Assembly: GCA_023460055.1 (NCBI GenBank)
Contig: JAEWRJ010000015.1
Coordinates: forward strand, 2,496 to 66,495
Origin: Bacillota bacterium
Lineage (GTDB): Bacteria; Bacillota; Clostridia; Christensenellales; Aristaeellaceae
Direction of reading: 5' to 3'
DNA length: 64,000 nucleotides
Positions 1-64,000 of the stretch are shown here, piece after piece (the first letter of the stretch is position 1; each line of letters begins with the position of its first letter). Position numbers and translations under genes: made by a program. The notes beneath the pieces were generated by a model. It was not told the origin of the DNA, made no database searches, and saw only the letters and a program-made list of their open reading frames with translations.

Positions 1-219
1 AGCTCGGAGGACATGCTGGAGCAAAACGACAACCAGCTGGACGGCATCATCAACAACCTGCCTTCCGACTCGGCGCAGCACACAGCTGAGAAACACATGT
101 CGATTGCGCGGGAACGCCAAGAGACAGCGCCAAGGCGGTCAGTGCTGGAGCAAATCAAGGGATCAACGCCGCAGCCTGCGCTGGCAAAGGCAGCCGCGCC
201 GCTGCAGGAGCCGCGTTAA
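1..219 (+). CDS. 3' end of an upstream ICE gene, product unknown (partial)
   Basis: The frame is open from the window edge to TAA at 217-219. No motif recognised. Confidence 0.35.
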   Translation, partial: SSEDMLEQNDNQLDGIINNLPSDSAQHTAEKHMSIARERQETAPRRSVLEQIKGSTPQPALAKAAAPLQEPR

Positions 220-284
220 TAGGAGCCATCCTGGATCATAATATCACGGTCTGCTAAGCTGTCAAAAACGAAAGGAGATACCCG

Positions 285-527
285 ATGACACAGATCATAA
301 AGCCCCGGAACCTGAGCGTTGATGAACAGCGCATGATAAGCATCTATTCCGCTGAAGCGGACACACGAGAGGAGACCATTGCGATGCTGGAAAAAGTGAC
401 CCGGCATCTGGAAGCGGACGAGGAGGAGCTGATGGCCCTGTGCCAAAGCACACTGGGCAAGCTGAGGGCTATGTCTGATGAAGAATACGCTCTTATTGAT
501 CCTTCTCCGATCATGTCAGGCATCTGA
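285..527 (+). CDS. Transposon-transfer assisting protein (TTAP-like small ICE protein)
   Basis: 80 aa with an SD (AAAGGAGA) upstream. The pattern LSVDEQRMISIY...LEK...LGKLRAMSDEEYALID resembles the small TTAP family of Firmicutes conjugative transposons, recalled from memory. Confidence 0.55.
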   Translation: MTQIIKPRNLSVDEQRMISIYSAEADTREETIAMLEKVTRHLEADEEELMALCQSTLGKLRAMSDEEYALIDPSPIMSGI

Positions 528-610
528 TATCCGCCTGAAACCTGAATAGACTTCACAGACAGCGGCAGGCATAGCGCTTGCCGCTGTCCGCTATCCAAAT
601 ATAAGGAGGG

Positions 611-3600
611 ATGCCTTTGGTCATCACCATGATGCGGTTTGTGGATATAACGAAGGATGCTGCCGGTGAACTGACAAGGAGTCACCGCAGCTGGACGGCG
701 TATCTGCAGGCAGCCGGACGTTTATACACTTTTACCTTTCCACAGCAGCTGGCGATCTATGCGCAAAGGCCGGAGGCGACGGCCTGTACTTCCTATGACG
801 GATGGCTTGCCCATGACCGGCAGGTCAAATATCGAGCAAAAGGCATTGCGCTGATGGATGACCATCATCTGTATCCGCGCTTGCGCTATGTATTTGACGT
901 ATCCGATACCTATGCCTTGGACCGTTCACCCGCTCCCACACCCTGGACAATATCGGAGGATGCGCAACCCGTGGTAGCCGAAGCCATATATGAACGTTAC
1001 GGCGTTAACCTTGGCAAGGGCCTCCTGGCGCAGCTGGACGCGCTGGCGCATCAGGAAGTTCAGGCGTACTGGGAAGATTTCCGCTCGGACATTCTCCGCA
1101 TCGTTGACGGTTCAGCGCTTGACGACTACGATCATATCAGCATTGAGCAGCGGTTCAAGGCAGCCGCAAGCGCAAGCCTGGCCTATACCCTGATGGATCG
1201 ATGCGGGCTGGAACCTGACAGGTACTTTGAGCCGGAGGACTTCGCCGCCGTGTATGACTTTGACGCAAAGTCGGTCACGGCGCTGGGATCGGCCATCAGC
1301 CGAATCAGCGGCGAAGTGCTCAGGGGCATCGCGGAGATTATCAAGGACGAGGGGCAACGCAAAAGCGCGGAAAGGACGGAAGACAATGAAAGAGCTGAGC
1401 TACAGGCGGGAAGGGGCGTATCTGGTACCGAATCTGATGCCGGACGCGCAGATGGCGGAAGCGATAGGCAGGTACGGCCTGATGCGCAGGACGCATTTGG
1501 AGAACAACAGGCCCCTGATCTACGACCAGATGATAATGGAGGGGACGCTGTACGCGCACCTGGCGGAGATCGACAAGCAGGCGGAGGAGCGTCTGGAACT
1601 GATGATGCGCCGGGGGAAGGCCCGGATGAACCTGAGCGAGGAACTCAAGGACAAAGACCCGATGGCCTGGGTAGGGCTGATGAACAACCTGAAAGCGCAG
1701 GCGGAAGAAGTCATTCTGGAGGATCTGATCTACAGCTGAACCAGCAACTGAACCTATTTGAATCCCCGGAGATGACGGCGGGAGCTGTCCAGCAGGCGGA
1801 GCGCGGATCATTTTCGCACTTCGCCTTTTCATATGCGGAGGAAGAGACAGACCATATCCTGCGGCTTGGCGGAAATGAGCGTCAGTCCAGGGAGCGGATA
1901 GCCGATCAGTACATGATGTCCAAGCCCTTGGAAGAGATCGCCGCGTTTCTGAGCCGTGAGTATGTGGGCGGCAGCGGGCTTGTCACGGATAAAGGCAGGC
2001 TGTCTGCCTGGTACGCAGAGGACGGCATTCATATCGCCAGAGGGAATGCTGCCCGGTATATCAGCTCGGCGCAGGTCATGACCTGGCAGGAAGCGGCCGC
2101 TCGAATCGGGGAACTGCTGGACGAAGGACGCTTCGCAAGCCATGCGGAGCTGGCCGAAGCGAACAATCATGTGCGCAGGCGGCTGGCGGATTCTCTTCTG
2201 TTTTTATATCAGGACTTGTCAGACACGGCTCACCAGTACGGACATCTTACATCCATAAAAGTCTATCATGCCATGAACCATGGCGAACGCACGGCCCGCT
2301 TAGCGGAGGCACTGGCCGAACCGCGGTTTCTCAGGGACTTCACGACCGAGTATCAGCGGTTCTTGAACCTGTATAAGGATCAGCCCGACTTGCTCCGCTT
2401 TCACCATCATCGGACGGACGAGCTGCCTGCCCGTCTGCGCGATCTTGCCCTGCCTCGGCAGGCCTATACAAGCGATATGGCCGATGTTCCGCAGACAGGG
2501 CGCTTCATCACCGAGGACGAAATCGACAGCAACCTTGCGGTGCGCGCAAGCGCCAAGGAAGGCAGCAAGGAGCGCATATACCACTACTTCATACAGAAGC
2601 GCTCGCTTAACGAACGGGCTGCCTTTTTGAAAGCGGAATATGGCACAGGGGGGTACAATCACGCCTTGCCGGGTTCGTTTCACAGCGGGATGGACTACAG
2701 CCCCAAGGGCATATACCTCAAGAAACCGGAGTGCCCTGATGTGGTGATGACCTGGAATCAAGCTGCCAGGCGCGTCGATGATCTGATCCTGCACAAGCGA
2801 TACCCCATCCCCAGAACGCTGGATGATCCTGCGCGGACGGTGACAGCGGACGATATTGACGAAGCCCTCAGGGAAGGGAACAGCAGTACAAACAGCCAAG
2901 ACAATGCGGTTGATATCATACCGGATATTCGGGACGATGAGGATGATGTTATTGACGTAGAGGCCCTCAAAGAAAGATTGGCTCAGCGTGGTTTTCATAA
3001 CGGTGAGTTCACTGACCCGGAGGCGCTTGACAACGATCCTTTCATTCGTATGGTTCAAGCAACGGTAGACCAAATCGCTGAGCGGGAGGACCGGCTTAGG
3101 CAGGAAGCGGAGAAAGTACGTGATCCGCTCACACCCCCATATAAAACAGGCGACAGCGTATACCTGGAGCACAAGGCGTTCGTGATCGAGAACATAAGCG
3201 ACCATCATGTCGAGCTGCGCAATCCCGCTCAGGTCTACCCCATCTTCCGAACGGAGAGCAGACAGCGCTTTGAACAGATGCTGTATCAGGACGGGCGCAA
3301 CGGGCATATCACGGAGTTCCTGCCTGCCGATTTGAACCTGACCGATAATGACCTGCAGGATGTCCTGACCTCTGAGGGCGGCCTGCTGATCCAGCGCGAT
3401 AAGGACTATATCTCCGGCTGGATTCGGTCGGGCGAGGGAAATACCCGCGTGGCGCAGAAATTGTCGGAGATTTATGCGAAGACTGCGGAAACAATGAACC
3501 TGGTCAGCGGCGAAACCATAGACTATTTTGCCTCGGCAACTGGGCTGGAGATAGACTTTCAAGAAGATTCGGTCATGAAGCTTTCCTTCTCATGGAGGGA

Positions 3601-6600
3601 GATAGCCGCTGTGCTGCGCGCCATGTATCTGCGGGAGCGCGACGGCTTCTTTCAGGAAGCGCCTGAAAGAGAGGCTGTGCGTCTGGCGGGGGAGCCTGTC
3701 TATAAGCTCGGCGATCGGGTTGGTTTTCCCGGTCATGACAGGGATATCAGCGGCACCATCGTCTATATCGGCGACAAAGACATTCGCATTCATACAGGCC
3801 CCTATTCCTGGAGCGATGAAGTGGTCAGCAGGGCCTTTTTTGAGGAAGCTATCCGGCAGGATGAGCGCAATCGGGCGCTCTTCATTGTTCCTGAGGACAA
3901 GCCCGCTCCTGTCATCACTGCGCAAACTGTTGCTGTCCATCCGGCCATCCAGAATGGTTTGCCCTATGATATTGTGTTCGAAACCCTTCACATCGATCAG
4001 CCGGAGCCGCACCTTGCGTCCATGCAGGCCAGGGACGCCGCGCAAAAAGCTGAGAATTACCGCATCACCGATGACGCGCTGGGCCGGGGGGGCGCTAAGG
4101 CGAAGTACGGCTATAACATCGAAGCGATCAGGACGCTCAAAAAAATAGAAGCCGAGGGGAGAAGCGCCTCGCCGCAGGAGCAGGATGTTCTCTCACGCTA
4201 TGTGGGCTGGGGCGCGTTATCTCAGGTCTTTGATAAAAATGCTCAGTCATGGGAAAAAGAATATCAGGAACTGAGCGATCTGCTCAGTCCAGAAGAGTTC
4301 AAGGCAGCGCGATCTTCCACACTCAACGCGCACTATACCTCTCCTGTGGTCATACGGGCCATCTATACGGCCATCGAAGCCATGGGCTTTGACGGCGGGA
4401 ATATCCTGGAGCCGTCGATGGGCGTCGGCAACTTCTTCGGCCTGCTCCCTGAGAGCCTGCGCGCGAGCAGGCTGTACGGCGTAGAGCTGGATCAGCTGAC
4501 CGGGCGGATCGCGCGGCAGCTGTACCCGCGGGCTGACATCACCATCGCGGGCTTTGAATCGACCGACAGGCGCGATTTCTATGACCTGGCCATCAGCAAT
4601 GTGCCCTTCGGGAATTATAAGGTATCTGACCACGCCTATGACAAGCTGAACTACAGCATTCACGATTACTTCTTCGCCAAGGCCCTGGATCAGGTGCGGC
4701 CGGGCGGTCTGATCGCTTTCATTACCTCCCACTTTACGCTGGATAAGCAGTCCGATGAGGTCCGCGCGTACATTGCCCGCAGAGCCGAGTTCTTGGGGGC
4801 TGTACGCCTGCCCAATACGGCTTTCCTGCGCAATGCCGGTACGGAGGTCACGAGCGATATTATCTTCCTCAAGCGCCGTGAACAGCCGCTTGAGATAGCG
4901 CCCGATTGGCTGCAGCTGGGACAAACTGATGAGGGCGTTCCCCTTAACCGCTACTTCCTTGAGCATCCAGAGATGGTGCTGGGGAAGATGGAGATGATTT
5001 CAGGCTTATACGGCAAGGAAGCCGCCTGCGTTCCCGTTCCCGGTCAGGAGCTGGCGGAACAGCTGCAGGCGGCCATGCGGAACATTCGTGGTGAGTATGA
5101 AAAAGCCCAGCCGATTGAGCAGGGCGATGCGGGGATACAGGATGACATACCTGCCGATCCGGATGTCAGGAACTATGCCTATACCATCCACAGGGGGGAG
5201 GTCTATTACCGGGAAAACGCGCGCATGCGCAGGCCGGAGATCAGCGCCAATGCCAAGGACAGAATCCGCGGCCTGATTGCGCTGCGTGAAAGTGTACACC
5301 GCTTGATCGATCTGCAGATGAGCGACGGCGCGCCGGAGGAGGGGATGCAGGCGGCGCGCAAGGAACTGAACCGCCTGTATGATGCCTTTTCCGGACGGTA
5401 CGGTCTGATCAACGACCGGGCCAACGCCAAGGCGTTTTCGGGAGATTCGTCCTTCTATCTGCTCTGCTCCCTGGAGGTATTGGATGAGGAGAACAGGCTT
5501 AAGCGCAAGGCTGATATGTTTACAAAGCGAACCATCCGTCCGCATCAGGTGGCGACTTCCGTCGATACGGCGACGGAGGCCTTGGCGATTTCGATTGCCG
5601 AACGGGCCGGGGTGGATATGCCCTATATGAGCGGCTTGACAGGCAAGGATGAGGATACGCTTTACCGGGAGCTGACTGGCGTGATCTATAAGGATTTCAT
5701 CGATCCTGTGAACGGGCTGTCCCTCTATCGAACAGCGGATGATTTCCTGTCGGGGAATGTCCGCCTGAAGCTTAAAAAGTATAAGGAACTTGTGGATCGG
5801 CTGCCGCAGGAGCACCATGACCTGCCTGCGCTGCGTGTGAATGTGGAAGCCCTTGAAGCCGTACAGCCGGCTGATCTGGAGGCAACGGACATTGAGGTAA
5901 GGCTGGGCGCGACATGGATAGATCCCGCTGTCATTCAAAAGTTCATGTTTGAAACTTTCCTGCCCTCGCCCTATCTTCGCTTCGGCGGCTTGGAGGTGCA
6001 TTACGCCCCTATGACGGCTGAATGGTCAATCTCGGGCAAAAATCATGTCAACTTCAATGACGTCAATGCCTATACCAACTACGGCACAGAGCGGGTCAGC
6101 GCCTATAAGATACTGGAAGAGAGCCTGAACCTGCGGGACGTGCGCGTCTATGATAGCTATGAGGATGAACACGGCAATAAGAAACGGGTGCTGAACCAGA
6201 ATGAAACGACTTTGGCGCAGACCAAGCAGCAAGTCATCAAGAATGCTTTTGTTGATTGGCTGTGGAAGGACGCTGATCGGCGGCGGGAGCTGGTTGAAAC
6301 CTACAACGTGTTATTCAACAGCCTGCGCCCCCGTGAGTATGACGGGCAGCATCTGCGCCTGGCGGGCGCTAACCCAGAAATCAGGCTGCGGGATCATCAG
6401 CTCAACGCCATCGCGCATATCCTCTACGGAGAGAATGTGCTGCTGGCGCATGAGGTCGGCGCGGGCAAAACCTTTGAAATGGTGGCTGCCGCGATGGAGT
6501 CCAGGCGTCTGGGTCTGTGCAGCAAGTCCCTGATCGTCGTGCCCAACCACCTGACGGAGCAGTGGGCCGCGGAATTTCTGTACCTCTATCCGGCGGCCAA

Positions 6601-9016
6601 TATACTGGTCGCGACCAAGAAAGACTTTGAAAAGAAGAGCCGGAAGCGTTTCGTTTCACGCATCGCCACAGGCGATTATGATGCCATCATCATGGGACAC
6701 AGCCAGTTTGAAAAGATACCGGTGTCCGCTGAGCGTCAGGAGCGCTTCCTTCAGGAACAGATTGATGAGATCAACGACGGCATTGAGGAGCTGAAGTCAT
6801 CGCGCGGTGAGCGGTTTACCATCAAGCAGATGGAGCGCACCCGAAAGCAATTGGAGGCCCGGCTGGATAAGCTGCATAAGGCTGAGCGCAAAGATGATGT
6901 CATCAGTTTTGAGCAGCTGGGAGTTGACAGGCTGTTTGTCGATGAGGCGCATCACTATAAAAATCTGTTCCTGTATACCAAGATGCGCAATGTCGCCGGG
7001 CTTTCCGCCACGGAGGCGCAGAAATCATCGGATATGCTGCTCAAGTGCAGGTATCTCGATGAGATCACAGGGGGCAAGGGGATTGTGTTCGCGACAGGTA
7101 CGCCTGTGTCCAACTCCATGACCGAGATGTACACCATGATGAGGTACCTGCAGCACGATACGCTTCTCAGGCATGGCCTGACGCATTTTGATGCCTGGGC
7201 CAGTACCTACGGCGAGACGCAGACGGTCATTGAGCTGGCTCCGGAGGGGACAGGCTATCGCGCGCGGACACGCTTCGCCAAGTTCTTCAACCTTCCTGAG
7301 CTGATGACGATGTTCAAGGGGGCAGCGGACATCAAGGTGAAGGATCAGCTGGATCTGCCTACGCCGGATGCGGTTTTCCATAATGTCATCGCGGAGCCGA
7401 CTGAGCATCAGAAGATGCTGGTCGGCGAGTTGTCAAAGCGGGCGGCTGAAGTTCACGGGAGGCAGGTCGATCCCAAGGAGGACAACATGCTCAAGATCAC
7501 CTCTGACGGCAGGAAGCTGGGGCTTGATCAGCGCATCATCAATCCGCTCTTGCCGGATGATCCCGGCAGTAAGCTTAACCTGTGTGTGGACAATGTGTTC
7601 AGGATATGGGATGAGTCGCAAGCCGACAGGCTGACGCAGCTGATTTTCTGTGATATCAGCACACCGCGCAAGAAGAGTTCAAAGGAGGAGAGTACCGCCG
7701 CGCAGGAGGATGAGCAGGGGACAGATGGCGTTGATGTGCGTGACTTGGATGCCCTGATGGATCATCATTCGGATACGGGCAATGGTTTCTGTGTCTATGA
7801 TGATATCCGGGCCAAGCTGATTGCCCGAGGCGTTCCCGCTGATGAGATTGCCTTCATTCATGACGCCAATACCGAGCTTCGAAAGAAAGAGCTGTTCGCC
7901 AGGGTGCGCTCCGGGCAGGTTCGTGTATTGCTTGGCAGTACCTTCAAAATGGGCAGCGGCACGAATGTGCAGGACAGACTGGTCGCCTTGCATGATCTGG
8001 ATTGCCCCTGGCGGCCGGGTGACTTGGAGCAGCGCGCCGGCAGGATCGTTCGTCAGGGCAACCTGAATGAACAGGTGCATATCTACAGGTATGCGACCAA
8101 CGGCACCTTTGACAGCTACCTGTGGCAAACAGTGGAGAATAAGCAGAAGTTCATCGGCCAGATCATGACGTCCCGCAGCCCGGTCAGAACCTGTGAGGAT
8201 ATAGATGAGACGGCGCTGTCCTATGCTGAGATCAAGGCCCTGTGCGCCGGGGATGAGCGGATCAAGGAAAAGATGGATTTGGATATGTCGGTGTCGAGGC
8301 TGAAGCTGCTGAAGTCGAATCACCTGAGCCAGCAGTTCAAGCTGGAAGACAGCCTGATGAAAAGGTTTCCTGAGCAGATCGTTCTGACCAAGGAGTATAT
8401 TGCCGGGTTTGAGCGCGATATAGCGGCCTTATCGTCGCATCCCTTGCCCGCAGAGGGTTTTGTTGGGATGAGGATAGGAGCGCTTGTCTATGAGGATAAG
8501 GAAAAGGCAGGTGTGGCCCTTCTGGAGGCTTGCGCGCGGCTGAGCGTCACGGGCGCTGAGCCCATCGGGCAGTACAGGGGTTTGGATATGTTTCTCGCGC
8601 TGGAGAACTTCGCGGCAACGTATCGGCTGACGCTCAAGGGCGCGATGGCGCATCCGGTGGAGCTGGGGCAGGATGCCAGGGGGAATATCACGCGCATCGA
8701 CAATGCCTTGGCGCAGGCGCAGGATAAGCTGGCGTTCCAAAGGGCGGCGCTGGATGATCTTTATATGCAGATAGAGTCTGCCAAGGCGGAAATAGGAAAG
8801 CCCTTTGCGCAGGAGGAGGAGCTGCGCGAAAAAATGGCCCGCCTGACGGAGCTGAATAGTTTGCTCAACATGGACGGCGCGCCTGCGCCCGTGCTCGCGG
8901 AGGCGGAGGAGGTCGTGGCGAAGTCTGTCAGACCGTCTGTCCTTCAGCAGCTGAGGCCGTCTGTTCCAGCTATCAGAACCGGGGAGGATCATAGGCCCCA
9001 TGAGGCGGTGAGGTAA
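611..9016 (+). CDS. Giant polyvalent conjugative-element protein: ArdC-N-like N-terminus, low-complexity linker, helical LPD-type modules, N6-adenine DNA methyltransferase and SNF2/DEAD-like helicase
   Basis: Single 2801-aa ORF. Methyltransferase motifs are ILEPSMGVGNFFG (SAM motif I) and ISNVPFG (NPPY-type motif IV). Helicase motifs are LAHEVGAGKT (Walker A), FVDEAHHYKN (DEAH box) and EQRAGRIVRQGN (motif VI). The N-terminus (SYDGWLAHDRQVKYRAKGIALMD) looks ArdC-N-like. The stop overlaps the mobC ATG (TAATG). Confidence 0.85.
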   Translation: MPLVITMMRFVDITKDAAGELTRSHRSWTAYLQAAGRLYTFTFPQQLAIYAQRPEATACTSYDGWLAHDRQVKYRAKGIALMDDHHLYPRLRYVFDVSDTYALDRSPAPTPWTISEDAQPVVAEAIYERYGVNLGKGLLAQLDALAHQEVQAYWEDFRSDILRIVDGSALDDYDHISIEQRFKAAASASLAYTLMDRCGLEPDRYFEPEDFAAVYDFDAKSVTALGSAISRISGEVLRGIAEIIKDEGQRKSAERTEDNERAELQAGRGVSGTESDAGRADGGSDRQVRPDAQDAFGEQQAPDLRPDDNGGDAVRAPGGDRQAGGGASGTDDAPGEGPDEPERGTQGQRPDGLGRADEQPESAGGRSHSGGSDLQLNQQLNLFESPEMTAGAVQQAERGSFSHFAFSYAEEETDHILRLGGNERQSRERIADQYMMSKPLEEIAAFLSREYVGGSGLVTDKGRLSAWYAEDGIHIARGNAARYISSAQVMTWQEAAARIGELLDEGRFASHAELAEANNHVRRRLADSLLFLYQDLSDTAHQYGHLTSIKVYHAMNHGERTARLAEALAEPRFLRDFTTEYQRFLNLYKDQPDLLRFHHHRTDELPARLRDLALPRQAYTSDMADVPQTGRFITEDEIDSNLAVRASAKEGSKERIYHYFIQKRSLNERAAFLKAEYGTGGYNHALPGSFHSGMDYSPKGIYLKKPECPDVVMTWNQAARRVDDLILHKRYPIPRTLDDPARTVTADDIDEALREGNSSTNSQDNAVDIIPDIRDDEDDVIDVEALKERLAQRGFHNGEFTDPEALDNDPFIRMVQATVDQIAEREDRLRQEAEKVRDPLTPPYKTGDSVYLEHKAFVIENISDHHVELRNPAQVYPIFRTESRQRFEQMLYQDGRNGHITEFLPADLNLTDNDLQDVLTSEGGLLIQRDKDYISGWIRSGEGNTRVAQKLSEIYAKTAETMNLVSGETIDYFASATGLEIDFQEDSVMKLSFSWREIAAVLRAMYLRERDGFFQEAPEREAVRLAGEPVYKLGDRVGFPGHDRDISGTIVYIGDKDIRIHTGPYSWSDEVVSRAFFEEAIRQDERNRALFIVPEDKPAPVITAQTVAVHPAIQNGLPYDIVFETLHIDQPEPHLASMQARDAAQKAENYRITDDALGRGGAKAKYGYNIEAIRTLKKIEAEGRSASPQEQDVLSRYVGWGALSQVFDKNAQSWEKEYQELSDLLSPEEFKAARSSTLNAHYTSPVVIRAIYTAIEAMGFDGGNILEPSMGVGNFFGLLPESLRASRLYGVELDQLTGRIARQLYPRADITIAGFESTDRRDFYDLAISNVPFGNYKVSDHAYDKLNYSIHDYFFAKALDQVRPGGLIAFITSHFTLDKQSDEVRAYIARRAEFLGAVRLPNTAFLRNAGTEVTSDIIFLKRREQPLEIAPDWLQLGQTDEGVPLNRYFLEHPEMVLGKMEMISGLYGKEAACVPVPGQELAEQLQAAMRNIRGEYEKAQPIEQGDAGIQDDIPADPDVRNYAYTIHRGEVYYRENARMRRPEISANAKDRIRGLIALRESVHRLIDLQMSDGAPEEGMQAARKELNRLYDAFSGRYGLINDRANAKAFSGDSSFYLLCSLEVLDEENRLKRKADMFTKRTIRPHQVATSVDTATEALAISIAERAGVDMPYMSGLTGKDEDTLYRELTGVIYKDFIDPVNGLSLYRTADDFLSGNVRLKLKKYKELVDRLPQEHHDLPALRVNVEALEAVQPADLEATDIEVRLGATWIDPAVIQKFMFETFLPSPYLRFGGLEVHYAPMTAEWSISGKNHVNFNDVNAYTNYGTERVSAYKILEESLNLRDVRVYDSYEDEHGNKKRVLNQNETTLAQTKQQVIKNAFVDWLWKDADRRRELVETYNVLFNSLRPREYDGQHLRLAGANPEIRLRDHQLNAIAHILYGENVLLAHEVGAGKTFEMVAAAMESRRLGLCSKSLIVVPNHLTEQWAAEFLYLYPAANILVATKKDFEKKSRKRFVSRIATGDYDAIIMGHSQFEKIPVSAERQERFLQEQIDEINDGIEELKSSRGERFTIKQMERTRKQLEARLDKLHKAERKDDVISFEQLGVDRLFVDEAHHYKNLFLYTKMRNVAGLSATEAQKSSDMLLKCRYLDEITGGKGIVFATGTPVSNSMTEMYTMMRYLQHDTLLRHGLTHFDAWASTYGETQTVIELAPEGTGYRARTRFAKFFNLPELMTMFKGAADIKVKDQLDLPTPDAVFHNVIAEPTEHQKMLVGELSKRAAEVHGRQVDPKEDNMLKITSDGRKLGLDQRIINPLLPDDPGSKLNLCVDNVFRIWDESQADRLTQLIFCDISTPRKKSSKEESTAAQEDEQGTDGVDVRDLDALMDHHSDTGNGFCVYDDIRAKLIARGVPADEIAFIHDANTELRKKELFARVRSGQVRVLLGSTFKMGSGTNVQDRLVALHDLDCPWRPGDLEQRAGRIVRQGNLNEQVHIYRYATNGTFDSYLWQTVENKQKFIGQIMTSRSPVRTCEDIDETALSYAEIKALCAGDERIKEKMDLDMSVSRLKLLKSNHLSQQFKLEDSLMKRFPEQIVLTKEYIAGFERDIAALSSHPLPAEGFVGMRIGALVYEDKEKAGVALLEACARLSVTGAEPIGQYRGLDMFLALENFAATYRLTLKGAMAHPVELGQDARGNITRIDNALAQAQDKLAFQRAALDDLYMQIESAKAEIGKPFAQEEELREKMARLTELNSLLNMDGAPAPVLAEAEEVVAKSVRPSVLQQLRPSVPAIRTGEDHRPHEAVR
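1386..1739 (+). CDS. tnpV: TnpV-like protein, ORF nested out of frame inside the polyvalent-protein gene
   Basis: 117-aa ORF in another frame of the 611-9016 gene, with ATG at 1386 preceded by AAGGA. MKELSYRREGAYLVPNL...IGRYGLMRRTHLENNRPLIY...LYAHLAEIDKQAEERLE...DPMAWVGLMNNLKAQAEEVILEDLIYS follows the TnpV family pattern as I remember it. The host frame is Gly/Asp/Arg/Pro low-complexity over exactly this interval. Confidence 0.5.
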   Translation: MKELSYRREGAYLVPNLMPDAQMAEAIGRYGLMRRTHLENNRPLIYDQMIMEGTLYAHLAEIDKQAEERLELMMRRGKARMNLSEELKDKDPMAWVGLMNNLKAQAEEVILEDLIYS

Positions 9017-9354
9017 TGGCCAACAGGCAAAGAGCTTGCCAGATAAAGTTCCGTGTGACTGAGGATGAGCTTGATTTGATCGAGCGGAAGATGGCACAGC
9101 TGGGGACGCGTAACAGGGAGGCGTATCTCAGGAAGATGGCCATAGACGGACTGGTGGTCAAGCTGAACCTGCCGGAGTTGAAGGAAATGATCTCTCTGCT
9201 TCGCCGGGCGAATCACAATATCAATCAGATTGCCAGACGGGCAAACGAGTCAGGCAGTATCTATGAGCAGGATATGGAAGATATCAAGGGGCATTTGGAT
9301 GAGATTTGGCAGGCCGCCAATCAGGTGCTGTCTTCTTTGGCGGCCCTGGATTAA
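9016..9354 (+). CDS. mobC: MobC-family relaxosome accessory protein (ribbon-helix-helix)
   Basis: 112 aa. IKFRVTEDELDLIERKMAQLG..NREAYLRKMAIDG...LLRRANHNINQIARRAN is the typical MobC (bacterial mobilisation protein) pattern. Confidence 0.8.
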   Translation: MANRQRACQIKFRVTEDELDLIERKMAQLGTRNREAYLRKMAIDGLVVKLNLPELKEMISLLRRANHNINQIARRANESGSIYEQDMEDIKGHLDEIWQAANQVLSSLAALD

Positions 9355-9360
9355 CACTGG

Positions 9361-9392
9361 CCCGGAGGGCAGGCGCATGCCTTCCCTTCGGG
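9361..9392 (+). terminator. Long GC-rich hairpin immediately after mobC (terminator-like, weak U-tract)
   Basis: CCCGGAGGGCAGGC-gcat-GCCTTCCCTTCGGG forms about 13 bp with one mismatch. It coincides with the left edge of the AT-rich cargo. Confidence 0.35.
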
Positions 9393-9414
9393 TGCTATTT
9401 CAGAAAGGAAAAGT

Positions 9415-10356
9415 ATGAGTAAAAGATTAAGAATCATGGGATTGATATTGATGCTGGTATTTGTTGTCATATGTATCTTCATCAGCTGGGAATACTATGT
9501 AGAAACTGAGGAAATGAATACCTTCGCTTCCCTGGCTGAGATGGTCGAAGAACAACGAAAGCTTGATACAAGCAATGAAGGATCGTCATCAAATAGCTCA
9601 GAAAATCAGCCTGTTATATCAAGGCAAGCGGAGAACCAAAATGTTCAGCAGAAGTTGTTGCTGAACAAGGCTATGCAGATAGCCTCTACCGGTCCGATAA
9701 GCGGTGCGGGGATGCGCAGTACTCTATCTACTGAGCAGGATTATCTGGTCAGCGATGAGAATGGCATAGAAGAGAAGCGGATTCTTCCGCAGTATGAGGA
9801 TCTACACGAGCAGAATCCGCATCTGTATGGTTGGATACGTATCGATGGTACCAAGATTAACTATCCAATTATGTTTTCACCTGATGAACCTGAGAGATAC
9901 CTTGATAAGGACTTCTATGGAAAGAAAGCGAAATATGGTGTTCCTTTTATCGATGGGATAACTGATATTCAAGGTAGCCGTCATCTCCTTATCCATGGTC
10001 ACAATGCTCGAAGTGGCATTCTTTTTGGTGATCTGGATAGATATGGAAAAAAGTCCTTTTGGAAGGAGCACCGATACATCCGGTTTGACACCTTGTACGA
10101 GGAAAGGTTGTATGAGATTGTGGCGGTATGTCGTACAAGTACTTCAGAAAAAAAAGACGGACAAATAAGGTTTTTCGACTTTACAAATATATGGGATGAA
10201 GCTGCTATGATAGCATACATACAGTTTCTGTCGGAAAATGCAATGTATGATACTGGATTAACCATTGAACCTGACAGAGAGTTGATTACACTATCTACTT
10301 GTTCATATCATTCTGAAAATGGAAGGTTAATTATTATCGCAAAACAATCTAAGTGA
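9415..10356 (+). CDS. srtB: Class B sortase
   Basis: N-terminal TM segment, NPHLYGWIRIDGTKINYPIM, LIHGHNARSGILFGDLDRY and the catalytic ITLSTCSY (TLxTC) motif. SD AAAGGAAAAG upstream. Confidence 0.8.
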   Translation: MSKRLRIMGLILMLVFVVICIFISWEYYVETEEMNTFASLAEMVEEQRKLDTSNEGSSSNSSENQPVISRQAENQNVQQKLLLNKAMQIASTGPISGAGMRSTLSTEQDYLVSDENGIEEKRILPQYEDLHEQNPHLYGWIRIDGTKINYPIMFSPDEPERYLDKDFYGKKAKYGVPFIDGITDIQGSRHLLIHGHNARSGILFGDLDRYGKKSFWKEHRYIRFDTLYEERLYEIVAVCRTSTSEKKDGQIRFFDFTNIWDEAAMIAYIQFLSENAMYDTGLTIEPDRELITLSTCSYHSENGRLIIIAKQSK

Positions 10357-10520
10357 ATATTAAAGCAGAATAATATATGAGATGAAGCCACACTCCAAAC
10401 GAAAGCGCTATTGAAAGCATTATTCTTTCGCCTTAATAGTATTCTATCGACTAGTTAATCAAAATGGTATATAATTGGGATATATTCACTGGACTCGACT
10501 TTGTTTGAGGAGAAAAGGTA

Positions 10521-12596
10521 ATGAAACTAAAGACAATCCATATATCCAATTACCGAAAAATATATGATGTACAACTAAATATGGAAGATAGCATAACCAT
10601 TATTGCTGGAGCGAATAATAGTGGGAAAACCTCTCTTGTTGAGCTGCTTAAATCAGTTTTTGGGAGCGGAAAGTGCAAATTCGAGAGTGATGATTTTTCT
10701 GCTATAGAATGTCAAAAGTGGAGCAATAAAGTCTATCCTATGTGTCGTTCTGCATTTACTAATGGAAAACAAAAAGAAGAAATCGTAACAGAAATATGTG
10801 AAATAATTACCCAGGATGAGAAACCCGAAGATGCTATTATAATACCGCCAATTGAAGTGAAAATTCAAATTGATTATAATGAAAAAGAGGATGACATTCG
10901 CCATTTTGCTGATTATATTATGGAGCTTGACTCGAGCAATACAAGCTTTTACTTTATCTACCGTTACGGATTAAATAGGGATAGATTTTGGAAAAGCATA
11001 GATGCTGAGTACGAAAAGCTCTCTGTCCGATTCAGTAAGCTATCCGAAGACGAAGACAAGAACAAGGATATCGTTCGTGTTGTCAAAGAAATGCTCATAT
11101 CCCTATATGCAGGTTCATGCGAAGAAATGGCATACTTCTCTGATAAATTATATAAAAATAGAGTTGCTATGGATATATCATCATTTAAGAATCTATTTAA
11201 TTATAATAATATTATGGCCGGCCGAACTTTAGATGATGAAAATACCGATAGAACAAGAATTCTAAGCAAAAGCATGGTTGATATCGCCAGCCAAGAAGAG
11301 AGCTGGCAGGATTTGCTTTGCCGCCTTCCGGATCAAATTATTCAGCCTATTCAGCAAGCAAGGATTCAGGAAAGAGTTCGAGAAGCATCGCTTGATTCTT
11401 TACGTGTTACAATGGAGGCAGTTTCCAGAACCAACGGGGGACATGCCGGAAATATTGTAATTGACATGAACGTAACTGAAGATGCTGTCCATGCATTGCT
11501 GAAAAGTATAACTTCTGCAAAATATCAAGCGGATGACCACTATTTGAGAGAGTCTTCGCAAGGGTTAGGATATAGCAATCTTATCTATATCCATCTTCAA
11601 TTAGAGAGGTTCAAGAGAAGCATAGACCCTCTTCTTGTAAATATATTTATAATCGAAGAACCGGAAGCACATATGCATCCTCAAATGCAGAACGTTTTTG
11701 CCCAATACTTATTTGAGTATTACAATCAAGGCATAGGTATACAAGGGGTGCTCACAACGCACTCGCATGAGGTAGTTCGTTCTGCGAAAATCTCCCAGCT
11801 CAGGGTATTGCGTCAGGAAGAGCCTTTCAGATGCAGAATGTTTGACTTGCGCGAATTTCAAAACTCAATTGCATCATGTAAGGAGCTTCTTGAATTCTAT
11901 GATTTTTTCTACGCAGTCAATTTCCCTGATATTATTTTCGCTGACAAAATCATTATGTATGAAGGTGATACAGAACGAATGCTTATAAAAAGTGCATTGT
12001 GCTTAAAAGACTTTGAGTTTATAAGAGGACAGTACGTTTCTTTCGTTCAGGTTGGCGGAGCGTATGCTTATAACTATAAGTCTATTATTGACTTTTTGGG
12101 TATAAAGACTGTTTTGATAACGGATTTGGACTATGACAATGATTCATCAAGCGATACTGATGTCTTGGCCTCTACCACGACAAATTCAACGATTAATAAG
12201 TTTTCTAGAAGCGAACTAAATCAATCAAATCCAACTATACAAAAACTATATGATTGGCAAAATAAATTCGCTCCAATTGTAGTGGGGAGCATTTATCTTG
12301 CTTTTCAAGGGGAAAATGATCATTTTTCAAGGACTCTCGAAGAAGCAATGCTTGCAAAATACTACGGGGTTTCGGCATTAGATAAAAGGTCCGCGAATGA
12401 ATGGAAAAAGAATCGAGGAAAGGACAAACTTATATTCACCATTCCTAGGAAAGAAGAAACTTGCAGTATTCATGATATTGTTGAGCACACATCAAATAGA
12501 AAGACGGATTTTATGTATTCGGTTATCCTCAATAACTTGGTAAATGCAATGCTTCCAGCTTATATAAGGGAGGCATTGTTATGGCTAGCAAACTAA
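10521..12596 (+). CDS. gajA: OLD-family ATPase/Toprim nuclease (GajA-like, class 2 OLD)
   Basis: Walker A GANNSGKTS, signature-like SQGLGYSN, Walker B IFIIEEPEAHMHP and TTHSHE. C-terminal Toprim has MYEGDTE and ITDLDYD (DxD). SD GAGGAG upstream. The 3' end overlaps the next gene by 16 nt. Confidence 0.8.
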   Translation: MKLKTIHISNYRKIYDVQLNMEDSITIIAGANNSGKTSLVELLKSVFGSGKCKFESDDFSAIECQKWSNKVYPMCRSAFTNGKQKEEIVTEICEIITQDEKPEDAIIIPPIEVKIQIDYNEKEDDIRHFADYIMELDSSNTSFYFIYRYGLNRDRFWKSIDAEYEKLSVRFSKLSEDEDKNKDIVRVVKEMLISLYAGSCEEMAYFSDKLYKNRVAMDISSFKNLFNYNNIMAGRTLDDENTDRTRILSKSMVDIASQEESWQDLLCRLPDQIIQPIQQARIQERVREASLDSLRVTMEAVSRTNGGHAGNIVIDMNVTEDAVHALLKSITSAKYQADDHYLRESSQGLGYSNLIYIHLQLERFKRSIDPLLVNIFIIEEPEAHMHPQMQNVFAQYLFEYYNQGIGIQGVLTTHSHEVVRSAKISQLRVLRQEEPFRCRMFDLREFQNSIASCKELLEFYDFFYAVNFPDIIFADKIIMYEGDTERMLIKSALCLKDFEFIRGQYVSFVQVGGAYAYNYKSIIDFLGIKTVLITDLDYDNDSSSDTDVLASTTTNSTINKFSRSELNQSNPTIQKLYDWQNKFAPIVVGSIYLAFQGENDHFSRTLEEAMLAKYYGVSALDKRSANEWKKNRGKDKLIFTIPRKEETCSIHDIVEHTSNRKTDFMYSVILNNLVNAMLPAYIREALLWLAN

Positions 12597-14563
12597 ATAA
12601 TTGTTTTCTAATTAACGCCCCTGCAGGAAGTGGAAAGACGACACAGATAAAGGCAATGGTGCAAAAATATATTGTTGAGATGCCCGGAGATAACATTCTG
12701 TGTATTACTTACACCAACCGTGCTGCAGAAGAGCTGTCAAATGGAATTGAATCAAAAAATGTGTATATCGGTACTATACATTCTTTCCTTCATGCATTTA
12801 TGAAGCGGTATTTTACTCACCAAGATATTCTTGATTTATATTATGAAGTATATGGTGACCAAATTAAGGGACGCATTGAAAACCTTGAACAGACTGATTA
12901 TGTTGCAGATAGCAATAGTAAATATGTAGAAAAATATGGTGAGCTTAGCTACGAAGCAATTCGAAAAAATATAAAGACTCTTTCATATAATGAATCTCCA
13001 TTCAACTCTCTATATTATGGGGGGCTATCCCATGATGACTTAATAAGTTTTTCAAAACATATTTTTGATCGATATTCCATTATTGGGAAAATGATATCTT
13101 CAAAGTATCAGCATATTTTCATTGATGAATACCAGGATACAATGGCGGATGTTTTGAAAATATTTTATAAAAGTGTTGCTGGATCGAACACACATTTATA
13201 CTTGTTTGGGGATCGAATGCAGCAGATTTATAGGAATTATGATGGTTCTTTTGAAGAGCAATTTGAATTATTTGACACTACGCAGTCACTATTGATTAAT
13301 CATCGATCAGTGACGGCCATTGTGAAACTATTAAATAAAATATGTAATGATCCATCTTTTGATCAAGATAATTCGCGCAAAATGAAGTCAGTAAGCGCGG
13401 ATTTTTTACCGCGCATTGTTATTAGCGACAACATTGATGAATCGATTAATGGAATAAAAGAATCTGATTCAAGTGCCTTGGTGCTGTATCTTCTGAACAG
13501 AGAGCGCTTTGGCTATATTGGTGCCCTTAACCTTTATCAAGCATTTTCTGGGATGGATAAGTACTCATTTGGTAAAACCTATACAGCAGTGGATGTACTA
13601 ACAACGCCCTATGATGTAAACCCAGATCCTTTGATAAAAGTATTATACTGCATTGTTCATATGGCAGACTGCTATCAGAAGGAGCAGTATGGCTCAATTA
13701 TTCAGACGTTAAAAACATATAAGTCAATGTTCTGTAAGGACAGCTGGTATATCAAAACGCATGATGACAAGAAAAAACTGCTTAGCAAATTGAAGAAAGT
13801 GTTTGCGGGTTTTAAGGATGAGAATAAAACAATAGCTGATTTGCTAACTATGCTTTTAGATACTTCAATAGCGGAAAACACTTATGTGGAAGGTATTTAT
13901 GCCGATAGAGATTATCACCAGGTATTCGATGTGCCTGTTATTGAATTAAAGCGAGTTATCGAATATCTGGGAAATCCTAAAGTATCAACGCAGCATGGAG
14001 TGAAGGGGGAAAGCCATGATAGCGTGGTGTTTGTCGCAGATAACTGTAGTACTAATCCCGTAGTCCATATGTATCGGTTTTTTGACATGTGGGGAAATTT
14101 CTCGGTTTCATTAAAGCCATTTAGCCAGTTTTATTACAGCTATATTACTGAATTGGCTGATTTACAGTACACTATTGGTATAAAAATAAGTGATCTAAAA
14201 AAGGACACTTATACTCAGCACGAAAAGGCAATCAGTGAAAAAATCGCTACAATAATTGACAAGTTTACGAATAATTCATATTTTATGTATCTGTGTATGG
14301 AAAAATATGACCAATACTTAAAAAAACCGGGAGTGACAAAAGCCAAAGACTGTTTGAAAGAGAGCACTGTATTCGGTGTGCTAAGTGCTTATAAACTGTT
14401 TTATGTTGGATGTTCACGAGCAAGAAAAAATCTCACTATTCTTTTGGATCGATCAAAGGTCATAGGAGATTTTGAAAGACAGAAACGCAGATTTATTGAA
14501 ATAGGATTTACAATCTTACAGGCTGATTCTACATTCAATTCAATATCGGAGGGCGGTCAATAA
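12581..14563 (+). CDS. gajB: UvrD/PcrA-like superfamily 1 helicase (GajB-like)
   Basis: APAGSGKTT (Walker A), IFIDEYQDT (motif II), LINHRS, TQHGVKGESHDSVVFV and LFYVGCSRARKNL (motif VI). SD GGGAGG upstream. Translationally coupled to the OLD gene. Confidence 0.8.
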   Translation: MASKLNNCFLINAPAGSGKTTQIKAMVQKYIVEMPGDNILCITYTNRAAEELSNGIESKNVYIGTIHSFLHAFMKRYFTHQDILDLYYEVYGDQIKGRIENLEQTDYVADSNSKYVEKYGELSYEAIRKNIKTLSYNESPFNSLYYGGLSHDDLISFSKHIFDRYSIIGKMISSKYQHIFIDEYQDTMADVLKIFYKSVAGSNTHLYLFGDRMQQIYRNYDGSFEEQFELFDTTQSLLINHRSVTAIVKLLNKICNDPSFDQDNSRKMKSVSADFLPRIVISDNIDESINGIKESDSSALVLYLLNRERFGYIGALNLYQAFSGMDKYSFGKTYTAVDVLTTPYDVNPDPLIKVLYCIVHMADCYQKEQYGSIIQTLKTYKSMFCKDSWYIKTHDDKKKLLSKLKKVFAGFKDENKTIADLLTMLLDTSIAENTYVEGIYADRDYHQVFDVPVIELKRVIEYLGNPKVSTQHGVKGESHDSVVFVADNCSTNPVVHMYRFFDMWGNFSVSLKPFSQFYYSYITELADLQYTIGIKISDLKKDTYTQHEKAISEKIATIIDKFTNNSYFMYLCMEKYDQYLKKPGVTKAKDCLKESTVFGVLSAYKLFYVGCSRARKNLTILLDRSKVIGDFERQKRRFIEIGFTILQADSTFNSISEGGQ

Positions 14564-14721
14564 TTTATGTTATGAGATTAGTCTTTAGGCACTTAAAAGA
14601 CGCTGAAAAACGAAATGTTGGAGGGAGAGTTATGGAACGGTGGTACACTCTTCGATAAGATAAACGTATACTGCACATTAGCTAGAAGACTATGGGAAAT
14701 AATATATAGGAGGGATGATAC

Positions 14722-16281
14722 ATGCTTCTAACAGTTGGATCGTCGGTTAAGGGAGAAGGAAACGATTTTTATGTGCTAGATGAGATTATTGGGAAAGGTA
14801 GCTTTGGCTATGTTTTCAAGGCTCGTCGAAAAAAAGATGACGCAGTTTTTGCTGTGAAAGCAATGCTCCCGTCGTTTGGTGATTCTTATTCAGCAGCAAG
14901 CTTCAAAAATGAGATGCGTTTAGCTGAAGCAGTCAAAGGTGATAATATTATTCAATATGAGTTTGTCCATTCAGGCGAAGCATATCCTGAGTTACCGCCA
15001 TACATAGTGATGGAATATGCTGATGGAGGGACGTTGACGCAACAATTGAAGCACAGGCAACAAATAGGAAAGCCTCTGGAACTGGTGGAATTATTAGATA
15101 TATTTAGGCAGCTTGCTCATGGGATGGATGAAATAAACCGTACTCTTGTTCATCGGGATATAAAGCCTGACAATATCTTATTATGCGGGAACACCCTGAA
15201 AATTTCTGATTTTGGTTTGTCAAGAATTGCAATTGAAGGAACTCGGATGTTGACATTTAAAGGTTGGGGTACTCCGCTTTATATGGCTCCAGAGGCATGG
15301 GATTATGGCAAGAATACTATTCAGATGGATATCTATTCAATGGGTATTATCTTTTACGAATTGGCAACATTTAGATACCCTTATTTGCCAGTTCCAAAGA
15401 CCGATGATGACTGCAAAAGCGCTCACCTACACTCAGCAATACAGAATCTTAATAGTGTCAGTAGTTTTTTGACTCCAAGCCTTATCTCTGTTATCAACCG
15501 AATGTTAGAAAAATCCACACAACGGCGGTTTGATAATTGGAAGGATATTATCCGACTGATTGAAGAACAAAAAGAACCTGATTCTATGATTGACAAGTTA
15601 GTTACTGCTACCATTACAGCAAAAAATGCAGAAGACATTGCTCGGCAGGAGAGGGAGAGTAACATTCGACAGACAGTAAAGGAAAAAGATGATTTTTGCA
15701 AATTAGTTCGTTCGCAGTTTGATAATACGATTGTTGCATCGATCACCAGTTATATTGAAAAGGTTAATGAAAAATATGCAGGAAATGAAAAAATCACCTT
15801 CTCGAAAAGTAATGGAGTAGGGTATCAAGCAGAACGCTTTACTTGGGAAATGATTATTCCACCTGACAATGTAATTTCGATTAAGATGGAAGCCATTCTT
15901 AAAGAGAACTATAAGCGGAAAGTCAGAACTAATAGGTTTTGGGGAGAAGAGGGAGTACGAACTGAAAATTACATCCCACAATTCAGTGGGAGGAATATAC
16001 ATGCTTGGGGAGAGGTGAAAAACAAAGCGGGTTATGGTTTCAATTTGTTGTTGATAGATAGTGGTGAAATATATGGAGATTGGCACATAATGAATAATAA
16101 AAATAACCTTAGCTATATGAATAACAAGGAGCGTCGTGAGCCTTTCTCCTTTAGTTTGAATGAACTTCCAGAAGAGATAGACAGGGTGCAAATAACGCAT
16201 CTCTATAGAGCAGTATTTGAGCCTTTTAGTGAGTCATCATTGTTAGATATAATCTCGAAATTAATTTATGAACTAAAATAA
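14722..16281 (+). CDS. Hanks-type Ser/Thr protein kinase with a roughly 240-aa C-terminal domain of unknown type
   Basis: GKGSFGYVFKA glycine loop, FAVKAM lysine, HRDIKPDNILL catalytic loop, ISDFGLSR and YMAPE. SD GGAGGG upstream. I recognise no motif in the C-terminal half. Confidence 0.85.
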   Translation: MLLTVGSSVKGEGNDFYVLDEIIGKGSFGYVFKARRKKDDAVFAVKAMLPSFGDSYSAASFKNEMRLAEAVKGDNIIQYEFVHSGEAYPELPPYIVMEYADGGTLTQQLKHRQQIGKPLELVELLDIFRQLAHGMDEINRTLVHRDIKPDNILLCGNTLKISDFGLSRIAIEGTRMLTFKGWGTPLYMAPEAWDYGKNTIQMDIYSMGIIFYELATFRYPYLPVPKTDDDCKSAHLHSAIQNLNSVSSFLTPSLISVINRMLEKSTQRRFDNWKDIIRLIEEQKEPDSMIDKLVTATITAKNAEDIARQERESNIRQTVKEKDDFCKLVRSQFDNTIVASITSYIEKVNEKYAGNEKITFSKSNGVGYQAERFTWEMIIPPDNVISIKMEAILKENYKRKVRTNRFWGEEGVRTENYIPQFSGRNIHAWGEVKNKAGYGFNLLLIDSGEIYGDWHIMNNKNNLSYMNNKERREPFSFSLNELPEEIDRVQITHLYRAVFEPFSESSLLDIISKLIYELK

Positions 16282-16504
16282 ACACTCTCACCAAAATGGT
16301 GTGATCGGTTCGTCTGGTTTTTGTATTTATGAATAAAATATAGTTAGCAGCGAGTTTTCATATTGCTATGCAAGCTGTGCGGTCTTGTTGTCGCTTGTTC
16401 TTGGCATTTTCAAATTATCAAGAAGTTGTCTAATTGTCAAAAAACAGTTGAAGCATCATGTTTGACGCTTACACATCAAACGATGATATGAATCTGTTTT
16501 TTTA

Positions 16505-16933
16505 CTACTTGCCCAGAATAAACTTATCTAACCTATCTTTGTCTCTGATCTGGAGGCCTGCCAACTCAGCAAGATAACATTTTTGCAGGTATTCTTCACG
16601 AGAATCAACAGCATCACTTATTGTTACTTCTATATTATCTGGCCATATTAGATTAAGCCATCCGGTTCTCAAGAAGCGGCTTAGTATATGTTTTCCACGA
16701 TACTCTTCTTTGATTATCCAGTGAACATCAAAATTTCCATATCTCAAAATGATTCCTGCTTTACTCCTGCAATGGATAAGTACAATAACCTCATAAACGC
16801 TGGACTGAGTAATACAGGATGAGTCTGGCTCTTGAAACATTTGAAAGCAGTGATATGCTTTATCAGGTATAAGAACTTTGCCAGCAGCCACATCGCACTC
16901 ATTAAGTAAAGCAAGTAAGGATTCATTTGTCAT
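16505..16933 (-). CDS. Small hypothetical protein, possibly GNAT-like, convergent with the kinase gene
   Basis: 142 aa counted from the ATG with SD GGGAGG (MTNESLL...). IIKEEYRGKHILSRFL weakly resembles GNAT motif A. Confidence 0.45.
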   Translation of the reverse strand: MTNESLLALLNECDVAAGKVLIPDKAYHCFQMFQEPDSSCITQSSVYEVIVLIHCRSKAGIILRYGNFDVHWIIKEEYRGKHILSRFLRTGWLNLIWPDNIEVTISDAVDSREEYLQKCYLAELAGLQIRDKDRLDKFILGK

Positions 16934-17330
16934 AAGGATACCTCCCATTTACGATTTTCGACACCATATACATATCTGGAGATTAAGCTTTAATGCTGAT
17001 TTACATTCTATTCCAGTATTGCAATTCTATCATACATGGCAATGAAGGACTACATAAATACAGTGTCAATACGTTGAGAAATAACCTGGCAGTTTGCACA
17101 CCAGCTATGTATGGTTCACTAAGGATTTTCGTCGGGCAATCCAATAGATTTAATGGCCTCCCCCGTCGCCATAGTGATAGAGTACCCGATAGGACAGGCT
17201 GAAAACTGTCGAAATCGAAAAGTGGTGAATTTTGACCAGGGGAACACCTTCATGCTCAGAAACCTTGTTTCTGCTGTGTTCTGATGCTTTGTTTGTGTAA
17301 GGAGAGTCGGGAGACAACAATATATAGCGG

Positions 17331-17359
17331 TTGCGCAATTAAATCATGTGGATTATAAT
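17331..17359 (+). promoter_or_regulatory. Sigma-A-type promoter of the polymerase module
   Basis: TTGCGC (17331-17336), a 17-nt spacer, then TATAAT (17354-17359). Confidence 0.55.
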
Positions 17360-17370
17360 TCATCTCATAA

Positions 17371-17390
17371 ATGAGAACAATAGTTCTCAT
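17371..17390 (+). promoter_or_regulatory. LexA (Cheo/SOS) box
   Basis: Perfect palindrome ATGAGAAC-AATA-GTTCTCAT containing GAAC-N4-GTTC, the Gram-positive LexA operator core. It lies between the -10 box and the SD of the polymerase gene. Confidence 0.7.
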
Positions 17391-17407
17391 TTGAAAGGAG
17401 GGGTTGT

Positions 17408-18685
17408 GTGGATCGCGTCATACTGCATTGCGACGCCAATAGCTTCTACGCATCGTGCGAGCTGGTGTATCATCCTGAGCTGCGCGGATTGCCAATGTCT
17501 GTTGCGGGCGATGGAGATCAGCGGCATGGCATTATCCTTGCATCCACGCCTGAAGCCAAACGTTGCGGCATTAAGACCGGCATGGTGACTTGGGAGGCGA
17601 AGAAGTTATGCCCTAATTTGATCACGATGCCTGCAAACTTCGAAAGATATCAAAATTTTTCACGCCGTCTCCGGGCAATGTTCCGTGAGTATACGCCTAA
17701 TGTAACGCCATACGGCTTAGATGAAGCCTGGGTTGATCTGACTGGCAGGGGTGTCACCATCGATGATGGCACTATGATTGCCCAGACCCTGCGGCAAAGA
17801 GCCAAAGATGAGCTTGGATTGACCCTTTCAGCAGGAATTTCATTTACGTATTGCTTTTCGAAATTGGGGTCTGACATGAAGAAGCCCGATGCCTCAACGA
17901 TTATCTCACGGGAGAACTATCAGCAGCTGGTCTGGCCGCTGCCGGCGGGCGATCTCCTGTTTGTTGGACCCCACACCGTGCCGAAATTGGCCGCATGCGG
18001 CATCCGCACCATCGGGGACATTGCCAACGCTCCTGAAGGACTCTTAGAATCTTTGTTTGGAAAAGTGGGGCTGATGCACGTCCGTCACGCTACAGGGCAG
18101 TACGACAAACCGCCTATCCCGCCGGAAGAGATGGAGTCTGTAGGTCACTCTGTCACTGCTCCCAGGGATATGGAATCCATCTCGGATGTCAGGTGCGTGT
18201 ATACAGCCTTGGCGGAGGCAGTCTCTATGCGGATGCGTCATTCGGGTGTGGTCGGCCGATGCATCAACATTCATGTCCGCGACAGCAAGCTCAATGTCAG
18301 AGGATGCCAGAAAACCATTGGGTATCACACATCCCTTAGCCGAGAAATTGTTCATGTTGCGATGGAACTTTTTTCCGCCAAACAGTATGAACGAATGCTT
18401 CCGCTCCGCTCTATCGGCGTTAGTGTCTCATCACTACGACACGCGACAGATCCCGTTCAGCTTGACATCTTCGGTGACGAAAAGCGCAGGCAAAAGGAAA
18501 TCAGCCTTGCAGGAACCGTTGATGAGCTTCGGAGCCGCTTTGGAACGATGATGATTCGGCGCGGAAATGTTCTGGCAAGTCCCTCTTTTGCGAATATCAA
18601 TGCATTTGATGATCACACGATATACCCTGGCGGTGATCGTGAGAAGAAAGGTGGAAGCAGATGCAAAAACTACCTCGGCCATTAG
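17408..18685 (+). CDS. Y-family (DinB/UmuC-like) translesion DNA polymerase
   Basis: GTG start after SD AAAGGAGGGG. VILHCDANSFYASCE and the following palm motifs are typical of the ImpB/MucB/SamB family. Confidence 0.85.
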   Translation: MDRVILHCDANSFYASCELVYHPELRGLPMSVAGDGDQRHGIILASTPEAKRCGIKTGMVTWEAKKLCPNLITMPANFERYQNFSRRLRAMFREYTPNVTPYGLDEAWVDLTGRGVTIDDGTMIAQTLRQRAKDELGLTLSAGISFTYCFSKLGSDMKKPDASTIISRENYQQLVWPLPAGDLLFVGPHTVPKLAACGIRTIGDIANAPEGLLESLFGKVGLMHVRHATGQYDKPPIPPEEMESVGHSVTAPRDMESISDVRCVYTALAEAVSMRMRHSGVVGRCINIHVRDSKLNVRGCQKTIGYHTSLSREIVHVAMELFSAKQYERMLPLRSIGVSVSSLRHATDPVQLDIFGDEKRRQKEISLAGTVDELRSRFGTMMIRRGNVLASPSFANINAFDDHTIYPGGDREKKGGSRCKNYLGH

Positions 18686-18954
18686 CGATCAGACAGAATG
18701 TCAAGGTTGATGTTGAGATCGATGAGGACGGAGAGATTGTACCTAAAAGGATATTCTGGCCTGGGCGTGAAGGGGGATGGCGAGAAGTCGAGAAAGGGTT
18801 CAAATCCGGACCGGGTGTCGCGCGTAAGGCGGGCGGTGCTGGTCTGCGCTTTGAAGTTCGCATAGAGAACTATATCTTCGAGCTCTTCCTTGTGGATGGC
18901 ATATTCTTCTTCGAGCGAACCCAGCAGGGTATAATACCCTTACGACAAGCTTAA
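18661..18954 (+). CDS. Small conserved-looking protein coupled to the polymerase, function unknown
   Basis: 97 aa with SD AAAGGTGGAAG. It overlaps the polymerase 3' end by 25 nt. ...ARKAGGAGLRFEVRIENYIFELFL resembles a small family I recall next to Clostridial Y-polymerases. Confidence 0.5.
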   Translation: MQKLPRPLAIRQNVKVDVEIDEDGEIVPKRIFWPGREGGWREVEKGFKSGPGVARKAGGAGLRFEVRIENYIFELFLVDGIFFFERTQQGIIPLRQA

Positions 18955-18964
18955 GGAGGCTTCT

Positions 18965-19531
18965 ATGTGCGGACGATTCTACGCGCCCCCCATTACCATC
19001 GAGGAGCTGCGCTCAGTTGTTAAGGACATCGAGGAAGAGCTGGCGCGCAAGCAGCAGACAGGCGAATACGGGAAGGAATCATTCATCGTTCCCACTTTGC
19101 CGACAATGGCCATTACAGCCGAAGGAGCCAAAGTAATGACTTTCGGATGGAAGAAGGCGCAAAAAGACATGATGCTGAATGCCAGGTGTGAAACCTTGAC
19201 GGGAAAGCCTATGTTTGTGCCTGCTTTTCGAGCAGGGAAGCGCTGTATTCTTCCTGCGACGCGGTTCTTTGAAAAAAAGGGTTTATTCGCCCCCATCAAT
19301 GGTCAGCTTATGTTCATGGCGGGAATATTTGATAACATCGGTTCGCAAGAGTATGACCAGTTTCTTGTTATCACGCGGGATGCTGATCCAGTGATAGCGC
19401 CATATCACCACAGGATGCCGCTGCTGCTTCCCAGCGAGGAATTGCGCAAAGCGTGGTTACATAGTGACACACTGGCGGAAGAATTACTTGATATGCCGGT
19501 GGATATTCCGCTCAAAGATATTACTCAGTGA
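18965..19531 (+). CDS. SOS-response-associated peptidase (SRAP/YedK/HMCES family) abasic-site processing protein
   Basis: Starts MCGRF (catalytic Cys2), the hallmark of the SRAP family. 188 aa. Confidence 0.8.
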   Translation: MCGRFYAPPITIEELRSVVKDIEEELARKQQTGEYGKESFIVPTLPTMAITAEGAKVMTFGWKKAQKDMMLNARCETLTGKPMFVPAFRAGKRCILPATRFFEKKGLFAPINGQLMFMAGIFDNIGSQEYDQFLVITRDADPVIAPYHHRMPLLLPSEELRKAWLHSDTLAEELLDMPVDIPLKDITQ

Positions 19532-19547
19532 AGGGCCTGATCTGATG

Positions 19548-19572
19548 AAAGCGCTGAACCAGCGCTTTTTTT
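19548..19572 (+). terminator. Rho-independent terminator after the SRAP gene
   Basis: AAAGCGCTG-aac-CAGCGCTTT followed by TTTTT. Confidence 0.7.
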
Positions 19573-19606
19573 GTGTGTCAGTGTACAATAATGATAGGAA
19601 GCGATA

Positions 19607-21010
19607 ATGGCAACAACCAGAATCATTGCAATGCACCGCAACAAGGGCAAGTCAGTTGCACAGTGCATCAAAGACAGAACCGGGTACGCTTTCAACCCGG
19701 ACAAAACAAATGATGGAGAGCTTGTAACCTGTTATGAATGCGATATCAAATCTGTCGATGCGGAGTTTGCTTTATCTAAACGCGAATATCAGCAAATAAC
19801 AGGTAGGGTGCAGCAGAGTGATGTGATTGCCTATCAAATCAGGCAATCATTCAAGCCTGGGGAGATAAGCGCTGATGATACAAACCACATTGGCTATAAG
19901 CTTGCCATGCGCTTTTTGAAAGGACATCATGCCTTTTTTGTAGCAACTCATGTTGATAAAGCGCACATTCATAATCATATCATATGGAACTCAACGTCTT
20001 TGGACTGTACATACAAGTTCAGAGATTTTCTTGGTTCCGGCAGGGCAGTCGCAAGGCTGAGCGATTTGATCTGTACAGAACACCAGCTATCTGTTGTTGA
20101 TAATCCGCAAGAAAGCGGCATGAAATACAACAAGTGGCTCGGAAATCGGGCTGTCCCCTCTCATCGTGATGAACTGCGGGCTATCATTAATGAGGCATTG
20201 TCACACCAGATAAAAGATATTGACGGTATGTTAGATTTTCTGTGCGTAGCAGGCTGGGAAGTGAAGCGCGGGAAGGACATCAGTTGCCGCGGCTCTGGGC
20301 ATAAAAGATTCATCAGGCTCCATACACTTGGCGATGGTTATGATGTGGACGGCCTCAGCAGACTCCTGAAGGGTAAGCATAGACCGGCATCGTCAAGTCG
20401 AAAGACTGAAAATATCAGATCAGAGCGGATGCAGCTGTTAATAGACATTCAAGCGAAACTCTCACAAGGCAAGAGTAAAGGCTTTGGGCGATGGTCGAAA
20501 ATCTCAAATTTGAAACAGATGGCTAAAGCACTGAATTATCTGACAGAGCATGGATTGACTGATTACGATAAGCTGCGTGAGCAGGCGAAGGAAGTGACTG
20601 AGCATTATCATACACTCTCGGCCGGCTTAAAGGAGCTTGAAGCGCGTCTGGCCGATATTGGCATACTGAAAACGCATGTCATCAACTACGTGAAGACGCG
20701 GGATATCTATGTGGCATACAGGAAAGCTGGCTATTCCAAGCGGTTTGCTGCTGAGCATCAACAGGAGATCGCTTTGCATAAAGCAGCCAAGCAAGCCTTC
20801 GACGCCCTGGGCACGAAAAGAATACCGACAGTGCGCAGTCTTCAAGATGAATACGCGGTCTTGCTGCAAAAAAAGAAGGATGCTTATGCGGCGTATCGGT
20901 CTGTAAGAGATAGGATGAGAACGATAAACACTGTCAAAGCAAACATTGACACGATTCTGCACAGCGAAGGCCAAGTGTCCGCTACCCAAAGGGGCAGGTC
21001 TGAACGATAG
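19607..21010 (+). CDS. MobA/VirD2-family relaxase
   Basis: Relaxase/mobilisation nuclease pattern, with the N-terminal Tyr region (YAFNPDK, CYECD) and the histidine triad THVDKAHIHNHIIWNS. Confidence 0.8.
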   Translation: MATTRIIAMHRNKGKSVAQCIKDRTGYAFNPDKTNDGELVTCYECDIKSVDAEFALSKREYQQITGRVQQSDVIAYQIRQSFKPGEISADDTNHIGYKLAMRFLKGHHAFFVATHVDKAHIHNHIIWNSTSLDCTYKFRDFLGSGRAVARLSDLICTEHQLSVVDNPQESGMKYNKWLGNRAVPSHRDELRAIINEALSHQIKDIDGMLDFLCVAGWEVKRGKDISCRGSGHKRFIRLHTLGDGYDVDGLSRLLKGKHRPASSSRKTENIRSERMQLLIDIQAKLSQGKSKGFGRWSKISNLKQMAKALNYLTEHGLTDYDKLREQAKEVTEHYHTLSAGLKELEARLADIGILKTHVINYVKTRDIYVAYRKAGYSKRFAAEHQQEIALHKAAKQAFDALGTKRIPTVRSLQDEYAVLLQKKKDAYAAYRSVRDRMRTINTVKANIDTILHSEGQVSATQRGRSER

Positions 21011-21053
21011 TTGTAGGCAAGTTAGTTATAGATGAATAGGCTTTGACCTCAGT

Positions 21054-21092
21054 GTACGGCGCGATGGGGATGAAATGGATCGCCGTACTTTT
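21054..21092 (+). terminator. Terminator after the relaxase gene
   Basis: GTACGGCG ... CGCCGTAC (8-bp stem, large loop) followed by TTTT. Confidence 0.5.
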
Positions 21093-21390
21093 CAAGCGCC
21101 TTTCCCCCATGAACCATACCTGAGCTGTTACTGACAAAGTTTTCCAGCCTGTTAGGTGAATAAATCTAAGCATGGAATCAGCATTACAGATGACACCCGG
21201 TTCAAGGGATCGGATGCTTCAAATCGCTATGCCCTTCAGCGCAGAACACAGGGCGGCGGCATTTACGCATCCCTGTGACGGAGGGTTATGAATGGACGAA
21301 TATAAAGACACATGCAGGCGGATAGATGCCCGAATGGCCAATACTGATGACTTTCCTTGACCCAGAGTTGTGATAGAAAGGAGAAATACT

Positions 21391-23511
21391 GTGGCAAGAA
21401 AAATAAAGCATGAAGATTTCGGTGAAAAGATCGGCGGCGCAAAAAAGGACCTGTGGAGAGAGCGTGGCCTGATTGCCAGCGACCTGACTTCGATGAATGA
21501 GCGAGAAGCGGATAAATACGTTAAAAAGGATAACATCTGGAAGCCAAACTATGAGGCCATGATTGACGGAGGAATTCCAGTTGACGTGGCCTATTATATA
21601 AAATCGGTGCGGGATAGCCTGCCTGCTTCCCCGGTGTTTATCTGGGAGGACAGATCTTCCGAAAAGCGCCTTGCCCGGCAGGCGGAATATATTGATACCG
21701 TGCGGGAGGTTCGGAACGCTATGGATGGCGTGAGAACCAAAGTGGATGTCATGGCGGCATTTGACCGTTTTTTTATTGATGGCGGTTACATCGAGCGTAT
21801 TGGGAACAGTCAGCGCCTTTCATGGACTGTAAAGGGCAAAGACAACCCCGCAATCACGGAAAAACTTCTCTACGCCATGCACATATCTTCCGAGGGTGCT
21901 TATCTGCACGATGTTATCAAGAAAGCTGAGCAACAGCAGTTCGGCGTTTCCAAAGAAGAGAAAGTACCGCGCGGCTATGAAATACGCTTTTTCGACGGAA
22001 AGAACGCCTACTCGCGAAACGACGATTGGATGCCGAACACTTATTTTGTCTTAAAAAACCATTCTATACTTGAAAAGAATTTTGCCACGAAAACAGAAGC
22101 CTTGAGTTGGATGCAGGACTACGCTAAACAGCGAGGCAAGAGTGGGAAAAAGAGGTATGTGCCAGAACAGCTGATGCATGTGCGGCGTGAGGGTTTGCCG
22201 AATTACCGCAGAGGCAGGGATGTCAAAGGTCAGGATTATCTTGATACCTTCGGCTTCAAGGGCGGCGAGTTCGGAAACTGGGTGAACCAGAACGAACGGC
22301 AGGTTTCGTTGAACATGGGCTTTGACGCACTGATGGATTTAGCGGCTGCCTTGAAAATTTCGTGCAGGGATATTTCCTATCAGGGCGCACTCTCTATTGC
22401 GTTCGGCGCTCGGGGCAGCGGAAACGCTGTTGCACATTATGAACCGCTGCGCCATGTCATCAACCTCACCAAAATGAAGGGCGCCGGTTCGCTGGCTCAT
22501 GAGTGGTGGCATGGACTGGATGATTATTTAGGAACCAAGCTGGGCCTAAAGGGGATGCTGTCGGAGAATCCGCGAAAGCATCCCCTTTTTGAAAAGCTGA
22601 TACACACCATCAAGTACAAGTCTGAAACCACGGAGCAGGCTGCGGTCCGGGCTAAAGCGCGTGACGCGCAGACAAGGCGAAGCGCGGAGAGATACCTTGA
22701 AATGGACGTTGGGAATGTTCTTAAACGCAACGGAGATGATAAGATACACGCAGTATACGAAACACTGAAAACAACGTTTTTATCCGGCGAGCCTGGCACT
22801 GTAGACAAACTCAATGAGCTTAACAAGAGTATGACTGGCCGCATAATTCCCAAGGAAGCCAGGGATCGGCTGCTGACCTATGAGAAGATTCTTCATACTA
22901 TGGGTGAGAGTCCTGAGCCAACCATCGGCCAGGTGATGACAGACTTTTATAGAAATTCAAAGCGCATGGGTGAAATCAATGAGAAGGATGGTGACTATTG
23001 GGACAGCAACACGGAGATGACGGCGCGCGCGTTCGCAACCTATGTAATGGACAGTCTGGCCGGCCGATCAGATTATCTGGCGGGACACGCTCAGTGTGCT
23101 GTTGCACAGGTTACGGACAAGGCGGGGAACACAGCTATGTTGAAATCCTACCCGGAGGGGGAGGAGCGCAAGGCCATCAATGCTGTGTTCGATGAGATCG
23201 TGGCGGAGCTGAAGAAAGAGAAGTACCTGACTCATGATGAACATGCGCAGCCTGAGCCGATTTTACCTCTTCAGGTATCGACACTCGATGCGCCAATTGT
23301 TGAGCAAAGCTTTGGACGGCAGCAGCCCGGTGAACAGCTTTCCTTTGCCCTGTTACTTGGTGCAGAGAAGGAGAGGGCTATCCGGCCTTCGGTCATGGAT
23401 AAGCTGGATGCCGCAAAGAAATCCAATGAAAAGGCGTGTCCAAAAAGTCCATCGGGAATTTCAGATGAGAGGCTGAAAAGGTCAAACTTACTGAGTATGG
23501 AGTCACTGTAG
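21391..23511 (+). CDS. Large ICE protein with a zincin-like HEWWH motif (LPD-type polyvalent-associated domain protein)
   Basis: GTG at 21391 follows SD GAAAGGAGA; the ORF track starts at 21370. SLAHEWWHGLDDY is an HExxH-like motif. The product call is tentative. Confidence 0.65.
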   Translation: MARKIKHEDFGEKIGGAKKDLWRERGLIASDLTSMNEREADKYVKKDNIWKPNYEAMIDGGIPVDVAYYIKSVRDSLPASPVFIWEDRSSEKRLARQAEYIDTVREVRNAMDGVRTKVDVMAAFDRFFIDGGYIERIGNSQRLSWTVKGKDNPAITEKLLYAMHISSEGAYLHDVIKKAEQQQFGVSKEEKVPRGYEIRFFDGKNAYSRNDDWMPNTYFVLKNHSILEKNFATKTEALSWMQDYAKQRGKSGKKRYVPEQLMHVRREGLPNYRRGRDVKGQDYLDTFGFKGGEFGNWVNQNERQVSLNMGFDALMDLAAALKISCRDISYQGALSIAFGARGSGNAVAHYEPLRHVINLTKMKGAGSLAHEWWHGLDDYLGTKLGLKGMLSENPRKHPLFEKLIHTIKYKSETTEQAAVRAKARDAQTRRSAERYLEMDVGNVLKRNGDDKIHAVYETLKTTFLSGEPGTVDKLNELNKSMTGRIIPKEARDRLLTYEKILHTMGESPEPTIGQVMTDFYRNSKRMGEINEKDGDYWDSNTEMTARAFATYVMDSLAGRSDYLAGHAQCAVAQVTDKAGNTAMLKSYPEGEERKAINAVFDEIVAELKKEKYLTHDEHAQPEPILPLQVSTLDAPIVEQSFGRQQPGEQLSFALLLGAEKERAIRPSVMDKLDAAKKSNEKACPKSPSGISDERLKRSNLLSMESL

Positions 23512-23680
23512 TATGATACTTACATTGGACAAGATTGTCTGATAAAAGCGCTTTGCAGAAGCGCGCAGCCGTGTGATGAAATCGCACGATTAAGGGGGAT
23601 TGGGGGCGTTGCCACCAACAAGCATCGAGCCTGTGGGGGACCACAGGCCCTGCTTGCCGGTTGCAAGTTGTAAGGCTCTA

Positions 23681-23709
23681 TATAACGATAAAAAACTGAA
23701 TCTGTCTCA
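23681..23709 (-). promoter_or_regulatory. ECF-type promoter copy (TGAGAC-N16-CGTTATA) pointing leftwards, with no obvious gene downstream
   Basis: The minus strand reads TGAGAC (23709-23704), 16 nt, then CGTTATA (23687-23681). The architecture matches the sites at 32585 and 43965. Confidence 0.4.
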
Positions 23710-23822
23710 TTTTTTATGTAAAATTTCCGAACGTCATGTTTCTGTTGCATGAAAACACACGTTATCTTCGTTATACTAAGTGAACAGTGGAATCACTGTA
23801 GCTTCCTCATGGAGATGCCAAG

Positions 23823-24854
23823 ATGAAAAAGTTCGTTCTATGTTGTATTTTGCTCACGTCGCTGCTCTTGATACTGGGGCTGTATCTGGCAGGCCATGTA
23901 TGGAAACGTGAAAATCACGCTGCCCGTTCTGACTCCCCTGAACAGATCATTGACAACAGAACCCCGGAAATGCTTTTGCCTAAAGCATATTTTAGAGATG
24001 CTTCAGGAACGGTCCTGTTTATTAACAGCATAAATATCGAAGAGGGGGCGCTTATATCCGCTGCACCAAGTTCAGATGGCGAACCGCTTGGAAGACTGCC
24101 AAACGGAGAACAATGTTCTTTGATTTCCTTGATCGATGATTGGGCATATGTTAGAGCATCTATTAATGGTAAAAAGCAAGATGTCTATGCCATGACATCC
24201 GATTTAACGCCTTTAGATGGATCATATGGACTATATCCCGCCGGAGGCGGGGCCTATCTCGAGAATAATGCTTATCACTTCGGTAATATGCTTCCCCCTG
24301 CTCTATCCCAAACATTTACCGGAACCGAGCTGGAGGACTATCACCCTATGTTAGGGATGATCATTGCTGATGGAAGTAAAAATGCCTTTGTTATTCTCAG
24401 CAAAGACGGGCATAATGTGCTTTGTGTTTTAGAGCGGATTGAAGAAAGATGGGTCATCAAAGAAATAGGGCGTCAACTGCTATATCAGGGCGACCTGCTG
24501 CCGGAGTATTTTTACTATTCAAAGTATAATGATCAAGTCGTCTATTACTATCCTATAGATGGTAATAATCTTCAGGAGAGCTTTGGGTTACAATGTGATG
24601 CTGACGGACAATACTACTTGTCTCATTACTACTATGGCCCGGGAGATATTACCTTGAGTACCAACAAGGAAAACAACTATGCGGCAGATGTTCAAGGCGA
24701 TTTACTGATCATTTCAGATAATACAGGGAAGATGCTCAGCACTTATGGTATCAAGACGACAGTATCAATCGATAAAAATGATTTCAAAGTCTCAAATCTC
24801 GACCTGCAATGTACTCTGAACCTCTTTTTCCAATACAGGGAAAGGCCTTTCTAG
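23823..24854 (+). CDS. Membrane-anchored or secreted protein with an SH3b-like module
   Basis: N-terminal hydrophobic segment MKKFVLCCILLTSLLLILGLYLAG. SH3b-like LISLIDDWAYVRASINGKKQDVYAMTSDL. Confidence 0.7.
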   Translation: MKKFVLCCILLTSLLLILGLYLAGHVWKRENHAARSDSPEQIIDNRTPEMLLPKAYFRDASGTVLFINSINIEEGALISAAPSSDGEPLGRLPNGEQCSLISLIDDWAYVRASINGKKQDVYAMTSDLTPLDGSYGLYPAGGGAYLENNAYHFGNMLPPALSQTFTGTELEDYHPMLGMIIADGSKNAFVILSKDGHNVLCVLERIEERWVIKEIGRQLLYQGDLLPEYFYYSKYNDQVVYYYPIDGNNLQESFGLQCDADGQYYLSHYYYGPGDITLSTNKENNYAADVQGDLLIISDNTGKMLSTYGIKTTVSIDKNDFKVSNLDLQCTLNLFFQYRERPF

Positions 24855-24869
24855 TAGACAAACAGAAAA

Positions 24870-24896
24870 GACCTCCCTGCGTAATGCAGAGAGGTC
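24870..24896. terminator. Hairpin shared by a convergent gene pair
   Basis: GACCTCcCTGC-gtaat-GCAGaGAGGTC with an A-run upstream. Confidence 0.55.
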
Positions 24897-24939
24897 CCTT
24901 CAGCAAGTGTTTTCTTAGGTATAACTACATGAATTATTC

Positions 24940-26190
24940 TTAGCCGTTGCCATAATAAGGTTTACCAAAGCCGACAATATCTGAGTTAAACCTCTTACCG
25001 GGTACGTCCGGTCCAAGAGGGGGTTGGATAAAGACCTTATTGTTTCCAATCGCTTGGCTTCCCTTGGCTGATGCATTGCCTTCAATAGAAGTAATTGTCG
25101 TTCCGTTGCTACTTACATCGATTACAACACCTACATGTCGGCTTATTTTGGTGGTATCGTCTATTCTGAAGTACACATAGTCACCAATTTCTGCTCTGTA
25201 ATTCATCTCTGCGTTGGTGAGTTCCGCTTGGCTCATAAATTCTTTCAAATCAGAAAATCCATAGGCTTTTACCTTATCTTCCGCATGTACAAAATAGAAT
25301 GAATCACTTTGCAAGAAGAAACTGATACCATTCCTAACATTTGACTCCTGAGGTATATTTAAATCACCATCGAACGGCCATAAGCAATGGCATGTAATCC
25401 AATCAGCAAACCAGTGACACCAATCACCATTATTATCCAATTCCTTATTATAGTACTTTGGATTGCCGTTATGTTGGGCATTCACTTCTTGATTTGCGAC
25501 ATTTACTAGAATATAGCGTTCCATGTCTTCATTAGCAGTAGGGGGCGATAGTGTTGTCCCTAAAATGTAGGCATCTTTGTTTTTCCAACGGCATTTGAAC
25601 CAGCCATTTCCAGCATCTTTTATGACTGCACGTCTACCTTTAGGATAGTAGCCGACAATGCTGCCCGAAGTTGACGGCGTATCTCTAAGCCGCACATCAT
25701 TCTGTATTACATTTGCATATAGCCACCCGTCATACGGGCTTTCATACTCAGATTCATCCACCATAAGTGACACATTATCAAACAACGCCACGCCTTCGGC
25801 TGATCCAGCAATCAATCTAATCTCAACATTTTGCATGCCATAACCCGTAGCAGCAAATGTGTAAGATAATTCAGTGAATGATGATGTCAGTTGGGGAATA
25901 AAGGATGGGCTATACTTCCATGCGCCGTTTACATATAACATTATCCACACGTCAACGTCACCAATGATTCTTTTTACATTAAATTTTAATGTATGAGAAC
26001 CAGGCATTACACTCGCGTGAGTATATATATGGCTCTGTCCTTTTTCAGCAGGAACAGTCAGCTTTACGCATTTGCCATTGTCTATGCCTCCGGTGGCTTG
26101 ATGTTCAACTTTGTTCCCCGAATACCAGCCGTAAATGCTCCACTCGTCCATTCCACTTTCAAATCCGGGATTCTTTATTGCATTAACCAT
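24940..26190 (-). CDS. Leaderless cell-wall hydrolase: CBM4_9-like, SH3b and CHAP-like (NlpC/P60 superfamily) domains
   Basis: ATG at 26190 with SD AAGGAGAA (MVNAIKNPGFESG...); the ORF track extends to 26292. NPGFESG..W and FDNVSL are CBM-like. SH3b shows RLRDTPSTSGSIVGYYPKG..WFKCRW. CHAP-like Cys in GDWCHWFADW and His in SRHVGVVIDV...IEGN. No signal peptide. Confidence 0.75.
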   Translation of the reverse strand: MVNAIKNPGFESGMDEWSIYGWYSGNKVEHQATGGIDNGKCVKLTVPAEKGQSHIYTHASVMPGSHTLKFNVKRIIGDVDVWIMLYVNGAWKYSPSFIPQLTSSFTELSYTFAATGYGMQNVEIRLIAGSAEGVALFDNVSLMVDESEYESPYDGWLYANVIQNDVRLRDTPSTSGSIVGYYPKGRRAVIKDAGNGWFKCRWKNKDAYILGTTLSPPTANEDMERYILVNVANQEVNAQHNGNPKYYNKELDNNGDWCHWFADWITCHCLWPFDGDLNIPQESNVRNGISFFLQSDSFYFVHAEDKVKAYGFSDLKEFMSQAELTNAEMNYRAEIGDYVYFRIDDTTKISRHVGVVIDVSSNGTTITSIEGNASAKGSQAIGNNKVFIQPPLGPDVPGKRFNSDIVGFGKPYYGNG

Positions 26191-26247
26191 TTTTCTTCTC
26201 CTTCTTCTTCGCTTTAAGTTTCTGGCCAGAACTCTTAAGCTGCTTTG

Positions 26248-26282
26248 AGTATAGTATTCTCTCCACTCCAATAGCAGTGACA
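26248..26282 (-). promoter_or_regulatory. CTTCACT-N22-TAnnnT motif (variant TGTCACT ... TATACT) upstream of hydrolase gene 24940-26190
   Basis: The minus strand reads TGTCACT (26282-26276), 22 nt, then TATACT (26253-26248). Confidence 0.35.
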
Positions 26283-26795
26283 AAACAGACAAGAAAGGTG
26301 CAGGAAATAATCAGTCTTCAATAACGACTATGATCCGGTGCCTATCTATGTAAGCTTAGGTGAATGGAAAGAAGAAAAAGTGCTTTGTCCCAGAGCTGTA
26401 GAACAGAGCCTATATTGGCTTTGCTGTATACAACGTTTCCAAAATATGCACTTCACCGTCAATTGGTAAGTATCGTATAAAAGCTGTCGTTTCAGGTGGC
26501 GGGGAGACAGCGACAGCTTACTCTGCATCCATAAAGAAGTAGTGCTTTCCGGAAATTTGCTGTCGAGTAGACAGGCGGCCTTACGGCCCCTGCCCCTCAC
26601 AGAACCGTACTTGCCCTATTAAGGAATACGGTTTTTCAAACAGTCTTTGGGATCCAAATGTCAACATAAATACGGGGTGGCGTCACATATTCTTTTCAAA
26701 TCTGTCTGAACAGTTCAATGTATGAGTTTCGCCCAGTGTTTGTGCAGATTACGGGCTGATCCATCTGTCAAATGTTTCCTATTTCGTGCTGGTTT

Positions 26796-26830
26796 CTTCA
26801 CTACTTACTGAGATGCGTGTCTATTAGTAT
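26796..26830 (+). promoter_or_regulatory. CTTCACT-N22-TAnnnT motif upstream of hydrolase gene 26895-28835
   Basis: CTTCACT (26796-26802), 22 nt, then TAGTAT (26825-26830). Confidence 0.45.
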
Positions 26831-26894
26831 TGCGGTAGAGAAGAACAGAAAATAAAGTCTGCACATTCTCATAATTTATAGGAGGAAACATAAA

Positions 26895-28835
26895 ATGGCA
26901 GAACTACTAAAAAATGGCAATTTTGAAGGATCTAGCCCAATCTGGCAACTTAATGGGTCGGCAGCAATTGTAAGTGATGGACATGCTATGAATAATAGTC
27001 AGAAGTGTCTTCGCTTTATAAATCCAGCGCAAGGAGGAGAGCATTATGCGTCGCAGCCAATAAAGATACAGCCTGGAACGTATGGTCATGTAATTCTATG
27101 GGCAAAAAGAACAGGGAATATGGACCTCTGGGCATCAATTAAGATTGTAAAATCAGGCATGACAGAGTATCTTAAGAGCCCGATTATGTCTGATTATGTC
27201 AATGATACATACAGAACTATGCTCTGGAATTTCGATATCCCAGCCTCAGCAAGCCCTGATGCTGAGGTCAGAATATATGCTAAAGGAATGTCTGGGGCTG
27301 CAGGAACAACATGGGTAGACTATGTGTCGTGTAACGGATCGGAGTATGTACCACTCCCCGATCCCGGCCCGCATCCCTCAGGTATTGACCACCTCGAAAA
27401 TCCCAGTTTTGAGTCTGGCACGTCTCCTTGGACCTTTAGACAGCCGTCTCAGGTTATAACGGATAGCGTCAATGCGAAGAAAGGCAGCAAAGTCCTGAAG
27501 TTTCCTTATAAAGAAATCGCTGGTATGCAAGGCGCGTATCAAACGGTTAGGCTTGTACCCGGCAAAACATATATTTTTTCATTCTACGCAAAAAGAAGCG
27601 GTCGAATGGATATCTGGGCAGCATACTCATATTATGATGCCAGCGGTGCTTACCAAGTTGTGCATGGGCCTTCGCTGTTGAATGCTATACCTGATACCAA
27701 CACCTACAGGAGACAGGAGTACCGATTTACTGTGCCTGAAAGCGCTAAAGGACCATACAGCATATTCATCAATGGAGGAAACACGCCAGGTGATTCTGGT
27801 GTCGTTGGTTATGTTGATGATGCGATTCTTGTGAATACTGATGGCTCTGCACCTCCGTATAAGGAAAAGAATGGCTGGGTAGTTAACGTCAACAGTGATG
27901 GACTAAAAATCAGACATACAGCTAATGGAAGTGAAAAATTCAAGCTTTCCTATGGGGAAAAGGTTCGTATTGTAAATGAGACTCAAGTTGGCGCTGTTAC
28001 CTGGTACAACATTATTGATAGGAGAGATCGGGACGGCTGGGCAGATGGTAGCTATATTTCATTCACCGATCCGTTTCTTGCGCCTGGATTAACATATGTA
28101 CGTGTAATACGTGATAATGCTGAGGTCCTGACTTCTTCTGGCGCTATCATTGATGGCAATCATATTCTCCCCTTACACCGTATCCTGATCGCAGAGCCGT
28201 ACAATAGTGATCTCTACAAAATCAGGTATAGAGGATTAGTTCAATACATAAGGCGGTCGGATTGTGAGGTAATGCAAACTTACCTTTCAAACTGGCATGT
28301 GCCGAGAATAGCGGTGATTGCAGGTCCGGAAGAAGGAAGATCAAATAGCGTGTACTTTGATGGATATGCGGGTGTTACTTATCAATGGTGTCATCGTTTC
28401 GTGGATTGGCTTTACCTGAGCGCATATGTAAATAGGGACCTTATTCCAAACACTGCCGGAACAGCAGAAGGGATCAGATTCTTTATTGAGGAGTATGGTA
28501 GTTCAGGCGGTATAGGGAAAACATTCTGGTTTGTGAGTCAGTCTCTCAAAAACAACTTTTTAAACGAGTACACAACTATCAATGTCCCTCATGGATTAAC
28601 TGATGAAGAGAGAAACTTTATTCCACAGGAGGGCGATTATATATACTTCAAGTTTAACAATGGTGTGAATGAGGTGGTAAGCCACGTGGGATATGTGACG
28701 GGTGTTACCTCGACTCATGTTAATACGATTCAGGGAAATGTCAACAACATGGTCGTTAGAAGGGGATATAGCCTGGGAGACGTTACTATTTTGGGATATG
28801 GACGTCCTAAGGTAGGATATCAAGATCTGGGTTGA
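26895..28835 (+). CDS. Leaderless cell-wall hydrolase: two CBM4_9-like modules, SH3b modules and a C-terminal CHAP-like domain
   Basis: MAELLKNGNFEGS..W and ENPSFESGTSPW start two CBM-like modules. SH3b shows GLKIRHTANGSE...WYNII and YVRVIRDNAEV. CHAP-like YQWCHRFVDW ... SHVGYVTGV...IQGN. SD AGGAGGAA upstream. No signal peptide. Confidence 0.75.
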   Translation: MAELLKNGNFEGSSPIWQLNGSAAIVSDGHAMNNSQKCLRFINPAQGGEHYASQPIKIQPGTYGHVILWAKRTGNMDLWASIKIVKSGMTEYLKSPIMSDYVNDTYRTMLWNFDIPASASPDAEVRIYAKGMSGAAGTTWVDYVSCNGSEYVPLPDPGPHPSGIDHLENPSFESGTSPWTFRQPSQVITDSVNAKKGSKVLKFPYKEIAGMQGAYQTVRLVPGKTYIFSFYAKRSGRMDIWAAYSYYDASGAYQVVHGPSLLNAIPDTNTYRRQEYRFTVPESAKGPYSIFINGGNTPGDSGVVGYVDDAILVNTDGSAPPYKEKNGWVVNVNSDGLKIRHTANGSEKFKLSYGEKVRIVNETQVGAVTWYNIIDRRDRDGWADGSYISFTDPFLAPGLTYVRVIRDNAEVLTSSGAIIDGNHILPLHRILIAEPYNSDLYKIRYRGLVQYIRRSDCEVMQTYLSNWHVPRIAVIAGPEEGRSNSVYFDGYAGVTYQWCHRFVDWLYLSAYVNRDLIPNTAGTAEGIRFFIEEYGSSGGIGKTFWFVSQSLKNNFLNEYTTINVPHGLTDEERNFIPQEGDYIYFKFNNGVNEVVSHVGYVTGVTSTHVNTIQGNVNNMVVRRGYSLGDVTILGYGRPKVGYQDLG

Positions 28836-28852
28836 TTATAACAGGTAGATAA

Positions 28853-28893
28853 ACAGGCCCTGATGGTAATAGCTTGTTACCATCAGGGCCTGT
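28853..28893. terminator. Perfect 17-bp hairpin shared by a convergent pair
   Basis: ACAGGCCCTGATGGTAA-tagcttg-TTACCATCAGGGCCTGT. Confidence 0.7.
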
Positions 28894-28895
28894 AA

Positions 28896-29657
28896 TCATT
28901 CAATATACATCTGCATGATGAAGCAAACGAAACCGTTTGGGTACCTGATTTCATACCATCCATCCAGAACAGCAATACACTCTACATACGGATTTTTCAT
29001 GGTCTTAGGCGAATCACTTCCTTCAGTAGGAGAGGAAAGAGATGGATATGAATGAAGGAAGTACGTCCATAAACTTTGATCGAATTTTATTTTACCGATT
29101 GTGGGGAAATTGAAATAATTGCCATACATATCATTTAGCAGAGTATCCTTCTTCATAATAAAGCCATTTACATTTCCGAGTTCAATATAGAACCAATTAT
29201 CAATTTCACCATAAATGCCAAGAATTGTACCATCGAGATAGGTAGCAATGACCTCAGCCTTTTCATCAGCTACATCATATACTTTGATCTCACCGGATTT
29301 ATCGAAGGCTGAAACAGTCGCAATGGGGGTCTCTTGTTTAACATCTAAGTACTTCACTTGATCCATATTTACATCGTCCCGACGCATATAACCGCTAATA
29401 TCGCTTAGTTTTGTGTCAAAGTATTCGGAGCTTCGGAAAATAATGTAAACCCAATCATCTAACTCATCATAGATACCGAAAGTAAACCCGTTAAACAAGT
29501 TGAGCGTGATGTCAGATTTAACGTTTGGGGCCTTATAAAGAGGGGCTGTCGACGAGTTCTCGACCTCGACCGATCCCAAAGACATTCCAGCCGATAGAAC
29601 ATCCGGCGCAATAGATAGAATCAAACATACTGATAAGAGGAAAGATAATGTCTTCAT
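28896..29657 (-). CDS. Secreted protein made of three SH3b-like repeats
   Basis: ATG at 29657 with SD AAGGAGAA. Signal peptide MKTLSFLLSVCLILSIAPDVLSA. Repeats end in WVYIIF.., WFYIEL.., WYEIRY... Confidence 0.7.
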   Translation of the reverse strand: MKTLSFLLSVCLILSIAPDVLSAGMSLGSVEVENSSTAPLYKAPNVKSDITLNLFNGFTFGIYDELDDWVYIIFRSSEYFDTKLSDISGYMRRDDVNMDQVKYLDVKQETPIATVSAFDKSGEIKVYDVADEKAEVIATYLDGTILGIYGEIDNWFYIELGNVNGFIMKKDTLLNDMYGNYFNFPTIGKIKFDQSLWTYFLHSYPSLSSPTEGSDSPKTMKNPYVECIAVLDGWYEIRYPNGFVCFIMQMYIE

Positions 29658-29700
29658 GTCGCTTCTCCTTAAATAATCAATGGTCATCGTTCTGCATATA

Positions 29701-29730
29701 TATAACGGGGCAACATGCTGATTTGTTGCA
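29701..29730 (-). promoter_or_regulatory. ECF-type promoter variant (TGCAAC-N17-CGTTATA) directly upstream of gene 28896-29657
   Basis: The minus strand reads TGCAAC (29730-29725), 17 nt, then CGTTATA (29707-29701). The ATG is about 45 nt downstream. Confidence 0.4.
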
Positions 29731-29848
29731 TTATTTGTTTATTTTGGTGAAAGAGCCATAACACCTAATGAAAATATAATCCTTTATCTACCATTTGGGG
29801 ACAGAAATCTGTATAACGATGGCTTATTATACCGTGCTCCGACTATTT

Positions 29849-29883
29849 CTTCACTCCCTCTCTGATTACGAATCGCTTAGCTT
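29849..29883 (+). promoter_or_regulatory. CTTCACT-N22-TAnnnT motif upstream of the pseudogene fragment and hydrolase gene 30167-31081
   Basis: CTTCACT (29849-29855), 22 nt, then TAGCTT (29878-29883). Confidence 0.45.
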
Positions 29884-29940
29884 GTAGAAGCAGAGACGCT
29901 CGGCTGGCAATGGAGATTAGACTGGAATAGGAGTAACGAG

Positions 29941-30050
29941 ATGACAGATCCAATTATCTCAGGGGTAGGCCCAAATAGTCAAGCGACTCTGCAGAATATA
30001 CATTTAGGATAGAAGTACTTTCAAAAAGACTTGAACAGCACCTTCGCATT
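29941..30050 (+). pseudogene. Truncated, nonsense-interrupted 5' copy of the PG_binding-hydrolase gene family
   Basis: About 80 percent nucleotide identity by eye to 30167-30270. It translates MTDPIISGVGPNSQATLQNIHLG*KYFQKD against MANPNISGSGPNSQATLQNIHLGQKYFQKD. TAG at 30010-30012 replaces CAA, and similarity fades after about 110 nt. Confidence 0.7.
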
Positions 30051-30166
30051 GTTGCGCCTTTTTGAGCAGCTATTACACTTCTATCACGTTCTGAGCTCAT
30101 TTATTCTTTAGTTAGCTTAAATGTGTGGCCAGCATTATAAGCAAACAATAATAAAGGTGAAATGAA

Positions 30167-31081
30167 ATGGCAAATCCAAACATCTCAGGGTCAGGACCTA
30201 ATAGTCAAGCGACTCTGCAGAACATACATCTGGGTCAAAAGTACTTTCAGAAAGATACTGCGACAGCGCATTCGCAAGTACAACTGATGCAAGATCGGCT
30301 TACTAACCTTGGCTATAATACCAAGGGAGCTGATGGCAAATTTGGCGATAACACTCTGGCAGCGGTTAAGGCATTTCAAAGCGCAAATGGTTTAACTGCT
30401 GATGGCAAGTTTGGCAGATTGAGCCTTGAAAAGCTGGAGTATTGGCTTGGTGGTCATCTTGACCCTGGGCAAGGAGGGTGTGTAGGCGGAGGTACTCCGC
30501 CTACAACAGGCAATGATACTTTTGACAGCTCTGTGCCTGAGGATAAGTATAAGGTGCTCACGTCAAGTTGCGAAAGAGTCAATAACTACTCCACGGCACT
30601 CTCTCGTATAAACAATTATATTGGTTCAAGCGGCGTTATTGTGACGCAGTATTTTCAAGAACTTGATCGAATTGCACGAGATACGAGCACTACTTACAAT
30701 ACACATGATTGTGCAGGATTTCTTTATGCTGCCAGAGGTAAAGTTGGTTATAAAGGCTCCACCTCGAATCTTTGCCTTGATAGTATTTACATGGGTTATA
30801 TTGCTGACCTTGGTGGATATAACAACCTGATTCCTGGTATGGAGATACATCAGGGGTGCCGTCATAGAACTCAGTCTTCTAAGTATTACTCCAGTCATGT
30901 CGGCGTGTACTTTGGCAAATATGACTTTGGTGACGGTAAAGGTCTCCAGCATGCTGTGTATCAATCTGGCCCCAGCTACAGTGTGTTGAAACGAAAATAC
31001 AATAAACCGGGCGGCCCTGAACTGACCAGCATGAACTCAAACTGGAACTATTGGTCATGGAATAGATACGTCACTCGTTAA
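30167..31081 (+). CDS. Leaderless PG_binding_1 plus NlpC/P60-like peptidase
   Basis: PG_binding_1: LMQDRLTNLGYNTKGADGKFGDNTLAAVKAFQSANGLTADGKFG. NlpC/P60-like HDCAGFLYAARG ... SSHVGVYFG ... HAVYQS. No signal peptide. Confidence 0.75.
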   Translation: MANPNISGSGPNSQATLQNIHLGQKYFQKDTATAHSQVQLMQDRLTNLGYNTKGADGKFGDNTLAAVKAFQSANGLTADGKFGRLSLEKLEYWLGGHLDPGQGGCVGGGTPPTTGNDTFDSSVPEDKYKVLTSSCERVNNYSTALSRINNYIGSSGVIVTQYFQELDRIARDTSTTYNTHDCAGFLYAARGKVGYKGSTSNLCLDSIYMGYIADLGGYNNLIPGMEIHQGCRHRTQSSKYYSSHVGVYFGKYDFGDGKGLQHAVYQSGPSYSVLKRKYNKPGGPELTSMNSNWNYWSWNRYVTR

Positions 31082-31094
31082 GATACCCCCTAGA

Positions 31095-31120
31095 CCACCT
31101 GCGCTTTTGCAGGTGGTTTT
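31095..31120 (+). terminator. Terminator between a convergent pair
   Basis: CCACCTGC-gctttt-GCAGGTGG followed by TTTT. Confidence 0.7.
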
Positions 31121-31135
31121 CCAATACATTTTGTA

Positions 31136-32326
31136 CTATTTTATCAGTGTGTATTTGTGCATCAAAATAGCCGCATTAGTCACCGTCTCATCTTGAGATG
31201 AAAGAATAATGAACTCATCCTTATTATTGGTTGCTACATTCGGATATCGAACTGACTTAGCTAACTCTTCAACCAACTGCATATCACCATTTTTTGTAAT
31301 ATGGTACAACTTAGGAGGATCGGTACGAGCGTAAGAATCAGTAAGGAAAACAATACCATTGTTGAGACTGATAATAGGCTTGACAATATGTTCTGAGGTG
31401 ATTGGCAACTTTGATTCATGCTTTGTCATTAAATCCAAAGAATCAATTACTGAAATGAAAATAGACTTAGTAGTGTCATAATCATTACTGAAAACAAAAA
31501 TACCATCACTACTTTCGATTGCATTTTGGAAAGTACCAGGGAGAGGAATAAGGTATGTAGCAGTCAAATCACAACGATTATCAATCAATGCAAGCATGAT
31601 TCCATCGAAAGCCATATCTCCGAAGAATAATGTGCAACCATTTTCACTTTCAATAACATTATAAAGAGTATATTCATTTTCAGTAATGTGATGAACTTTT
31701 GACTCGCCACTAAAGGTGTTTATTACTTCAAACTTCGTGGAGCGCGGTATATCTGGTTCCTTGAAAGCCTTAATGGTAAACGAAGCAGTGTAATACGAAG
31801 TACTCACATCTGCTTCATCTCGCGTTTTGATTGGACCTTGATGTAAGACTTTTCCATCATAATCGATAATGGTTTCTGTAAAGTAAGTTAATGAGGAATC
31901 ATCATACACAACCAAACGCAGCCCTTCTTTTTCAATGCTTACATCATATGACCGAAGCATATTGTCAGCTGCTTCAGTGAATAAAAAGAACTCCCACAAC
32001 AACTCGCCTCCTGCATTGATACATACCATATACTCATTAGCAAAGTTATCGTTAATCCGAATGATTGAAAATACAATGTTGCCATCTGGGAGGATGATCG
32101 GTTCTTCCATTCTGCCAAACCCATATGCGTTCACCGGCAGTTGCTTTTCTACCGAGAGCATGATTGATGAACCAATGTTAAGGATTGCATCAGAGTGATC
32201 AATGTTATTTGCTTCTGCCTGTACAGCGTATGTGCGGCCGAAAATACCACATAATATGATAAATGAAAGGACTAAACAAGCGATACTGCGAAGAATATTG
32301 GTTGAATCTGAAAGCTGTGTTATCAT
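31136..32326 (-). CDS. Secreted or anchored protein of unknown fold
   Basis: 396 aa. N-terminal hydrophobic segment IACLVLSFIILCGIFG followed by AVQA-E. SD AGGAGGAAAG upstream. No other motif recognised. Confidence 0.7.
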   Translation of the reverse strand: MITQLSDSTNILRSIACLVLSFIILCGIFGRTYAVQAEANNIDHSDAILNIGSSIMLSVEKQLPVNAYGFGRMEEPIILPDGNIVFSIIRINDNFANEYMVCINAGGELLWEFFLFTEAADNMLRSYDVSIEKEGLRLVVYDDSSLTYFTETIIDYDGKVLHQGPIKTRDEADVSTSYYTASFTIKAFKEPDIPRSTKFEVINTFSGESKVHHITENEYTLYNVIESENGCTLFFGDMAFDGIMLALIDNRCDLTATYLIPLPGTFQNAIESSDGIFVFSNDYDTTKSIFISVIDSLDLMTKHESKLPITSEHIVKPIISLNNGIVFLTDSYARTDPPKLYHITKNGDMQLVEELAKSVRYPNVATNNKDEFIILSSQDETVTNAAILMHKYTLIK

Positions 32327-32390
32327 GACTTTCCTCCTGCATTACGCTTTACAGCCATTAATTAGCTCAGCGTGAATCAAGGTTGACCCC

Positions 32391-32419
32391 ATTATAGTGT
32401 GAAGCAGGGAATGAAGCAA
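32391..32419 (-). promoter_or_regulatory. Sigma-A-type promoter for gene 31136-32326
   Basis: The minus strand reads TTGCTT (32419-32414), 17 nt, then TATAAT (32396-32391). Confidence 0.5.
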
Positions 32420-32584
32420 CATTTCGGTGAGGTGGAATATCGCTCTAACCAAGTTAAATAACAAGAAGTATCTTTCCTTTAAAAACCTATTTTCACCCAA
32501 AGATGATAAGCAATGGTGTAACGAAGATAAGGTGTGTTTTCAGGCGATAGAAACTTGACGCTCAGAAATTTTACGTTCAAAAAA

Positions 32585-32613
32585 TGAGACAAAACCAGCT
32601 TTATATCGTTATA
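32585..32613 (+). promoter_or_regulatory. ECF-type promoter (TGAGAC-N16-CGTTATA) pointing at 32779-32955 and 33077-34141
   Basis: TGAGAC (32585-32590), 16 nt, then CGTTATA (32607-32613). Confidence 0.45.
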
Positions 32614-32778
32614 TATATAGATGACATAGTCATTGACGCCGAAACAGGAAGTTAACAGATATTGCCCATACAAAAGATGGGTACATGGCATGAATCGCAC
32701 CTGAACGCGCGTTATATGATTGTGCAGGCTGATGACACGCTAAAAGAGGCGTAGTCGGTGGAAGGAGATAGTAGTTGT

Positions 32779-32955
32779 ATGTCTGAAAGATTTATCACCA
32801 GAAAACAGAAGCATAAGAGATTTGAGGAAAGGAAAGGAAAGTGTGCTGCTGCTTTGGTTATTGCTGCAGCTTTGCTTTTGACAATAGCCCAGTCCGCTCA
32901 CAGCGAGTCATTGAATAAAAGGCCGTTGCATGATTACGGATGCTCAAGGATTTGA
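32779..32955 (+). CDS. Possible small secreted-peptide precursor (58 aa)
   Basis: ATG with SD GGAAGGAGA. Basic N-terminus (KQKHKRFEERKGK), hydrophobic core AAALVIAAALLLTIA, SAHS-E cleavage-like site and a 16-17-aa tail ESLNKRPLHDYGCSRI. Confidence 0.3.
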   Translation: MSERFITRKQKHKRFEERKGKCAAALVIAAALLLTIAQSAHSESLNKRPLHDYGCSRI

Positions 32956-33076
32956 TATGAGAAGCAATTCTTGCACCCAAAGTACATTTGATGGGTCATG
33001 GTGTTAACTCTGGTATCGATGGCTAAAGGGATAGACGCATTCTCGGCATTACGCTTAAATCTAACGGAGGCTATAC

Positions 33077-34141
33077 ATGAAGAAATTGACTCAAACAATC
33101 GTGCTCCTTTTCCTCGTCAGCGTTGTGATGACCGCCTCTGCTAATCAGTTTAACGTTCACGGGGGCCTTTATGACGCCCTTGTTGAAAAGCTTAAAATAT
33201 ATGACGGCTATATGGCTGATGATAAATCACAAACATCTCCGGACAAAAACACTAACATTGCTATTCTGTTCGACTATTCCGGAAGTGATCATGCCCAGCT
33301 TTTAATTGGTAAGCAAGTTGGCAAGAAGTGGGAAATACACCATTCGTCAACAAAAGCCGTTTATCAAAAAGGGGTTAAGCCCTCAGTGGAGCTAATTAGC
33401 AGCGTAAACGGTGGTTTCATTTTAAAGTACCAAGATGAACAGTATGAGTTCCTTCCAAACGATCAAGATCAGTATATCCTGACTACTGCCGATATTGCCG
33501 CGGTTGAGTACAATCTGGACAAGACAGCTGGGATTTATCATGTTAAGAGCGCAGACCAGGCAATAGAGTGGCGCGCAGCACCGATTACTCTCGATGATTT
33601 TAACATTACACTGTTCCCAAAAAGCGTCAATGAAGCGCAGGCATACAATGCAATTTATGGCAAGCTCTCATCTTTGTCATTCTCAGCAAGAAACAGAGAA
33701 ATTCTTATGCAACATGCTGGCAGTAAAACGACCGCCGTCTATTCAGCGCCAAGTGAGCAATCCTATCGAGCGTCAAAGGGAAAAGCTGCTGTTAATTTAG
33801 AAAGTAGCTTATGGCTTCTTGGAACTGAGGGGGACTGGGTTCTGATTAGATACGCCATCAACAATAAGTCTGAGCGCATTGGTTATGTCCAATCCAGGCG
33901 ATTCGCTTATTTGCCCCCTGATATCAGCATTCTTGATGACACAGAGTTTGTAAACCTCATAGGGTCCAATGATTGTTACATGACACTTGACCCGATCAAT
34001 TCCCAATCAAAAGAAGGTATCGTATCAAAGGGGGACACCATAAAGGCTTATGGATTATATGATCCCTTCTATGTGTATGTCGAAAGTTCAATATCCGGCA
34101 AATCCGCGCGAGGCTTTGTGCCAATCAATGCCTTACAGTAG
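33077..34141 (+). CDS. Secreted protein with two C-terminal SH3b-like modules
   Basis: Signal peptide MKKLTQTIVLLFLVSVVMTASA-N. SH3b-like ...GDWVLIRYAINNKSERIGYVQS and ...FYVYVESSISGKSARGFVPINAL. SD ACGGAGG upstream. Confidence 0.75.
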   Translation: MKKLTQTIVLLFLVSVVMTASANQFNVHGGLYDALVEKLKIYDGYMADDKSQTSPDKNTNIAILFDYSGSDHAQLLIGKQVGKKWEIHHSSTKAVYQKGVKPSVELISSVNGGFILKYQDEQYEFLPNDQDQYILTTADIAAVEYNLDKTAGIYHVKSADQAIEWRAAPITLDDFNITLFPKSVNEAQAYNAIYGKLSSLSFSARNREILMQHAGSKTTAVYSAPSEQSYRASKGKAAVNLESSLWLLGTEGDWVLIRYAINNKSERIGYVQSRRFAYLPPDISILDDTEFVNLIGSNDCYMTLDPINSQSKEGIVSKGDTIKAYGLYDPFYVYVESSISGKSARGFVPINALQ

Positions 34142-34367
34142 GGATGAGCAGTGATGAAACCAATGGGATAGCTTTTGCAATTCTTGTTTACGCTTGGTTG
34201 AGCATAGTTTATGAGAACGGTAACAATGCTATTATTCATTTTAGATAACAAACATCCTTTGCTTTTGATAGCGGTTTTAAGGCTTTCTCTATATAGCAAA
34301 AGAGGTCTCTTTCCGCTAATGTCTTTTTGCACCAGATTTTCTATTGGTTTTTGCACACTAAAGCGGA

Positions 34368-34408
34368 CAAAACTGCCACAGGTTCTGTAAGAACCTGTGG
34401 CAGTTTTT
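34368..34408. terminator. Bidirectional terminator (14-bp stem) between a convergent pair
   Basis: AAAACTGCCACAGGTTC-tgtaa-GAACCTGTGGCAGTTTTT. Confidence 0.75.
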
Positions 34409-34413
34409 CTTTA

Positions 34414-35244
34414 TTAGCTAAATGCTACTTCAAATAGTTTTTGTTTTGTCTGGTTACCCGCCACACCATCTGCTAGCAAACCATGTGATTGCTGAAAGGC
34501 TTTCACTGCTCCTTCGGTTCCTGTGCCATACTTTCCGTCAGCACCAGCTGAGCCACAACTGTAACCTTCCCCAATGAGGTCTGTTTGCAGGTTTTGCACA
34601 TATGCATTGTAAGTATTTGATATCCTTAAAATGGGTGTTCCATAACGTTCCTGCCATGTTGTTGAAGGCCCAGGATTAGTAGATCCACCTTCACCCAATA
34701 GAATCGTACCATCAAATTTGCAGAGAATCGTATCGGAGAGGGTGTAATTCCATACTTCGTCATTTTTTGCCGCGCTATGCGCATATACGTAAATCGTTGT
34801 TCCAACAACACGGCTAACCATACCAACATGTTTTGCGTCACGGCTTGCCTTGTCGCCGGTCCCGCTTAGAGCGAAGACAAGGTCACCACGCTGCAATTGT
34901 CCGACTTGGCTATTAGAAAGGAATGTATAGGGCATACGAGGATACCCACTATTGTTGTACTTAATGAACAAGCGTAAACTATTAGCTCCTGCCCAGCTAC
35001 CACTCTTGCTAGTCAATGCTGCACCAGGCGTATTGTAGTACCATGAATCGTAAGGATTTACATCCGTGGTATATTTCATGGGCATTCCGCCACCTTCAAA
35101 CATGCACTGAGATACAAAGTTAGCACAGTCAGAAGTGTTGGGGTTGTTGTCATTGTCATAATCGACATAACGAGGGTTATGTCCTTTGCACCATTGTGCA
35201 GCATACGTTATCGCTCCATCACGATTGTAGGATTTCTGAGACAT
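34414..35244 (-). CDS. Leaderless Amidase_6-like (putative amidase, NlpC/P60 clan) plus C-terminal PG_binding_1 protein
   Basis: ATG at 35244 with SD AAAGGAGGA (MSQKSYNRDG...); the ORF track extends to 35310. SDCANFVSQCMFEGG ... KHVGMV. C-terminal GADGKYGTGTEGAVKAFQQSHGLLADG. No signal peptide. Confidence 0.75.
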   Translation of the reverse strand: MSQKSYNRDGAITYAAQWCKGHNPRYVDYDNDNNPNTSDCANFVSQCMFEGGGMPMKYTTDVNPYDSWYYNTPGAALTSKSGSWAGANSLRLFIKYNNSGYPRMPYTFLSNSQVGQLQRGDLVFALSGTGDKASRDAKHVGMVSRVVGTTIYVYAHSAAKNDEVWNYTLSDTILCKFDGTILLGEGGSTNPGPSTTWQERYGTPILRISNTYNAYVQNLQTDLIGEGYSCGSAGADGKYGTGTEGAVKAFQQSHGLLADGVAGNQTKQKLFEVAFS

Positions 35245-35316
35245 ATAATGTCCTCCTTTGAATAGTTTTGGTATGTGCGTTTTCCTTGCTGTCCAGCTTT
35301 GGCTTCGCACACCTAA

Positions 35317-35351
35317 AGACTACTCTCGATAAAACAATTAAGGGAGTGAAG
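35317..35351 (-). promoter_or_regulatory. CTTCACT-N22-TAnnnT motif upstream of hydrolase gene 34414-35244
   Basis: The minus strand reads CTTCACT (35351-35345), 22 nt, then TAGTCT (35322-35317). Confidence 0.45.
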
Positions 35352-35452
35352 TAATTATCATATATTGCGAAAGATATACATGCCCACTTCACATATATCA
35401 ATAGACGTAGGCGTCAAGCATTAGTAATAAATTACGAAAGCATTATTTGATA

Positions 35453-35482
35453 TGCAAGAAAGACGTATTTTCGCTCGTTATA
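35453..35482 (+). promoter_or_regulatory. ECF-type promoter variant (TGCAAG-N17-CGTTATA) pointing at gene 35635-36762
   Basis: TGCAAG (35453-35458), 17 nt, then CGTTATA (35476-35482). Confidence 0.35.
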
Positions 35483-35634
35483 TGTTGAAGGGTATTTTAG
35501 GAAAGGAGTACAATGGGGATGTGCAAGCATAGAAGCTTGTTTACTTGAGTGTTTATCGGTCATTATGAACCAGATAAAGCTCAATTGCATGTAGGGGAAA
35601 ATTCATTAACTTATATGGTAAGGGAGCGTCGAAG

Positions 35635-36762
35635 ATGAAGAAGTTGTTATTAGTAGTGACTATAGTATCAATGCTTATGAGCACTGCAACATCAGTTGCA
35701 TACTTGTCTGATGGAACATTCGGGATAGAAAACATTCCAAATGATATAGTCGAAATTATTGATGGAAGTCGGTGGAGAAAGTGGGAAGTAACGGGGTGGG
35801 TTAATCCTAGTGGGTTAAGGAAAAATAGCGCATGTGCCTTTGCAGTCGTAAAAAGAGGCAGGGAAAATGTCCTATTGGCATTTGGATGGGATAATGGTTG
35901 GAAATATAAATGGTTCAACCCGGCTGCTCTTCCTCAAGTATATGAACCTATAATGTTAGTTGACACAAGCATTGATTTACAGCGAGAAAAAGGATTCAAT
36001 ATTGGATTTATATCCTTTTACAGCGTAAATGGAGAATCGGCTGAAAAATCATGTATATGGGGACTGGAAAGCGACGGCGCATGGAGGCTGTATCATTTAA
36101 CCAGCATTGAGCCGTTTATGATGTTTGATACATCCAAAGATAATGCAATTCGTTTATATGATGTAGGATGGGTTGATGGCGAAGAAACTGATGTTTGGGT
36201 ATATGGAAGCTATCAGAAGAATTTGCGGTTTTTTAGCCTTCGAGAGTTTCCAATGTCAGTAAAGCAAGCTCAGGAGGCTTTGAGTAATCCTCCTTCTATT
36301 CCAACAGGAAACCTAACAGCGCAGAAGATTCAATTTTCTGGTGGCTTGAAGTATAAGGTATATCAGGGACCGGGTGAAGAGTATGGACAAGCGGGTAAAG
36401 GTAAGGCTGTTGTCAGCACGAACGATTGGATTCAGGTCTTTGGAGAAGAAAATGGATGGATTTTTATCCAGTATGATATAACAAGCGATCATATGCGTAT
36501 GGGATGGATAGAGGCGAGTGCATTACCTAAAAAGGCTTCTGTAAACGAGCTTTTTTACTCACCAATAAGTGCAATAACGACTCATAACACTAACCTGACC
36601 GATGATCCTTTGTTCTCGCAATCAGGTATTTCTGTGCTTCCTATATCCACTCAAGTTATTTGGTTGGCGACAATGGGCCAGTGGGCCTATGTGGAGGTTA
36701 CTGAATCACAGCCAATTCGAGGATTTGTGCATATCAATTCTCTATCTATTTATATCAAATAA
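35635..36762 (+). CDS. Secreted protein with two C-terminal SH3b-like modules; same architecture as 33077-34141
   Basis: Signal peptide MKKLLLVVTIVSMLMSTATSVA-Y. SH3b-like ...NGWIFIQYDITSDHMRMGWIEASAL and ...WAYVEVTESQPIRGFVHINSL. Confidence 0.75.
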   Translation: MKKLLLVVTIVSMLMSTATSVAYLSDGTFGIENIPNDIVEIIDGSRWRKWEVTGWVNPSGLRKNSACAFAVVKRGRENVLLAFGWDNGWKYKWFNPAALPQVYEPIMLVDTSIDLQREKGFNIGFISFYSVNGESAEKSCIWGLESDGAWRLYHLTSIEPFMMFDTSKDNAIRLYDVGWVDGEETDVWVYGSYQKNLRFFSLREFPMSVKQAQEALSNPPSIPTGNLTAQKIQFSGGLKYKVYQGPGEEYGQAGKGKAVVSTNDWIQVFGEENGWIFIQYDITSDHMRMGWIEASALPKKASVNELFYSPISAITTHNTNLTDDPLFSQSGISVLPISTQVIWLATMGQWAYVEVTESQPIRGFVHINSLSIYIK

Positions 36763-36777
36763 CCTTGATGTGAAGTT

Positions 36778-36814
36778 GGGGCCCCATCCGTTGGAGAAAC
36801 GGGTGGGGCCCTTT
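36778..36814. terminator. Long hairpin shared by a convergent pair
   Basis: GGGCCCCAtCCGTT-ggaga-AACGGgTGGGGCCC followed by TTT. Confidence 0.7.
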
Positions 36815-36861
36815 ACTATTTATACTAGTATGGCCAAATGACTCTATCAATAATACCCTGA

Positions 36862-37773
36862 TTAAATATAATAACCACCATTACCAGCTGTAGGGATATA
36901 AACTTTCTTTTCAGAACCATCACCGACAAGATTTGACTTAACTCGATAAACCCTACAATTTGCAGCAGTGAGCGCTTTAAAAGCATTGTTTTGATTATCG
37001 GTATTACCGCAGACCCTACACCCAAACTGACCGCCCACTGTAACATTACTACTCACTGCAAGCGTCACATGGGTATAAGGAGTCGGCGTTGCCGTAGCCT
37101 TGTAGGTATAGACCAAGTCACCAGGCTGTACCTGATTATACTCCACCTGCTGCACAAAGCCTTTGCTAATAAGCCGATCGAGCCCACTTTTTGTAAGTTG
37201 CCACTTACTATCAGACCATCCTGAAGGAGCGCCGGGAAGTGGATAGTACCAGCCGTTAAACATGGGAGCACCACCGGCGACAAGGCATTGATGTACAAAG
37301 TCAGCACAGTCATTATCACCGTTGATGGTTGGGAATGAGCTATTACGCTTCGGACAAGCAACGTTGCCAGAGTTGTCAGAGTGATTAAGTGCGTAGTTGA
37401 CTGCATTATTGGCACTAAATGAATATGTTTGTGTGCCCCCGCCGCCGGGAGGGTTGCCGCCACCGCAAGAGGGGTCTGAGGGGTCGAGATGGCGTCCCAT
37501 CATGTTTTCAAGAGCTTCAAGCGATTTCTTGCCGAAGTAACCGTCCGCGGTCAAGCCTCGGGAAGACTGGAAGTTGCGTACGGCGGAAGCTGTATTATTA
37601 CCATATATACCGTCAGTACCTTGTGTGCTGAAACCGCGATTTGATAATTCCTGCTGCATCAGTTTAATTTGAGAATGAGTTGTTTTGAGGTCAACTTCCC
37701 AAGAACGAGACCCGGCATGGATTTCACTCAGGGTAGTTCTACTATTATTGCCGCTACCAGTTATAGTTGCCAT
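36862..37773 (-). CDS. Leaderless PG_binding_1 plus Amidase_6-like protein; N-terminus paralogous to 30167-31081
   Basis: MATITGSGNNSRTTLSEIHAG... PG_binding_1: LMQQELSNRGFSTQGTDGIYGNNTASAVRNFQSSRGLTADG. Amidase_6-like NDCADFVHQCLVAGG ... YTHVTLAVS. SD AAAGGAGAA upstream. No signal peptide. Confidence 0.75.
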   Translation of the reverse strand: MATITGSGNNSRTTLSEIHAGSRSWEVDLKTTHSQIKLMQQELSNRGFSTQGTDGIYGNNTASAVRNFQSSRGLTADGYFGKKSLEALENMMGRHLDPSDPSCGGGNPPGGGGTQTYSFSANNAVNYALNHSDNSGNVACPKRNSSFPTINGDNDCADFVHQCLVAGGAPMFNGWYYPLPGAPSGWSDSKWQLTKSGLDRLISKGFVQQVEYNQVQPGDLVYTYKATATPTPYTHVTLAVSSNVTVGGQFGCRVCGNTDNQNNAFKALTAANCRVYRVKSNLVGDGSEKKVYIPTAGNGGYYI

Positions 37774-37831
37774 TTGAGTAATTCTCCTTTGTTTATGCTA
37801 AGGCAGTTGGCGCCCCTTGCCTTGCAATGAA

Positions 37832-37866
37832 AGAGTAAGGCAATGATGCAGTTGATGGGAGTGAAG
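37832..37866 (-). promoter_or_regulatory. CTTCACT-N22-TAnnnT motif upstream of hydrolase gene 36862-37773
   Basis: The minus strand reads CTTCACT (37866-37860), 22 nt, then TACTCT (37837-37832). Confidence 0.45.
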
Positions 37867-38071
37867 AACAGCGAAGAAATAAGTAATTTATATGAAAGAA
37901 ATATGCATTGGGGACAAGTAAAATATACAGTTACGAATACATAGGCGCTAACGGCTCTTTCAATGTACCTAACGATTATATGTACTATTAATCAGGCATT
38001 ATGCTTCTATAAAACAGGCATTATGAGTCGTTCCTGTGCATCGAGTAGAACGATAGAATGTGCTGGGGTGA

Positions 38072-38425
38072 TTGATGATGCCTGCTAAGGCAAGGGATCT
38101 CTCTGGCATTGGGGGAGTACTAAGTAATGCAAGGAGAGTTTTAGGACTATCACAGGATAAACTAAGCGAGAAATCTCGGATTAGTATTAGACACATTTCA
38201 AAGATTGAGAACGGTGATGCTGACCCGTCATGGAGCACTTTGTGCAAATTGCTTGAAGTGTTGAGAATTGACGCCAATTTACTGTTCAATCTCAATCCAG
38301 ATATTGATCTGGATGACAAGATAAAGAATGAGCTTACCTCTATTTTTGATTCTTGTAACAAACCGAATAAGCTGAGATTAATTAGGATTGCAAAATGCTT
38401 GGCTGATGAGGATTTTGGTACTTAG
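38072..38425 (+). CDS. XRE-family helix-turn-helix regulator
   Basis: LSNARRVLGLSQDKLSEKSRISIRHISKIENGDADPSWSTLCKLLEVL is a classic HTH_3 pattern. The exact start (TTG 38072, ATG 38075 or ATG 38078) is uncertain. Confidence 0.75.
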   Translation: MMMPAKARDLSGIGGVLSNARRVLGLSQDKLSEKSRISIRHISKIENGDADPSWSTLCKLLEVLRIDANLLFNLNPDIDLDDKIKNELTSIFDSCNKPNKLRLIRIAKCLADEDFGT

Positions 38426-38458
38426 CAGAGTACCTTGACTAATAAATGGAGGATATGA

Positions 38459-39022
38459 ATGCCGGGTCGGCGGGATAGGGATAATCTGATAACATCGCTC
38501 TACGAAAAGTACTATGATTACCTGGTAAGCTGCTGCTGCAATAAACTCAGTTCTTATAGCCATGAAATGCATAATATGATTGAGGACATCGTACAGGAAG
38601 CTTTTGTTGTAGCAGTTGATCGTTATGACCAGTTGCAGAACCATCCAAATAAAGTTGGTTGGCTGCTTCAGACTTGCTACTACAAGATGAAGAATGAGAA
38701 TACTGAAATTATCAAAAGGCTCAAGGCTAGTGCGTTTTCGATTGATGAAGATGAATCGCCGGACTTAGCTGATCCCAAGGACGTAATCAAGGAGCACGAT
38801 GATGAGGAAGAAACCACGGAGCTGATACAAGCCATCAAGACAACCATTTCACAAAGGGATATGCTTCTTTTTGAGGAATATTTCGTTAAAGATCATTCCG
38901 TAAGTATTACTTCTGCCAATACTGAACGCACGGAACATTCTGTTAGAAACTCTATCTATCGTATGCGTCAAAAGGCAAAGGAAATTCGCAAAAAATATTT
39001 CTCGGAAAGTGAGACTTTTTGA
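38459..39022 (+). CDS. Sigma-70-family (ECF-like) sigma factor, paralogue of 44892-45452
   Basis: Region 2-like DIVQEAFVVAVDRYDQLQNHPNKVGWLLQT. Region 4-like TERTEHSVRNSIYRMRQKAKE. SD TGGAGGA upstream. Confidence 0.7.
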   Translation: MPGRRDRDNLITSLYEKYYDYLVSCCCNKLSSYSHEMHNMIEDIVQEAFVVAVDRYDQLQNHPNKVGWLLQTCYYKMKNENTEIIKRLKASAFSIDEDESPDLADPKDVIKEHDDEEETTELIQAIKTTISQRDMLLFEEYFVKDHSVSITSANTERTEHSVRNSIYRMRQKAKEIRKKYFSESETF

Positions 39023-39076
39023 AATGCATGGAAATAGTGTATTGGGGAGGGATGCAACATTAAGGATAGCAAGCTA

Positions 39077-39925
39077 TTGCCGCAAAAATATAACCTAAAC
39101 GCTATCAATGAGATGATGAAAGACGGCCATCTGACAGAAGATGAGGCCGATGCTTTGCTTATGCAGTTAATCCAGCAAGAGGAGTTAAAATCCTATGATC
39201 AGCAAGACTTTTCAAAGCTTGCGGCATATGAAAAGATGCTTTTCGAGCTGAGGTCTGGAAGACCTCTTGCTACAAGGAAGGAGGAAGGCAGAAAGAAATT
39301 AGATAAGTATTTATCGGAACATCCTGTAAAGAAGCGTAGCTTTCAACCTGTCTATCGCATGGTGATTGTATTGGCATCAATGGCTTTGTTGGTCGCTGCC
39401 ATAGAAGTGATATTTCCTTTGGAATGGCTACATGGCAATCCGAGCAATGATCAGCAGCAGTACATCATTCAAGGCGAAAGCATTGATCCTCAAGTGATCG
39501 CTCAAGGCAAGGCGGATGAAAATACTTCTGACGATAGCATAACAACGACCAACCTTGATGAAGCGATCAATTTATTGGGATATACGCCTCAATATCCAAG
39601 ATGGATACCAGAGGGGTGGAAGATATTACAGATAGACGCTAAGCGTTCTAAAATGACAGACTATATCTCAATAGCTTATAGCATAATATCTACTGATCAG
39701 ATTCTCAGATATGATGAAATAAGGTTTAAGGATGCTGACCAAGCGATTATTGAGTTTGAGCAGAATGGCATAGGAAAAAAGATGAATGTAGCAGGACAGG
39801 ATGTATACATGACCATGAATACTGATGCGCCAGTTTGCATCTGGCAAGTTGGTTTGATAAATCGATCAGTGTTTGGACCACTAAGTGAAGAGGATATTAT
39901 TAAGATAGTAGCATCTGTAAGATAA
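39077..39925 (+). CDS. Membrane anti-sigma-like protein with a DUF4367-like extracellular domain
   Basis: Single TM MVIVLASMALLVAAIEVIF. C-terminal PRWIPEGWKIL...W..G...S..GPLSEEDIIKIVASV matches the DUF4367 pattern as I recall it. The start (TTG 39077 or ATG 39113) is uncertain. Confidence 0.6.
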   Translation: MPQKYNLNAINEMMKDGHLTEDEADALLMQLIQQEELKSYDQQDFSKLAAYEKMLFELRSGRPLATRKEEGRKKLDKYLSEHPVKKRSFQPVYRMVIVLASMALLVAAIEVIFPLEWLHGNPSNDQQQYIIQGESIDPQVIAQGKADENTSDDSITTTNLDEAINLLGYTPQYPRWIPEGWKILQIDAKRSKMTDYISIAYSIISTDQILRYDEIRFKDADQAIIEFEQNGIGKKMNVAGQDVYMTMNTDAPVCIWQVGLINRSVFGPLSEEDIIKIVASVR

Positions 39926-39937
39926 GAGGAGGTTTAT

Positions 39938-40336
39938 ATGACTAATAAACGTTTGATAATTCTAGTGGCTCTTGTAATGATTCTTTCCATTTCCGCTCCT
40001 ATAAACAATATATACGCATCAGGAGCCGAGCCATATGCAAGTCCAGTTTTTGCTTCAGCTTCTGTTAGGCTATATAGTGATTTTTCCGTTAATTTTTACG
40101 CTAGTACGCGAGTTGTATGTACTATCTCGGTCACTAGTTGCGTTATGCAAAGAGAAATTAACGGTAGTTGGTCTGATTTCAAAGCCCTCGAGGTTCCTGA
40201 CGGAAAAAGTAATGCAATTACGTATGATGTAGACAAAGACTATGATTCACCATCTAGCGGGAAATATCGTATCAAAGCTGTTTTCTCAGGTGGAGGTGAG
40301 ACAGTAACGAGATATTCGTTAGCTATAACAAAATAA
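39938..40336 (+). CDS. Small secreted protein (Ig-like?)
   Basis: Signal peptide MTNKRLIILVALVMILSISAPINNIYA-S. SD AGAGGAGG upstream. Last gene of the XRE-sigma-antisigma operon. Confidence 0.65.
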   Translation: MTNKRLIILVALVMILSISAPINNIYASGAEPYASPVFASASVRLYSDFSVNFYASTRVVCTISVTSCVMQREINGSWSDFKALEVPDGKSNAITYDVDKDYDSPSSGKYRIKAVFSGGGETVTRYSLAITK

Positions 40337-40701
40337 TAGCTTAGTGGATATCCGGCTTTATTGTAAGAATACAATAAAGTCTTTTTTATTGCACGAAATG
40401 ACTATTGAGCTACGTACTATATAGTGCTATGGTATTTGACTTTTGTAAAAGAGTGATCGAGGCTGAGCAAAAGCTCGATTTCTCATGCTGTAAAGTTGTT
40501 TACCTTCTTTATGCATGCAATGATGCTATGTTATCTAACCGCTTCTGCGGACTATATAATCGAACCAAACGATAAAGACTCATCTGGTCAGGAAGCCTTG
40601 TACGTTGCAGAGTATGAGTTCCAACAGTTATATGCAAGATCACAGGCTGAGTTTTCTAGCGTTCCGCCGTACTCTTTTACTTATCACTTGATATACTCTG
40701 A

Positions 40702-41330
40702 AGAGAAAACGCAAATGTATGGGTATATAGCTTTTTCAGGTATCCTTCTGATGAGTTTATTGCCAGGCGTGACTGGCGGAGGCTTGCCCGTGACCGAAAG
40801 CCAAGGCGATATAAGATACGCAAAGCGCTTCGGCAGCAGTTGAACTATGTCAGGCGTAACCTTAGTTATCTGGAAACAATCCTGAACATTCACCCGGAAG
40901 CGCTGAGTGTGAAAGGCCTGGATTGCTTTTTATGTGATACAGACGATGTATGAGCAGATATACAAAATAATGAAATTGTTGAGCTGAATTTAACGGGATA
41001 TTATGATGATATGTTCATTGAGTTTGTTAACTGCATTGTGTGGGATGATGGAGGAGAAGACTAAATCACTTTCTTATTATATTTAATAATCATTAGAGAA
41101 TGTCGATTCGGTACGGGCTTGATCTGCGCTTACACAGCTGGAACGTAGCAACGAAATGGACATCCATGCCACTGTTCTGAACTGCGGCTTGATCCGGGGG
41201 ACCCAATGGGATTTGACTTTGACCCTTAGAATCATATGATGTGTTAATCTCAAGTAAGCTTGGCCCCTCCGGATTTGCTGATACAAATACCTGGAAGAAC
41301 TAATTCTCTCCAAACACAAATAACCGAAAT
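40702..41330. mobile_element. Degenerate IS5/IS1182-like transposase remnants: two frameshifted fragments in opposite orientation
   Basis: Plus-strand frame 40702-40953 reads ...ARRDWRRLARDRKPRRYKIRKALRQQLNYVRRNLSYLETIL...LS, continuing after a frameshift as YEQIYKIM. Minus-strand fragments read ...LPGICISKSGGAKL and ...PRIKPQFRTVAWMSISLL. Both resemble the middle and C-terminal parts of IS1182-type transposases from memory. No intact ORF. Confidence 0.4.
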
Positions 41331-41368
41331 GATGCTTTCAGATCCTCAATAGATGAACCCCGCACAGT

Positions 41369-42406
41369 TCATTGTATCAGATTAGCCTCTCCCGTTCCCG
41401 CATTTACAGACATGCGATACACCACTGTATCACCCTCATAGTACCTCACCTCATACACAGGGGCCTCTCCTTCGTCCCGGAAGAACATAACGCTGCGTTT
41501 AAGGGAATTATGTGCATCAATATTTACATTTCCTAATGCATACATAACTTGATCAGCCGCTTGCTTTGCCTCATGCACTTGTACTTCATCCTCCCGAGGC
41601 AGGCTATGCCTATGAGATAGGATCGTCTTAGCAAACGGGGGAAGCTCACCATACTTTTCTAACTCACGCTGATAATTGCTTATGAGCACATCATAAAATG
41701 ATTGCTGATCTTCAAGCGGCCAATATCTAAACAGGATTTGATTCCGCTCAGCTCTCCATTGAGCATAGATATTGTACATGCTGCTGACATCATCGCATGA
41801 TACTTGAACATATGTTTCATTAAATATTTCGGCGCTAAAAACCGGGACGCGGGGATAATCATCATGATAAAAGCTTATCGTCCATAGGGGCGAGGGGTCA
41901 TGCCGCACATACATTGCTTTCGCGGTACATTCATCCAGCATACTGATATCACAAGGCAGAAGACCTGCGCTGTATTGCTCAATGATCCCTTCTCGTGCCA
42001 TAGCAACTGCTTCTTCTTCACTTAATCCGTCCTCAGGCGGCAATAGATATGATACTTGATTTTCCAACCCGCTTTCAAAGGCCGCTACACTATACCGATG
42101 GCTTTGTTCCAGTGTCCAATAGCGGTTAGGGCCATATGCCGCCTCACATATCGCGAAAAAGGCAGAGATTGGCGATGACCATTGATATTCATTCAATTCA
42201 TCCTTTTCTGCGATCAAGCCGTGCTTTTGAGAAAGTTGTAAGAATACGCTCTGTTCATTCTCGCCCCATGTTTCAATGCTGATTTGGCTTGTCAGCTTAT
42301 TCAGATCGGTAAAGAATCCTTCAATATCTTTAGTCGATGTATCCGAATATGCGATGGAATACGTAAGGATCATCGCCATGACCAGGCAAACCACTCTTTT
42401 CACCAC
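41369..42406 (-). CDS. Secreted protein with a C-terminal PepSY-like module; third gene of the ECF operon
   Basis: Signal peptide MVKRVVCLVMAMILTYSIAYS. The C-terminus ...EAPVYEVRYYEGDTVVYRMSVNAGTGEANLIQ is PepSY-like. The start overlaps the anti-sigma stop. Confidence 0.65.
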   Translation of the reverse strand: MVKRVVCLVMAMILTYSIAYSDTSTKDIEGFFTDLNKLTSQISIETWGENEQSVFLQLSQKHGLIAEKDELNEYQWSSPISAFFAICEAAYGPNRYWTLEQSHRYSVAAFESGLENQVSYLLPPEDGLSEEEAVAMAREGIIEQYSAGLLPCDISMLDECTAKAMYVRHDPSPLWTISFYHDDYPRVPVFSAEIFNETYVQVSCDDVSSMYNIYAQWRAERNQILFRYWPLEDQQSFYDVLISNYQRELEKYGELPPFAKTILSHRHSLPREDEVQVHEAKQAADQVMYALGNVNIDAHNSLKRSVMFFRDEGEAPVYEVRYYEGDTVVYRMSVNAGTGEANLIQ

Positions 42407-43440
42407 GTTCCGTTCCCTCCCTCATTTTTCTCGAGGACATATAGTCCTTCCCGTCTGATAAATAGCAATCGCTCCATAACCTCCCCTGTATCTATATCGA
42501 CAAGCTCCGCACGGATATTTTGCGGGAAAGCCTGCCCGTACTCTTGGTAAGGCTGAATGACTGCTCCATCCTGATCATAAAATATCACATCCAGATTCCG
42601 TACGGCAAATGGCAGGGTTTGGTACCGTGTATCGACCTCTATGTCCGCATAGGTCCGCAATGCTGTCTTTTCAAAGCCTAACCGTGTTATTACAATATTG
42701 GAATGCTCAAAATGGATCGGCTCCTGTATGTGTACAATGTCTATCACATCTGTGATATCAACGGTGAAAGGTATCTGCAGCTTCTCACGGATGATAGTCT
42801 CTCCCTTTAAGTAAACAACCGCGACATTCATGGCTGCATCAACAGCAGCGGAGTGTGACTGATGTCTAAGTTCAGCAAGGAAGATCATCTCTCCTTCGCC
42901 AGGCTTTTGTAAATGATAAAACTCATGGTTACCCGCCCCGCTTACCAACTCAGCCGTAACCATATACACAGGGTCAGAGCTCTGCTTATCACGAGCATGA
43001 CGTTCAAGATCAATGCTATCATCATAAAAATCAATCTGCGCGCGCGCTTCGGTTGTTATAATTCTAAGCCCTGCGGTGAGTACACGCGCATCAGCAATGG
43101 CTTCAAACAGCTCGATACGCATGCTGATGCCTTGCAGATCCGCGGCGACAAGGCTCTTATTGCTTTCAAGATCATTATCCTGATGATAGGACATGCTCAT
43201 AGAATCAAATCGGTCTGCAAGCCACGCGCTTATAGCGGATCGATGATACCAGGCAAGCGCAGATCCGGTTACAGTCAGTATGAATACGACCAGCACGGCA
43301 ACCAATACACGTTTTTTTCTGTAATGGCGCGTTGGTCTTATTGATTGCCGAACGATATCTCTGCTGCTCTCTTTGAAAACAACCTCTGATAATGATCCGT
43401 CAATTGTATTTGTTACTCTGTATCTCATATTATTATCCAT
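42400..43440 (-). CDS. Membrane anti-sigma-like protein
   Basis: 346 aa with a single TM VLVAVLVVFILTVTGSALAWY after a short cytoplasmic N-terminus. The start overlaps the sigma stop by 8 nt. Confidence 0.6.
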   Translation of the reverse strand: MDNNMRYRVTNTIDGSLSEVVFKESSRDIVRQSIRPTRHYRKKRVLVAVLVVFILTVTGSALAWYHRSAISAWLADRFDSMSMSYHQDNDLESNKSLVAADLQGISMRIELFEAIADARVLTAGLRIITTEARAQIDFYDDSIDLERHARDKQSSDPVYMVTAELVSGAGNHEFYHLQKPGEGEMIFLAELRHQSHSAAVDAAMNVAVVYLKGETIIREKLQIPFTVDITDVIDIVHIQEPIHFEHSNIVITRLGFEKTALRTYADIEVDTRYQTLPFAVRNLDVIFYDQDGAVIQPYQEYGQAFPQNIRAELVDIDTGEVMERLLFIRREGLYVLEKNEGGNGTW

Positions 43441-43945
43441 TACTAATCACCTCCTTTATTAAGGATTCAGCCTTTTTAATTCGGCGTTGTACTGTTGAGT
43501 GCGATACCCGGATAACACCGGCAACTTCACGTATTGTGAGGCCCTGGTAATAATGGAGAAGGATAACGTCTTTATATCTTATTGGTAAGTTGACAATGCA
43601 GGAAAAGAGAGAATCTCTATCTATAATTGCGTCAAGGTCATGGTTAGCATCCTCCAGCTGCATCGTATGAACAGGTATATTCATTCTCTCTTTGCGGTAC
43701 CATGAGGATCGGAGAATGTCTTTACATGTATTTACGGCAATGCGCATGATCCATGCTCGCTCAAAATCAATGACCGGCAGTTTATCAATGTTTGCGGCAA
43801 CTTTTACAAAAGTATCCTGAGACGCATCTTCAGCCAGCCCCCGATCACGCAAATAGACACAGCATACCCGGGCAACAGAGTTCCCGTATACACTCATAAT
43901 TCTCTCAATTTCCACGTTTACATTAACTTCATGTTTTTGCGTCAA
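43433..43945 (-). CDS. ECF sigma factor
   Basis: TTG start after SD GTGGAGGG. Region 2 AEDASQDTFVKVAANIDKL...WIMRIAVNTCKDILR. Region 4 LHYYQGLTIREVAGVIRVSHSTVQRRIKKA. Confidence 0.8.
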   Translation of the reverse strand: MTQKHEVNVNVEIERIMSVYGNSVARVCCVYLRDRGLAEDASQDTFVKVAANIDKLPVIDFERAWIMRIAVNTCKDILRSSWYRKERMNIPVHTMQLEDANHDLDAIIDRDSLFSCIVNLPIRYKDVILLHYYQGLTIREVAGVIRVSHSTVQRRIKKAESLIKEVISNG

Positions 43946-43964
43946 TTACATTGCCCTCCACTTA

Positions 43965-43993
43965 TATAACGAAATAAAACCGGCTTTGTCTCA
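43965..43993 (-). promoter_or_regulatory. ECF-type, presumably autoregulated promoter of the sigma/anti-sigma/PepSY operon
   Basis: The minus strand reads TGAGAC (43993-43988), 16 nt, then CGTTATA (43971-43965). It sits about 10 nt upstream of the SD of the ECF sigma gene. AAC-like -35 and CGT -10 with a 16-nt spacer is the canonical ECF geometry. Confidence 0.55.
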
Positions 43994-44052
43994 TTTTCTG
44001 AAATGTTTTTTGTCTGTATAGCTTCGGGTTTTTGCGTGTAATATGTTTATTC

Positions 44053-44087
44053 CTTCACTCCTAACAAACGTTGTAAGCGAATATACT
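44053..44087 (+). promoter_or_regulatory. CTTCACT-N22-TAnnnT motif upstream of gene 44145-44585
   Basis: CTTCACT (44053-44059), 22 nt, then TATACT (44082-44087). Confidence 0.45.
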
Positions 44088-44144
44088 TCAGTCGTGGAGC
44101 AAGCCGGCCAGCATTCTACAAAATAATTAACTACGGAGGTAATT

Positions 44145-44585
44145 ATGATTTACGAAAAAGGCAAAGTAAGGTATGGCATCTTGAACATGAGATCTCAACC
44201 TTCCACTACATCCACGCGAGTGGCATCAATTCCCGATGGAACTGAGCTTGTTGTCAACAACAACCCTCCCGGTGACTGGTGCTATACTTACTATGGTATG
44301 AATCAAGGATATGTAGACGGTTACTATGTCAATAGGTCCGGCCCTGCAGAATACTGGGAGTATATGCTGGGCTTGAAGAACCTTTACAAAGGTTGTTCTA
44401 ATAGCCTGTTTGTAAAAAATCTGCAAACTGAGCTTAACCGAGCCGGCTATCCCTGTGGGACCGCTGATGGTATCTTTGGCGATAATACTGATATTGCGGT
44501 GAGAAACTTTCAGCGGGCTTCTGGTATTCGTGATGACGGGATTGCCGGTCCCCAGACAAAATCTCTCTTTTATCCCGAACCGTAA
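44145..44585 (+). CDS. Leaderless SH3b plus PG_binding_1 wall-binding protein with no catalytic domain
   Basis: SH3b: GILNMRSQPSTTSTRVASIPDGTELVV...GYVDGYYV. PG_binding_1: LQTELNRAGYPCGTADGIFGDNTDIAVRNFQRASGIRDDGIAGPQT. SD ACGGAGG upstream. Confidence 0.75.
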   Translation: MIYEKGKVRYGILNMRSQPSTTSTRVASIPDGTELVVNNNPPGDWCYTYYGMNQGYVDGYYVNRSGPAEYWEYMLGLKNLYKGCSNSLFVKNLQTELNRAGYPCGTADGIFGDNTDIAVRNFQRASGIRDDGIAGPQTKSLFYPEP

Positions 44586-44891
44586 ACAGCATCGACTGAC
44601 AATTGACTTTCCTTATAGCATATAATTGGACTTTTGTGATAAAAGCGCCTGAGATAGTCTAAAAAGAAAAGTCAAAAGAAAAGACAGGAGCAAATCCTAG
44701 TGAGGAAGCTCCTGTTTTGTTATAGGCTGAGCTGAGGTATCCATTTTTGAAACGCAAGACAAACTGAGATACTTTTTAGATCATATTTACCATCAATAGA
44801 TAGCTGTGAATCTTATAGTCTAGCTCTTTCAACATTATCGCTAAGGAGAAAATCAAAATTTTCCTTGCATTGAAGGAATTTATATACATAT

Positions 44892-45452
44892 ATGGCTATA
44901 TCTTGTAGGCAGTGTAACTATGCCGATTTGAGTAACCTTTATGACGAACATTATTCTTATATTGTTAGTTGTTGTATCAGGTATGTCGATAGATATGATG
45001 AAGGTATACAATCGCTTGTTGAGGATGCTGTGCAGAATGCTTTCATGAAAGCGATTGACAAATACGATGATTTCCTGGGTCATCCCAATAAACTGGGATG
45101 GCTCATTACTGTGAGTAAAAACGAGCTTAAGAACATTTCATCGAAAGATAGGCGGCATAGAAGAATCAATGCTATGATCTGTGATTCGCAGAATATGAAG
45201 AATCAGGATGATCCAATTACTTATGTTATTGAACAAGAGAAAACATATGAACTGCAAGAAATTATTGGAGAGATAAGGAAAGTTATAACTCAAAGCGAGA
45301 CTGAGGTTTTTACAGAATATTTTCTTAAAAATCATACCACGCAAGAATCAGCTGAGAATATTGGTGTGACTAAGTCCGCTATAAAGAACGCGGTATATCG
45401 TATAAGAAATAAGGCGAAATCAGTATTAAAAGCTCTGTTTGACAAAAAATGA
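44892..45452 (+). CDS. Orphan sigma-70-family sigma factor, paralogue of 38459-39022
   Basis: Shares YSYIVSCC, ..DAVQNAFMKAIDKYDDFLGHPNKLGWL.. and the C-terminal SAIKNAVYRIRNKAK with the 38459 protein. No anti-sigma ORF follows. Confidence 0.65.
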   Translation: MAISCRQCNYADLSNLYDEHYSYIVSCCIRYVDRYDEGIQSLVEDAVQNAFMKAIDKYDDFLGHPNKLGWLITVSKNELKNISSKDRRHRRINAMICDSQNMKNQDDPITYVIEQEKTYELQEIIGEIRKVITQSETEVFTEYFLKNHTTQESAENIGVTKSAIKNAVYRIRNKAKSVLKALFDKK

Positions 45453-45718
45453 GACTTTTTCCGGAATAATGAAATAGGTCATTGGAGAGACCGACGAAGC
45501 ACTAAGACAGAATTATTACTGTTTTTTTGTAGATGCGGATTCGCCAATACTTCGCTTCTTTAGCACGAAAGATGTGAAACTAAAGAAGCTCTATCATGGA
45601 GGGGAGCGATCTTGATATTGGTGAAATACTCTTTAAGTTTTACTTGGGAGCACTATAAAGCTCACTACCCATAAAACATCATTTGATTTACGGATTATAA
45701 GATAATGAGGTTTGCCCC

Positions 45719-46267
45719 ATGTCACAATATATTAAGAGTGATTATGCTATCAATGTAAGAAGCCAGGGTATTATGTACCAATGCGCGGATGGTACAAAGT
45801 GTATAGATCTCAATAGCTTTCTTTCAGAAAATCCTACTTTATCAGAGGATGATTTCGGGAAATGGAAGCAGATATCAGACGACATGTATCTTGATGAAAG
45901 TAGAGCCGATTGGCGCAACACACATAAAGCAATTAGTTTTGAACAAAAGGGATTAGAACATGTGTTGTCAGGCCCCTCAGCAGAAGATGAGTACATTGAG
46001 GATATCGATCGTACGGAAGCGATGATATTCAAGCAGAAGCGACTTGAGCTGATTAACCAAGCATTACGCACGCTTAACAAAGTTCAACGGCGGCGTTTTT
46101 GGTTGCATGTTGTAAAGAGAATGACAGTAAGACGGATAGCTCGTTTGGAAGGCAATGTATCCTATCAGAGTATCCATAGATCAATTAGGAGGGCATACGC
46201 CAGCATCCATTATTATGTTGAGACAATGGGCGGCGGGGTGACAAAACCTGATAATTCGCACATATGA
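45719..46267 (+). CDS. Sigma-70 region-4-type HTH protein (Tn916 Orf7-like ICE regulator)
   Basis: C-terminal LNKVQRRRFWLHVVKRMTVRRIARLEGNVSYQSIHRSIRRA is a sigma-r4-like HTH. It lies upstream of xis-int, as in Tn916-type elements. Confidence 0.5.
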   Translation: MSQYIKSDYAINVRSQGIMYQCADGTKCIDLNSFLSENPTLSEDDFGKWKQISDDMYLDESRADWRNTHKAISFEQKGLEHVLSGPSAEDEYIEDIDRTEAMIFKQKRLELINQALRTLNKVQRRRFWLHVVKRMTVRRIARLEGNVSYQSIHRSIRRAYASIHYYVETMGGGVTKPDNSHI

Positions 46268-46349
46268 TGAAGGCAAAAAAATTTGTCGGTACTTATCCGG
46301 CGTGTGACCTTCCATGCACCTTGACAAGTTCAGAATCAAGCATCAAATA

Positions 46350-46680
46350 CATTCCGCGGTGGGTGGGTAGTCACCAGCCCATTCATGAGGTACGCCATGA
46401 CCCTGTGTTCAGGCGAGCGAATAATACCTGCTGATAAATATAGGTTGCTCCTATATGGCCACGAAACACCGCAGGGATAATGATACTCTTACCCAGCCAC
46501 AGGTCGAGCGTGATAATAACCGTCGCAACCAATGGGGGTAACTCGGGCGGAGCCGGAGGGGTGAAATAACCCGTGGAGCAAGTCAGCAGCTTGCCGTTTG
46601 ATACTTCCCTATCCATCCAGGGGGTCGAGGACGAATGTGGATGGACTCGGCGGGCAGCCTTGGCAACTGCCCGTCGAGAA
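46350..46680. ncRNA. Candidate structured RNA or DNA element in the sigma-r4/xis intergenic region (class unknown)
   Basis: A GC-richer, non-coding-looking roughly 550-nt gap. An adjacent 8-bp hairpin (46612-46619 / 46638-46645) and 12-bp hairpin (46646-46657 / 46667-46678) are present. Further stems lie at 46438-46456 and 46578-46594, and a 9/10 long-range pairing joins 46360-46369 with 46490-46499. Confidence 0.25.
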
Positions 46681-46839
46681 GTATCAGAATAAATGTAATT
46701 TATATGATGCGGGCATAGGAGCTGCGTCATTTTTTATATATTTTGATTATCGGCAAACTTGCGCAGATAAAGGACTTCTGGATATAGTATAGGTGAAACA
46801 GCTGTTGTCCTGGGTTGAATGCGCAAGGAAAGGAGGCTT

Positions 46840-47055
46840 ATGGATACCGGAGTCGACAGTAGGACGGTAAATGTTTTGAACAACAGTTGTACTCGACGCG
46901 CATACAAGGTTGAGGAAATAGCGGAGATGCTTGGCATAGGCCGCACAGCGGCCTATAACCTTATCCATAGCGGAAAACTCAAGGTTGTGCGCATCGGGAC
47001 ATCAATCCGAGTACCCAAGCATTCCTTTGATGCGTGGTTGGAGAGCCAGAATTAA
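46840..47055 (+). CDS. xis: Excisionase (MerR/Xis-type HTH)
   Basis: ATG at 46840 after SD AAAGGAGG. YKVEEIAEMLGIGRTAAYNLIHSGKLKVVRIGTSIRVPKHSFDAWL is the typical excisionase HTH_17 pattern. Confidence 0.75.
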   Translation: MDTGVDSRTVNVLNNSCTRRAYKVEEIAEMLGIGRTAAYNLIHSGKLKVVRIGTSIRVPKHSFDAWLESQN

Positions 47056-47075
47056 CAAACAGGAGGGTTAATTAC

Positions 47076-48470
47076 ATGGCATCCATCATTAAGCGCAAAA
47101 AATCATACTCACTGGTCTACAACTATACGAATGAGAAAGGCGAGACAAAACAGAAGTGGGAGACCTGGCACAGCCACAAGGAGGTGTTAAAGAGAAAGGC
47201 TGAGGTGGAAGGCGGTATACTCAGCGGAGACTTTAAGCCTCCATCGGATCAGACGATTGAGGAGTTTCTGTACGATTTTGTTATCATGTATGGTGAACGC
47301 AAGTGGGGTGTCACCTCATACGACAGTAATATGGCATTGATGGCTAACTACATCAATCCTATCATCGGACAGCAAAAGATCAGAGGATTCAATGCGTACT
47401 CTGCGGAGAAGTACATCACTGTCCTGCGTGAAACCGTTCCTGTATCCACGAAGTACAGGAAAACGAAAAAGACCGAACTGCCGGATAAGACAATTGAGAG
47501 AATCGTCAGGCTGCTGAACTGCGCCTTTGAGCGTGCCTGTCGTTGGGGGGTTATCACAAAGAATCCTTTTAAGGAAGTGGATCTTCCCAAATCAAAATAC
47601 CAGCAGCGACCCATGTGGAATGCTGAGCTGATTGCCAAAGCACTTGATGCATGTACAGATACAAAGCTCTATGTCGCTATGAACATCGCTTTCGCCTGTT
47701 CCTGCCGATTGGGAGAGATATGCGGGCTAACCTGGGATAAGGTCCATATATCAGATGATGCCATCGCAAGGGATGATGCCTTCATCTATATAGACAAGGA
47801 ACTTGAGCGTGTATCCATGCGGGCCGTTGAAAAGCTGAAAGAAAAGGAAATCATGTTCATCTTTCCTTCCCTGCTGGCCAATACAAGCACACGGCTGGTT
47901 TTGAAGCTGCCCAAGACAGAATCAAGTATCCGAAAGATCTGGCTGCCTAAAACCCTGGCCTTGATTTTAAGGAAATGGAAGGAATCCCAGGATGAAATCA
48001 AGTCCTACCTCGGAGATGAGTATGTGGACTACAATCTTGTAATTGCCTTGCCCAATGGACGCCCCTGTGAGGGAAGAATCATCAATAAGGCCTTCGTCGA
48101 CTTGAAAAAGGAGGCGGATATGCCCAACGTAACCTTCCATAGCTTGCGTTCATCATCAACGACATATAAGCTCAAACTCAACAATGGGGACATCAAGGCG
48201 ACGCAGGGCGATACGGGACACACAGAAACTGACATGATCACGAGGGTGTACGCACACATATTGGACGAGGATCGAAAGGTCAACGCGCAAAAGTTTGAAA
48301 CCGCATTCTATGCTAACCCTGATCTTCGCAATGTTCAGCCTGTTCCCGAACCGGCACCGGCGCAACTTGATCTCAACACACTGGTCGCTCAGCTTCAGGA
48401 AAATCCCGAACTTCTGGCAACACTCTCACAGCTGCTTGGCGGCAATCAGGTTATCCGGGCAGCGGTTTAG
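47076..48470 (+). CDS. int: Tyrosine site-specific integrase (Tn916-Int-like architecture)
   Basis: ATG at 47076 after SD AGGAGGG. N-terminal MASIIKRKKSYSLVYNY... is an arm-binding-type domain. Catalytic region FHSLRSSSTTY ... GHTETDMITRVYAH (R..H..RxxH..Y). Confidence 0.85.
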   Translation: MASIIKRKKSYSLVYNYTNEKGETKQKWETWHSHKEVLKRKAEVEGGILSGDFKPPSDQTIEEFLYDFVIMYGERKWGVTSYDSNMALMANYINPIIGQQKIRGFNAYSAEKYITVLRETVPVSTKYRKTKKTELPDKTIERIVRLLNCAFERACRWGVITKNPFKEVDLPKSKYQQRPMWNAELIAKALDACTDTKLYVAMNIAFACSCRLGEICGLTWDKVHISDDAIARDDAFIYIDKELERVSMRAVEKLKEKEIMFIFPSLLANTSTRLVLKLPKTESSIRKIWLPKTLALILRKWKESQDEIKSYLGDEYVDYNLVIALPNGRPCEGRIINKAFVDLKKEADMPNVTFHSLRSSSTTYKLKLNNGDIKATQGDTGHTETDMITRVYAHILDEDRKVNAQKFETAFYANPDLRNVQPVPEPAPAQLDLNTLVAQLQENPELLATLSQLLGGNQVIRAAV

Positions 48471-48472
48471 CC

Positions 48473-48494
48473 AGTCTTAGCAAAGTCTTAGCAA
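48473..48494 (+). repeat. Perfect tandem 11-bp direct repeat AGTCTTAGCAA x2; candidate integrase arm sites
   Basis: It starts 3 nt after the int stop. A third TTAGCAAA copy lies at 48530-48537, between int and the tRNA. Confidence 0.6.
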
Positions 48495-48637
48495 ACCTAT
48501 GTACGTGGTGAAATACGGTTCAAAACGAATTAGCAAAATGGGTATCAAGGTCAGCTGTTACGCAAGCGATACGACGGGGTATGATTGACGATCGGCCGAA
48601 TAAAAAAGCTGCAAAGTCATTGACTTTACAGCGATTG

Positions 48638-48713
48638 TGGCACTCCCGGGCAGAGTCGAACTGCCGACCCCTCGCTTAGGAGGCGAGTGCTCTTTCCACT
48701 GAGCTACGGGAGT
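48638..48713 (-). tRNA. tRNA-Arg (anticodon CCT), CCA encoded
   Basis: Hand-folded cloverleaf: ACTCCCG TA GCTC AGTGGAAA GAGC A CTCGC CTCCTAA GCGAG GGGTC GGCAG TTCGACT CTGCC CGGGAGT G CCA (76 nt). Confidence 0.85.
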
Positions 48714-48745
48714 AAGGAGTAAATTGGCGGAAGGTCGTCCGACGA

Positions 48746-48784
48746 TTAGGAGGCGAACGCTCTATCCTGCTGAGCTACGGGGAC
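48746..48784 (-). pseudogene. Truncated tRNA-Arg(CCT) 5' half, ending exactly after the anticodon loop
   Basis: GTCCCCG TA GCTC AGCAGGATA GAGC G TTCGC CTCCTAA, then unrelated TCGTCGGACGACC. No 3' anticodon-stem strand, T-arm or acceptor 3' strand is present. The palindrome TCGTC-N-GACGA sits at the breakpoint. Confidence 0.65.
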
Positions 48785-48846
48785 AAGACCTCTGACATTT
48801 TAGCACAGCGGAGGCTTTCACGCAAGGTGAGGAATGGCCGTATTTC

Positions 48847-48875
48847 TTGACAAAGCATAGGGGCCTCAGTATGAT
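48847..48875 (+). promoter_or_regulatory. Sigma-A-type promoter of glyQS
   Basis: TTGACA (48847-48852), 17 nt, then TATGAT (48870-48875). Confidence 0.5.
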
Positions 48876-48904
48876 GGGCTGTGAGAAACGGAGGCTTTTT
48901 AACT

Positions 48905-50293
48905 ATGCCGGAGAAGTTGACAATGGACAAGCTGACCGCGCTGTGCAAGGTGCGCGGCTACATTTTCGCGGGATCGGAAATTTACGGGGGACTGGCCAAT
49001 ACCTGGGATTATGGCCCCCTTGGCGTTGAATTTAAGAATAACATCAAAAAGGCCTGGTGGAAGAAATTTGTGCAGGAGAGCCGCACCAACGTGGGGCTGG
49101 ATTCCTCCATCCTGATGAACCGCCAGGTGTGGGTGGCCTCGGGCCACGTAGGCAATTTCAATGACCCGCTGATGGATTGCAAGGCCTGCAAGGCCCGCTT
49201 CCGCGCGGATCAGCTGATTGAAGATTATGCTATGAAGCAGGGCGAGCCCGTGCGCGCCGACGGCTGGAGCAATGAGGAGCTGGAGAGCTACATCAATGAG
49301 CGCGCCATTCACTGCCCCATCTGCGGCAAGCACGATTTTACGGGCATCCGCAAGTTCAACATGATGTTTAAGACCCATCAGGGCGTCACGGAGGACAGTG
49401 CTGCGGAGATCTACCTGCGGCCGGAGACCGCGCAGGGCATCTTTGTCAACTTCAAGAATATCGTGCGCTCCACGCGCCGCAAGCTGCCCATGGGCGTATG
49501 CCAGATCGGCAAGAGCTTCCGCAACGAGATCACGCCCGGCAACTTCATCTTCCGCACACGCGAGTTTGAGCAGATGGAGATGGAATTCTTCTGCAAGCCC
49601 GGCGAGGATATGCAGTGGTTTGAGTACTGGCGCGGCTTCTGCCGCGACTGGCTGCTGAGCCTCGGCATCAAGGAAGACAACCTGCGCCTGCGCGATCACA
49701 AAGCGGAGGAGCTGAGCCACTACTCCAAGGCGACGACGGATTTTGAGTTCCAATTTCCCTTTGGCTGGGGCGAGCTGTGGGGCATTGCCGACAGGACGGA
49801 TTTTGACCTGAAGGCGCACGAGGCCACCAGCGGCGAGAGCATGGAGTATATCGATCCCCTCACCAACGAGCGCTTCATCCCCTATGTGGTGGAGCCCTCC
49901 GTGGGCGTGGAGCGCCTGGCGCTCAGCTTCCTGTGCAACGCCTATGAGGAGCAGGAGCTGGAAAACGACAGCCGCGTGGTGCTGCACCTGCACCCGGCGC
50001 TGGCGCCCTACAAGGCCGCCGTGCTGCCGCTGCAAAAGAACAAGCTGGGCGAACAAGCCCTGGCTGTTTACGAAGATTTGAGCCGCCGCTTCATGGTGGA
50101 TTATGACGAGACCGGTTCCATCGGCAAGCGCTACCGCAGGCAGGATGAGATCGGCACACCGCTGTGCGTCACGGTGGACTTTGAAACCGAAGAAACCGGG
50201 AGCGTCACCGTGCGCGACCGCGACACCATGCTGCAGGAGCGCGTGCCGCTGAGCGAATTGGTGAGCTATATTGAAGGGAAGCTTCGGTTCTGA
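48905..50293 (+). CDS. glyQS: Glycine--tRNA ligase (single-chain GlyQS type)
   Basis: [40 protein letters not shown]... is the conserved GlyRS2 N-terminus. Class II motifs run throughout. Confidence 0.9.
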
Positions 50294-50328
50294 CCGCGCC
50301 CATGGCGCTGTAAAGGGGACTAACTGTC

Positions 50329-53157
50329 ATGACGAATGATCCGTATCAAATAAAGGGACAGCCGCGCCGCCGGCGCTCCGAGCGGCACGGCAACGTGCCC
50401 GCCGCCCGGCCGCCTGAGATGAAGGCTGCCTACCAGCCGGATGAGACCGCGCCGCTGCCGCTGGGCAGCGAGACCCGCGTGGTGCCGGTGGCGCCCCAGC
50501 CGCTGCCGCCGCCCCGGCAGGCGCCGGCCACCTATGACTATGACCGCTTTTCCGGGACCGCGTCCAACCGCTATGTTGAAGACGAGGAATATGATGACGA
50601 TGACGCGCCGCGCCTATGGCCCAAGCTGCTGGCGCTGGCGCTGGGCCTGCTGCTGATCCTGTCGGCCGGGCTTTACTTCCTTGTGCCGGTGAATACAGAC
50701 GGCATTCTGGGCACCGTACGCGGCGGCCTGGAAACGGTGGTCGAAAAGGCCAAGAGCCTGCTGGGCCTGGCGGAGGAAAAGAAACCCACGCTCATCAAGT
50801 TTGAGACCCCGGACGCTGTGGGCGAGATCGGTGTGCGCACCGTGTTCACCTTCACGGCCGATATGCCGGTTGACAGCGTGCGCATGGTGGACGAGGTGGG
50901 CAGCGAAGTCATCGGCCAGCTGGCGAAGATCGACCCGCAGGGCACTGTGTGGACGGTGAGCGTCGTGTTTGACGAGCCCTTCAACGGCACCTTCCGCGGG
51001 GACTTGCTGGTCGGGGACACCTGGTATCAGGGCGACAAATTGATCCAATTCATGACCGCCGCGGAGACCCCGACCCCCTCCATCGAGCCGGTTTTGACGC
51101 CCGAACCCACGGCGGAGCCATCATTCCAGCCTTCGTTTGAGCCGTTTACAGAGCCCGCTGCGGAAGTGACCGAGGCGCCTCTTGCGATAGCCGCCGCCGA
51201 TCCCTTCGCGCAGACGGAGATAGCAGGCGATCCGGACGATGGCTGGTTCATCGTCGACGACCCGGTGGAAACTTTTACCGATGACGGCCTGGGCCTTGAA
51301 GAGCCAACCGATGAACCGGCGGTTGAAATCGCCGCAAGCTCCGAGCCCTTTGTGGTGGCGCGGACCACGCCCCAGACGCAGCCGACCGCAGAGCCTTCAG
51401 CAGCCCCGCAGCTGGCCGAGGCGACTGGGGAGCCGCTTCTGGCTGATACGGCTGCCAATGATGAGTGGGATGAGCCCGCTGAGACAACCCAAGCGGCTGA
51501 TGACCTGGCAGGTGATGCCGCGGCCCAGAGCGAGTGGGATGAGATCCCGCCCGAGGCCCAGCAGGCAGCCGACGCCGCGCAGACCGCTGGCGATACCGCG
51601 TCGGCCTCCATGACGATGCTTTCGATGGAGCCCGACGAGTCGGCCCTGCCCTCTGTACTCAAGATCAAGGATGATGTATACGATAAAGCCAAGAGGGTGA
51701 CCGAGCTGGAGCGCGGCCTGTCGATTGATATGCCCGGCCCCGGCAGCTATGTCAGCTATGAAGGCGGCGTCTTCACCTTCCGCGGCGATGCCTTCCGCGG
51801 CAACGCGGCCTTCGGCACGGCGGATATGCCCCTGCAACAGATGTCCATCCTGTGGAAAGCCCCCCTGGGCAGCCTGCGGACGGACGAAGGCACGCTCTGG
51901 GGCCTTGGCTGGACAAGCCAGCCCGCCATCGTCAAGTGGTCCGTAGAGCTGCGCCAGATGATGAACATCGCGGAGGCCAAGAAGGATGTAAAGGCCCTCA
52001 AGGAAGTCATCGTCGGCGGGCAGGATGGCAAGGTCTACTTCTTTGACCTCAACGACGGCGTCGCCACCCGCGAGCCGATCGACATCAAGTACCCGCTGAA
52101 GGGCTCCGTCTCCCTGGATACGCAGGGCCGCCCGATGCTGGCGGTGGGCCAGGGCATTTCCAAGATGCCCGGCGGCAAGACCGGCCCCATCGGCCTGCAT
52201 GTATACGGCCTGATCGACCAGCAGGAATTAATGTTCCTCAACGGCCGCAAGACCAAGCAGCAGACCCAGTATTCGACCAACGGCGCCTTTGACGGCACCG
52301 CCCTGTTTGACAGGAACACCGATACCATGATCGTGTCGGGTGAAAACGGCCTGCTGTACACGGTGGCGCTGAACACGGCGTTTGATTACATCGATACGCA
52401 CACCATCAAGGTGAACCCGGCGATCACCTACCAAAAGAGCAAGGCGGGCGGGCAGAAGGACATGTCCGTCAGCAATGAGGCCAGCGTGGCCATGTATGGC
52501 AAGTATGCCTATACGGCGGACAGGCAGGGCATTATCAAGGCCGTGGATACCGACAGCATGAAGACCCAGTGGGCCTTCGACGCGGGCGACAACACGGACG
52601 CCACCCCGGCCCTGGGCTTTGATGAGGATGGCAGCCTGGGCCTCTATACCGGCACAACGGTATTCTCCCGCACCCGCAAGACCGGCATCGCTTTCATCCG
52701 CCGCCTGGACGCGATGAGCGGCCGGGAGGTATGGAAGAAGGAAGTCCCCGCCAGCTACAGCGATGACGAGCGCGCGGGCGTGAAGGCCAGCCCGGTGGTA
52801 GGCGAAAACAGGCTGAGCGACCTGGTGATCTTTACAGTCAACCGCACGAATGACGGCAAGGACGCGACCGTCTACGCGCTGAACAAGCAGACCGGCGAAG
52901 AGGTCTGGAGCTTCATGCTTAACAGCCCGACCGTATCCTCCCCCGTGGCGGTCTACACCTCGGGCGGCGATGGCTACATCGTTCAGGCTGACGAAAAGGG
53001 CGTGCTGTATCTCTTGAACGGCTTGACGGGCGAACAGCTGCACACCCTGGAGCTGGGCTCCGCGGTCGATGCCTCCCCCGCCGTGTACAACGACGTGCTG
53101 GTCATCGGCAGCAGCGAAAAAGATAACAGCTACCTCTACGGGATCAGGCTGGAATAG
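50329..53157 (+). CDS. Membrane-anchored protein with a Pro/Ala/Glu-rich low-complexity region and C-terminal PQQ-like beta-propeller repeats
   Basis: TM LWPKLLALALGLLLILSAGLYFLV. Acidic low-complexity segment roughly over aa 230-410. Repeated ...G.VYA.D..TG...W motifs at the C-terminus. Confidence 0.7.
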   Translation: MTNDPYQIKGQPRRRRSERHGNVPAARPPEMKAAYQPDETAPLPLGSETRVVPVAPQPLPPPRQAPATYDYDRFSGTASNRYVEDEEYDDDDAPRLWPKLLALALGLLLILSAGLYFLVPVNTDGILGTVRGGLETVVEKAKSLLGLAEEKKPTLIKFETPDAVGEIGVRTVFTFTADMPVDSVRMVDEVGSEVIGQLAKIDPQGTVWTVSVVFDEPFNGTFRGDLLVGDTWYQGDKLIQFMTAAETPTPSIEPVLTPEPTAEPSFQPSFEPFTEPAAEVTEAPLAIAAADPFAQTEIAGDPDDGWFIVDDPVETFTDDGLGLEEPTDEPAVEIAASSEPFVVARTTPQTQPTAEPSAAPQLAEATGEPLLADTAANDEWDEPAETTQAADDLAGDAAAQSEWDEIPPEAQQAADAAQTAGDTASASMTMLSMEPDESALPSVLKIKDDVYDKAKRVTELERGLSIDMPGPGSYVSYEGGVFTFRGDAFRGNAAFGTADMPLQQMSILWKAPLGSLRTDEGTLWGLGWTSQPAIVKWSVELRQMMNIAEAKKDVKALKEVIVGGQDGKVYFFDLNDGVATREPIDIKYPLKGSVSLDTQGRPMLAVGQGISKMPGGKTGPIGLHVYGLIDQQELMFLNGRKTKQQTQYSTNGAFDGTALFDRNTDTMIVSGENGLLYTVALNTAFDYIDTHTIKVNPAITYQKSKAGGQKDMSVSNEASVAMYGKYAYTADRQGIIKAVDTDSMKTQWAFDAGDNTDATPALGFDEDGSLGLYTGTTVFSRTRKTGIAFIRRLDAMSGREVWKKEVPASYSDDERAGVKASPVVGENRLSDLVIFTVNRTNDGKDATVYALNKQTGEEVWSFMLNSPTVSSPVAVYTSGGDGYIVQADEKGVLYLLNGLTGEQLHTLELGSAVDASPAVYNDVLVIGSSEKDNSYLYGIRLE

Positions 53158-53188
53158 CCTCCCCGACCGGAACCGATAACAACCATCA

Positions 53189-53229
53189 GACGCCGATATC
53201 ATCCAATGTGATTGGTATCGGCGTTTTCT
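53189..53229 (+). terminator. Rho-independent terminator
   Basis: ACGCCGATA ... TATCGGCGT with an inner CCAAT/ATTGG pairing, followed by TTTTC. Confidence 0.65.
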
Positions 53230-53252
53230 ATAGAACAGAAAGGAATAGAAAT

Positions 53253-53777
53253 ATGGAGTTATGGGATGTTTTAGACCGGGACCGCCGCCTGACGGGGCGG
53301 ACCATACGGCGCGGGGACGAGATGGCGGCGGGCGATTACCACCTGGTCGTGCATGTGTGCCTGTTCAATGCTGATGGAGAGATGCTCATCCAGCAGCGCC
53401 AGCCTTTTAAGCAGGGCTGGTCAGGCCTGTGGGATGTGTCTGTCGGCGGCAGCGCCGTGGCAGGTGACTCAAGCCAAAGCGCCGCGGAGCGGGAGACTTT
53501 GGAGGAGATCGGCCACAGGCTTGATCTGGGGGACATCCAGCCGCAGCTGACGATCAACTTTCCGGCCGGCTTTGATGATTATTATCTGATAGAGGCCGGT
53601 GATCTTGATATCGGCAAGCTGAAGCTTCAGTATGAGGAAGTGAAGCAGGTGAAATGGGCCTCCCGGGAGGAGATCATGCGGCTGATCGGTACCAATGAAT
53701 TCATCCCCTATCACAGGAGCCTGATCGATCTGATGTTCCATATGCGGCGGGGATATGGGGCGATCGCGGGCAGGTGA
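53253..53777 (+). CDS. Nudix hydrolase
   Basis: Nudix box GGSAVAGDSSQSAAERETLEEIG. The ATG at 53253 lies downstream of the terminator hairpin; the ORF-track start at 53208 lies inside it. Confidence 0.8.
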   Translation: MELWDVLDRDRRLTGRTIRRGDEMAAGDYHLVVHVCLFNADGEMLIQQRQPFKQGWSGLWDVSVGGSAVAGDSSQSAAERETLEEIGHRLDLGDIQPQLTINFPAGFDDYYLIEAGDLDIGKLKLQYEEVKQVKWASREEIMRLIGTNEFIPYHRSLIDLMFHMRRGYGAIAGR

Positions 53778-53887
53778 GGGAGCTGATATGCTCTTTGTCA
53801 CGTTTTGACCGCAAACAATTCACAAAGCCCGGGTTTTATGGTATGTTGAAGGCCGAATGATATTGATGTTTGACCATGGAGGCTTGT

Positions 53888-55387
53888 ATGAACAGACGGT
53901 ATATTGTCGCGCTTGATCAGGGGACTACTTCGTCGCGGGCGGTGGTTTTTACGCCGGAAGGCAGCATCGTCAGCTCCGCCGCGATGGAGTTCAAGCAGCA
54001 TTATCCCCAGCCCGGCTGGGTGGAACATGACCCGGACGATATTTTGTCCACGCAGGTGGAATCGCTGCGCGCGGCGGTGCGCAAGGCGGGCATTTCAGCA
54101 TCAGAGATCGCGGCGGTCGGCATCACCAACCAGCGCGAGACCACGATATTGTGGGAGAAATCGAGCGGCAGGCCGGTGCACCGGGCGATCGTGTGGCAGT
54201 GCCGCCGCACGGCCGGCTATGTGGATAAGCTGAAGGCCGCGGGATATACGGACATGATCCGGGAAAAGACCGGCCTTGTGCCGGATGCCTATTTTTCGGG
54301 CACCAAGCTGCAGTGGCTGCTGGATCACCTGAACCTGCGCGAGCGGGCGAGGAAGGGCGAGCTGTGCTTCGGCACGGTGGACAGCTACCTGGCCTGGCAT
54401 CTGGTGAAGGGACATCCCCATGTGACGGACGCGACCAACGCGGGCCGCACGATGCTGTTCAACCTGGCCAGACAGCAGTGGGATGACGAGTTGCTGGATA
54501 TCATGGATATCCCGCGCGAGGTGCTGCCCACGGTGGTGGATACTGCCCGCATCGTCGGCATGCTGGATGAGGACATCCTGGGCGCGCCGATCCCCGTTGC
54601 TTCCCTGGTCGGTGACCAGCACGCGGCGCTGTTCGGCCAGGCCTGCATCAACAAGGGCATGGCGAAAAACACCTACGGCACAGGCTGCTTTATGCTGATG
54701 AACATCGGCAATGAGTTTCGGCTGTCCCAGGCGGGCCTGTTGACCACGATGGCCTGGCGGCTGGACGGCAAGCCCACCTATGCCTTTGAGGGCAGCGTGT
54801 TCATGGGCGGCGCCGCCATCCAATGGCTGCGCGATGAGATGAAACTGATCAGATCGGCGGCGGACAGCGAAGCGCTGGCCCGCTCTGTGCCCACCTCGGG
54901 CGACTGCTACCTGGTGCCCGCGTTTACGGGCCTTGGCGCGCCCTACTGGGATATGTACGCCAGGGGTACCCTGGTCGGGATGACGCGGGGCACAGGGGCG
55001 GCGCATGTGGTGCGCGCGGCGCTTGAATCCATCGCCTATCAATCAGCCGACCTGCTCGCCGCCATGACCAAGGACGCGGGCTGCAGGCCCCAGTCCCTGC
55101 GCGTGGATGGCGGCGCCAGCGCCAATGGCTTTTTGATGCAGTTCCAGTCGGATATCATGGATATGCCCATCACCAGGCCCGCGGTGCTGGAGACGACCGC
55201 TCTTGGCGCGGCCCTGCTGGCCGGGCTGGCCGCCGGCGTCTACCCGGATGTCAATTCCACCGCGATCGGCTGGCATGTGGATTCCACCTTTGAGCCGCAG
55301 ATGACGGAGGGCGACAGGGAAAAGGCGCTCAAGGGCTGGCGGCGGGCTGTGGGCGCGGCGCTGTACTGGGCCGGGAAGAGGGATTAA
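53888..55387 (+). CDS. glpK: Glycerol kinase
   Basis: YIVALDQGTTSSRAVVF, GITNQRETT and FGTVDSYLAW are canonical GlpK motifs. SD GGAGG lies before the ATG at 53888. Confidence 0.9.
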   Translation: MNRRYIVALDQGTTSSRAVVFTPEGSIVSSAAMEFKQHYPQPGWVEHDPDDILSTQVESLRAAVRKAGISASEIAAVGITNQRETTILWEKSSGRPVHRAIVWQCRRTAGYVDKLKAAGYTDMIREKTGLVPDAYFSGTKLQWLLDHLNLRERARKGELCFGTVDSYLAWHLVKGHPHVTDATNAGRTMLFNLARQQWDDELLDIMDIPREVLPTVVDTARIVGMLDEDILGAPIPVASLVGDQHAALFGQACINKGMAKNTYGTGCFMLMNIGNEFRLSQAGLLTTMAWRLDGKPTYAFEGSVFMGGAAIQWLRDEMKLIRSAADSEALARSVPTSGDCYLVPAFTGLGAPYWDMYARGTLVGMTRGTGAAHVVRAALESIAYQSADLLAAMTKDAGCRPQSLRVDGGASANGFLMQFQSDIMDMPITRPAVLETTALGAALLAGLAAGVYPDVNSTAIGWHVDSTFEPQMTEGDREKALKGWRRAVGAALYWAGKRD

Positions 55388-55447
55388 GATAAGATTGCTT
55401 TTTCGGGTACAATCTCTACCCGCCATGAAGCGCGCAAGCCGCGGCGG

Positions 55448-55476
55448 TTGAAGCTGAACCTATAGCGTGATATAAT
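55448..55476 (+). promoter_or_regulatory. Sigma-A-type promoter with an extended -10
   Basis: TTGAAG (55448-55453), 17 nt ending in TGA, then TATAAT (55471-55476). Confidence 0.5.
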
Positions 55477-55507
55477 CTATCCCTGCTTCAGGCAGGAAAG
55501 GGGCTTC

Positions 55508-56374
55508 ATGTATTTAGCGGACGAGTGGCAGGATTTTGAGGTGCTGGACACCGGGGACGGGTACAAGCTGGAGCGCTGGGGCGATGTGATGCTTGCCCGG
55601 CCCGACCCGCAGGTTATCTGGCCCAAGGCGCGGCCTGAGCTGTGGGAGAAGGCGGACGCCCTGTACAGCCGAAGCCGGGAAGGCGGCGGGAACTGGAACT
55701 TCAGCCGCAAGCTGCCCGAGCGCTGGGCGATCGGCTACAAGGGCCTGCGCTTTTTTGTGCGGCCCACCGGCTTCAAGCACACGGGCCTTTTTCCCGAGCA
55801 GGCGGCCAACTGGGATTGGATGCGCAGCGCGCTTGAGGGCAAGGGAAACGCCAAGGTGCTGAATCTCTTTGCCTATACCGGCGGGGCGACCCTGGCCTGC
55901 ATGCAGGCAGGCGCTGATGTCACCCATGTGGACGCGGCCAAGGGCATGAACCAGTGGGCGAAGGAAAACCGGGACCTGTCAGGCCTGCGCCAGGACGGTT
56001 GCCGCTTTATCGTGGAGGACGCGATGGCCTTTTTGCGCCGTGAGATCCGCCGGGGCAGCACCTACGAGGGCATCCTGATGGATCCGCCAAGCTACGGCCG
56101 CGGCCCTTCGGGGGAGGTCTGGAAGCTGGAGGATGAGCTGTATACCCTGGTGGATACCGCGGCGCAGCTTTTGAGCGGACGGGCGGCCTTCTTCCTGGTC
56201 AACAGCTACACGACCGGCTTTCAGCCGACCGTGATCCGCAATATCATCGAAAAGACAGTATGCGCGCGCCATGGGGGAAAAGCGGAAGCGGATGAGCTGA
56301 CGCTGCCGATCACATCCGGCGGGCTGCTGCCCTGCGGCTGTTCGGGCCGCTGGACGGCGGGAGAGGATAAATAA
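55508..56374 (+). CDS. Class I SAM-dependent (rRNA-type, RlmI/RlmK-like) methyltransferase
   Basis: VLNLFAYTGGATLA (SAM motif I) and ILMDPPSYGRG (motif IV, DPP). Confidence 0.7.
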   Translation: MYLADEWQDFEVLDTGDGYKLERWGDVMLARPDPQVIWPKARPELWEKADALYSRSREGGGNWNFSRKLPERWAIGYKGLRFFVRPTGFKHTGLFPEQAANWDWMRSALEGKGNAKVLNLFAYTGGATLACMQAGADVTHVDAAKGMNQWAKENRDLSGLRQDGCRFIVEDAMAFLRREIRRGSTYEGILMDPPSYGRGPSGEVWKLEDELYTLVDTAAQLLSGRAAFFLVNSYTTGFQPTVIRNIIEKTVCARHGGKAEADELTLPITSGGLLPCGCSGRWTAGEDK

Positions 56375-56377
56375 GCG

Positions 56378-59066
<2,689 letters not shown>

Positions 59067-59083
<17 letters not shown>

Positions 59084-59930
59084 GGGACTCAGCCACACCT
59101 ATCAGGGGGGCAGCCCCTTCCAGTCGACCGCGCTGCACGATGTCAATCTGGTGATCGAGGACCGTGACCTGCTGGCGCTGATCGGCCATACGGGCAGCGG
59201 CAAGTCCACGCTGGCGCAGCACCTGAATGGCCTGCTTCAGCCGACGTCCGGCCGCGTGCTGCTGGACGGGCAGGATATCAACGAAAAATCCAGCGACAAG
59301 CGCGCCCTGCGCTTTGCCGTGGGCCTTGTTTTCCAGTATCCCGAACACCAGCTGTTTGAGGAGACTGTTAAAAAGGATATCGGCTTCGGCCCGCGCAACA
59401 TGGGCCTGGGAGAGGCCGAGGTGGACGCGCGCGTGCGGGAGGCGATGGACAAGATCGGCCTGCCCTATGATGAGATCGCCGAAAAATCGCCCTTTGAGCT
59501 CTCCGGCGGGCAGATGCGCCGGGTGGCGCTGGCGGGTGTGCTCGCGATGCGCCCGCGCATTCTGGTGCTGGATGAGCCGACGGCGGGGCTTGATCCCAGG
59601 GCAAGGGACTTTTTGTTAAACGATGTGCGAAGATTGCACGCAGAGGGCACCAGCGTGGTGATGATCTCCCACAGCATGGACGACGTGGCCAGGCTGGCCA
59701 CCCGCGTGGCGGTGCTTGAGAAGGGCCGCCTGGTCATGCAGGGCAGCCCGGGGGAGATATTCGCTCAGGTGGACAAGCTGTCGGCTATGGGGCTTGATGT
59801 GCCCCAGGCCAGCAGGCTGCGCTATCTGCTGGCTGAGTCCGGCATCGAGCTGCCCGAGTGCTATCAGCTGGAGGAGCTGGCGGACAGCCTGGCGGCTTAT
59901 CTGAAAGGGGGTGCCGGCCATGCTTCGTGA
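59067..59930 (+). CDS. ecfA2: Energy-coupling-factor transporter ATPase EcfA2
   Basis: TTG start after SD GGGAGGTG. GHTGSGKST, LSGGQMRR and VLDEPTAGLD. Confidence 0.85.
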
Positions 59931-60723
59931 TATCACGCTGGGGCAGTATTACCCCGTACAAAGCCCTGTGCACCGCATGGATCCGCGCGTCAAGATCACG
60001 CTGACTGTGGCCTTCATCGTCTGCGTGTTCCTGGTGGGCTCGCCGCTTGGCTACATCCCGATCGCCCTGTATACGGCGCTGGCCTGTTGGGCTTCCAACC
60101 TGCCCTTTAAGATGATGCTGCGCTCCCTGCGGCCGCTGCGCATCCTGCTGATTTTTACCTTTATCCTCAACCTGTTCTTTGGCAGCGGGCAGACGGAGAT
60201 CTTCCGCCTGTGGTTCATCCGCGTGAGCGCGGAGGGGCTGAATAACGCCATTCATTTTTCGCTGCGCCTGGTTTTTCTGGTGATGGGCAGCAGCGTCATG
60301 ACCCTGACCACGCCGCCCGTTACCCTGACTGACGGCCTGGAAAGCCTGGTCTCCCCGCTGAAGATCATCAAATTTCCGGCGCACGAGATGGCCATGATGA
60401 TGACCATTGCCCTGCGCTTCATCCCCACCCTGGCCGAGGAGGCCGATAAGATCATGAAGGCGCAGAGCGCCAGGGGGGCCGATTTTACCTCGGGCTCCCT
60501 GCGCCAGCGCGCCAAGGCGCTGATCCCCCTGCTGGTGCCGCTGTTTGTCAGCGCCTTCCGCCGGGCCGGGGACCTCGCGATGGCGATGGAAAGCCGCTGC
60601 TACCGGGGCGGCGAGGGCCGGACCAAGCTGCATATATTAAAGGCGGGGCGCCGGGACCTGTTCGCTGCGCTGTCGATGGCCGCCCTCTTTGCCATTGTGC
60701 TTTTGATGGCGCGCTATGTCTAA
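59920..60723 (+). CDS. ecfT: Energy-coupling-factor transporter transmembrane protein EcfT
   Basis: MLRDITLGQYYPVQSPVHRMDPRVK is the typical EcfT N-terminus. Polytopic. Position matches the canonical ecfA1-A2-T-truA arrangement. Confidence 0.85.
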   Translation: MLRDITLGQYYPVQSPVHRMDPRVKITLTVAFIVCVFLVGSPLGYIPIALYTALACWASNLPFKMMLRSLRPLRILLIFTFILNLFFGSGQTEIFRLWFIRVSAEGLNNAIHFSLRLVFLVMGSSVMTLTTPPVTLTDGLESLVSPLKIIKFPAHEMAMMMTIALRFIPTLAEEADKIMKAQSARGADFTSGSLRQRAKALIPLLVPLFVSAFRRAGDLAMAMESRCYRGGEGRTKLHILKAGRRDLFAALSMAALFAIVLLMARYV

Positions 60724-61465
60724 ACGGATCCTGCTGACCATCGAGTACGACGGCAGCGCCTACTGCGGCTGGCAGCGGCAATTGAACGGCCCCAGCGTGC
60801 AGCAAAAGGTGGAAGAAGCCCTCTTTAAGGTGACAGGCGAGCGCATCGGCATCATAGGCGCCAGCCGCACCGACGCGGGCGTGCATGCCCTCGGGCAGCG
60901 CGCCCATTTTGATATGGAATCAACTATCCCGGCCGACAAGGTTCCCTTTGCCTTGAATGCAAAACTGCCGCGCGATATCCGCGTGACGGCGGGGCGGGAG
61001 ATTGACGGGCGTTTTCATGCCCGCTTTGACGCCGCCGGCAAGGAATACAGCTACCTGATCTATAACCGCCGCCATCCCAGCGCCCTGCTGCGAGACCTCA
61101 GCGCCCATGTATCGGTGCCGCTGGATGTTGGTGCCATGGAACGCGCCTGCCGGTATCTGCCAGGTACGCACGACTTCGCGGCCTTTCAGGCGGCGGGCGG
61201 CACGGCCAAGACGACCATCCGCCGCATCGACAGCGTGAGTGTCGGGAGGCAGGGGGATGAGATCCGCCTGGTGATCTACGGCACGGCCTTTTTATACAAC
61301 ATGGTGCGCATCATCGCGGGCACCTTGATCTATGTGGGTCAGGGGCGTCTGCCGGAAGACGTGTTCGCCCGGGCGATTGAGACGGGCGATCGGCTGCAGC
61401 TGGGCCCGACGGCCCCTCCGCAGGGCTTGTGCCTGAACCGGGTGGATTACGGAGGCGGCGTGTGA
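60716..61465 (+). CDS. truA: tRNA pseudouridine(38-40) synthase
   Basis: ILLTIEYDGSAYCGWQRQ and GASRTDAGVHALGQ (catalytic Asp). Confidence 0.9.
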   Translation: MSKRILLTIEYDGSAYCGWQRQLNGPSVQQKVEEALFKVTGERIGIIGASRTDAGVHALGQRAHFDMESTIPADKVPFALNAKLPRDIRVTAGREIDGRFHARFDAAGKEYSYLIYNRRHPSALLRDLSAHVSVPLDVGAMERACRYLPGTHDFAAFQAAGGTAKTTIRRIDSVSVGRQGDEIRLVIYGTAFLYNMVRIIAGTLIYVGQGRLPEDVFARAIETGDRLQLGPTAPPQGLCLNRVDYGGGV

Positions 61466-63759
61466 GCGAGGAAAAAAAGCGGCAGGCAAAATCACCCGCG
61501 GCGGTCAGGCTGTCGGTACGCGCGCTGGTCGCTTTTTCTGTTTTTCCCGCGGACATCATGCCATTCTCCTCCGCCTTGATGGAGGAGGGCAGGCAGGCCC
61601 ACCTCAGCCGGCAGGAAAAGAGCGGCGCCAGGCGCGAGCTGGGGCTGAAGTACCGGGGCCGCCGACTTGGGATAGAGGTTGACATCTCCGGGCGGATGGA
61701 TCTTTATGACGAGAATACCCTGCCGCCCCTGATCGAGGAGATCAAACTGTCGCCGGGCGTGCCGCCTGAGGAGGCTAAAAAGGAACACCTCTATCAGGCG
61801 CTGTGCTACGGCTATATGCTCTGCCTGCGGGACAGCATCAGCGAAGTCTCTGTCCGCGTCAGCTATGCCGATATCCGCGGGGAGCTGACCGCGCAGTTTG
61901 AGCGCGTCTACGGTATGAGCGAGCTGGAGGCGCTCTTTTTTGAGCTGCTGGATAAATATATCGTCTGGCACAAGCGCATGGAGCGCCACCGCGCCAGGCG
62001 CGACAAGAGCATAGAAGCCCTCCCCTTTCCCTACCCCGCCTACAGGGGCGGCCAGCGGGAGATGGCAGGGCAGGTGTATACCGCGATCCTCAGGCGCAGG
62101 CGGCTGTATGCCGTTATGCCCACCGGCACGGGCAAAAGCGCCGCGGTGCTCTACCCCGCGCTGAAGGCACTGGGGCTTGGGCACACCGCGCAGATCTATT
62201 GTCTGACTGCCCGCACGACGGCCCGCCGCGCGATGGAGCAGGAGTTTCAGCGCATGCGGGCCCACGGCCTGAAGCTCAAAACGCTCACGCTCAACGCGCG
62301 GGAGAAGATCTGCCCCATGGCGGAGGTGCGCTGCGACCCGGACTTCTGTCCCCGCGCCAGAGGCCACTATCTCAGGCAGGAACAGGGCCTGCTGGCCGCC
62401 ATGAAGGCGCCCTGCTGGGACACGGAGACGGTGATAAAGATCGCAGACCGGCATGAGCTGTGCCCTTTTGAGTTCAGCCTGGCGCTGTGCGAGCTGGCGG
62501 ACGCCGTGGTCTGCGACTATAACTACGCCTTTGATCCGCGCGTGCGCATCAAGCGCATATTTGAAAATCCGGGCGATTTGACCCTGCTGGCGGATGAGGC
62601 GCACAATCTGCCCGACCGCCTGCGCGATACGCTGTCAGGCGGATTATCAGGTGCGATGCTTGCCGAGTTTCGCAGGGAGGCGGGCAAGCGCTTTGGCAGA
62701 AAGCATCCTGTCTACAAGCAGGCGGCTAAGCTGCTCCTTGCCCTGCGGGAACTTGAAGAGAAAGAACCAGCTTTAAAGGGCCTGTATCTGCTGGCGGATG
62801 AACTGCTCGGCCTATTCCGCCAGTACCCGGAGGCGGCGGGGGACGGAAGCCTCTCCCGGGAGCTGCTGGGCTTTTATGACGCGCTGGGGCGGCAATTGGC
62901 GGAGCCGGCGCAGTACAGGCTGCTGATCAGGCGGGAAGGCCGCGAGCAGGCGGTTCGCCTGCTGTGCCTTGATTTTACGCCCTATCTGAAAAAGGCGACC
63001 GAGAAGCTCTGCGGATTTGTCTGCTACTCGGCCACCCTGTCGCCCCTGCCCCAGATGAGCAAATTGCTTGGCGGCGATGAGGAGGACGCGTGTTTTGAGC
63101 TGCCCTCCCCCTTCCCGCCGGAGCACTTGCTGTGCCTGCATGTGCCGCTCAACACCCGCTATCAGCAGCGCGAGGCGACGGCCGCCGCCGTGGCTGATGC
63201 CGTCCGGGCCATGTTTATGGGAAAGGCGGGCAAATACGCCGTGTTCTTCCCCTCTTATCTCTATATGGGCATGGTGGCGGAGCAGCTCTCCGGCCTGCCC
63301 CTGATGGTGCAGGAGACGGGCATGGATGAAGAGAAACGGGCGGACTTTATCGGGGCCTTTACGCGCGACGAGCAGTCGCTGCTTGCCCTGTGCGTGCTGG
63401 GCGGCATCTTTGCCGAGGGCATCGACCTGCCGGGCCGCGCCCTGATCGGCGTGTGCGTGGTGGGGGTCGGCCTGCCCCAGATCGGACCTGAGCGGGAGGC
63501 CATCCGAGAGCAGGCGGAAAGCAGCGGCCATAATGGGTTTGACATCGCCTACCGCTACCCCGGCATGCACAAGGTGCTGCAGGCGGCCGGCCGCCTGATC
63601 CGCTCGGACAGCGACCGGGGTGTTCTCTTGCTGTGCGATGACCGCTACGGCCAGCCGGGCTACTCAGGCCTTTTGCCGCCCCATTACCGCGTGACCAGGG
63701 CGCGTGGGAGTGAGATCGAGGGGCATATCAAAGAATTCTGGGGCCGTGAACAAAGCTAA
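61462..63759 (+). CDS. DinG/XPD-family ATP-dependent DNA helicase with an N-terminal PD-(D/E)XK-like module
   Basis: GTG overlaps the truA stop (GTGA); the ORF track starts at 61429. AVMPTGTGKS Walker A, a Cys cluster CPMAEVRCDPDFCPRA (Fe-S type), LLADEAHNL (DEAH) and QAAGRLIRS. N-terminal GRMDL...IEEIK looks nuclease-like. Confidence 0.8.
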   Translation: MSEEKKRQAKSPAAVRLSVRALVAFSVFPADIMPFSSALMEEGRQAHLSRQEKSGARRELGLKYRGRRLGIEVDISGRMDLYDENTLPPLIEEIKLSPGVPPEEAKKEHLYQALCYGYMLCLRDSISEVSVRVSYADIRGELTAQFERVYGMSELEALFFELLDKYIVWHKRMERHRARRDKSIEALPFPYPAYRGGQREMAGQVYTAILRRRRLYAVMPTGTGKSAAVLYPALKALGLGHTAQIYCLTARTTARRAMEQEFQRMRAHGLKLKTLTLNAREKICPMAEVRCDPDFCPRARGHYLRQEQGLLAAMKAPCWDTETVIKIADRHELCPFEFSLALCELADAVVCDYNYAFDPRVRIKRIFENPGDLTLLADEAHNLPDRLRDTLSGGLSGAMLAEFRREAGKRFGRKHPVYKQAAKLLLALRELEEKEPALKGLYLLADELLGLFRQYPEAAGDGSLSRELLGFYDALGRQLAEPAQYRLLIRREGREQAVRLLCLDFTPYLKKATEKLCGFVCYSATLSPLPQMSKLLGGDEEDACFELPSPFPPEHLLCLHVPLNTRYQQREATAAAVADAVRAMFMGKAGKYAVFFPSYLYMGMVAEQLSGLPLMVQETGMDEEKRADFIGAFTRDEQSLLALCVLGGIFAEGIDLPGRALIGVCVVGVGLPQIGPEREAIREQAESSGHNGFDIAYRYPGMHKVLQAAGRLIRSDSDRGVLLLCDDRYGQPGYSGLLPPHYRVTRARGSEIEGHIKEFWGREQS

Positions 63760-63790
63760 AAGCCATGCTGAAAAACGGCATGGCTTTTAG
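63758..63790. terminator. Bidirectional terminator
   Basis: AAAAGCCATGC-tgaaaaacg-GCATGGCTTTT between convergent genes. Confidence 0.7.
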
Positions 63791-63809
63791 ATTCAGCGAT
63801 AATTCCCGC

Positions 63810-64000
63810 TCATGACGCCTTGGGCGGCATCACCGTCGCCTCGCCGACGATCACCGGCTCCCCCTGGGGATTCACCGCCAGGCACTCGAAGACGGCGCGG
63901 TTGCGCTCCTCGTTAAGCTCCTTGACGGTCACGCTGGCTGTGATTTCCTCGCCAAAGTGGACGGGGCGGGTAAATTTGAGCGTCTGGCCTGTATAGATGG
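63810..64000 (-). CDS. 3' end of a MaoC-like/hot-dog-fold dehydratase gene (partial)
   Basis: The minus strand reads ...YTGQTLKFTRPVHFGEEITASVTVKELNEERNRAVFECLAVNPQGEPVIVGEATVMPPKAS*, which is the MaoC dehydratase pattern. Confidence 0.45.
   Translation of the reverse strand, partial: IYTGQTLKFTRPVHFGEEITASVTVKELNEERNRAVFECLAVNPQGEPVIVGEATVMPPKAS

What the first reader, a model, noticed from the sequence alone, without database searches (positions are those of the whole stretch)
1386..1739. TnpV-like gene completely nested in an alternative frame of the polyvalent-protein gene
A 117-aa ORF has its own ATG and an AAGGA upstream. It reads like a full-length TnpV, with the features GxYLxPxL, IGxYGxMRxxxL, RPxIY, HLxEIDxxAxxRL, MxWVxxMNxxKxxAEEvxLxxLIYS.

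It lies entirely inside the 2801-aa ORF but in a different frame. Over exactly these 354 nt the long ORF encodes a Gly/Asp/Arg/Pro/Ala low-complexity linker between the ArdC-like head and the motif QLNLF.

Three explanations are possible:
- Two proteins are encoded by overprinting.
- The long ORF is a chance read-through fusion of separate genes (an ArdC-like gene, tnpV and the methylase-helicase gene) in stop-poor GC-rich DNA.
- A frameshift produces alternative products.
Basis: partly seen in the sequence, partly recalled or inferred. Interest (0 to 1): 0.6.

Follow-up and report, generated by a model that had tools for sequence, protein, structure and literature searches.

The report
tnpV gene nested inside giant gene
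A complete, conserved 117-codon gene (tnpV) lies one base out of frame inside the stretch that encodes the floppy linker of a 2801-codon conjugative-element gene; both frames are kept intact in about 145 related elements, which makes this a rare, well-supported long gene-within-a-gene in bacteria.

Summary
Window 1386-1739 (+) is a 117-aa ORF that matches Pfam TnpV over its full length (E 1e-33). It lies in the +1 frame inside the 2801-codon ORF 611-9016.

It is not a chance read-through.
- In 68 of 78 loci found through TnpV, and in 80 of 80 found independently through the N-terminal head domain, both frames are open.
- The chance of an open long frame, given the TnpV sequence and flank codon usage, is about 0.002 per locus.
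- All 50 stand-alone tnpV genes have 1-19 stops in that frame.

Substitutions follow tnpV codon periodicity. Thymine is purged from tnpV wobble positions (8% against 25%), which keeps the long frame stop-free and makes the linker G/D/E/A-rich.

tnpV has a conserved GAAAGGAG Shine-Dalgarno site at a fixed 8-nt spacing. It also has a promoter-like motif held by synonymous codon choice, and a covarying hairpin with a T-run downstream. The body of the giant gene has no conserved start of its own.

TnpV function remains unknown.

This scan has noted the same arrangement on other DNA (41 earlier findings). I found no paper that describes it.

The parts
611..9016 (+). Giant 'polyvalent' gene of 2801 codons. 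It comprises an ArdC-like head, a linker, domains without a family match, an adenine-methylase-like region (NVPF at aa 1330) and an SNF2/ResIII helicase (DEAH at aa 2111).
   Evidence: The ORF is listed. Pfam finds SNF2-rel_dom, ResIII, DEAD and Helicase_C. There are weak Eco57I and MTase_II hits. 4656 homologues of similar length were found.
611..1384 (+). N-terminal head domain of 258 aa. It is ArdC-like by fold only.
   Evidence: No Pfam or PDB sequence hit was found. The AlphaFold model has pLDDT 91. The top three PDB fold hits are ArdC of R388 (6i89: E 1.4e-3, probability 1.00, TM 0.49), followed by Rad4 BHD.
1104..1132 (+). Sigma-70-like promoter motif TTGACG-17 nt-TACGAT inside the head-coding region, about 253 nt upstream of the tnpV ATG. 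Promoter function is inferred.
   Evidence: The motif was found. The same motif sits at about -256 in roughly 35 of 51 representative nested loci. Synonymous codons are fixed in its favour: Val GTT 21/21, Asp GAC 25/28 and Asp GAT 33/34, against about 24-53% background usage.
1370..1376 (+). Shine-Dalgarno site GAAAGGA for tnpV. In the long frame it encodes the conserved 'ER' of SAER.
   Evidence: GAAAGG(A/G)G is present in all nested loci. In the head-ascertained set, GAAAGG occurs in 74 of 80 loci at a fixed 8-nt spacing, and ATG in 80 of 80.
1386..1739 (+). tnpV, 117 codons plus the stop codon, in the +1 frame relative to the long gene.
   Evidence: Pfam TnpV E 1.1e-33, full length. Codon-position substitution pattern is shown. 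The AlphaFold model has pLDDT 86.7.
1385..1744 (+). Low-complexity, presumably disordered linker of the giant protein (long-frame residues 259-378). It is coextensive with tnpV.
   Evidence: Translations are. A homologous linker is present in all long homologues inspected. The frame is open in 146 nested loci.
1795..1832 (+). Conserved hairpin GGCGGAGCGCGGA-TCATT-TTCGCACTTCGCC followed by TTTTCAT, 56 nt after the tnpV stop and inside the long ORF. It is terminator-like; function is inferred.
   Evidence: Folds are (about -20 kcal/mol). In 30 loci, 98.1% of cells are paired and 9 of 13 pairs have compensatory changes; 0 of 500 shuffles reach this. The covariance model finds it in 75 of 79 head-ascertained loci and in 0 of 10 stand-alone loci.
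285..527 (+). Upstream gene for a TTRAP protein (putative transposon-transfer assisting protein). It is a marker of a conjugative-element backbone.
   Evidence: Pfam PF14203, E 2.2e-14.
9016..9354 (+). Downstream gene for a NikA-like/MobC relaxosome accessory protein. Its start overlaps the stop codon of the giant gene.
   Evidence: Pfam NikA-like E 1.9e-13 and MobC E 4.3e-8.

Best explanation
This is a true, conserved same-strand nested gene pair (overprinting) in the backbone of a Clostridia-type conjugative element.

The same 354 bases are read in two frames. The long frame gives a disordered G/D/A/R/E/P-rich tether. It joins the ArdC-like N-terminal head (258 aa) to the roughly 2400-aa methylase-helicase body of one giant protein. 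The +1 frame gives TnpV, a folded 117-aa protein made from its own Shine-Dalgarno site and ATG.

TnpV is the dominant constraint on the sequence. The long frame is kept open mainly by purging T and favouring G at tnpV wobble positions. That choice in turn dictates the linker's composition.

tnpV probably also has its own promoter inside the head-coding region, and a partial terminator or pause hairpin about 56 nt after its stop. It would then behave as a small transcription unit embedded in the giant gene.

What is shown: both frames are open far beyond chance; tnpV is under purifying selection; tnpV synonymous sites carry extra constraint; the SD, the ATG, the promoter-like motif and the hairpin are all conserved; and the body has no conserved start of its own.

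What is inferred: both proteins are actually made; the motif and the hairpin work as promoter and terminator; tnpV is the older frame and the linker frame arose by reading through it. The biochemical role of TnpV is unknown.
For: (1) Identity. Pfam TnpV E 1.1e-33, full length.

(2) The long frame is conserved.
- 4656 long homologues carry the same head plus linker.
- Of 78 usable loci found through TnpV, 68 have zero stops in the long frame across tnpV, including loci with 35-37% GC. The third frame has 9-19 stops.
- The expected probability of an open frame is 0.002 per locus with flank codon usage. It is 0.07 even when the gene's own codons are shuffled among synonymous positions.
- All 50 stand-alone tnpV genes have 1-19 stops in that frame.

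(3) The tnpV frame is conserved without ascertainment bias. In 80 of 80 loci found only through the head domain there is a full-length TnpV HMM hit in the +1 frame with zero stops.

(4) Selection, measured in 59 independent pairs.
- Substitutions per tnpV codon position are 0.100/0.074/0.192; position 3 exceeds position 2 in 56 of 59 pairs (p 5e-11).
- Positions 1 and 2 evolve as slowly as those of the head (p 0.27).
- Position 3 is 24% slower than head position 3 (p 2e-7).
- Amino-acid identity is 86.8% in the TnpV frame and 75.1% in the linker frame.

(5) Mechanism of stop avoidance. T at tnpV position 3 is 8.2% in nested copies, 24.7% in stand-alone copies and 22.9% at head position 3. G is 49% against 25-27%. 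In the window, T is 5.1% and G is 57%.

(6) Translation signals. ATG is present in 80 of 80 loci and GAAAGG in 74 of 80, at a fixed 8-nt spacing.

(7) The body has no conserved start. The first in-frame ATG lies 2-259 codons after the tnpV stop. 23 of 52 representatives have no SD-preceded start within 300 codons.

(8) The promoter-like motif is held by synonymous codon choice.

(9) The hairpin shows covariation.

(10) TnpV models as a confident fold with pLDDT 86.7. The linker frame is 87% G/D/A/R/Q/E/P/S.
Against: There is no direct evidence of expression for either product.

The loci are related, so the per-locus probabilities are not independent. The sequences still fall into 52 nested clusters with under 60% shared 3-mers, drawn from about 136 organisms.

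The extra constraint on tnpV synonymous sites is modest at 24%. The linker's amino-acid sequence as such may hardly be selected.

The window's own TnpV sits on a long branch (1.1 against a median of 0.17). It has Ala where 90% or more of relatives have the Asp of the GDY motif. That leaves room for relaxed function in this lineage.

The T-run after the hairpin is short (TTTTCAT). The simple terminator scan did not call it.

The tree is unrooted, so which frame is older is not shown.
Confidence: 0.85

Rival explanations
1. Chance read-through. The 2801-codon ORF is an artefactual fusion of three separate genes (head, tnpV, methylase-helicase), and the alternative frame of tnpV merely happens to lack stops in GC-rich DNA.
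For: The region is 58-60% GC. With the gene's own codon composition, a synonymous shuffle leaves the window's long frame open in 14% of trials. One relative, L074, has a TAA between the head and tnpV, and its body still stays open.
Against: The frame is open in 146 nested loci, including AT-rich ones. The expected probability is 0.002 per locus with flank codon usage. The third frame carries 7-19 stops, and stand-alone tnpV copies carry 1-19 stops in the same frame. T is specifically purged from tnpV wobble positions. No conserved start codon or SD exists for the body.
Confidence: 0.02
2. Fossil frame. tnpV is an unexpressed relic that was captured when the linker formed, and only the giant protein is made.
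For: No expression data exist. TnpX alone suffices for transposition of Tn4451/3, according to the title of Lyras et al. 2004 as cited in PMC3158075, so TnpV can be dispensable for movement. The window's copy is divergent.
Against: tnpV is intact in 80 of 80 head-ascertained loci. Substitutions follow tnpV codon periodicity, and its least variable position is the long frame's third position. The SD and ATG are conserved at a fixed spacing. A relic would decay at the 40-50% divergence seen here.
Confidence: 0.04
3. Programmed +1 frameshift. Ribosomes that translate the head shift into the tnpV frame and make a head-TnpV fusion, in addition to or instead of free TnpV.
For: The tnpV frame is open for 53 codons upstream of the ATG in the window (the TTG ORF 1227-1739). 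A strong SD-like sequence lies just upstream, as in the prfB frameshift site (own knowledge).
Against: The upstream extension is not conserved. The in-frame stop lies 1 to 81 codons before the ATG in relatives. No slippery motif is conserved. The SD-to-ATG spacing of 8 nt is that of ordinary initiation.
Confidence: 0.03
4. The long frame is kept open to keep ribosomes on the mRNA and so avoid polarity or termination at the hairpin before the 7.2-kb body. On this view it is not kept open because head and body must form one polypeptide. The linker peptide itself would be irrelevant and might be cleaved off.
For: The linker's amino-acid sequence is only weakly constrained. A conserved terminator-like hairpin lies just downstream. 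Polyvalent proteins are proposed to be processed by proteases (PMC5512222).
Against: The body has no conserved start, so it must in any case be translated as a continuation of the head. This rival differs from the best explanation only in why continuity is selected.
Confidence: 0.06

Closest known systems
comS nested out of frame inside srfAB (srfA operon) of Bacillus subtilis
   Same: A small gene lies on the same strand and in another frame, wholly inside a giant multidomain gene. The two products have different functions. It is described as a well-documented non-isoform nested gene in PMC12350097.
   Different: comS has 46 codons and is restricted to one lineage (own knowledge). Here the nested gene has 117 codons and belongs to a Pfam family that also exists as stand-alone genes. 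It lies exactly under an inter-domain linker and is conserved in about 145 elements across many families of Bacillota.
Rz/Rz1 spanin genes of phage lambda; genes B in A and E in D of phiX174
   Same: A complete gene is embedded in the +1 frame of another gene on the same strand, and both are translated (own knowledge; not tested here).
   Different: Those are phage genes under strong genome-size pressure. Rz and Rz1 act together in a single function. Here the host is a conjugative element, the host frame is a disordered tether, and no functional link between the two products is known.
TnpV of Tn4451/Tn4453 and of Tn6104-Tn6106 (Pfam PF14198)
   Same: Same protein family. Stand-alone homologues are annotated 'TnpV protein' in many plasmids and ICEs.
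   Different: Those genes stand alone and have 1-19 stops in the frame that is open here. They use T-ending codons normally. They are often followed directly by a strong terminator.
Polyvalent proteins of conjugative elements (Iyer et al. 2017, PMC5512222)
   Same: A giant multidomain protein with an N-terminal ArdC-N 'header' and an adenine methylase-SWI2/SNF2 dyad, located in a conjugative element.
   Different: That paper does not contain the words TnpV, overlapping, linker or low-complexity. A second gene inside the linker is not part of the described architecture.

Membership tests
TnpV (Pfam PF14198) | Match to the family HMM above the gathering score, over the full length | tested here: met
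   116 bits against a cut-off of 27, E 1.1e-33, profile positions 2-111 of 111.
TnpV (Pfam PF14198) | Conserved residues of the family are retained | tested here: inconclusive
   The invariant residues Y6, P15, K88 and W95 are present. The Asp of the GDY motif, conserved in 90% or more of 87 sequences, is Ala in the window and in L002.
TnpV as a lambda-Xis-like excision factor (postulated by Bannam et al. 1995, as cited in PMC3158075) | Xis-like (winged-helix) fold | tested here: not met
   The model (pLDDT 86.7) is a beta-hairpin followed by five helices. No PDB hit has E below 5, and no Xis appears among the hits. BFVD also gives no significant hit.
Same-strand nested (overprinted) gene pair | Both frames are open beyond chance across relatives | tested here: met
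   68 of 78 and 80 of 80 loci. P is about 0.002 per locus. Stand-alone controls always carry stops.
Same-strand nested (overprinted) gene pair | Purifying selection on the nested frame, and extra constraint on its synonymous sites | tested here: met
   59 independent pairs give 0.100/0.074/0.192 per codon position. Position 3 is 24% below head position 3, p 2e-7. T at the wobble position is 8% against 25%.
Same-strand nested (overprinted) gene pair | The nested gene has its own translation-initiation signals | tested here: met
   GAAAGG(A)G followed by 8 nt and ATG in 74 of 80 loci; ATG in 80 of 80.
Same-strand nested (overprinted) gene pair | Both proteins are demonstrably made | not testable with these tools
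No ribosome-profiling or proteomic data were on hand.
Polyvalent protein of conjugative elements | N-terminal ArdC-N-like header domain | tested here: met
   Not detected by Pfam or by a PDB sequence profile. The fold search puts ArdC of R388 in the top three (E 1.4e-3, probability 1.0, TM 0.46-0.49), followed by Rad4 BHD.
Polyvalent protein of conjugative elements | Several unrelated domains in one polypeptide, including a methylase-SNF2 dyad, within a conjugative element | tested here: met
   SNF2, ResIII and Helicase_C. Weak Eco57I and MTase_II methylase hits. The neighbours are TTRAP, NikA/MobC, a relaxase and an LPD1 protein.
Intrinsic terminator (for the hairpin at 1795-1832) | Stable GC-rich hairpin conserved as a structure | tested here: met
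   98.1% of cells paired. 9 of 13 pairs have compensatory changes. 0 of 500 shuffles reach this, and slid controls give 35-61% pairing.
Intrinsic terminator (for the hairpin at 1795-1832) | U-tract directly after the stem, and termination activity | tested here: inconclusive
   The window has TTTTCAT and relatives have TTTTTCT. The simple scan did not call it. Activity is not testable here.
Programmed ribosomal frameshift site | Conserved slippery sequence and a conserved open upstream extension of the shifted frame | tested here: not met
   The in-frame stop lies 1-81 codons upstream of the ATG, and no slippery motif is conserved.

The most novel reading that the evidence does not exclude
tnpV is an autonomous transcription unit buried in the giant gene. 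It has its own promoter in the head-coding region, its own SD, and a covarying terminator-like hairpin. The hairpin works as a translation-sensitive attenuator. Ribosomes reading the long frame melt it, so RNA polymerase goes on into the 7.2-kb body. Transcripts on which only tnpV is translated (its stop lies 56 nt upstream) end there. The overlap would then be a switch between a 'TnpV only' state and a 'TnpV plus anti-restriction giant protein' state. It would also be the trace of a gene fusion made by reading straight through an intervening gene.
Probability: 0.15. Interest if true: 0.85.

Novelty: new variant of a known kind. Interest (0 to 1): 0.7.

Why it matters
Long out-of-frame overlapping genes in bacteria are considered rare anomalies. 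Annotation pipelines discard them (PMC12350097), and most proposed cases lack evolutionary support.

Here the nested gene belongs to a recognised family that also occurs as stand-alone copies. Those copies serve as a natural control, and the overlap is kept in about 145 elements from some 136 organisms. This gives a clean system in which to measure how two frames share one sequence. In this case T is purged from wobble positions, which dictates a G/D/E/A-rich linker.

The arrangement also suggests how domains can become fused across an intervening gene. And it shows that a widespread gut-Clostridia conjugative-element gene is systematically missed or mis-annotated.

Finally, it places TnpV, a protein of unknown function common on resistance-carrying mobile elements, next to the anti-restriction machinery of conjugation.

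Tried and rejected
- NCBIfam gave nothing for TnpV or for the first 600 residues.
- Pfam at E up to 1 and a PDB sequence-profile search gave nothing for the head. Only the fold search linked it to ArdC.
- A PDB sequence search with TnpV gave only a chance hit, E 0.77. Foldseek against PDB and BFVD gave no significant match, so no function could be inferred from structure.
- The simple terminator scan missed the hairpin. A strict hairpin-plus-5-T search found it in only 14 of 51 nested representatives. Covariation counts and the covariance model were needed.
- The 'downstream domain' codon alignment was noisy because offsets vary and bodies are mosaic. It was not used.
- The TnpV tree shows that nested and stand-alone copies cluster (9 changes against 30 in shuffles). 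It is unrooted and weakly resolved (118 columns), so it does not show which state is ancestral.
- Literature searches for TnpV with 'overlapping', for TnpV alone, and within the polyvalent-protein paper found no description of the nesting.
Full report
**What is there**

Window 1386-1739 (+) is an ATG-to-TGA ORF of 117 codons. It matches Pfam TnpV (PF14198) over the whole profile: E 1.1e-33, 116 bits against a cut-off of 27.

It lies entirely inside ORF 611-9016 (2801 codons), one base out of frame (+1). The long ORF carries SNF2/ResIII/Helicase_C domains and weak adenine-methylase matches.

Over 1385-1744 the long frame reads a 119-residue stretch that is 87% G/D/A/R/Q/E/P/S. It sits between a 258-aa N-terminal head and the motif QLNLF at 1745-1759.

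None of ten other alternative-frame ORFs of 81 aa or more across the long gene has any Pfam match.

**The long frame is not a chance read-through**

- The first 600 residues of the long protein find 4656 proteins of similar length. The relatives inspected carry a homologous head and a homologous low-complexity linker: SAER...RGLSD..RP..QVREDAE..GDR..GADDAG..RPDEVGG.DEQ...QL.
- A scan of species-representative genomes with TnpV returned 80 loci. In 68 of 78 usable ones the long frame has no stop across tnpV and starts 750-860 nt upstream. This includes loci with only 35-37% GC. The third frame has 9-19 stops.
- I back-translated each TnpV with the codon usage of its own flanks. The long frame stayed open in 0.2% of trials on average, and in 0 of 500 for the window. 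Shuffling the gene's own codons among synonymous positions kept it open in only 7% of trials.
- All 50 stand-alone tnpV genes have between 1 and 19 stops in that frame.

**The tnpV frame is conserved too, without ascertainment bias**

I searched again with an alignment of the head domain only (A1). All 80 loci returned have a full-length TnpV HMM hit in the +1 frame directly after the head. None has a stop, and the long frame continues through it in every case.

Over all searches, 146 of 201 TnpV ORFs are nested behind a head. The 145 of these that lie outside the window come from about 136 organisms: 134 loci are from Bacillota and 120 from Clostridia, mostly Oscillospiraceae and Lachnospiraceae.

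**Selection**

The following comes from 59 phylogenetically independent pairs.
- Differences per tnpV codon position are 0.100, 0.074 and 0.192. This is the periodicity of a gene read in the tnpV frame. Its least variable position is the long frame's third position, which rules out the view that only the long frame is coding. Position 3 exceeds position 2 in 56 of 59 pairs (p 5e-11).
- tnpV positions 1 and 2 evolve as slowly as those of the head (p 0.27).
- tnpV position 3 is 24% slower than head position 3 (0.192 against 0.252, p 2e-7). This is the extra constraint expected from a second frame.
- Amino-acid identity over the same bases is 86.8% for TnpV and 75.1% for the linker.

How the double reading is achieved can be seen in the base composition. 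T at tnpV wobble positions is 8.2% in nested copies, against 24.7% in stand-alone copies and 22.9% at head third positions. G rises to 49%. In the window the values are 5.1% T and 57% G. The tnpV wobble base is the first base of the long-frame codon. Purging T therefore removes TAA, TAG and TGA, and favouring G yields Gly, Asp, Glu, Ala and Val. The linker's odd composition is thus largely a by-product.

**Expression signals**

- Every nested locus has GAAAGG(A/G)G upstream of an ATG. In the head-ascertained set, ATG is present in 80 of 80 loci and GAAAGG in 74 of 80, always with 8 nt between the octamer and the ATG. In the window the site is GAAAGGA at 1370-1376. This motif is what makes the long frame read the conserved 'ER' of SAER.
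- The tnpV frame is closed 1 to 81 codons upstream of the ATG. A head-TnpV frameshift fusion therefore has no conserved room.
- The body has no start of its own. The first in-frame ATG after the tnpV stop lies anywhere from 2 to 259 codons downstream. 23 of 52 representatives have no SD-preceded start within 300 codons. The body must be translated as a continuation of the head, through the linker.

**Promoter-like motif and hairpin**

I tested both.

TTGACG-17 nt-TACGAT lies at 1104-1132. The same motif sits about 256 nt before the tnpV ATG in roughly 35 of 51 representative nested loci. It falls on the head residues V-D-G...Y-D. The synonymous choices that make it are nearly fixed: Val GTT 21/21 against 24% background, first Asp GAC 25/28, second Asp GAT 33/34.

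Downstream, 56 nt after the tnpV stop, lies the hairpin GGCGGAGCGCGGA/TTCGCACTTCGCC followed by TTTTCAT, at 1795-1832 and about -20 kcal/mol.
- I took 30 loci chosen by a protein motif, not by structure. In them, 98.1% of cells pair and 9 of 13 pairs show compensatory changes. No shuffle out of 500 reaches this, and slid controls give 35-61% pairing.
- In some relatives the encoded amino acids change while the stem is kept (L086, L123, L135).
- A covariance model finds the element at the expected place in 75 of 79 head-ascertained loci and in 50 loci of the first set. It finds it in none of the 10 stand-alone loci.
- Stand-alone tnpV genes often have an ordinary strong terminator ending 31-44 nt after their stop.

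That these elements act as a promoter and as a partial terminator is inference.

**What the proteins are**

The TnpV model is confident (pLDDT 86.7): an N-terminal beta-hairpin followed by five helices. It has no significant match in PDB or BFVD.

The old suggestion of a lambda-Xis-like role is cited in PMC3158075. It finds no support in the fold, and TnpV function stays unknown.

The head is not recognised by Pfam, NCBIfam or a PDB sequence search. Its model (pLDDT 91) has ArdC of plasmid R388 as its top three PDB hits (E 1.4e-3, probability 1.0, TM 0.46-0.49), followed by Rad4 BHD domains. This fits the ArdC-N 'header' that Iyer et al. describe at the N terminus of conjugative-element polyvalent proteins (PMC5512222).

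The neighbours confirm a conjugative-element backbone: TTRAP, NikA/MobC-like, a MobA/VirD2 relaxase and an LPD1 protein.

**Origin**

On a TnpV tree, nested and stand-alone copies cluster strongly (9 changes against 30 in shuffles). The tree is unrooted and short.

A few stand-alone copies (L003, L017, L020, L038, L083) sit inside the nested group. The four from the genome scan (L003, L017, L020, L038) have only 1-3 stops in the former long frame. L003, L017 and L020 still carry GAAAGGAG; L038 does not. None has a head or body nearby. They look like escaped copies.

I infer, but do not show, that tnpV is the older frame and that the linker frame arose by reading through it. Three observations point that way. 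TnpV is a folded family that has independent stand-alone members. The linker frame is low-complexity and has no existence outside this context. And stand-alone tnpV occupies a similar slot in related ICEs.

**Known or new**

Full-text searches for TnpV with 'overlapping' and for TnpV alone found no description of the nesting. The polyvalent-protein paper does not contain the words TnpV, overlapping or linker.

Same-strand out-of-frame nested genes as a kind are known, with comS in srfA the documented example (PMC12350097). I therefore rate this a new variant of a known kind.

This scan has reported the same arrangement before on other DNA: 41 earlier findings hold the search words. My independent tests agree with them.

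**Limits**

The loci are related, so probabilities do not simply multiply. The window's own TnpV is on a long branch and has Ala for the near-invariant Asp of GDY. Its only close relative, L002, still shows more changes at tnpV position 3 (7) than at positions 1 or 2 (2 each).

Noticed in passing
window 10521-14563 (+): A complete Gabija defence pair: GajA (PADLOC E 2.6e-297) and GajB (E 1.3e-255), with overlapping stop and start. It sits in a low-GC island (33-46% GC) that begins right after the 57% GC backbone, at about 9400. It is likely cargo of the element.
   Followed up: partly
window 14722-16281 (+): A Ser/Thr protein kinase next to Gabija. Its best PADLOC hits are to mad6 and PD-T4-6 kinase families (E 9e-58 and 5e-44). 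It may be a second defence gene.
   Followed up: no
window 17408-23511 (+): A Y-family polymerase (IMS, 17408-18685), an SRAP peptidase (18965-19531), a MobA/VirD2 relaxase (19607-21010) and a 713-aa protein with an LPD1 domain (21370-23511). This is more conjugative-element backbone, lying after the cargo island.
   Followed up: no
L074:2997-2999 (Acetobacterium MAG): A single TAA between the SD and the tnpV ATG ends the head at 258 codons, while the body frame stays open for more than 1119 codons. The near-identical L073 has GGA there. It is either a natural split variant or a sequencing error.
   Followed up: no
L002 (contig CAZBJM010000022.1): This is the only close relative of the window's element (TnpV 96% identical). 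It is binned in a MAG labelled Methanosarcinales archaeon, and its long ORF stops after 863 codons. Mis-binning or a broken copy is likely.
   Followed up: no
L003, L017, L020, L038: These stand-alone tnpV copies group with nested ones. L003, L017 and L020 keep the GAAAGGAG site; L038 has a different upstream sequence. They have no head or body nearby and only 1-3 stops in the former long frame. They look like copies that escaped from the nested arrangement.
   Followed up: partly
L082 = NZ_OY725736.1 163208-163561 (Monoglobus plasmid record): RefSeq annotates the nested ORF as 'TnpV protein', while the 2193-codon frame around it is not in the gene table. The head there has an early stop, so it was probably called a pseudogene. 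This shows how pipelines pick one of the two genes.
   Followed up: no
window 1386-1739: The window's TnpV has a terminal branch of 1.1 substitutions per site against a median of 0.17. It reads GAY where relatives read GDY. The head is similarly divergent (31-43% identity to the others), so the whole element is a distant lineage.
   Followed up: partly
window 9013-9018: The stop codon of the giant gene (9014-9016) overlaps the ATG of the NikA/MobC-like gene (9016-9354). This suggests translational coupling.
   Followed up: no

Follow-up and report, generated by a model that had tools for sequence, protein, structure and literature searches.

Three open reading frames lie on the + strand at 10521-12596, 12581-14563 and 14722-16281 of a 64-kb window (the whole stretch of DNA that was analysed). 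They encode an OLD-type nuclease, a UvrD-like helicase and a Hanks-type Ser/Thr kinase, and the question that this locus raises is whether they make up one three-gene defence system or two systems that happen to be neighbours. An earlier note, made from the sequence alone, had put forward both alternatives. The ORF coordinates that it gave, the 16-nt overlap between the first two genes, the 158-nt gap before the third and the AT-rich composition common to all three were each borne out by ORF calls and GC content. The features are as follows.

9415..17400, unstranded: AT-rich cargo island holding a sortase gene, gajA, gajB, the kinase gene and a 147-aa ORF
10521..12596, + strand: gajA, class 2 OLD-family ATPase plus Toprim nuclease, 691 aa
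12581..14563, + strand: gajB, UvrD/PcrA-like SF1 helicase, 660 aa, overlapping gajA by 16 nt
14564..14721, + strand: spacer of 158 nt between gajB and the kinase gene
14722-16281, + strand: Hanks-type Ser/Thr kinase gene, product of 519 aa
14770..15531, + strand: kinase domain, residues 17-270, from Pfam Pkinase, catalytic motifs and Foldseek
15586..15774, + strand: predicted single long helix, residues 289-351, from the AlphaFold2 full-length model
15775..16281, + strand: predicted C-terminal alpha/beta domain, residues 352-519 plus the stop codon, from an AlphaFold2 model

The Gabija-like OLD/UvrD pair proposed in the earlier note fits Gabija models end to end in the PADLOC check that had been recommended there. 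GajA matches model PDLC00082 with 986 bits (residues 1-690 against positions 1-693 of 694) and GajB matches PDLC00109 with 848 bits (residues 1-645 against positions 1-644 of 647). By these two models, together with adjacency and strand, the pair is classed as Gabija. GajA carries the Pfam domains AAA_15 (1-419) and OLD-like_TOPRIM (472-537), and the ABC-ATPase and Toprim motifs that had been read in 10521-12596 are all present (Walker A GANNSGKT at residue 30, EEPE at 379, the Toprim glutamate of YEG at 480 and DLDYD at 535). GajB is a UvrD-type helicase (Pfam UvrD-helicase) with motifs GSGKT (16), DEYQD (182) and GCSRA (610), and it also fits the PADLOC RT-associated helicase model RTasHel with 248 bits. 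The two genes thus stand in the tandem order, OLD ATPase/Toprim gene with UvrD/PcrA/Rep-like helicase gene, by which class 2 OLD proteins are recognised. The closest solved structure to GajA in a PDB search is the Thermus class 2 OLD nuclease 6p74 (E = 5e-8), and the class 2 OLD catalytic region 6nk8 is a very weak match (E = 0.42).

The prototype Gabija proteins are ~578 aa (GajA) and ~494 aa (GajB) long, and the suspicion that both proteins are longer than the prototypes was right as to length (691 and 660 aa). The extra length is not an anomaly, because the PADLOC subtype models have 694 and 647 positions and five of five homologous pairs are of similar size. In these five independent pairs of the same subtype GajA measures 691-694 aa and GajB 646-651 aa, with a 16-nt overlap each time. 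Moreover, their downstream neighbours all differ, being a GNAT gene, a gene for a SEC-C protein, an HTH or integrase gene, unknown genes and a Fic-like gene, respectively. Judged on gene order in these five pairs, gajAB is a self-sufficient two-gene unit that lacks a conserved third gene. No GajB locus was found in viral contigs.

The window pair resembles the Gabija system of Bacillus cereus VD045 in coupling an OLD-family ABC-ATPase/Toprim nuclease gene translationally to an SF1 UvrD-like helicase gene and in its siting on a mobile element. It differs in belonging to a long subtype of very divergent sequence. Homology to the shorter GajA subfamilies is apparent at the profile level only (for example PDLC00071 at 4e-38), B. 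cereus GajA was not retrieved from the PDB at E values up to 1 even with a four-sequence profile, and the B. cereus GajB structures match weakly (35 bits, residues 9-230 only). Since the window GajA is so distant in sequence from the B. cereus protein that has been studied, any transfer of the published Gabija mechanism is an extrapolation. The pair itself is routine, and adds a member to a long, divergent and biochemically unstudied subtype.

The third gene, 158 nt downstream on the same strand, encodes the complete Hanks kinase that had been read from the sequence, with a Pfam Pkinase domain (143 bits, residues 17-270) and intact catalytic motifs (GKGSFG, AVK with K46, HRDIKPDN, DFG and APE). 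In Foldseek searches with the full-length AlphaFold2 model (pLDDT 85, pTM 0.77), kinase domains were the sole matches, and the best of these were the kinase domains of S. aureus Stk1/PknB. The same model predicts a 63-residue helix (H289-351) joining the kinase domain to the C-terminal domain; this helix region is the least conserved part of the kinase family, with a mean pairwise identity of 39%. A model of residues 325-519 alone (pLDDT 87.5, pTM 0.83) predicts an alpha/beta domain of ~170 aa. The earlier note had recognised nothing in the C-terminal half and had suggested a Foldseek search. That search, which we ran, found no match in PDB or BFVD (best E 0.17 and 0.18, TM <0.3), and the domain likewise had no significant match in Pfam (best E 0.09) or among PDB sequences (best E 0.36), and 0 matches in PADLOC.

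All three genes sit in a cargo island that lies between a nikA/mobC-like gene (9016-9354) and the genes for a Y-family polymerase and a relaxase. The GC content of the island genes (GajA 0.37, GajB 0.35, kinase 0.38, 147-aa ORF 0.38, sortase 0.40) spans 0.35-0.40, compared with 0.47-0.57 in the flanking genes of the element backbone. The window also holds a giant SNF2/methylase-like protein (611-9016), an integrase (47034-48470) and tRNA-Arg (48638-48713). The label of ICE given earlier is only partly backed by these findings: the relaxase, the NikA/MobC-like gene, the giant protein, the integrase and the tRNA-Arg are present, and no type IV secretion genes were identified in the 64-kb window. 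The 147-aa ORF was considered as a partner of the kinase and rejected, having no match in the other kinase-family loci that were searched (L001, L084-L111).

Could the kinase nevertheless be a third component of Gabija, either as an accessory that regulates GajAB or is activated by it, or as a second effector? The three genes share strand and AT-rich composition, the 158-nt gap has no terminator-like site, and the trio is kept in three other contigs with an identical kinase. However, those contigs are copies of one element (GajA 99.9-100% and GajB 100% identical) and therefore count as one observation. Using tblastn, GajA and GajB were found only in these copies of the window's own element (L081-L083) and in none of ~16 other independent loci with full-length kinase homologues, and the gene lists and annotations of those ~16 loci contained no OLD/UvrD pair. 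Conversely, no kinase of the window's family was found near the five same-subtype Gabija pairs. The sample is modest (~16 kinase contexts and 5 Gabija contexts), and Gabija was sought mainly by tblastn with the window subtype and by Pfam gene lists, a search that could miss a very divergent, unannotated OLD/UvrD pair.

Related element backbones point the same way, holding the kinase alone, without Gabija, in the same slot. The kinase of L107 and L108 comes directly after a giant protein that shares 56% identity with the one at 611-9016, and in L101, L102 and L106 a NikA-like gene lies immediately 5′ of the kinase; L101 runs on into a relaxase gene with 47% identity to that of the window. Our literature searches gave no Gabija variant with a kinase. 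The 'GajC' of type II Gabija was rejected as such a candidate, being a MazF-like protein that replaces GajA (PMC13069673). The earlier note had held that a failure of kinase homologues to co-localise with OLD/UvrD pairs elsewhere would count against a three-gene system, and this is the pattern that we found. Of its two alternatives, that of adjacent genes stands, and the three-gene variant, by lack of co-occurrence across these loci, appears largely refuted; we consider it very improbable.

The spacer itself gives a mixed picture. At 14564..14721 there is no terminator-like site and the predicted RNA fold is not significant (z -0.12). The kinase has its own RBS (GGAGGG, 8 nt before the ATG), and a -10-like TATACT in the spacer aligns with -10-like boxes upstream of homologous kinases; apart from the RBS and this loosely aligned box there is no conserved leader upstream of the kinases. 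The kinase gene of L101, L107 and L108 is closely preceded by a T-run hairpin and by a -10-like box, which suggests that it forms its own transcription unit there. At the window locus, co-transcription of gajAB with the kinase, and some functional cooperation, is possible, because no terminator can be recognised in the stretch from gajB to the kinase gene and all three genes have strand and composition in common.

Taken together, these data favour two independent cargo modules, Gabija and a stand-alone kinase, placed side by side in an insertion hotspot, a reading to which we assign a probability of roughly 0.7. The hotspot would lie between the nikA/mobC-like and relaxase genes of an integrative mobile element that ends at the integrase beside tRNA-Arg. 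The locus illustrates how unrelated defence genes pile up in a cargo hotspot between nikA and relaxase genes, an arrangement that can mimic a multi-gene system.

What, then, is the kinase? Its homologues number more than 1000, and those listed are mostly 500-525 aa long with alignments over 97-100% of the query; an E. coli homologue has 498 aa. The C-terminal domain occurs in only 216 clusters among 1.84 billion representative proteins (clusters at 50% identity) and is conserved across homologues. Its invariant positions are polar and aromatic ones, and invariant residues include N, Y and G of an NxxYAG motif, W of GDW, EPF and H of THxY. The kinase domain is likewise present in every full-length member examined. 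Other architectures were looked for among partial-profile matches of 490-501 aa, which proved to be kinase fusions, and of 283-304 aa, four in number, which comprised two kinase fragments and two proteins with no informative Pfam match. The C-terminal domain is exclusive to this family, and was found only fused to the kinase in the members checked.

The family ranges over Clostridia, Bacilli, E. coli (17 of 5426 genomes), Providencia, Planctomycetes and Ignavibacteria; there were no Staphylococcus members among the homologues listed. A profile of the C-terminal domain retrieved two loci from viral contigs, and a metagenome scan with seven closer C-terminal sequences retrieved 12. A scan of genome contigs with the full-length kinase alignment was keyed on generic motifs (HRDxKPxN and DFG), and 79 of its 80 loci were unrelated kinases, L001 being the sole family member. 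The homologues are always solo genes, located mostly on mobile elements (including plasmids and genomic islands) and sometimes beside defence genes. One adjoins PDC-S06, a Bil-like E2/JAB/E1 cluster and a TIR gene, another adjoins ThsB-TIR, and PDC-S53 as well as a Fic gene with an integrase were seen in further contexts. Some homologues occupy plain chromosomal or non-defence contexts, and several neighbours have no PADLOC match. We infer a defence role for the kinase from these genomic neighbours, by guilt by association.

Stk2 is a staphylococcal abortive-infection Ser/Thr kinase. It is the best functional analogy for the window kinase, being likewise a single-gene kinase of the Hanks type that is carried by a mobile element and has a non-kinase part which might serve to sense infection. 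Identity with Stk2 was rejected: in the Stk2 PADLOC model (PDLC02375, 500 positions) the kinase domain starts near position 112, and members of the window family match positions 112-315 only, at ~65 bits, giving no full-length match and leaving the C-terminal domain without a PADLOC match. The Stk2 model is also absent from the best 25 PADLOC models listed for the window kinase. PD-T4-6, an E. coli defence system, is likewise a single-gene eukaryotic-like Ser/Thr kinase, and many PADLOC PD-T4-6 models match the window kinase domain with up to 149 bits. Yet most of these alignments stop before residue 330, no alignment extends past 399, and the C-terminal domain, which alone gave 0 matches, is not reached by any of them; PD-T4-6 was rejected on this extent, and the E. 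coli members of the family behave alike against these models. The best PADLOC match for the kinase domain is MAD6 of the MADS methylation-associated defence system (195 bits), but it covers only positions 42-358 of 659. With an NCBIfam MAD6 score of 109 against a cut-off of 460, and no other mad genes near the window kinase, MAD6 was rejected too. CapK, an anti-sigma-type kinase upstream of immune operons and not a Hanks kinase, and the DefensePredictor kinases, which are HipA-type or nucleotide kinases, were literature leads that we set aside. The kinase family is undescribed and absent from current defence-system catalogues.

Two other roles have to be weighed against defence. The kinase might be an ordinary signalling or regulatory Hanks kinase in the physiology of the element or the host, with no part in conflict with phages or plasmids. 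Its kinase domain is most like PknB/Stk1, one homologue lies among metabolic and regulatory genes, and the PADLOC PD-T4-6 models are non-specific for Hanks kinases and pick up housekeeping PASTA kinases (PMC11514479). The protein is not itself a PknB/Stk1 PASTA kinase, scoring 147 bits against an NCBIfam cut-off of 450; Pfam finds no PASTA domain and the model has the helix and alpha/beta domain instead. Moreover, no cognate phosphatase is adjacent in any gene list or annotated locus, and a distribution over few E. coli genomes and unrelated phyla, mostly on mobile elements, is that expected of an accessory conflict gene and not of a core regulator. We regard this role as improbable.

Alternatively, the kinase may serve the element, disarming the defences of the recipient or reprogramming the host upon entry, as an anti-defence or host-takeover kinase comparable to the phage T7 kinase. 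Related elements carry it repeatedly as cargo within their mobilisation region, where it sits between the relaxase on one side and either the nikA-like gene or the giant SNF2/methylase-like protein on the other. Homologues also occur on plasmids and genomic islands, and a mobile-element kinase with broad activity against defences provides a precedent (PMC13645617). Against this, the gene lists seen for some chromosomal homologues contain no element genes, and the kinase of a Providencia plasmid is encoded on the other strand from the series of small genes around it, unlike a co-transcribed entry module. An element-serving role is judged unlikely.

Under our preferred reading of two independent modules, the first would be a self-contained two-gene Gabija system of the long subtype. 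If they work like the Gabija systems that have been studied, GajA and GajB would form a complex in which infection relieves nucleotide inhibition, allowing the OLD-type ATPase/Toprim nuclease to cut DNA, and the UvrD-like GajB would act on the DNA ends, such that phage replication is stopped. The second would be the stand-alone kinase, combining an active-looking kinase domain, a helix of ~63 residues and the family-exclusive alpha/beta domain. For this protein our best guess, by analogy, is a sensor kinase acting in abortive infection. The C-terminal domain may sense a cue associated with infection or transfer, and the helix may pass the signal on, probably by way of dimers in which the activation loop is autophosphorylated in trans. 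The kinase could then phosphorylate host or invader proteins, leading to abortive infection as with Stk2. No interaction between kinase and Gabija would be needed. We advance, tentatively and at somewhat less than even odds, the proposal that the kinase is an undescribed, widely scattered single-gene abortive-infection system in which a C-terminal sensor switches on a Hanks kinase via a long helical stalk.

The C-terminal domain, whose structure is predicted with confidence, finds no counterpart among solved structures or among those predicted for viral proteins, and it is modelled by neither Pfam nor PADLOC. The family is compact and easily testable, consisting of a solo gene of ~510 aa in 216 clusters. 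If the kinase is a defence gene, current tools, which see the generic kinase domain only, would mislabel or miss the family, and its C-terminal domain would be a new sensor module among the few bacterial immune systems that are based on kinases.

The three ORFs described in the earlier note were recovered at the same positions and on the same strand, with the same overlap and gap. Their shared AT-rich composition was also borne out, with a GC content of 0.35–0.40 in the sortase B-like gene, gajA, gajB, the kinase gene and a 147-aa ORF, against 0.47–0.57 in the flanking backbone genes. The features of the window are as follows.

611–9016, +, giant protein of 2801 aa with SNF2/helicase domains and a methylase-like NVPF motif
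9016–9354, NikA/MobC-like gene
9415–10356, +, class B sortase-like gene that opens the AT-rich island (124 bits to TIGR03064, short of its 154-bit cut-off)
10521–12596, +, ORF1 (gajA), 691 aa
12581–14563, +, ORF2 (gajB), 660 aa, overlapping ORF1 by 16 nt
14722–16281, +, ORF3 (kinase), 519 aa, 158 nt after ORF2
16505–16948, −, 147-aa ORF, convergent with the kinase gene and equally AT-rich
17408–19531, +, Y-family (DinB/PolIV-like) polymerase gene, 97-aa ORF and SRAP-domain gene, just downstream of the island
19607–21010, relaxase gene
47034–48470, tyrosine-recombinase integrase gene, at the far end of the element
48638–48713, tRNA-Arg(CCT), after the integrase gene

ORF1 contains AAA_15 and OLD-like_TOPRIM domains (Pfam) with intact Walker A (GANNSGKT), EEPE, Toprim glutamate (YEG) and DLDYD motifs. 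ORF2 is a UvrD-type SF1 helicase in which GSGKT, DEYQD and GCSRA are present (Pfam and motif check), whilst residues 17–270 of ORF3 form a complete Hanks kinase domain (GKGSFG, K46, HRDIKPDN, DFG and APE). The 147-aa ORF had no match in Pfam, PADLOC or NCBIfam and did not turn up in any other kinase-family locus searched (L001, L084–L111). No obvious substrate gene was seen adjoining the sortase-like gene.

The proposal that the OLD/UvrD pair is Gabija holds, as both proteins match the PADLOC models end to end: ORF1 scored 986 bits against GajA (PDLC00082; protein 1–690 to model 1–693 of 694) and ORF2 848 bits against GajB (PDLC00109; protein 1–645 to model 1–644 of 647). Their length beyond the prototypes had been remarked on. 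It is the norm in this subtype, because the models and homologues are equally long: GajB homologues at 55–70% identity are of 645–653 aa, and in five independent contexts a GajA of 691–694 aa is paired with a GajB of 646–651 aa, with a 16-nt overlap each time. The pair is thus Gabija in the catalogue sense, an ordinary member of a long subtype. The window GajB is 9–14 aa longer than its closest homologues, which cover 98% of it, and it also matches the PADLOC model of an RT-associated helicase (RTasHel, DRT) over its full length at 248 bits. At another locus (L112, 2911–8745) gajAB of the same subtype, a GNAT acetyltransferase gene and two small ORFs lie between CGGC-domain ORFs of 119 and 74 aa, suggesting that this block inserted into a CGGC-domain gene.

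Gabija forms a GajA-GajB complex that cleaves DNA on infection (PMC13069673). By analogy, the window pair would form the same complex and cut DNA on infection. The remainder of the published mechanism reportedly comes from work on the B. cereus system, and a caveat on carrying it over is that the window proteins are not close in sequence to this prototype. The nearest solved structure to the window GajA was a Thermus class 2 OLD nuclease (6p74, 35 bits). A PDB sequence search at E up to 1 did not recover B. cereus GajA, not even when run with a small profile, and B. cereus GajB matched the window GajB at 35 bits over residues 9–230 only.

The earlier note left two readings of the kinase gene, as the third gene of a Gabija variant or as an adjacent gene. 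The kinase has >1000 homologues, those among the matches listed being mostly of 500–525 aa and aligned over 97–100% of the query, and we sampled loci from about 16 independent contexts. In a subsurface element (L084) a homologue 66% identical to the window kinase lies between genes for RadC and a PDC-S06 ATPase, with integrase genes nearby. Elsewhere the kinase gene is found at a chromosomal site with an AraC regulator gene on one side and a tautomerase gene on the other, flanked by Fic and integrase genes at another site, after ThsB-TIR and Bro-N genes in Paradesulfitobacterium, on an Ignavibacteria contig, two viral contigs and ten further metagenome contigs, on plasmids of B. cereus (conjugative) and Providencia, and in an E. 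coli genomic island (17 of 5426 genomes). A tblastn search with the window GajA and GajB gave matches only in L081–L083, all three of them copies of the element in the window, and no OLD/UvrD pair appears in the gene lists or annotations of the other kinase-family loci. Conversely, none of the five Gabija contexts of this subtype (0/5) encodes a kinase of the ORF3 family, and the gene following gajB differs across them (GNAT, SEC-C protein, HTH or integrase, unknown genes, Fic-like gene). A three-gene variant is contradicted by this co-occurrence pattern and is highly improbable. No Gabija variant that includes a kinase came up in literature searches. The described 'GajC' is a MazF-like protein standing in for GajA (PMC13069673), and CapK is an anti-sigma-type kinase (PMC13373217).

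Related backbones carrying the kinase alone provide the most direct evidence that it is separate from Gabija. In two metagenome contigs, L107 (7–8901) and L108 (10–8892), the kinase gene comes within roughly 130 nt after a giant-protein gene whose product shares 56% identity with that of the window across about 1640 aa, and Gabija is absent. In L101, L102 and L106 a NikA-like gene lies immediately 5′ of the kinase gene, and in L101 the sequence runs on to a relaxase gene that shares 47% identity with that of the window. The nikA/mobC-like and relaxase genes overlap in L121 (9136–10864), are parted by the kinase alone in L101 (5356–9451), and are parted in the window by a 10-kb stack of sortase, gajAB, kinase, 147-aa ORF and polymerase/SRAP genes. 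Therefore, this interval behaves as a cargo hotspot of the element family. Taken together, these data show that the window locus consists of two separable, adjacent modules.

The surrounding DNA is an integrative mobile element. Giant SNF2/methylase-like proteins are a typical product of such elements, and 47034–48713 is probably its right end and attachment site; past the tRNA the GC content climbs from about 0.46–0.51 to more than 0.6, and at 48881 a gene for a class II aminoacyl-tRNA synthetase begins. The element, labelled an ICE in the earlier note, may be either an ICE or a mobilisable element, as no type IV secretion genes were identified within the window. A long AT-rich part of the element (23800–46000) contains five ORFs of 343–450 aa without a Pfam match (E 1e-5) and one 646-aa protein with a CBM_4_9 carbohydrate-binding domain. 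On a B. cereus plasmid (L124, 9678–11281) genes for a Y-family polymerase and a YolD-like protein likewise adjoin the kinase homologue; either this neighbourhood recurs or the two cargoes coincide by chance.

In L101, L107 and L108 the kinase gene is immediately preceded by a hairpin with a T-run and by a −10-like box, which fits a separate transcription unit. The 158-nt gajB-kinase spacer of the window shows neither a terminator-like site nor significant RNA structure; it does contain a −10-like TATACT as well as a good ribosome-binding site. Read-through from gajAB may occur here.

An AlphaFold2 model of the full-length kinase (pLDDT 85, pTM 0.77) comprises three parts.

Residues 1–281, kinase domain with a disordered activation loop
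Residues 289–351, single helix of about 63 residues
Residues 352–519, compact alpha/beta domain

The C-terminal region was also modelled confidently by itself (pLDDT 87.5, pTM 0.83). That it resembled nothing familiar was confirmed in the databases searched: it had no match in Pfam, PADLOC or PDB sequences, and its model no structural relative in PDB (best E 0.17) or BFVD (best E 0.18), with TM below 0.3. A profile search of 1.84 billion representative proteins gave 216 clusters. Among the matches listed, the domain begins after residue about 320 in proteins of about 490–540 aa, and shorter matches resemble gene fragments (2 of 4 scanned had no informative Pfam match). It appears exclusive to this kinase family, since every scanned carrier of 490–600 aa has an N-terminal Pkinase domain. 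Mean pairwise identity is 59% in the kinase domain, 39% in the helix and 44% in the C-terminal domain, where motifs with invariant polar and aromatic positions (NxxYAG, YIPQ, GFN, YGDW, NxNN, EPFxFxxxELPxE and THxY) suggest that the surface is not diversifying rapidly but forms a defined pocket or interface for binding.

Full-length criteria rule out membership of Stk2, PD-T4-6, MAD6 and PknB/Stk1. The best PADLOC match, MAD6 (195 bits), covers the kinase part only, and NCBIfam scores fall short for MAD6 (109 bits, cut-off 460) and PASTA kinases (147 bits, cut-off 450). PADLOC models of PD-T4-6, which also catch housekeeping PASTA kinases (PMC11514479), gave up to 149 bits in alignments that all stop by residue 399, short of the conserved C-terminal motifs; the PADLOC Stk2 model gave about 65 bits over model positions 112–315 of 500 with family members as queries.

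The kinase looks catalytically competent, and all loci examined have it as a solo gene, mostly on mobile elements; an ordinary regulatory kinase is improbable. In several loci it adjoins known or candidate defence genes. Upstream of it in L084 (1–6490) are a TIR-domain gene and a Prok-E2/JAB/ThiF (E1) cluster of Bil-like ubiquitin-like conjugation genes, then radC, indicating a dense defence island. A protein of about 600 aa with a SEC-C motif, encoded 5 kb downstream of the L084 kinase homologue (16587–18368) and immediately after gajAB in Acetobacterium (L118, 7034–8854; products 61% identical), may be another mobile defence-island gene. Alternatively, the kinase could serve the element as an anti-defence or host-takeover kinase, in keeping with its recurrence within the mobilisation region and with the precedent of the T7 kinase (PMC13645617); this is doubtful. 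We favour a sensor-effector of the Stk2 type, by analogy, in which the C-terminal domain would detect a cue and the long helix would mediate dimerisation and trans-autophosphorylation. The remaining interest of the locus is the kinase family, which is small, phylogenetically scattered and mobile, has a putative role in defence, is defined by a C-terminal domain without known relative, and is not modelled in current defence catalogues.

Follow-up and report, generated by a model that had tools for sequence, protein, structure and literature searches.

The recurrent CGTTATA motifs on a mobile island in this window (the whole 64,000-nucleotide stretch that we analysed) are, judging from their sequence and surroundings, two classes of ECF-type promoter, class A (TGAGAC-N16) and class B (TGCAWSAAA-N14-CGTTATA). 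We think it probable, on balance, that class A is read by the ECF sigma factor encoded on the island and class B by a chromosomal sigma factor of the host, of the type encoded on contig C160. Most exported partner genes of the island would then be plugged into an envelope-type ECF regulon of the host, and one alone would be tied to the island sigma. The features concerned are collected in Table 1.

Table 1. Sigma operon, promoter motifs and partner genes on the island (positions in the window)
Feature	Position	Strand	Description
ECF170, a group 4 (ECF) sigma factor of 170 aa	43433-43945	-	Pfam Sigma70_r2 and Sigma70_r4_2
Candidate membrane anti-sigma factor, 346 aa	42400-43440	-	44 cytoplasmic residues at the N-terminus, then one transmembrane helix
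Third operon gene, signal-peptide protein, 345 aa	41369-42406	-	C-terminus PepSY-like, below threshold
Class A copy 1	43965-43993	-	aaaaTGAGAC-N16-CGTTATAta; exact match; putative autoregulated promoter of the island sigma operon
Class A copy 2	32585-32613	+	exact match; aimed at the small ORF and secreted protein 33077-34141
Relic of the sigma gene 5' end	32633-32704	+	TTG ACG CCG AAA CAG GAA GTT AAC...; alignment of copies 1 and 2
Class A copy 3	23681-23709	-	orphan at the left edge of the island
Class B site	23746-23775	+	TGCATGAAA-N14-CGTTATA (TGCATG-N17); 26.2 bits, rank 4 in genome
Class B site	29701-29730	-	TGCAACAAA-N14-CGTTATA (TGCAAC-N17); 22.5 bits, rank 10
Class B site	35453-35482	+	TGCAAGAAA-N14-CGTTATAtg (TGCAAG-N17); 28.2 bits, rank 3
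Class-B-like site	32687-32716	+	GGCATGAAT-N14-CGTTATAtgat (GGCATG-N17); 20.1 bits, rank 13
Decayed class B copy	32517-32546	-	CGCCTGAAA...CGTTACA; upstream of secreted-protein gene 31136-32326; <14 bits
Small ORF, 58 aa	32780-32955	+	one hydrophobic helix; GGAAGGAG ribosome-binding site
Secreted partner protein, 354 aa	33077-34141	+	signal peptide in translated ORF

An exact motif search finds TGAGAC-N16-CGTTATA three times in the window, one copy standing upstream of the ECF sigma gene as the first-pass annotation had said; these three are the only ones in the 2.74-Mb assembly, where none is expected, and 100 dinucleotide-preserving shuffles gave no match. The island (20.6 kb) has nine CGTTATA heptamers, or 0.44 per kb; the genome in total has 155, or 0.057 per kb. 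Genome-wide there are six exact class B sites, where base counts predict about 0.3; three belong to the island, a further one precedes the C160 sigma gene, and chromosomal genes for secreted proteins account for the other two. The three other places where the architecture had been said to recur (32585-32613, 29701-29730 and 35453-35482) were all found, and 23746-23775, 32687-32716 and the decayed copy at 32517-32546 come in addition to them. The island itself is the low-GC cargo of an integrative element, other copies of which are about 99.9% identical, and terminator hairpins lie between its convergent gene pairs.

The island sigma operon and its probable promoter

With 170 aa, inside the range of about 170-200 aa usual for this group, and with regions 2 and 4 only, the product of 43433-43945 is by size and domains an ECF (group 4) sigma factor: Sigma70_r2 covers residues 20-82 and Sigma70_r4_2 residues 112-159, Pfam gives no match to region 3 or region 1, and the score against TIGR02937 is 70.7 bits (cut-off 42.9). 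All named equivalog and subfamily models fall far under their cut-offs (the best, PRK11924.1-5, reaches 142 bits of the 259 needed, SigV 62.9 of 190 and SigW 60.5 of 209); there is no close orthologue, and the nearest relatives are at most 44% identical. The next gene overlaps the sigma gene by 8 nt, and its product is a candidate anti-sigma factor by its architecture, which is shared by the downstream gene of 75 of 76 sigma homologues; the 346-aa protein matches no Pfam or NCBIfam model and no anti-sigma domain model. The third gene overlaps the second, and its PepSY match reaches 20 bits, under the Pfam cut-off of 24. It may be, as the first-pass annotation proposed, that envelope damage is sensed by this candidate anti-sigma/PepSY module.

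Class A copy 1 has its -10 box beginning 26 nt upstream of the TTG start; downstream of this box comes a ribosome-binding site, GGAGGG. The layout was compared with clade relatives (at most 44% identical to the island sigma) rather than with close orthologues; in 43 of the 47, a CGTC/T-A-rich -10 box lies 22-38 nt upstream of the sigma start codon, against 8 of 47 in control windows twice as wide, and the -35 zones of these relatives are AAATGxxACAAA-like. Two boxes, a 16-nt spacer, CGT in the -10 box and a clade-like position are thus all present at 43965-43993, as would be expected of a self-promoter, and the earlier proposal of an autoregulated ECF-type promoter before the sigma gene is very probably correct. 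Its further description as having the classic AAC/CGT geometry holds for CGT but fails for AAC: the -35 box reads GAC, at a place where the clade relatives vary too (GAC, AAC, AAA, GTA). Class A would then be the self-promoter of an operon for the ECF sigma, its membrane anti-sigma and a secreted protein.

Class B sites and the chromosomal sigma factor

A weight matrix for class B, trained on 11 self-promoters all from other genomes (which score 19-33 bits), places the four island sites at ranks 3, 4, 10 and 13 of about 5.5 million genome positions, and gives the class A sites less than 14 bits. All four lie on the same strand as, and shortly upstream of, genes for exported proteins, the layout seen in relatives, and every product downstream has a signal peptide or a membrane helix; other top matches in the genome precede genes for SH3_3 and PG_binding_1 proteins. 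Perfect sites stand before three partner genes, ending 47 nt upstream of 23823-24854, 43 nt upstream of the ATG at 29657 (gene 28896-29657, a secreted SH3b protein with SH3_3 and SH3_4 domains) and 152 nt upstream of 35635-36762. A weaker one, in tandem just downstream of class A copy 2, leaves a gap of 63 nt to the small ORF, behind which comes 33077-34141; its -35 region recurs almost unchanged before a secreted-protein gene on contig C51. The decayed copy before 31136-32326 is homologous by alignment to the 23746 site. A 47%-identical homologue of 35635-36762 in another genus also sits behind a class B promoter; a strong class B site lies upstream of only one of 29 homologues of this gene in other genomes.

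The candidate cognate factor is a chromosomal ECF sigma (C160:14491-15018), whose gene is itself preceded by a class B site and followed by an anti-sigma-like gene. Across 121 family genomes the class B motif gives 36 matches against one control match, and nearly all of the 36 are found 0-150 nt upstream of orthologues of the C160 sigma (58-65% identity) or of genes for signal-peptide proteins. In the tree the C160-type clade has support of 100/97, 12 of its 16 members have class B self-promoters, and a 100/99 branch separates it from the clade of the island sigma; two genomes of the same genus that lack the island still have chromosomal class B sites. On this comparative evidence we regard class B as the self-promoter type of the C160 sigma, conserved across the family.

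ECF sigma factors usually autoregulate, and Casas-Pastor et al. (2021, PMC7826278) predicted group- and subgroup-specific promoter motifs from such self-regulation. The same logic appears to apply here, in that either sigma clade has a distinct motif upstream and the division into clades coincides with the division into motifs, and it is by the autoregulation rule that we infer which sigma would read which class. The regulon of the C160 sigma would comprise its own operon and secreted SH3b and PG_binding_1 wall-binding proteins; the literature searched gave no description of such a class B regulon. The N17 sites at 29701 and 35453 had been taken in the first-pass annotation for variants of the island sigma's promoter, a view that we do not share: since N17 sites match the self-promoter of the C160 sigma, which belongs to a separate clade, three of the five partner genes are more likely under host sigma control. 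The 29701 site could belong to yet another paralogue, and among the TGCAAC-type matches in relatives (the -35 form of this site) none precedes a C160-type sigma gene.

The hydrolase genes carry a CTTCACT motif. The idea that partners and hydrolases are on two different circuits survives in part, insofar as ECF-type promoters are found on the partners and neither class A nor class B promoters on the hydrolase genes, but most of the partners would probably answer to the host sigma.

It has to be asked whether the two classes are instead a single promoter family, with the island sigma reading both TGAGAC-N16 and TGCAxx-N17 and all exported partners forming its regulon. We consider this unlikely. 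The shared CGTTATA -10 box, unusual for the clade (consensus CGTCTAATA), and the fact that every site is on the same island and adjoins functionally paired genes do speak for it, as does the existence of overlapping ECF regulons (SigW, SigX and SigM of Bacillus subtilis); but class B belongs, as self-promoter, to another sigma clade and is kept family-wide in genomes without the island, and the two classes differ by one base in the spacer and at three to four of six positions in the -35 box, features on which ECF sigma factors are generally strict. The helices that likely read the -35 box, TVQRRIKKAESLI in the island sigma and TVSSRLSRGRKKL in the C160 sigma, are by inspection unlike at most positions. 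Within the two-class reading that we prefer, both classes nevertheless have the same -10 box and fairly similar -35 boxes (TGAGACAAA vs TGCAAGAAA), so that the island sigma might read class B sites too.

Duplicated copies of the class A promoter

Alignment shows that the three class A copies are related by duplication and are not independent. Copy 2 is homologous to copy 1 up to sigma codon 8, i.e. the promoter was duplicated together with the first eight sigma codons to the front of the small ORF and 33077-34141; in the relic the ribosome-binding site is gone and the frame closes after 23 codons. That this site places the small ORF and 33077-34141 under the same sigma, as previously suggested, is likely to be right, the site being an exact copy of the sigma's promoter, and both would thus be co-induced upon release of the island sigma. 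Among the partner genes, 33077-34141 alone has a class A promoter upstream, and the C-terminal part of its product is homologous to that of 35635-36762 and to a chromosomal C158 protein. Copy 3 points into the terminator hairpin of a 713-aa gene, with no ORF downstream, and would have no gene to drive.

The boxes AAAA-TGAGAC-A and T-CGTTATA-TA are invariant in all three copies, while the spacer varies at 7 of 16 columns and the flanks show no three-way conservation, a pattern that a two-box promoter should show. It bears on a more sceptical view, that the copies at 32585 and 23681 are inactive, passive leftovers of recombination and that only the copy at the sigma gene works, if any does. This view can point to the mosaic nature of the duplicates, to the dead sigma-ORF relic beside copy 2, to the terminator faced by the geneless copy 3 and to the separate class-B-like promoter between copy 2 and its presumed targets, but we find it improbable, given that both boxes stayed intact in every copy despite the divergence around them and that a like duplication arose independently on a second element of the same genome, where the C32 sigma promoter and the first codons were duplicated before a membrane/secreted protein gene on C145 (171 bp, 92% identity). 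Least credible of all is that the motifs are housekeeping sigma-A promoters or binding sites of a regulator: by inspection GAGACA-N17-TTATAT is readable as a weak TTGACA/TATAAT match, and a sigma-70 scan (at least 9 of 12 matches to TTGACA-(16-18)-TATAAT) calls one class B site (23749-23777, at 9/12), but the scan calls no class A site and is not enriched (54 calls in total vs 53.1 in shuffles), conservation falls on CGT and TG..A., positions characteristic of ECF promoters, the motifs precede sigma genes in dozens of relatives, and they have no dyad symmetry, unlike an operator.

Known systems and what the arrangement would mean

The promoters of SigW, SigM, SigX and SigV in Bacillus subtilis (TGAAAC/TGCAAC/TGTAAC, 16-17 nt, CGTA/CGTC/CGAC) drive autoregulated sigma/anti-sigma operons. 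The island resembles such Firmicutes operons in its two-box promoter, where the spacer measures 16-17 nt and the -10 box contains CGT, in the position of this promoter directly upstream of a sigma gene translationally coupled to a gene for a single-pass membrane protein, and in the extra promoter copies before genes for envelope or secreted proteins. It differs in that its -35 box (TGAGAC) is without the AAC core and its -10 box is extended to CGTTATA, in a sigma factor that shares no more than 44% identity with any protein found and scores far under all equivalog cut-offs, in an anti-sigma candidate without a recognised anti-sigma domain, and in being the cargo of a mobile element.

A second comparison is with the lysozyme-sensing SigV-RsiV pathway of B. 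subtilis, Clostridioides difficile (CsfV) and Enterococcus faecalis. There too an ECF sigma is paired with a single-pass anti-sigma; for the island candidate pair, peptidoglycan hydrolases suggest themselves as a possible signal, and a protective output is conceivable. However, searches of the 346-aa protein gave no RsiV-type domain, and the outputs are secreted SH3b-like proteins instead of wall-modifying enzymes. Horizontally acquired genes are also known to be wired into host regulons, as in the Salmonella islands controlled by PhoP or SsrB. As in those islands, accessory genes here carry putative recognition sites for a regulator of the core genome; in place of a transcription factor, however, this regulator would be an alternative sigma factor, and the link comes from motifs only.

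We infer that the sites act as promoters and that a signal releases either sigma. If the two-class reading is right, it may be, and we put this forward tentatively, that the element holds the exported, possibly protective, partners of its hydrolases under the host envelope ECF sigma by carrying the promoter of that sigma, with the duplicate of its own sigma's promoter before one partner serving as a second input. Of the two promoter classes that this one mobile island combines, the more frequent fits a sigma factor whose gene lies off the island; if the proposal is true, this would be a case of regulon capture by promoter mimicry which, together with promoter duplication, would place a hydrolase/partner arsenal under dual stress control.

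The island's sigma factor and the class A promoter

The flanks of the window are GC-rich (0.55-0.64) and the stretch from about 10 to 48 kb, which holds the mobile island, is GC-poor (0.35-0.49); other contigs with the same element differ by one base in the island part. The region from 23.8 to 37.8 kb holds five convergent gene pairs, in each of which a wall-hydrolase or wall-binding gene (with CHAP, Amidase_6, PG_binding_1 and SH3_3 domains) faces the gene of a signal-peptide protein, here called its partner, and hairpins lie between convergent partners. The coordinates are collected in the table.

Profile matches identify the island sigma (170 aa) as a clear ECF-type protein; a PepSY match in its operon fell below threshold. 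A close orthologue was found neither in 401 genomes of the order nor in a collection of 5.8 billion proteins (the best homologue is 44% identical), so we compared the upstream regions of 76 more distant homologues, at 28-44% identity, that come from this family and order, together with the host's own paralogues. In 75 of the 76, island sigma included, an overlapping or adjacent next gene encodes a cytoplasmic stretch of about 45 residues and a single transmembrane helix, as is usual in the architecture of anti-sigma factors. In the clade of the island sigma, a CGTC/T-(T/A)-A-(T/A) box stands 22-38 nt before the start codon, mostly 27-32 nt, in 43 of 47 non-redundant genes, against 8 of 47 in control windows of double width. 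A strong ribosome-binding site comes after this box, and the -35 zone, of the form AAATGxxACAAA, differs between paralogues. The site before the island sigma (copy 1) agrees with this arrangement: it reads aaaaTGAGACaaa, 16 nt and CGTTATATA, with the second box 26 nt upstream of the TTG. Given that ECF sigma factors mostly autoregulate, with promoter motifs specific to groups and subgroups (PMC7826278), we think that copy 1 is very probably the island sigma's own promoter.

The exact motif, TGAGAC-N16-CGTTATA (class A), occurs three times in the window and nowhere else in the 2.74-Mb assembly, with no match in 100 shuffles; these sites and the two N17 variants listed in the first-pass annotation are all present. 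CGTTATA itself is about eight times as dense on the island as in the whole genome. Copies 1 and 2 are alike downstream through the first eight codons of the sigma ORF and show no similarity beyond; the sigma relic at copy 2 has lost its ribosome-binding site, and its frame ends after 23 codons. In copies 2 and 3 the common sequence lies upstream (about 70 nt) and contains a CGTTATA element in divergent orientation. An A-tract, TGAGAC-A and T-CGTTATA-TA are invariant in all three, 7 of the 16 spacer columns vary, and the flanks are not conserved across the three. To judge from this comparison, the three copies are duplicates with a promoter-like pattern of conservation. If copy 2 is active, the island sigma would control both the small ORF (32780-32955) and the secreted protein encoded at 33077-34141; copy 3 faces the terminator hairpin belonging to the gene before it, and no ORF follows.

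We also considered other readings of the motif. A sigma-A promoter was rejected, as matches to the sigma-70 consensus were no more frequent than in shuffles and none of the three class A copies was called. A recombination site or an operator was rejected for the lack of dyad symmetry and for the conservation of two boxes with a free spacer between them.

A loosened class A pattern, TGAGWM-N16/17-CGTTATA, was not enriched in 120 family genomes, with 15 matches against about 40 in the control, and the three matches inspected all lay within coding DNA. For ATGAGACA-N14-TCGTTATATA, base counts predict roughly 17 chance matches in 185,579 species genomes, and six were seen, four of them clearly chance and two, in Clostridia genome bins, before secreted proteins. 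In a bin from roe deer caecum (L037:4939-6789) the gene behind this motif encodes a 137-aa secreted protein and is divergent from a 200-aa sigma and DUF4367 anti-sigma-like pair, an arrangement that resembles 38459-40336 of the window; its sigma bears no relationship to the ECF sigma of the island, and the single case may be chance.

Another ECF sigma of the same genome (contig C32), 36% identical to the island sigma, has aaaaaaTGAGTA-N17-CGTTATATAAG upstream (given as TGAGTA-N17-CGTTATATAAG for C32:600-1270). At C145:1700-1900 a 171-bp copy of this promoter, with the ribosome-binding site and first codons (92% identity), precedes the gene of a membrane or secreted protein of 445 aa. SH3b proteins are encoded on C32 as well, and so is a protein 47% identical to the small secreted protein 39938-40336 and homologous to it. 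There are two independent cases in one genome, then, of a sigma promoter copied before an exported-protein gene, which would be a simple way for regulons to grow.

Features of the island and of the predicted chromosomal regulon (window positions unless a contig of the host genome, G000, is named)
Feature	Position	Strand
Class A, copy 1	43965-43993	-
Class A, copy 2	32585-32613	+
Class A, copy 3	23681-23709	-
Class B, TGCAAC-N17	29701-29730	-
Class B, TGCAAG-N17	35453-35482	+
Class B, TGCATG-N17-CGTTATA	23746-23775	+
Class-B-like, GGCATG-N17-CGTTATA	32687-32716	+
(T)TCTTCACTCC-like motifs upstream of five hydrolase/wall-binding genes	26796, 29849, 44053	+
The same	35351, 37866	-
Island sigma operon: ECF sigma	43433-43945	-
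Island sigma operon: single-pass membrane protein	42400-43440
Island sigma operon: secreted protein	41369-42406
Sigma/DUF4367 operon	38459-40336
Integrase	47034-48470 (low-GC stretch)
Relaxase-like gene and cargo genes	low-GC stretch
Glycyl-tRNA synthetase	just beyond low-GC stretch
Chromosomal regulon	C160:14445-15931
Chromosomal regulon	C133:91-1131
Chromosomal regulon	C158:26553-27978
Chromosomal regulon	C60:4059-5586
Chromosomal regulon	C99:25780-26651
Chromosomal regulon	C16:16808-17607
Chromosomal regulon	C131:2-926
Chromosomal regulon	C51:10665-12115

Class B sites and the C160-type sigma factors

The first-pass annotation had read the N17 sites as variants within one promoter family tied to the island sigma, and this is where we depart from it. 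One group among the sigma homologues, which includes a different ECF sigma on the host's chromosomal contig C160, has TGCAAG or TGCATG, AAA, 14 nt and CGTTAT upstream. These C160-type sigmas form a clade in the maximum-likelihood tree (100/97 support), 12 of its 16 members have the motif, and a branch with 100/99 support lies between this clade and that of the island sigma. The N17 sites match the self-promoter type of the C160 clade, and on this ground we assign them to a class separate from the island sigma's promoter (class B, TGCAWSAAA-N14-CGTTATA).

TGCAWS-N17-CGTTATA has six occurrences in the host genome, where base counts would predict about 0.3; half of them are on the island, one precedes the C160 sigma operon and two precede chromosomal secreted proteins (C133, C158). 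A weight matrix trained on 11 self-promoters of the C160-type clade, taken from other genomes only, ranks the island sites third (35453, 28.2 bits), fourth (23746, 26.2), tenth (29701-29730, 22.5) and thirteenth (32687, 20.1) genome-wide, and gives the class A sites less than 14 bits. The remaining top matches stand before the C160 sigma itself and before secreted proteins that have an SH3_3 or PG_binding_1 domain and, in one case, a D-Ala-D-Ala carboxypeptidase domain. The island proteins 33077-34141 and 35635-36762 have a C-terminal part in common with the chromosomal C158 protein, and a paralogue of 35635-36762 on C5 (32% identical) lies behind a weaker class-B-like site. The TGCAAC form of site 29701 was found before no C160-type sigma gene in relatives, and this site may belong to another sigma paralogue. 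Classes A and B have the -10 box CGTTATA in common, which is unusual for the island sigma clade (consensus CGTCTAATA), so that cross-reading of the two classes is possible.

The predicted chromosomal regulon comprises the operon of the C160 sigma and its anti-sigma, with about eight further genes of secreted SH3_3, PG_binding_1 or unknown proteins, all with the motif TGCAWGAAA-N14-CGTT(A/G)TA. Across 121 family genomes, TGCAWSAAA-N14-CGTTATA gave 36 matches against one for the reversed control; the 30 in other genomes lie 0-150 nt upstream of a few kinds of genes, two or three cases being unclear. These genes encode C160 sigma orthologues (58-65% identity, five genomes), signal-peptide proteins (among them orthologues of the C133, C51, C60, C99 and C158 proteins) and a homologue, 47% identical, of the island protein 35635-36762. 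The chromosomal class B sites are kept in two genomes of the host's genus (96% complete) from which the island is missing, apart from a 58-bp match. Of the 72 genera sampled in the family, at least 17 have the motif before orthologues, and we found no description in the literature of such a regulon, with the sigma's own operon and secreted SH3b/PG_binding_1 proteins.

A strong class B site precedes just one of the 29 homologues of 35635-36762 in other genomes, and six homologues from other genera (L139, L142, L143, L151, L155, L158) have other ECF-like two-box motifs upstream (CGCAACAATTC...GTCATCTAATA; GGGAAGAAA-N14-CGT...). Promoter class is therefore not firmly tied to gene family, and this family of secreted proteins seems to exchange promoter class easily, or to have moved between different ECF regulons. 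At L085 (G414:C21), 99 nt downstream of TGCAACAAAAAGTACCTTTTGAACGTTATA, a 176-aa sigma, 27% identical to the island sigma 44892-45452, lies behind a class-B-type promoter, a hint that some relatives have a sigma cascade; the window showed no class-B-type site ahead of 38459 or 44892.

Hydrolase genes and the wiring of the island

That the partners and the hydrolases are on different circuits, as had been proposed, holds in so far as their promoter types differ; the island has at least three types rather than two. The hydrolase and wall-binding genes have neither class A nor class B upstream, and five of them are preceded by a CTTCACT motif. Nothing like it was found before the secreted partner genes, nor on the minus strand before 24940-26292.

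The island has three further sigma-like genes (38459-39022, 44892-45452, 45719-46267), two of which are 33% identical to each other, one of this pair being followed by a DUF4367 protein; the CTTCACT motif is a candidate target promoter for the three. The 602-nt spacer separating two hydrolase genes contains a gene remnant (26429-26539), in which 37 aa match the C-terminal end of the small secreted protein 39938-40336 at 68% identity.

We assign sigma factors to promoter classes by the autoregulation rule and by the co-variation of clade and motif. Class A would be the circuit of the island's own sigma, made up of its operon, a single captured target and the orphan copy. Class B would be the circuit of the chromosomal C160-type sigma and take in three partner genes of the island, each behind a perfect site; the small ORF with 33077-34141 would be the fourth target, its weaker site standing in tandem with class A, and 31136-32326 the fifth, with a decayed copy only. 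The sigma for most partner genes is probably not the island's one, and the mobile island appears to mix its own ECF circuit with promoters of an ECF regulon conserved in the host.

The observation made on the island is confirmed and its interpretation is supported in part; this is ordinary ECF biology, bacterial regulation of the usual kind as predicted from sequence. What was a list of look-alike motifs becomes a testable wiring diagram for an element of uncultured-type gut Clostridia, in which the exported partners of five wall-hydrolase genes would answer to two ECF sigmas, one of the island and one of the chromosome, and the hydrolase genes themselves would be on neither ECF circuit.
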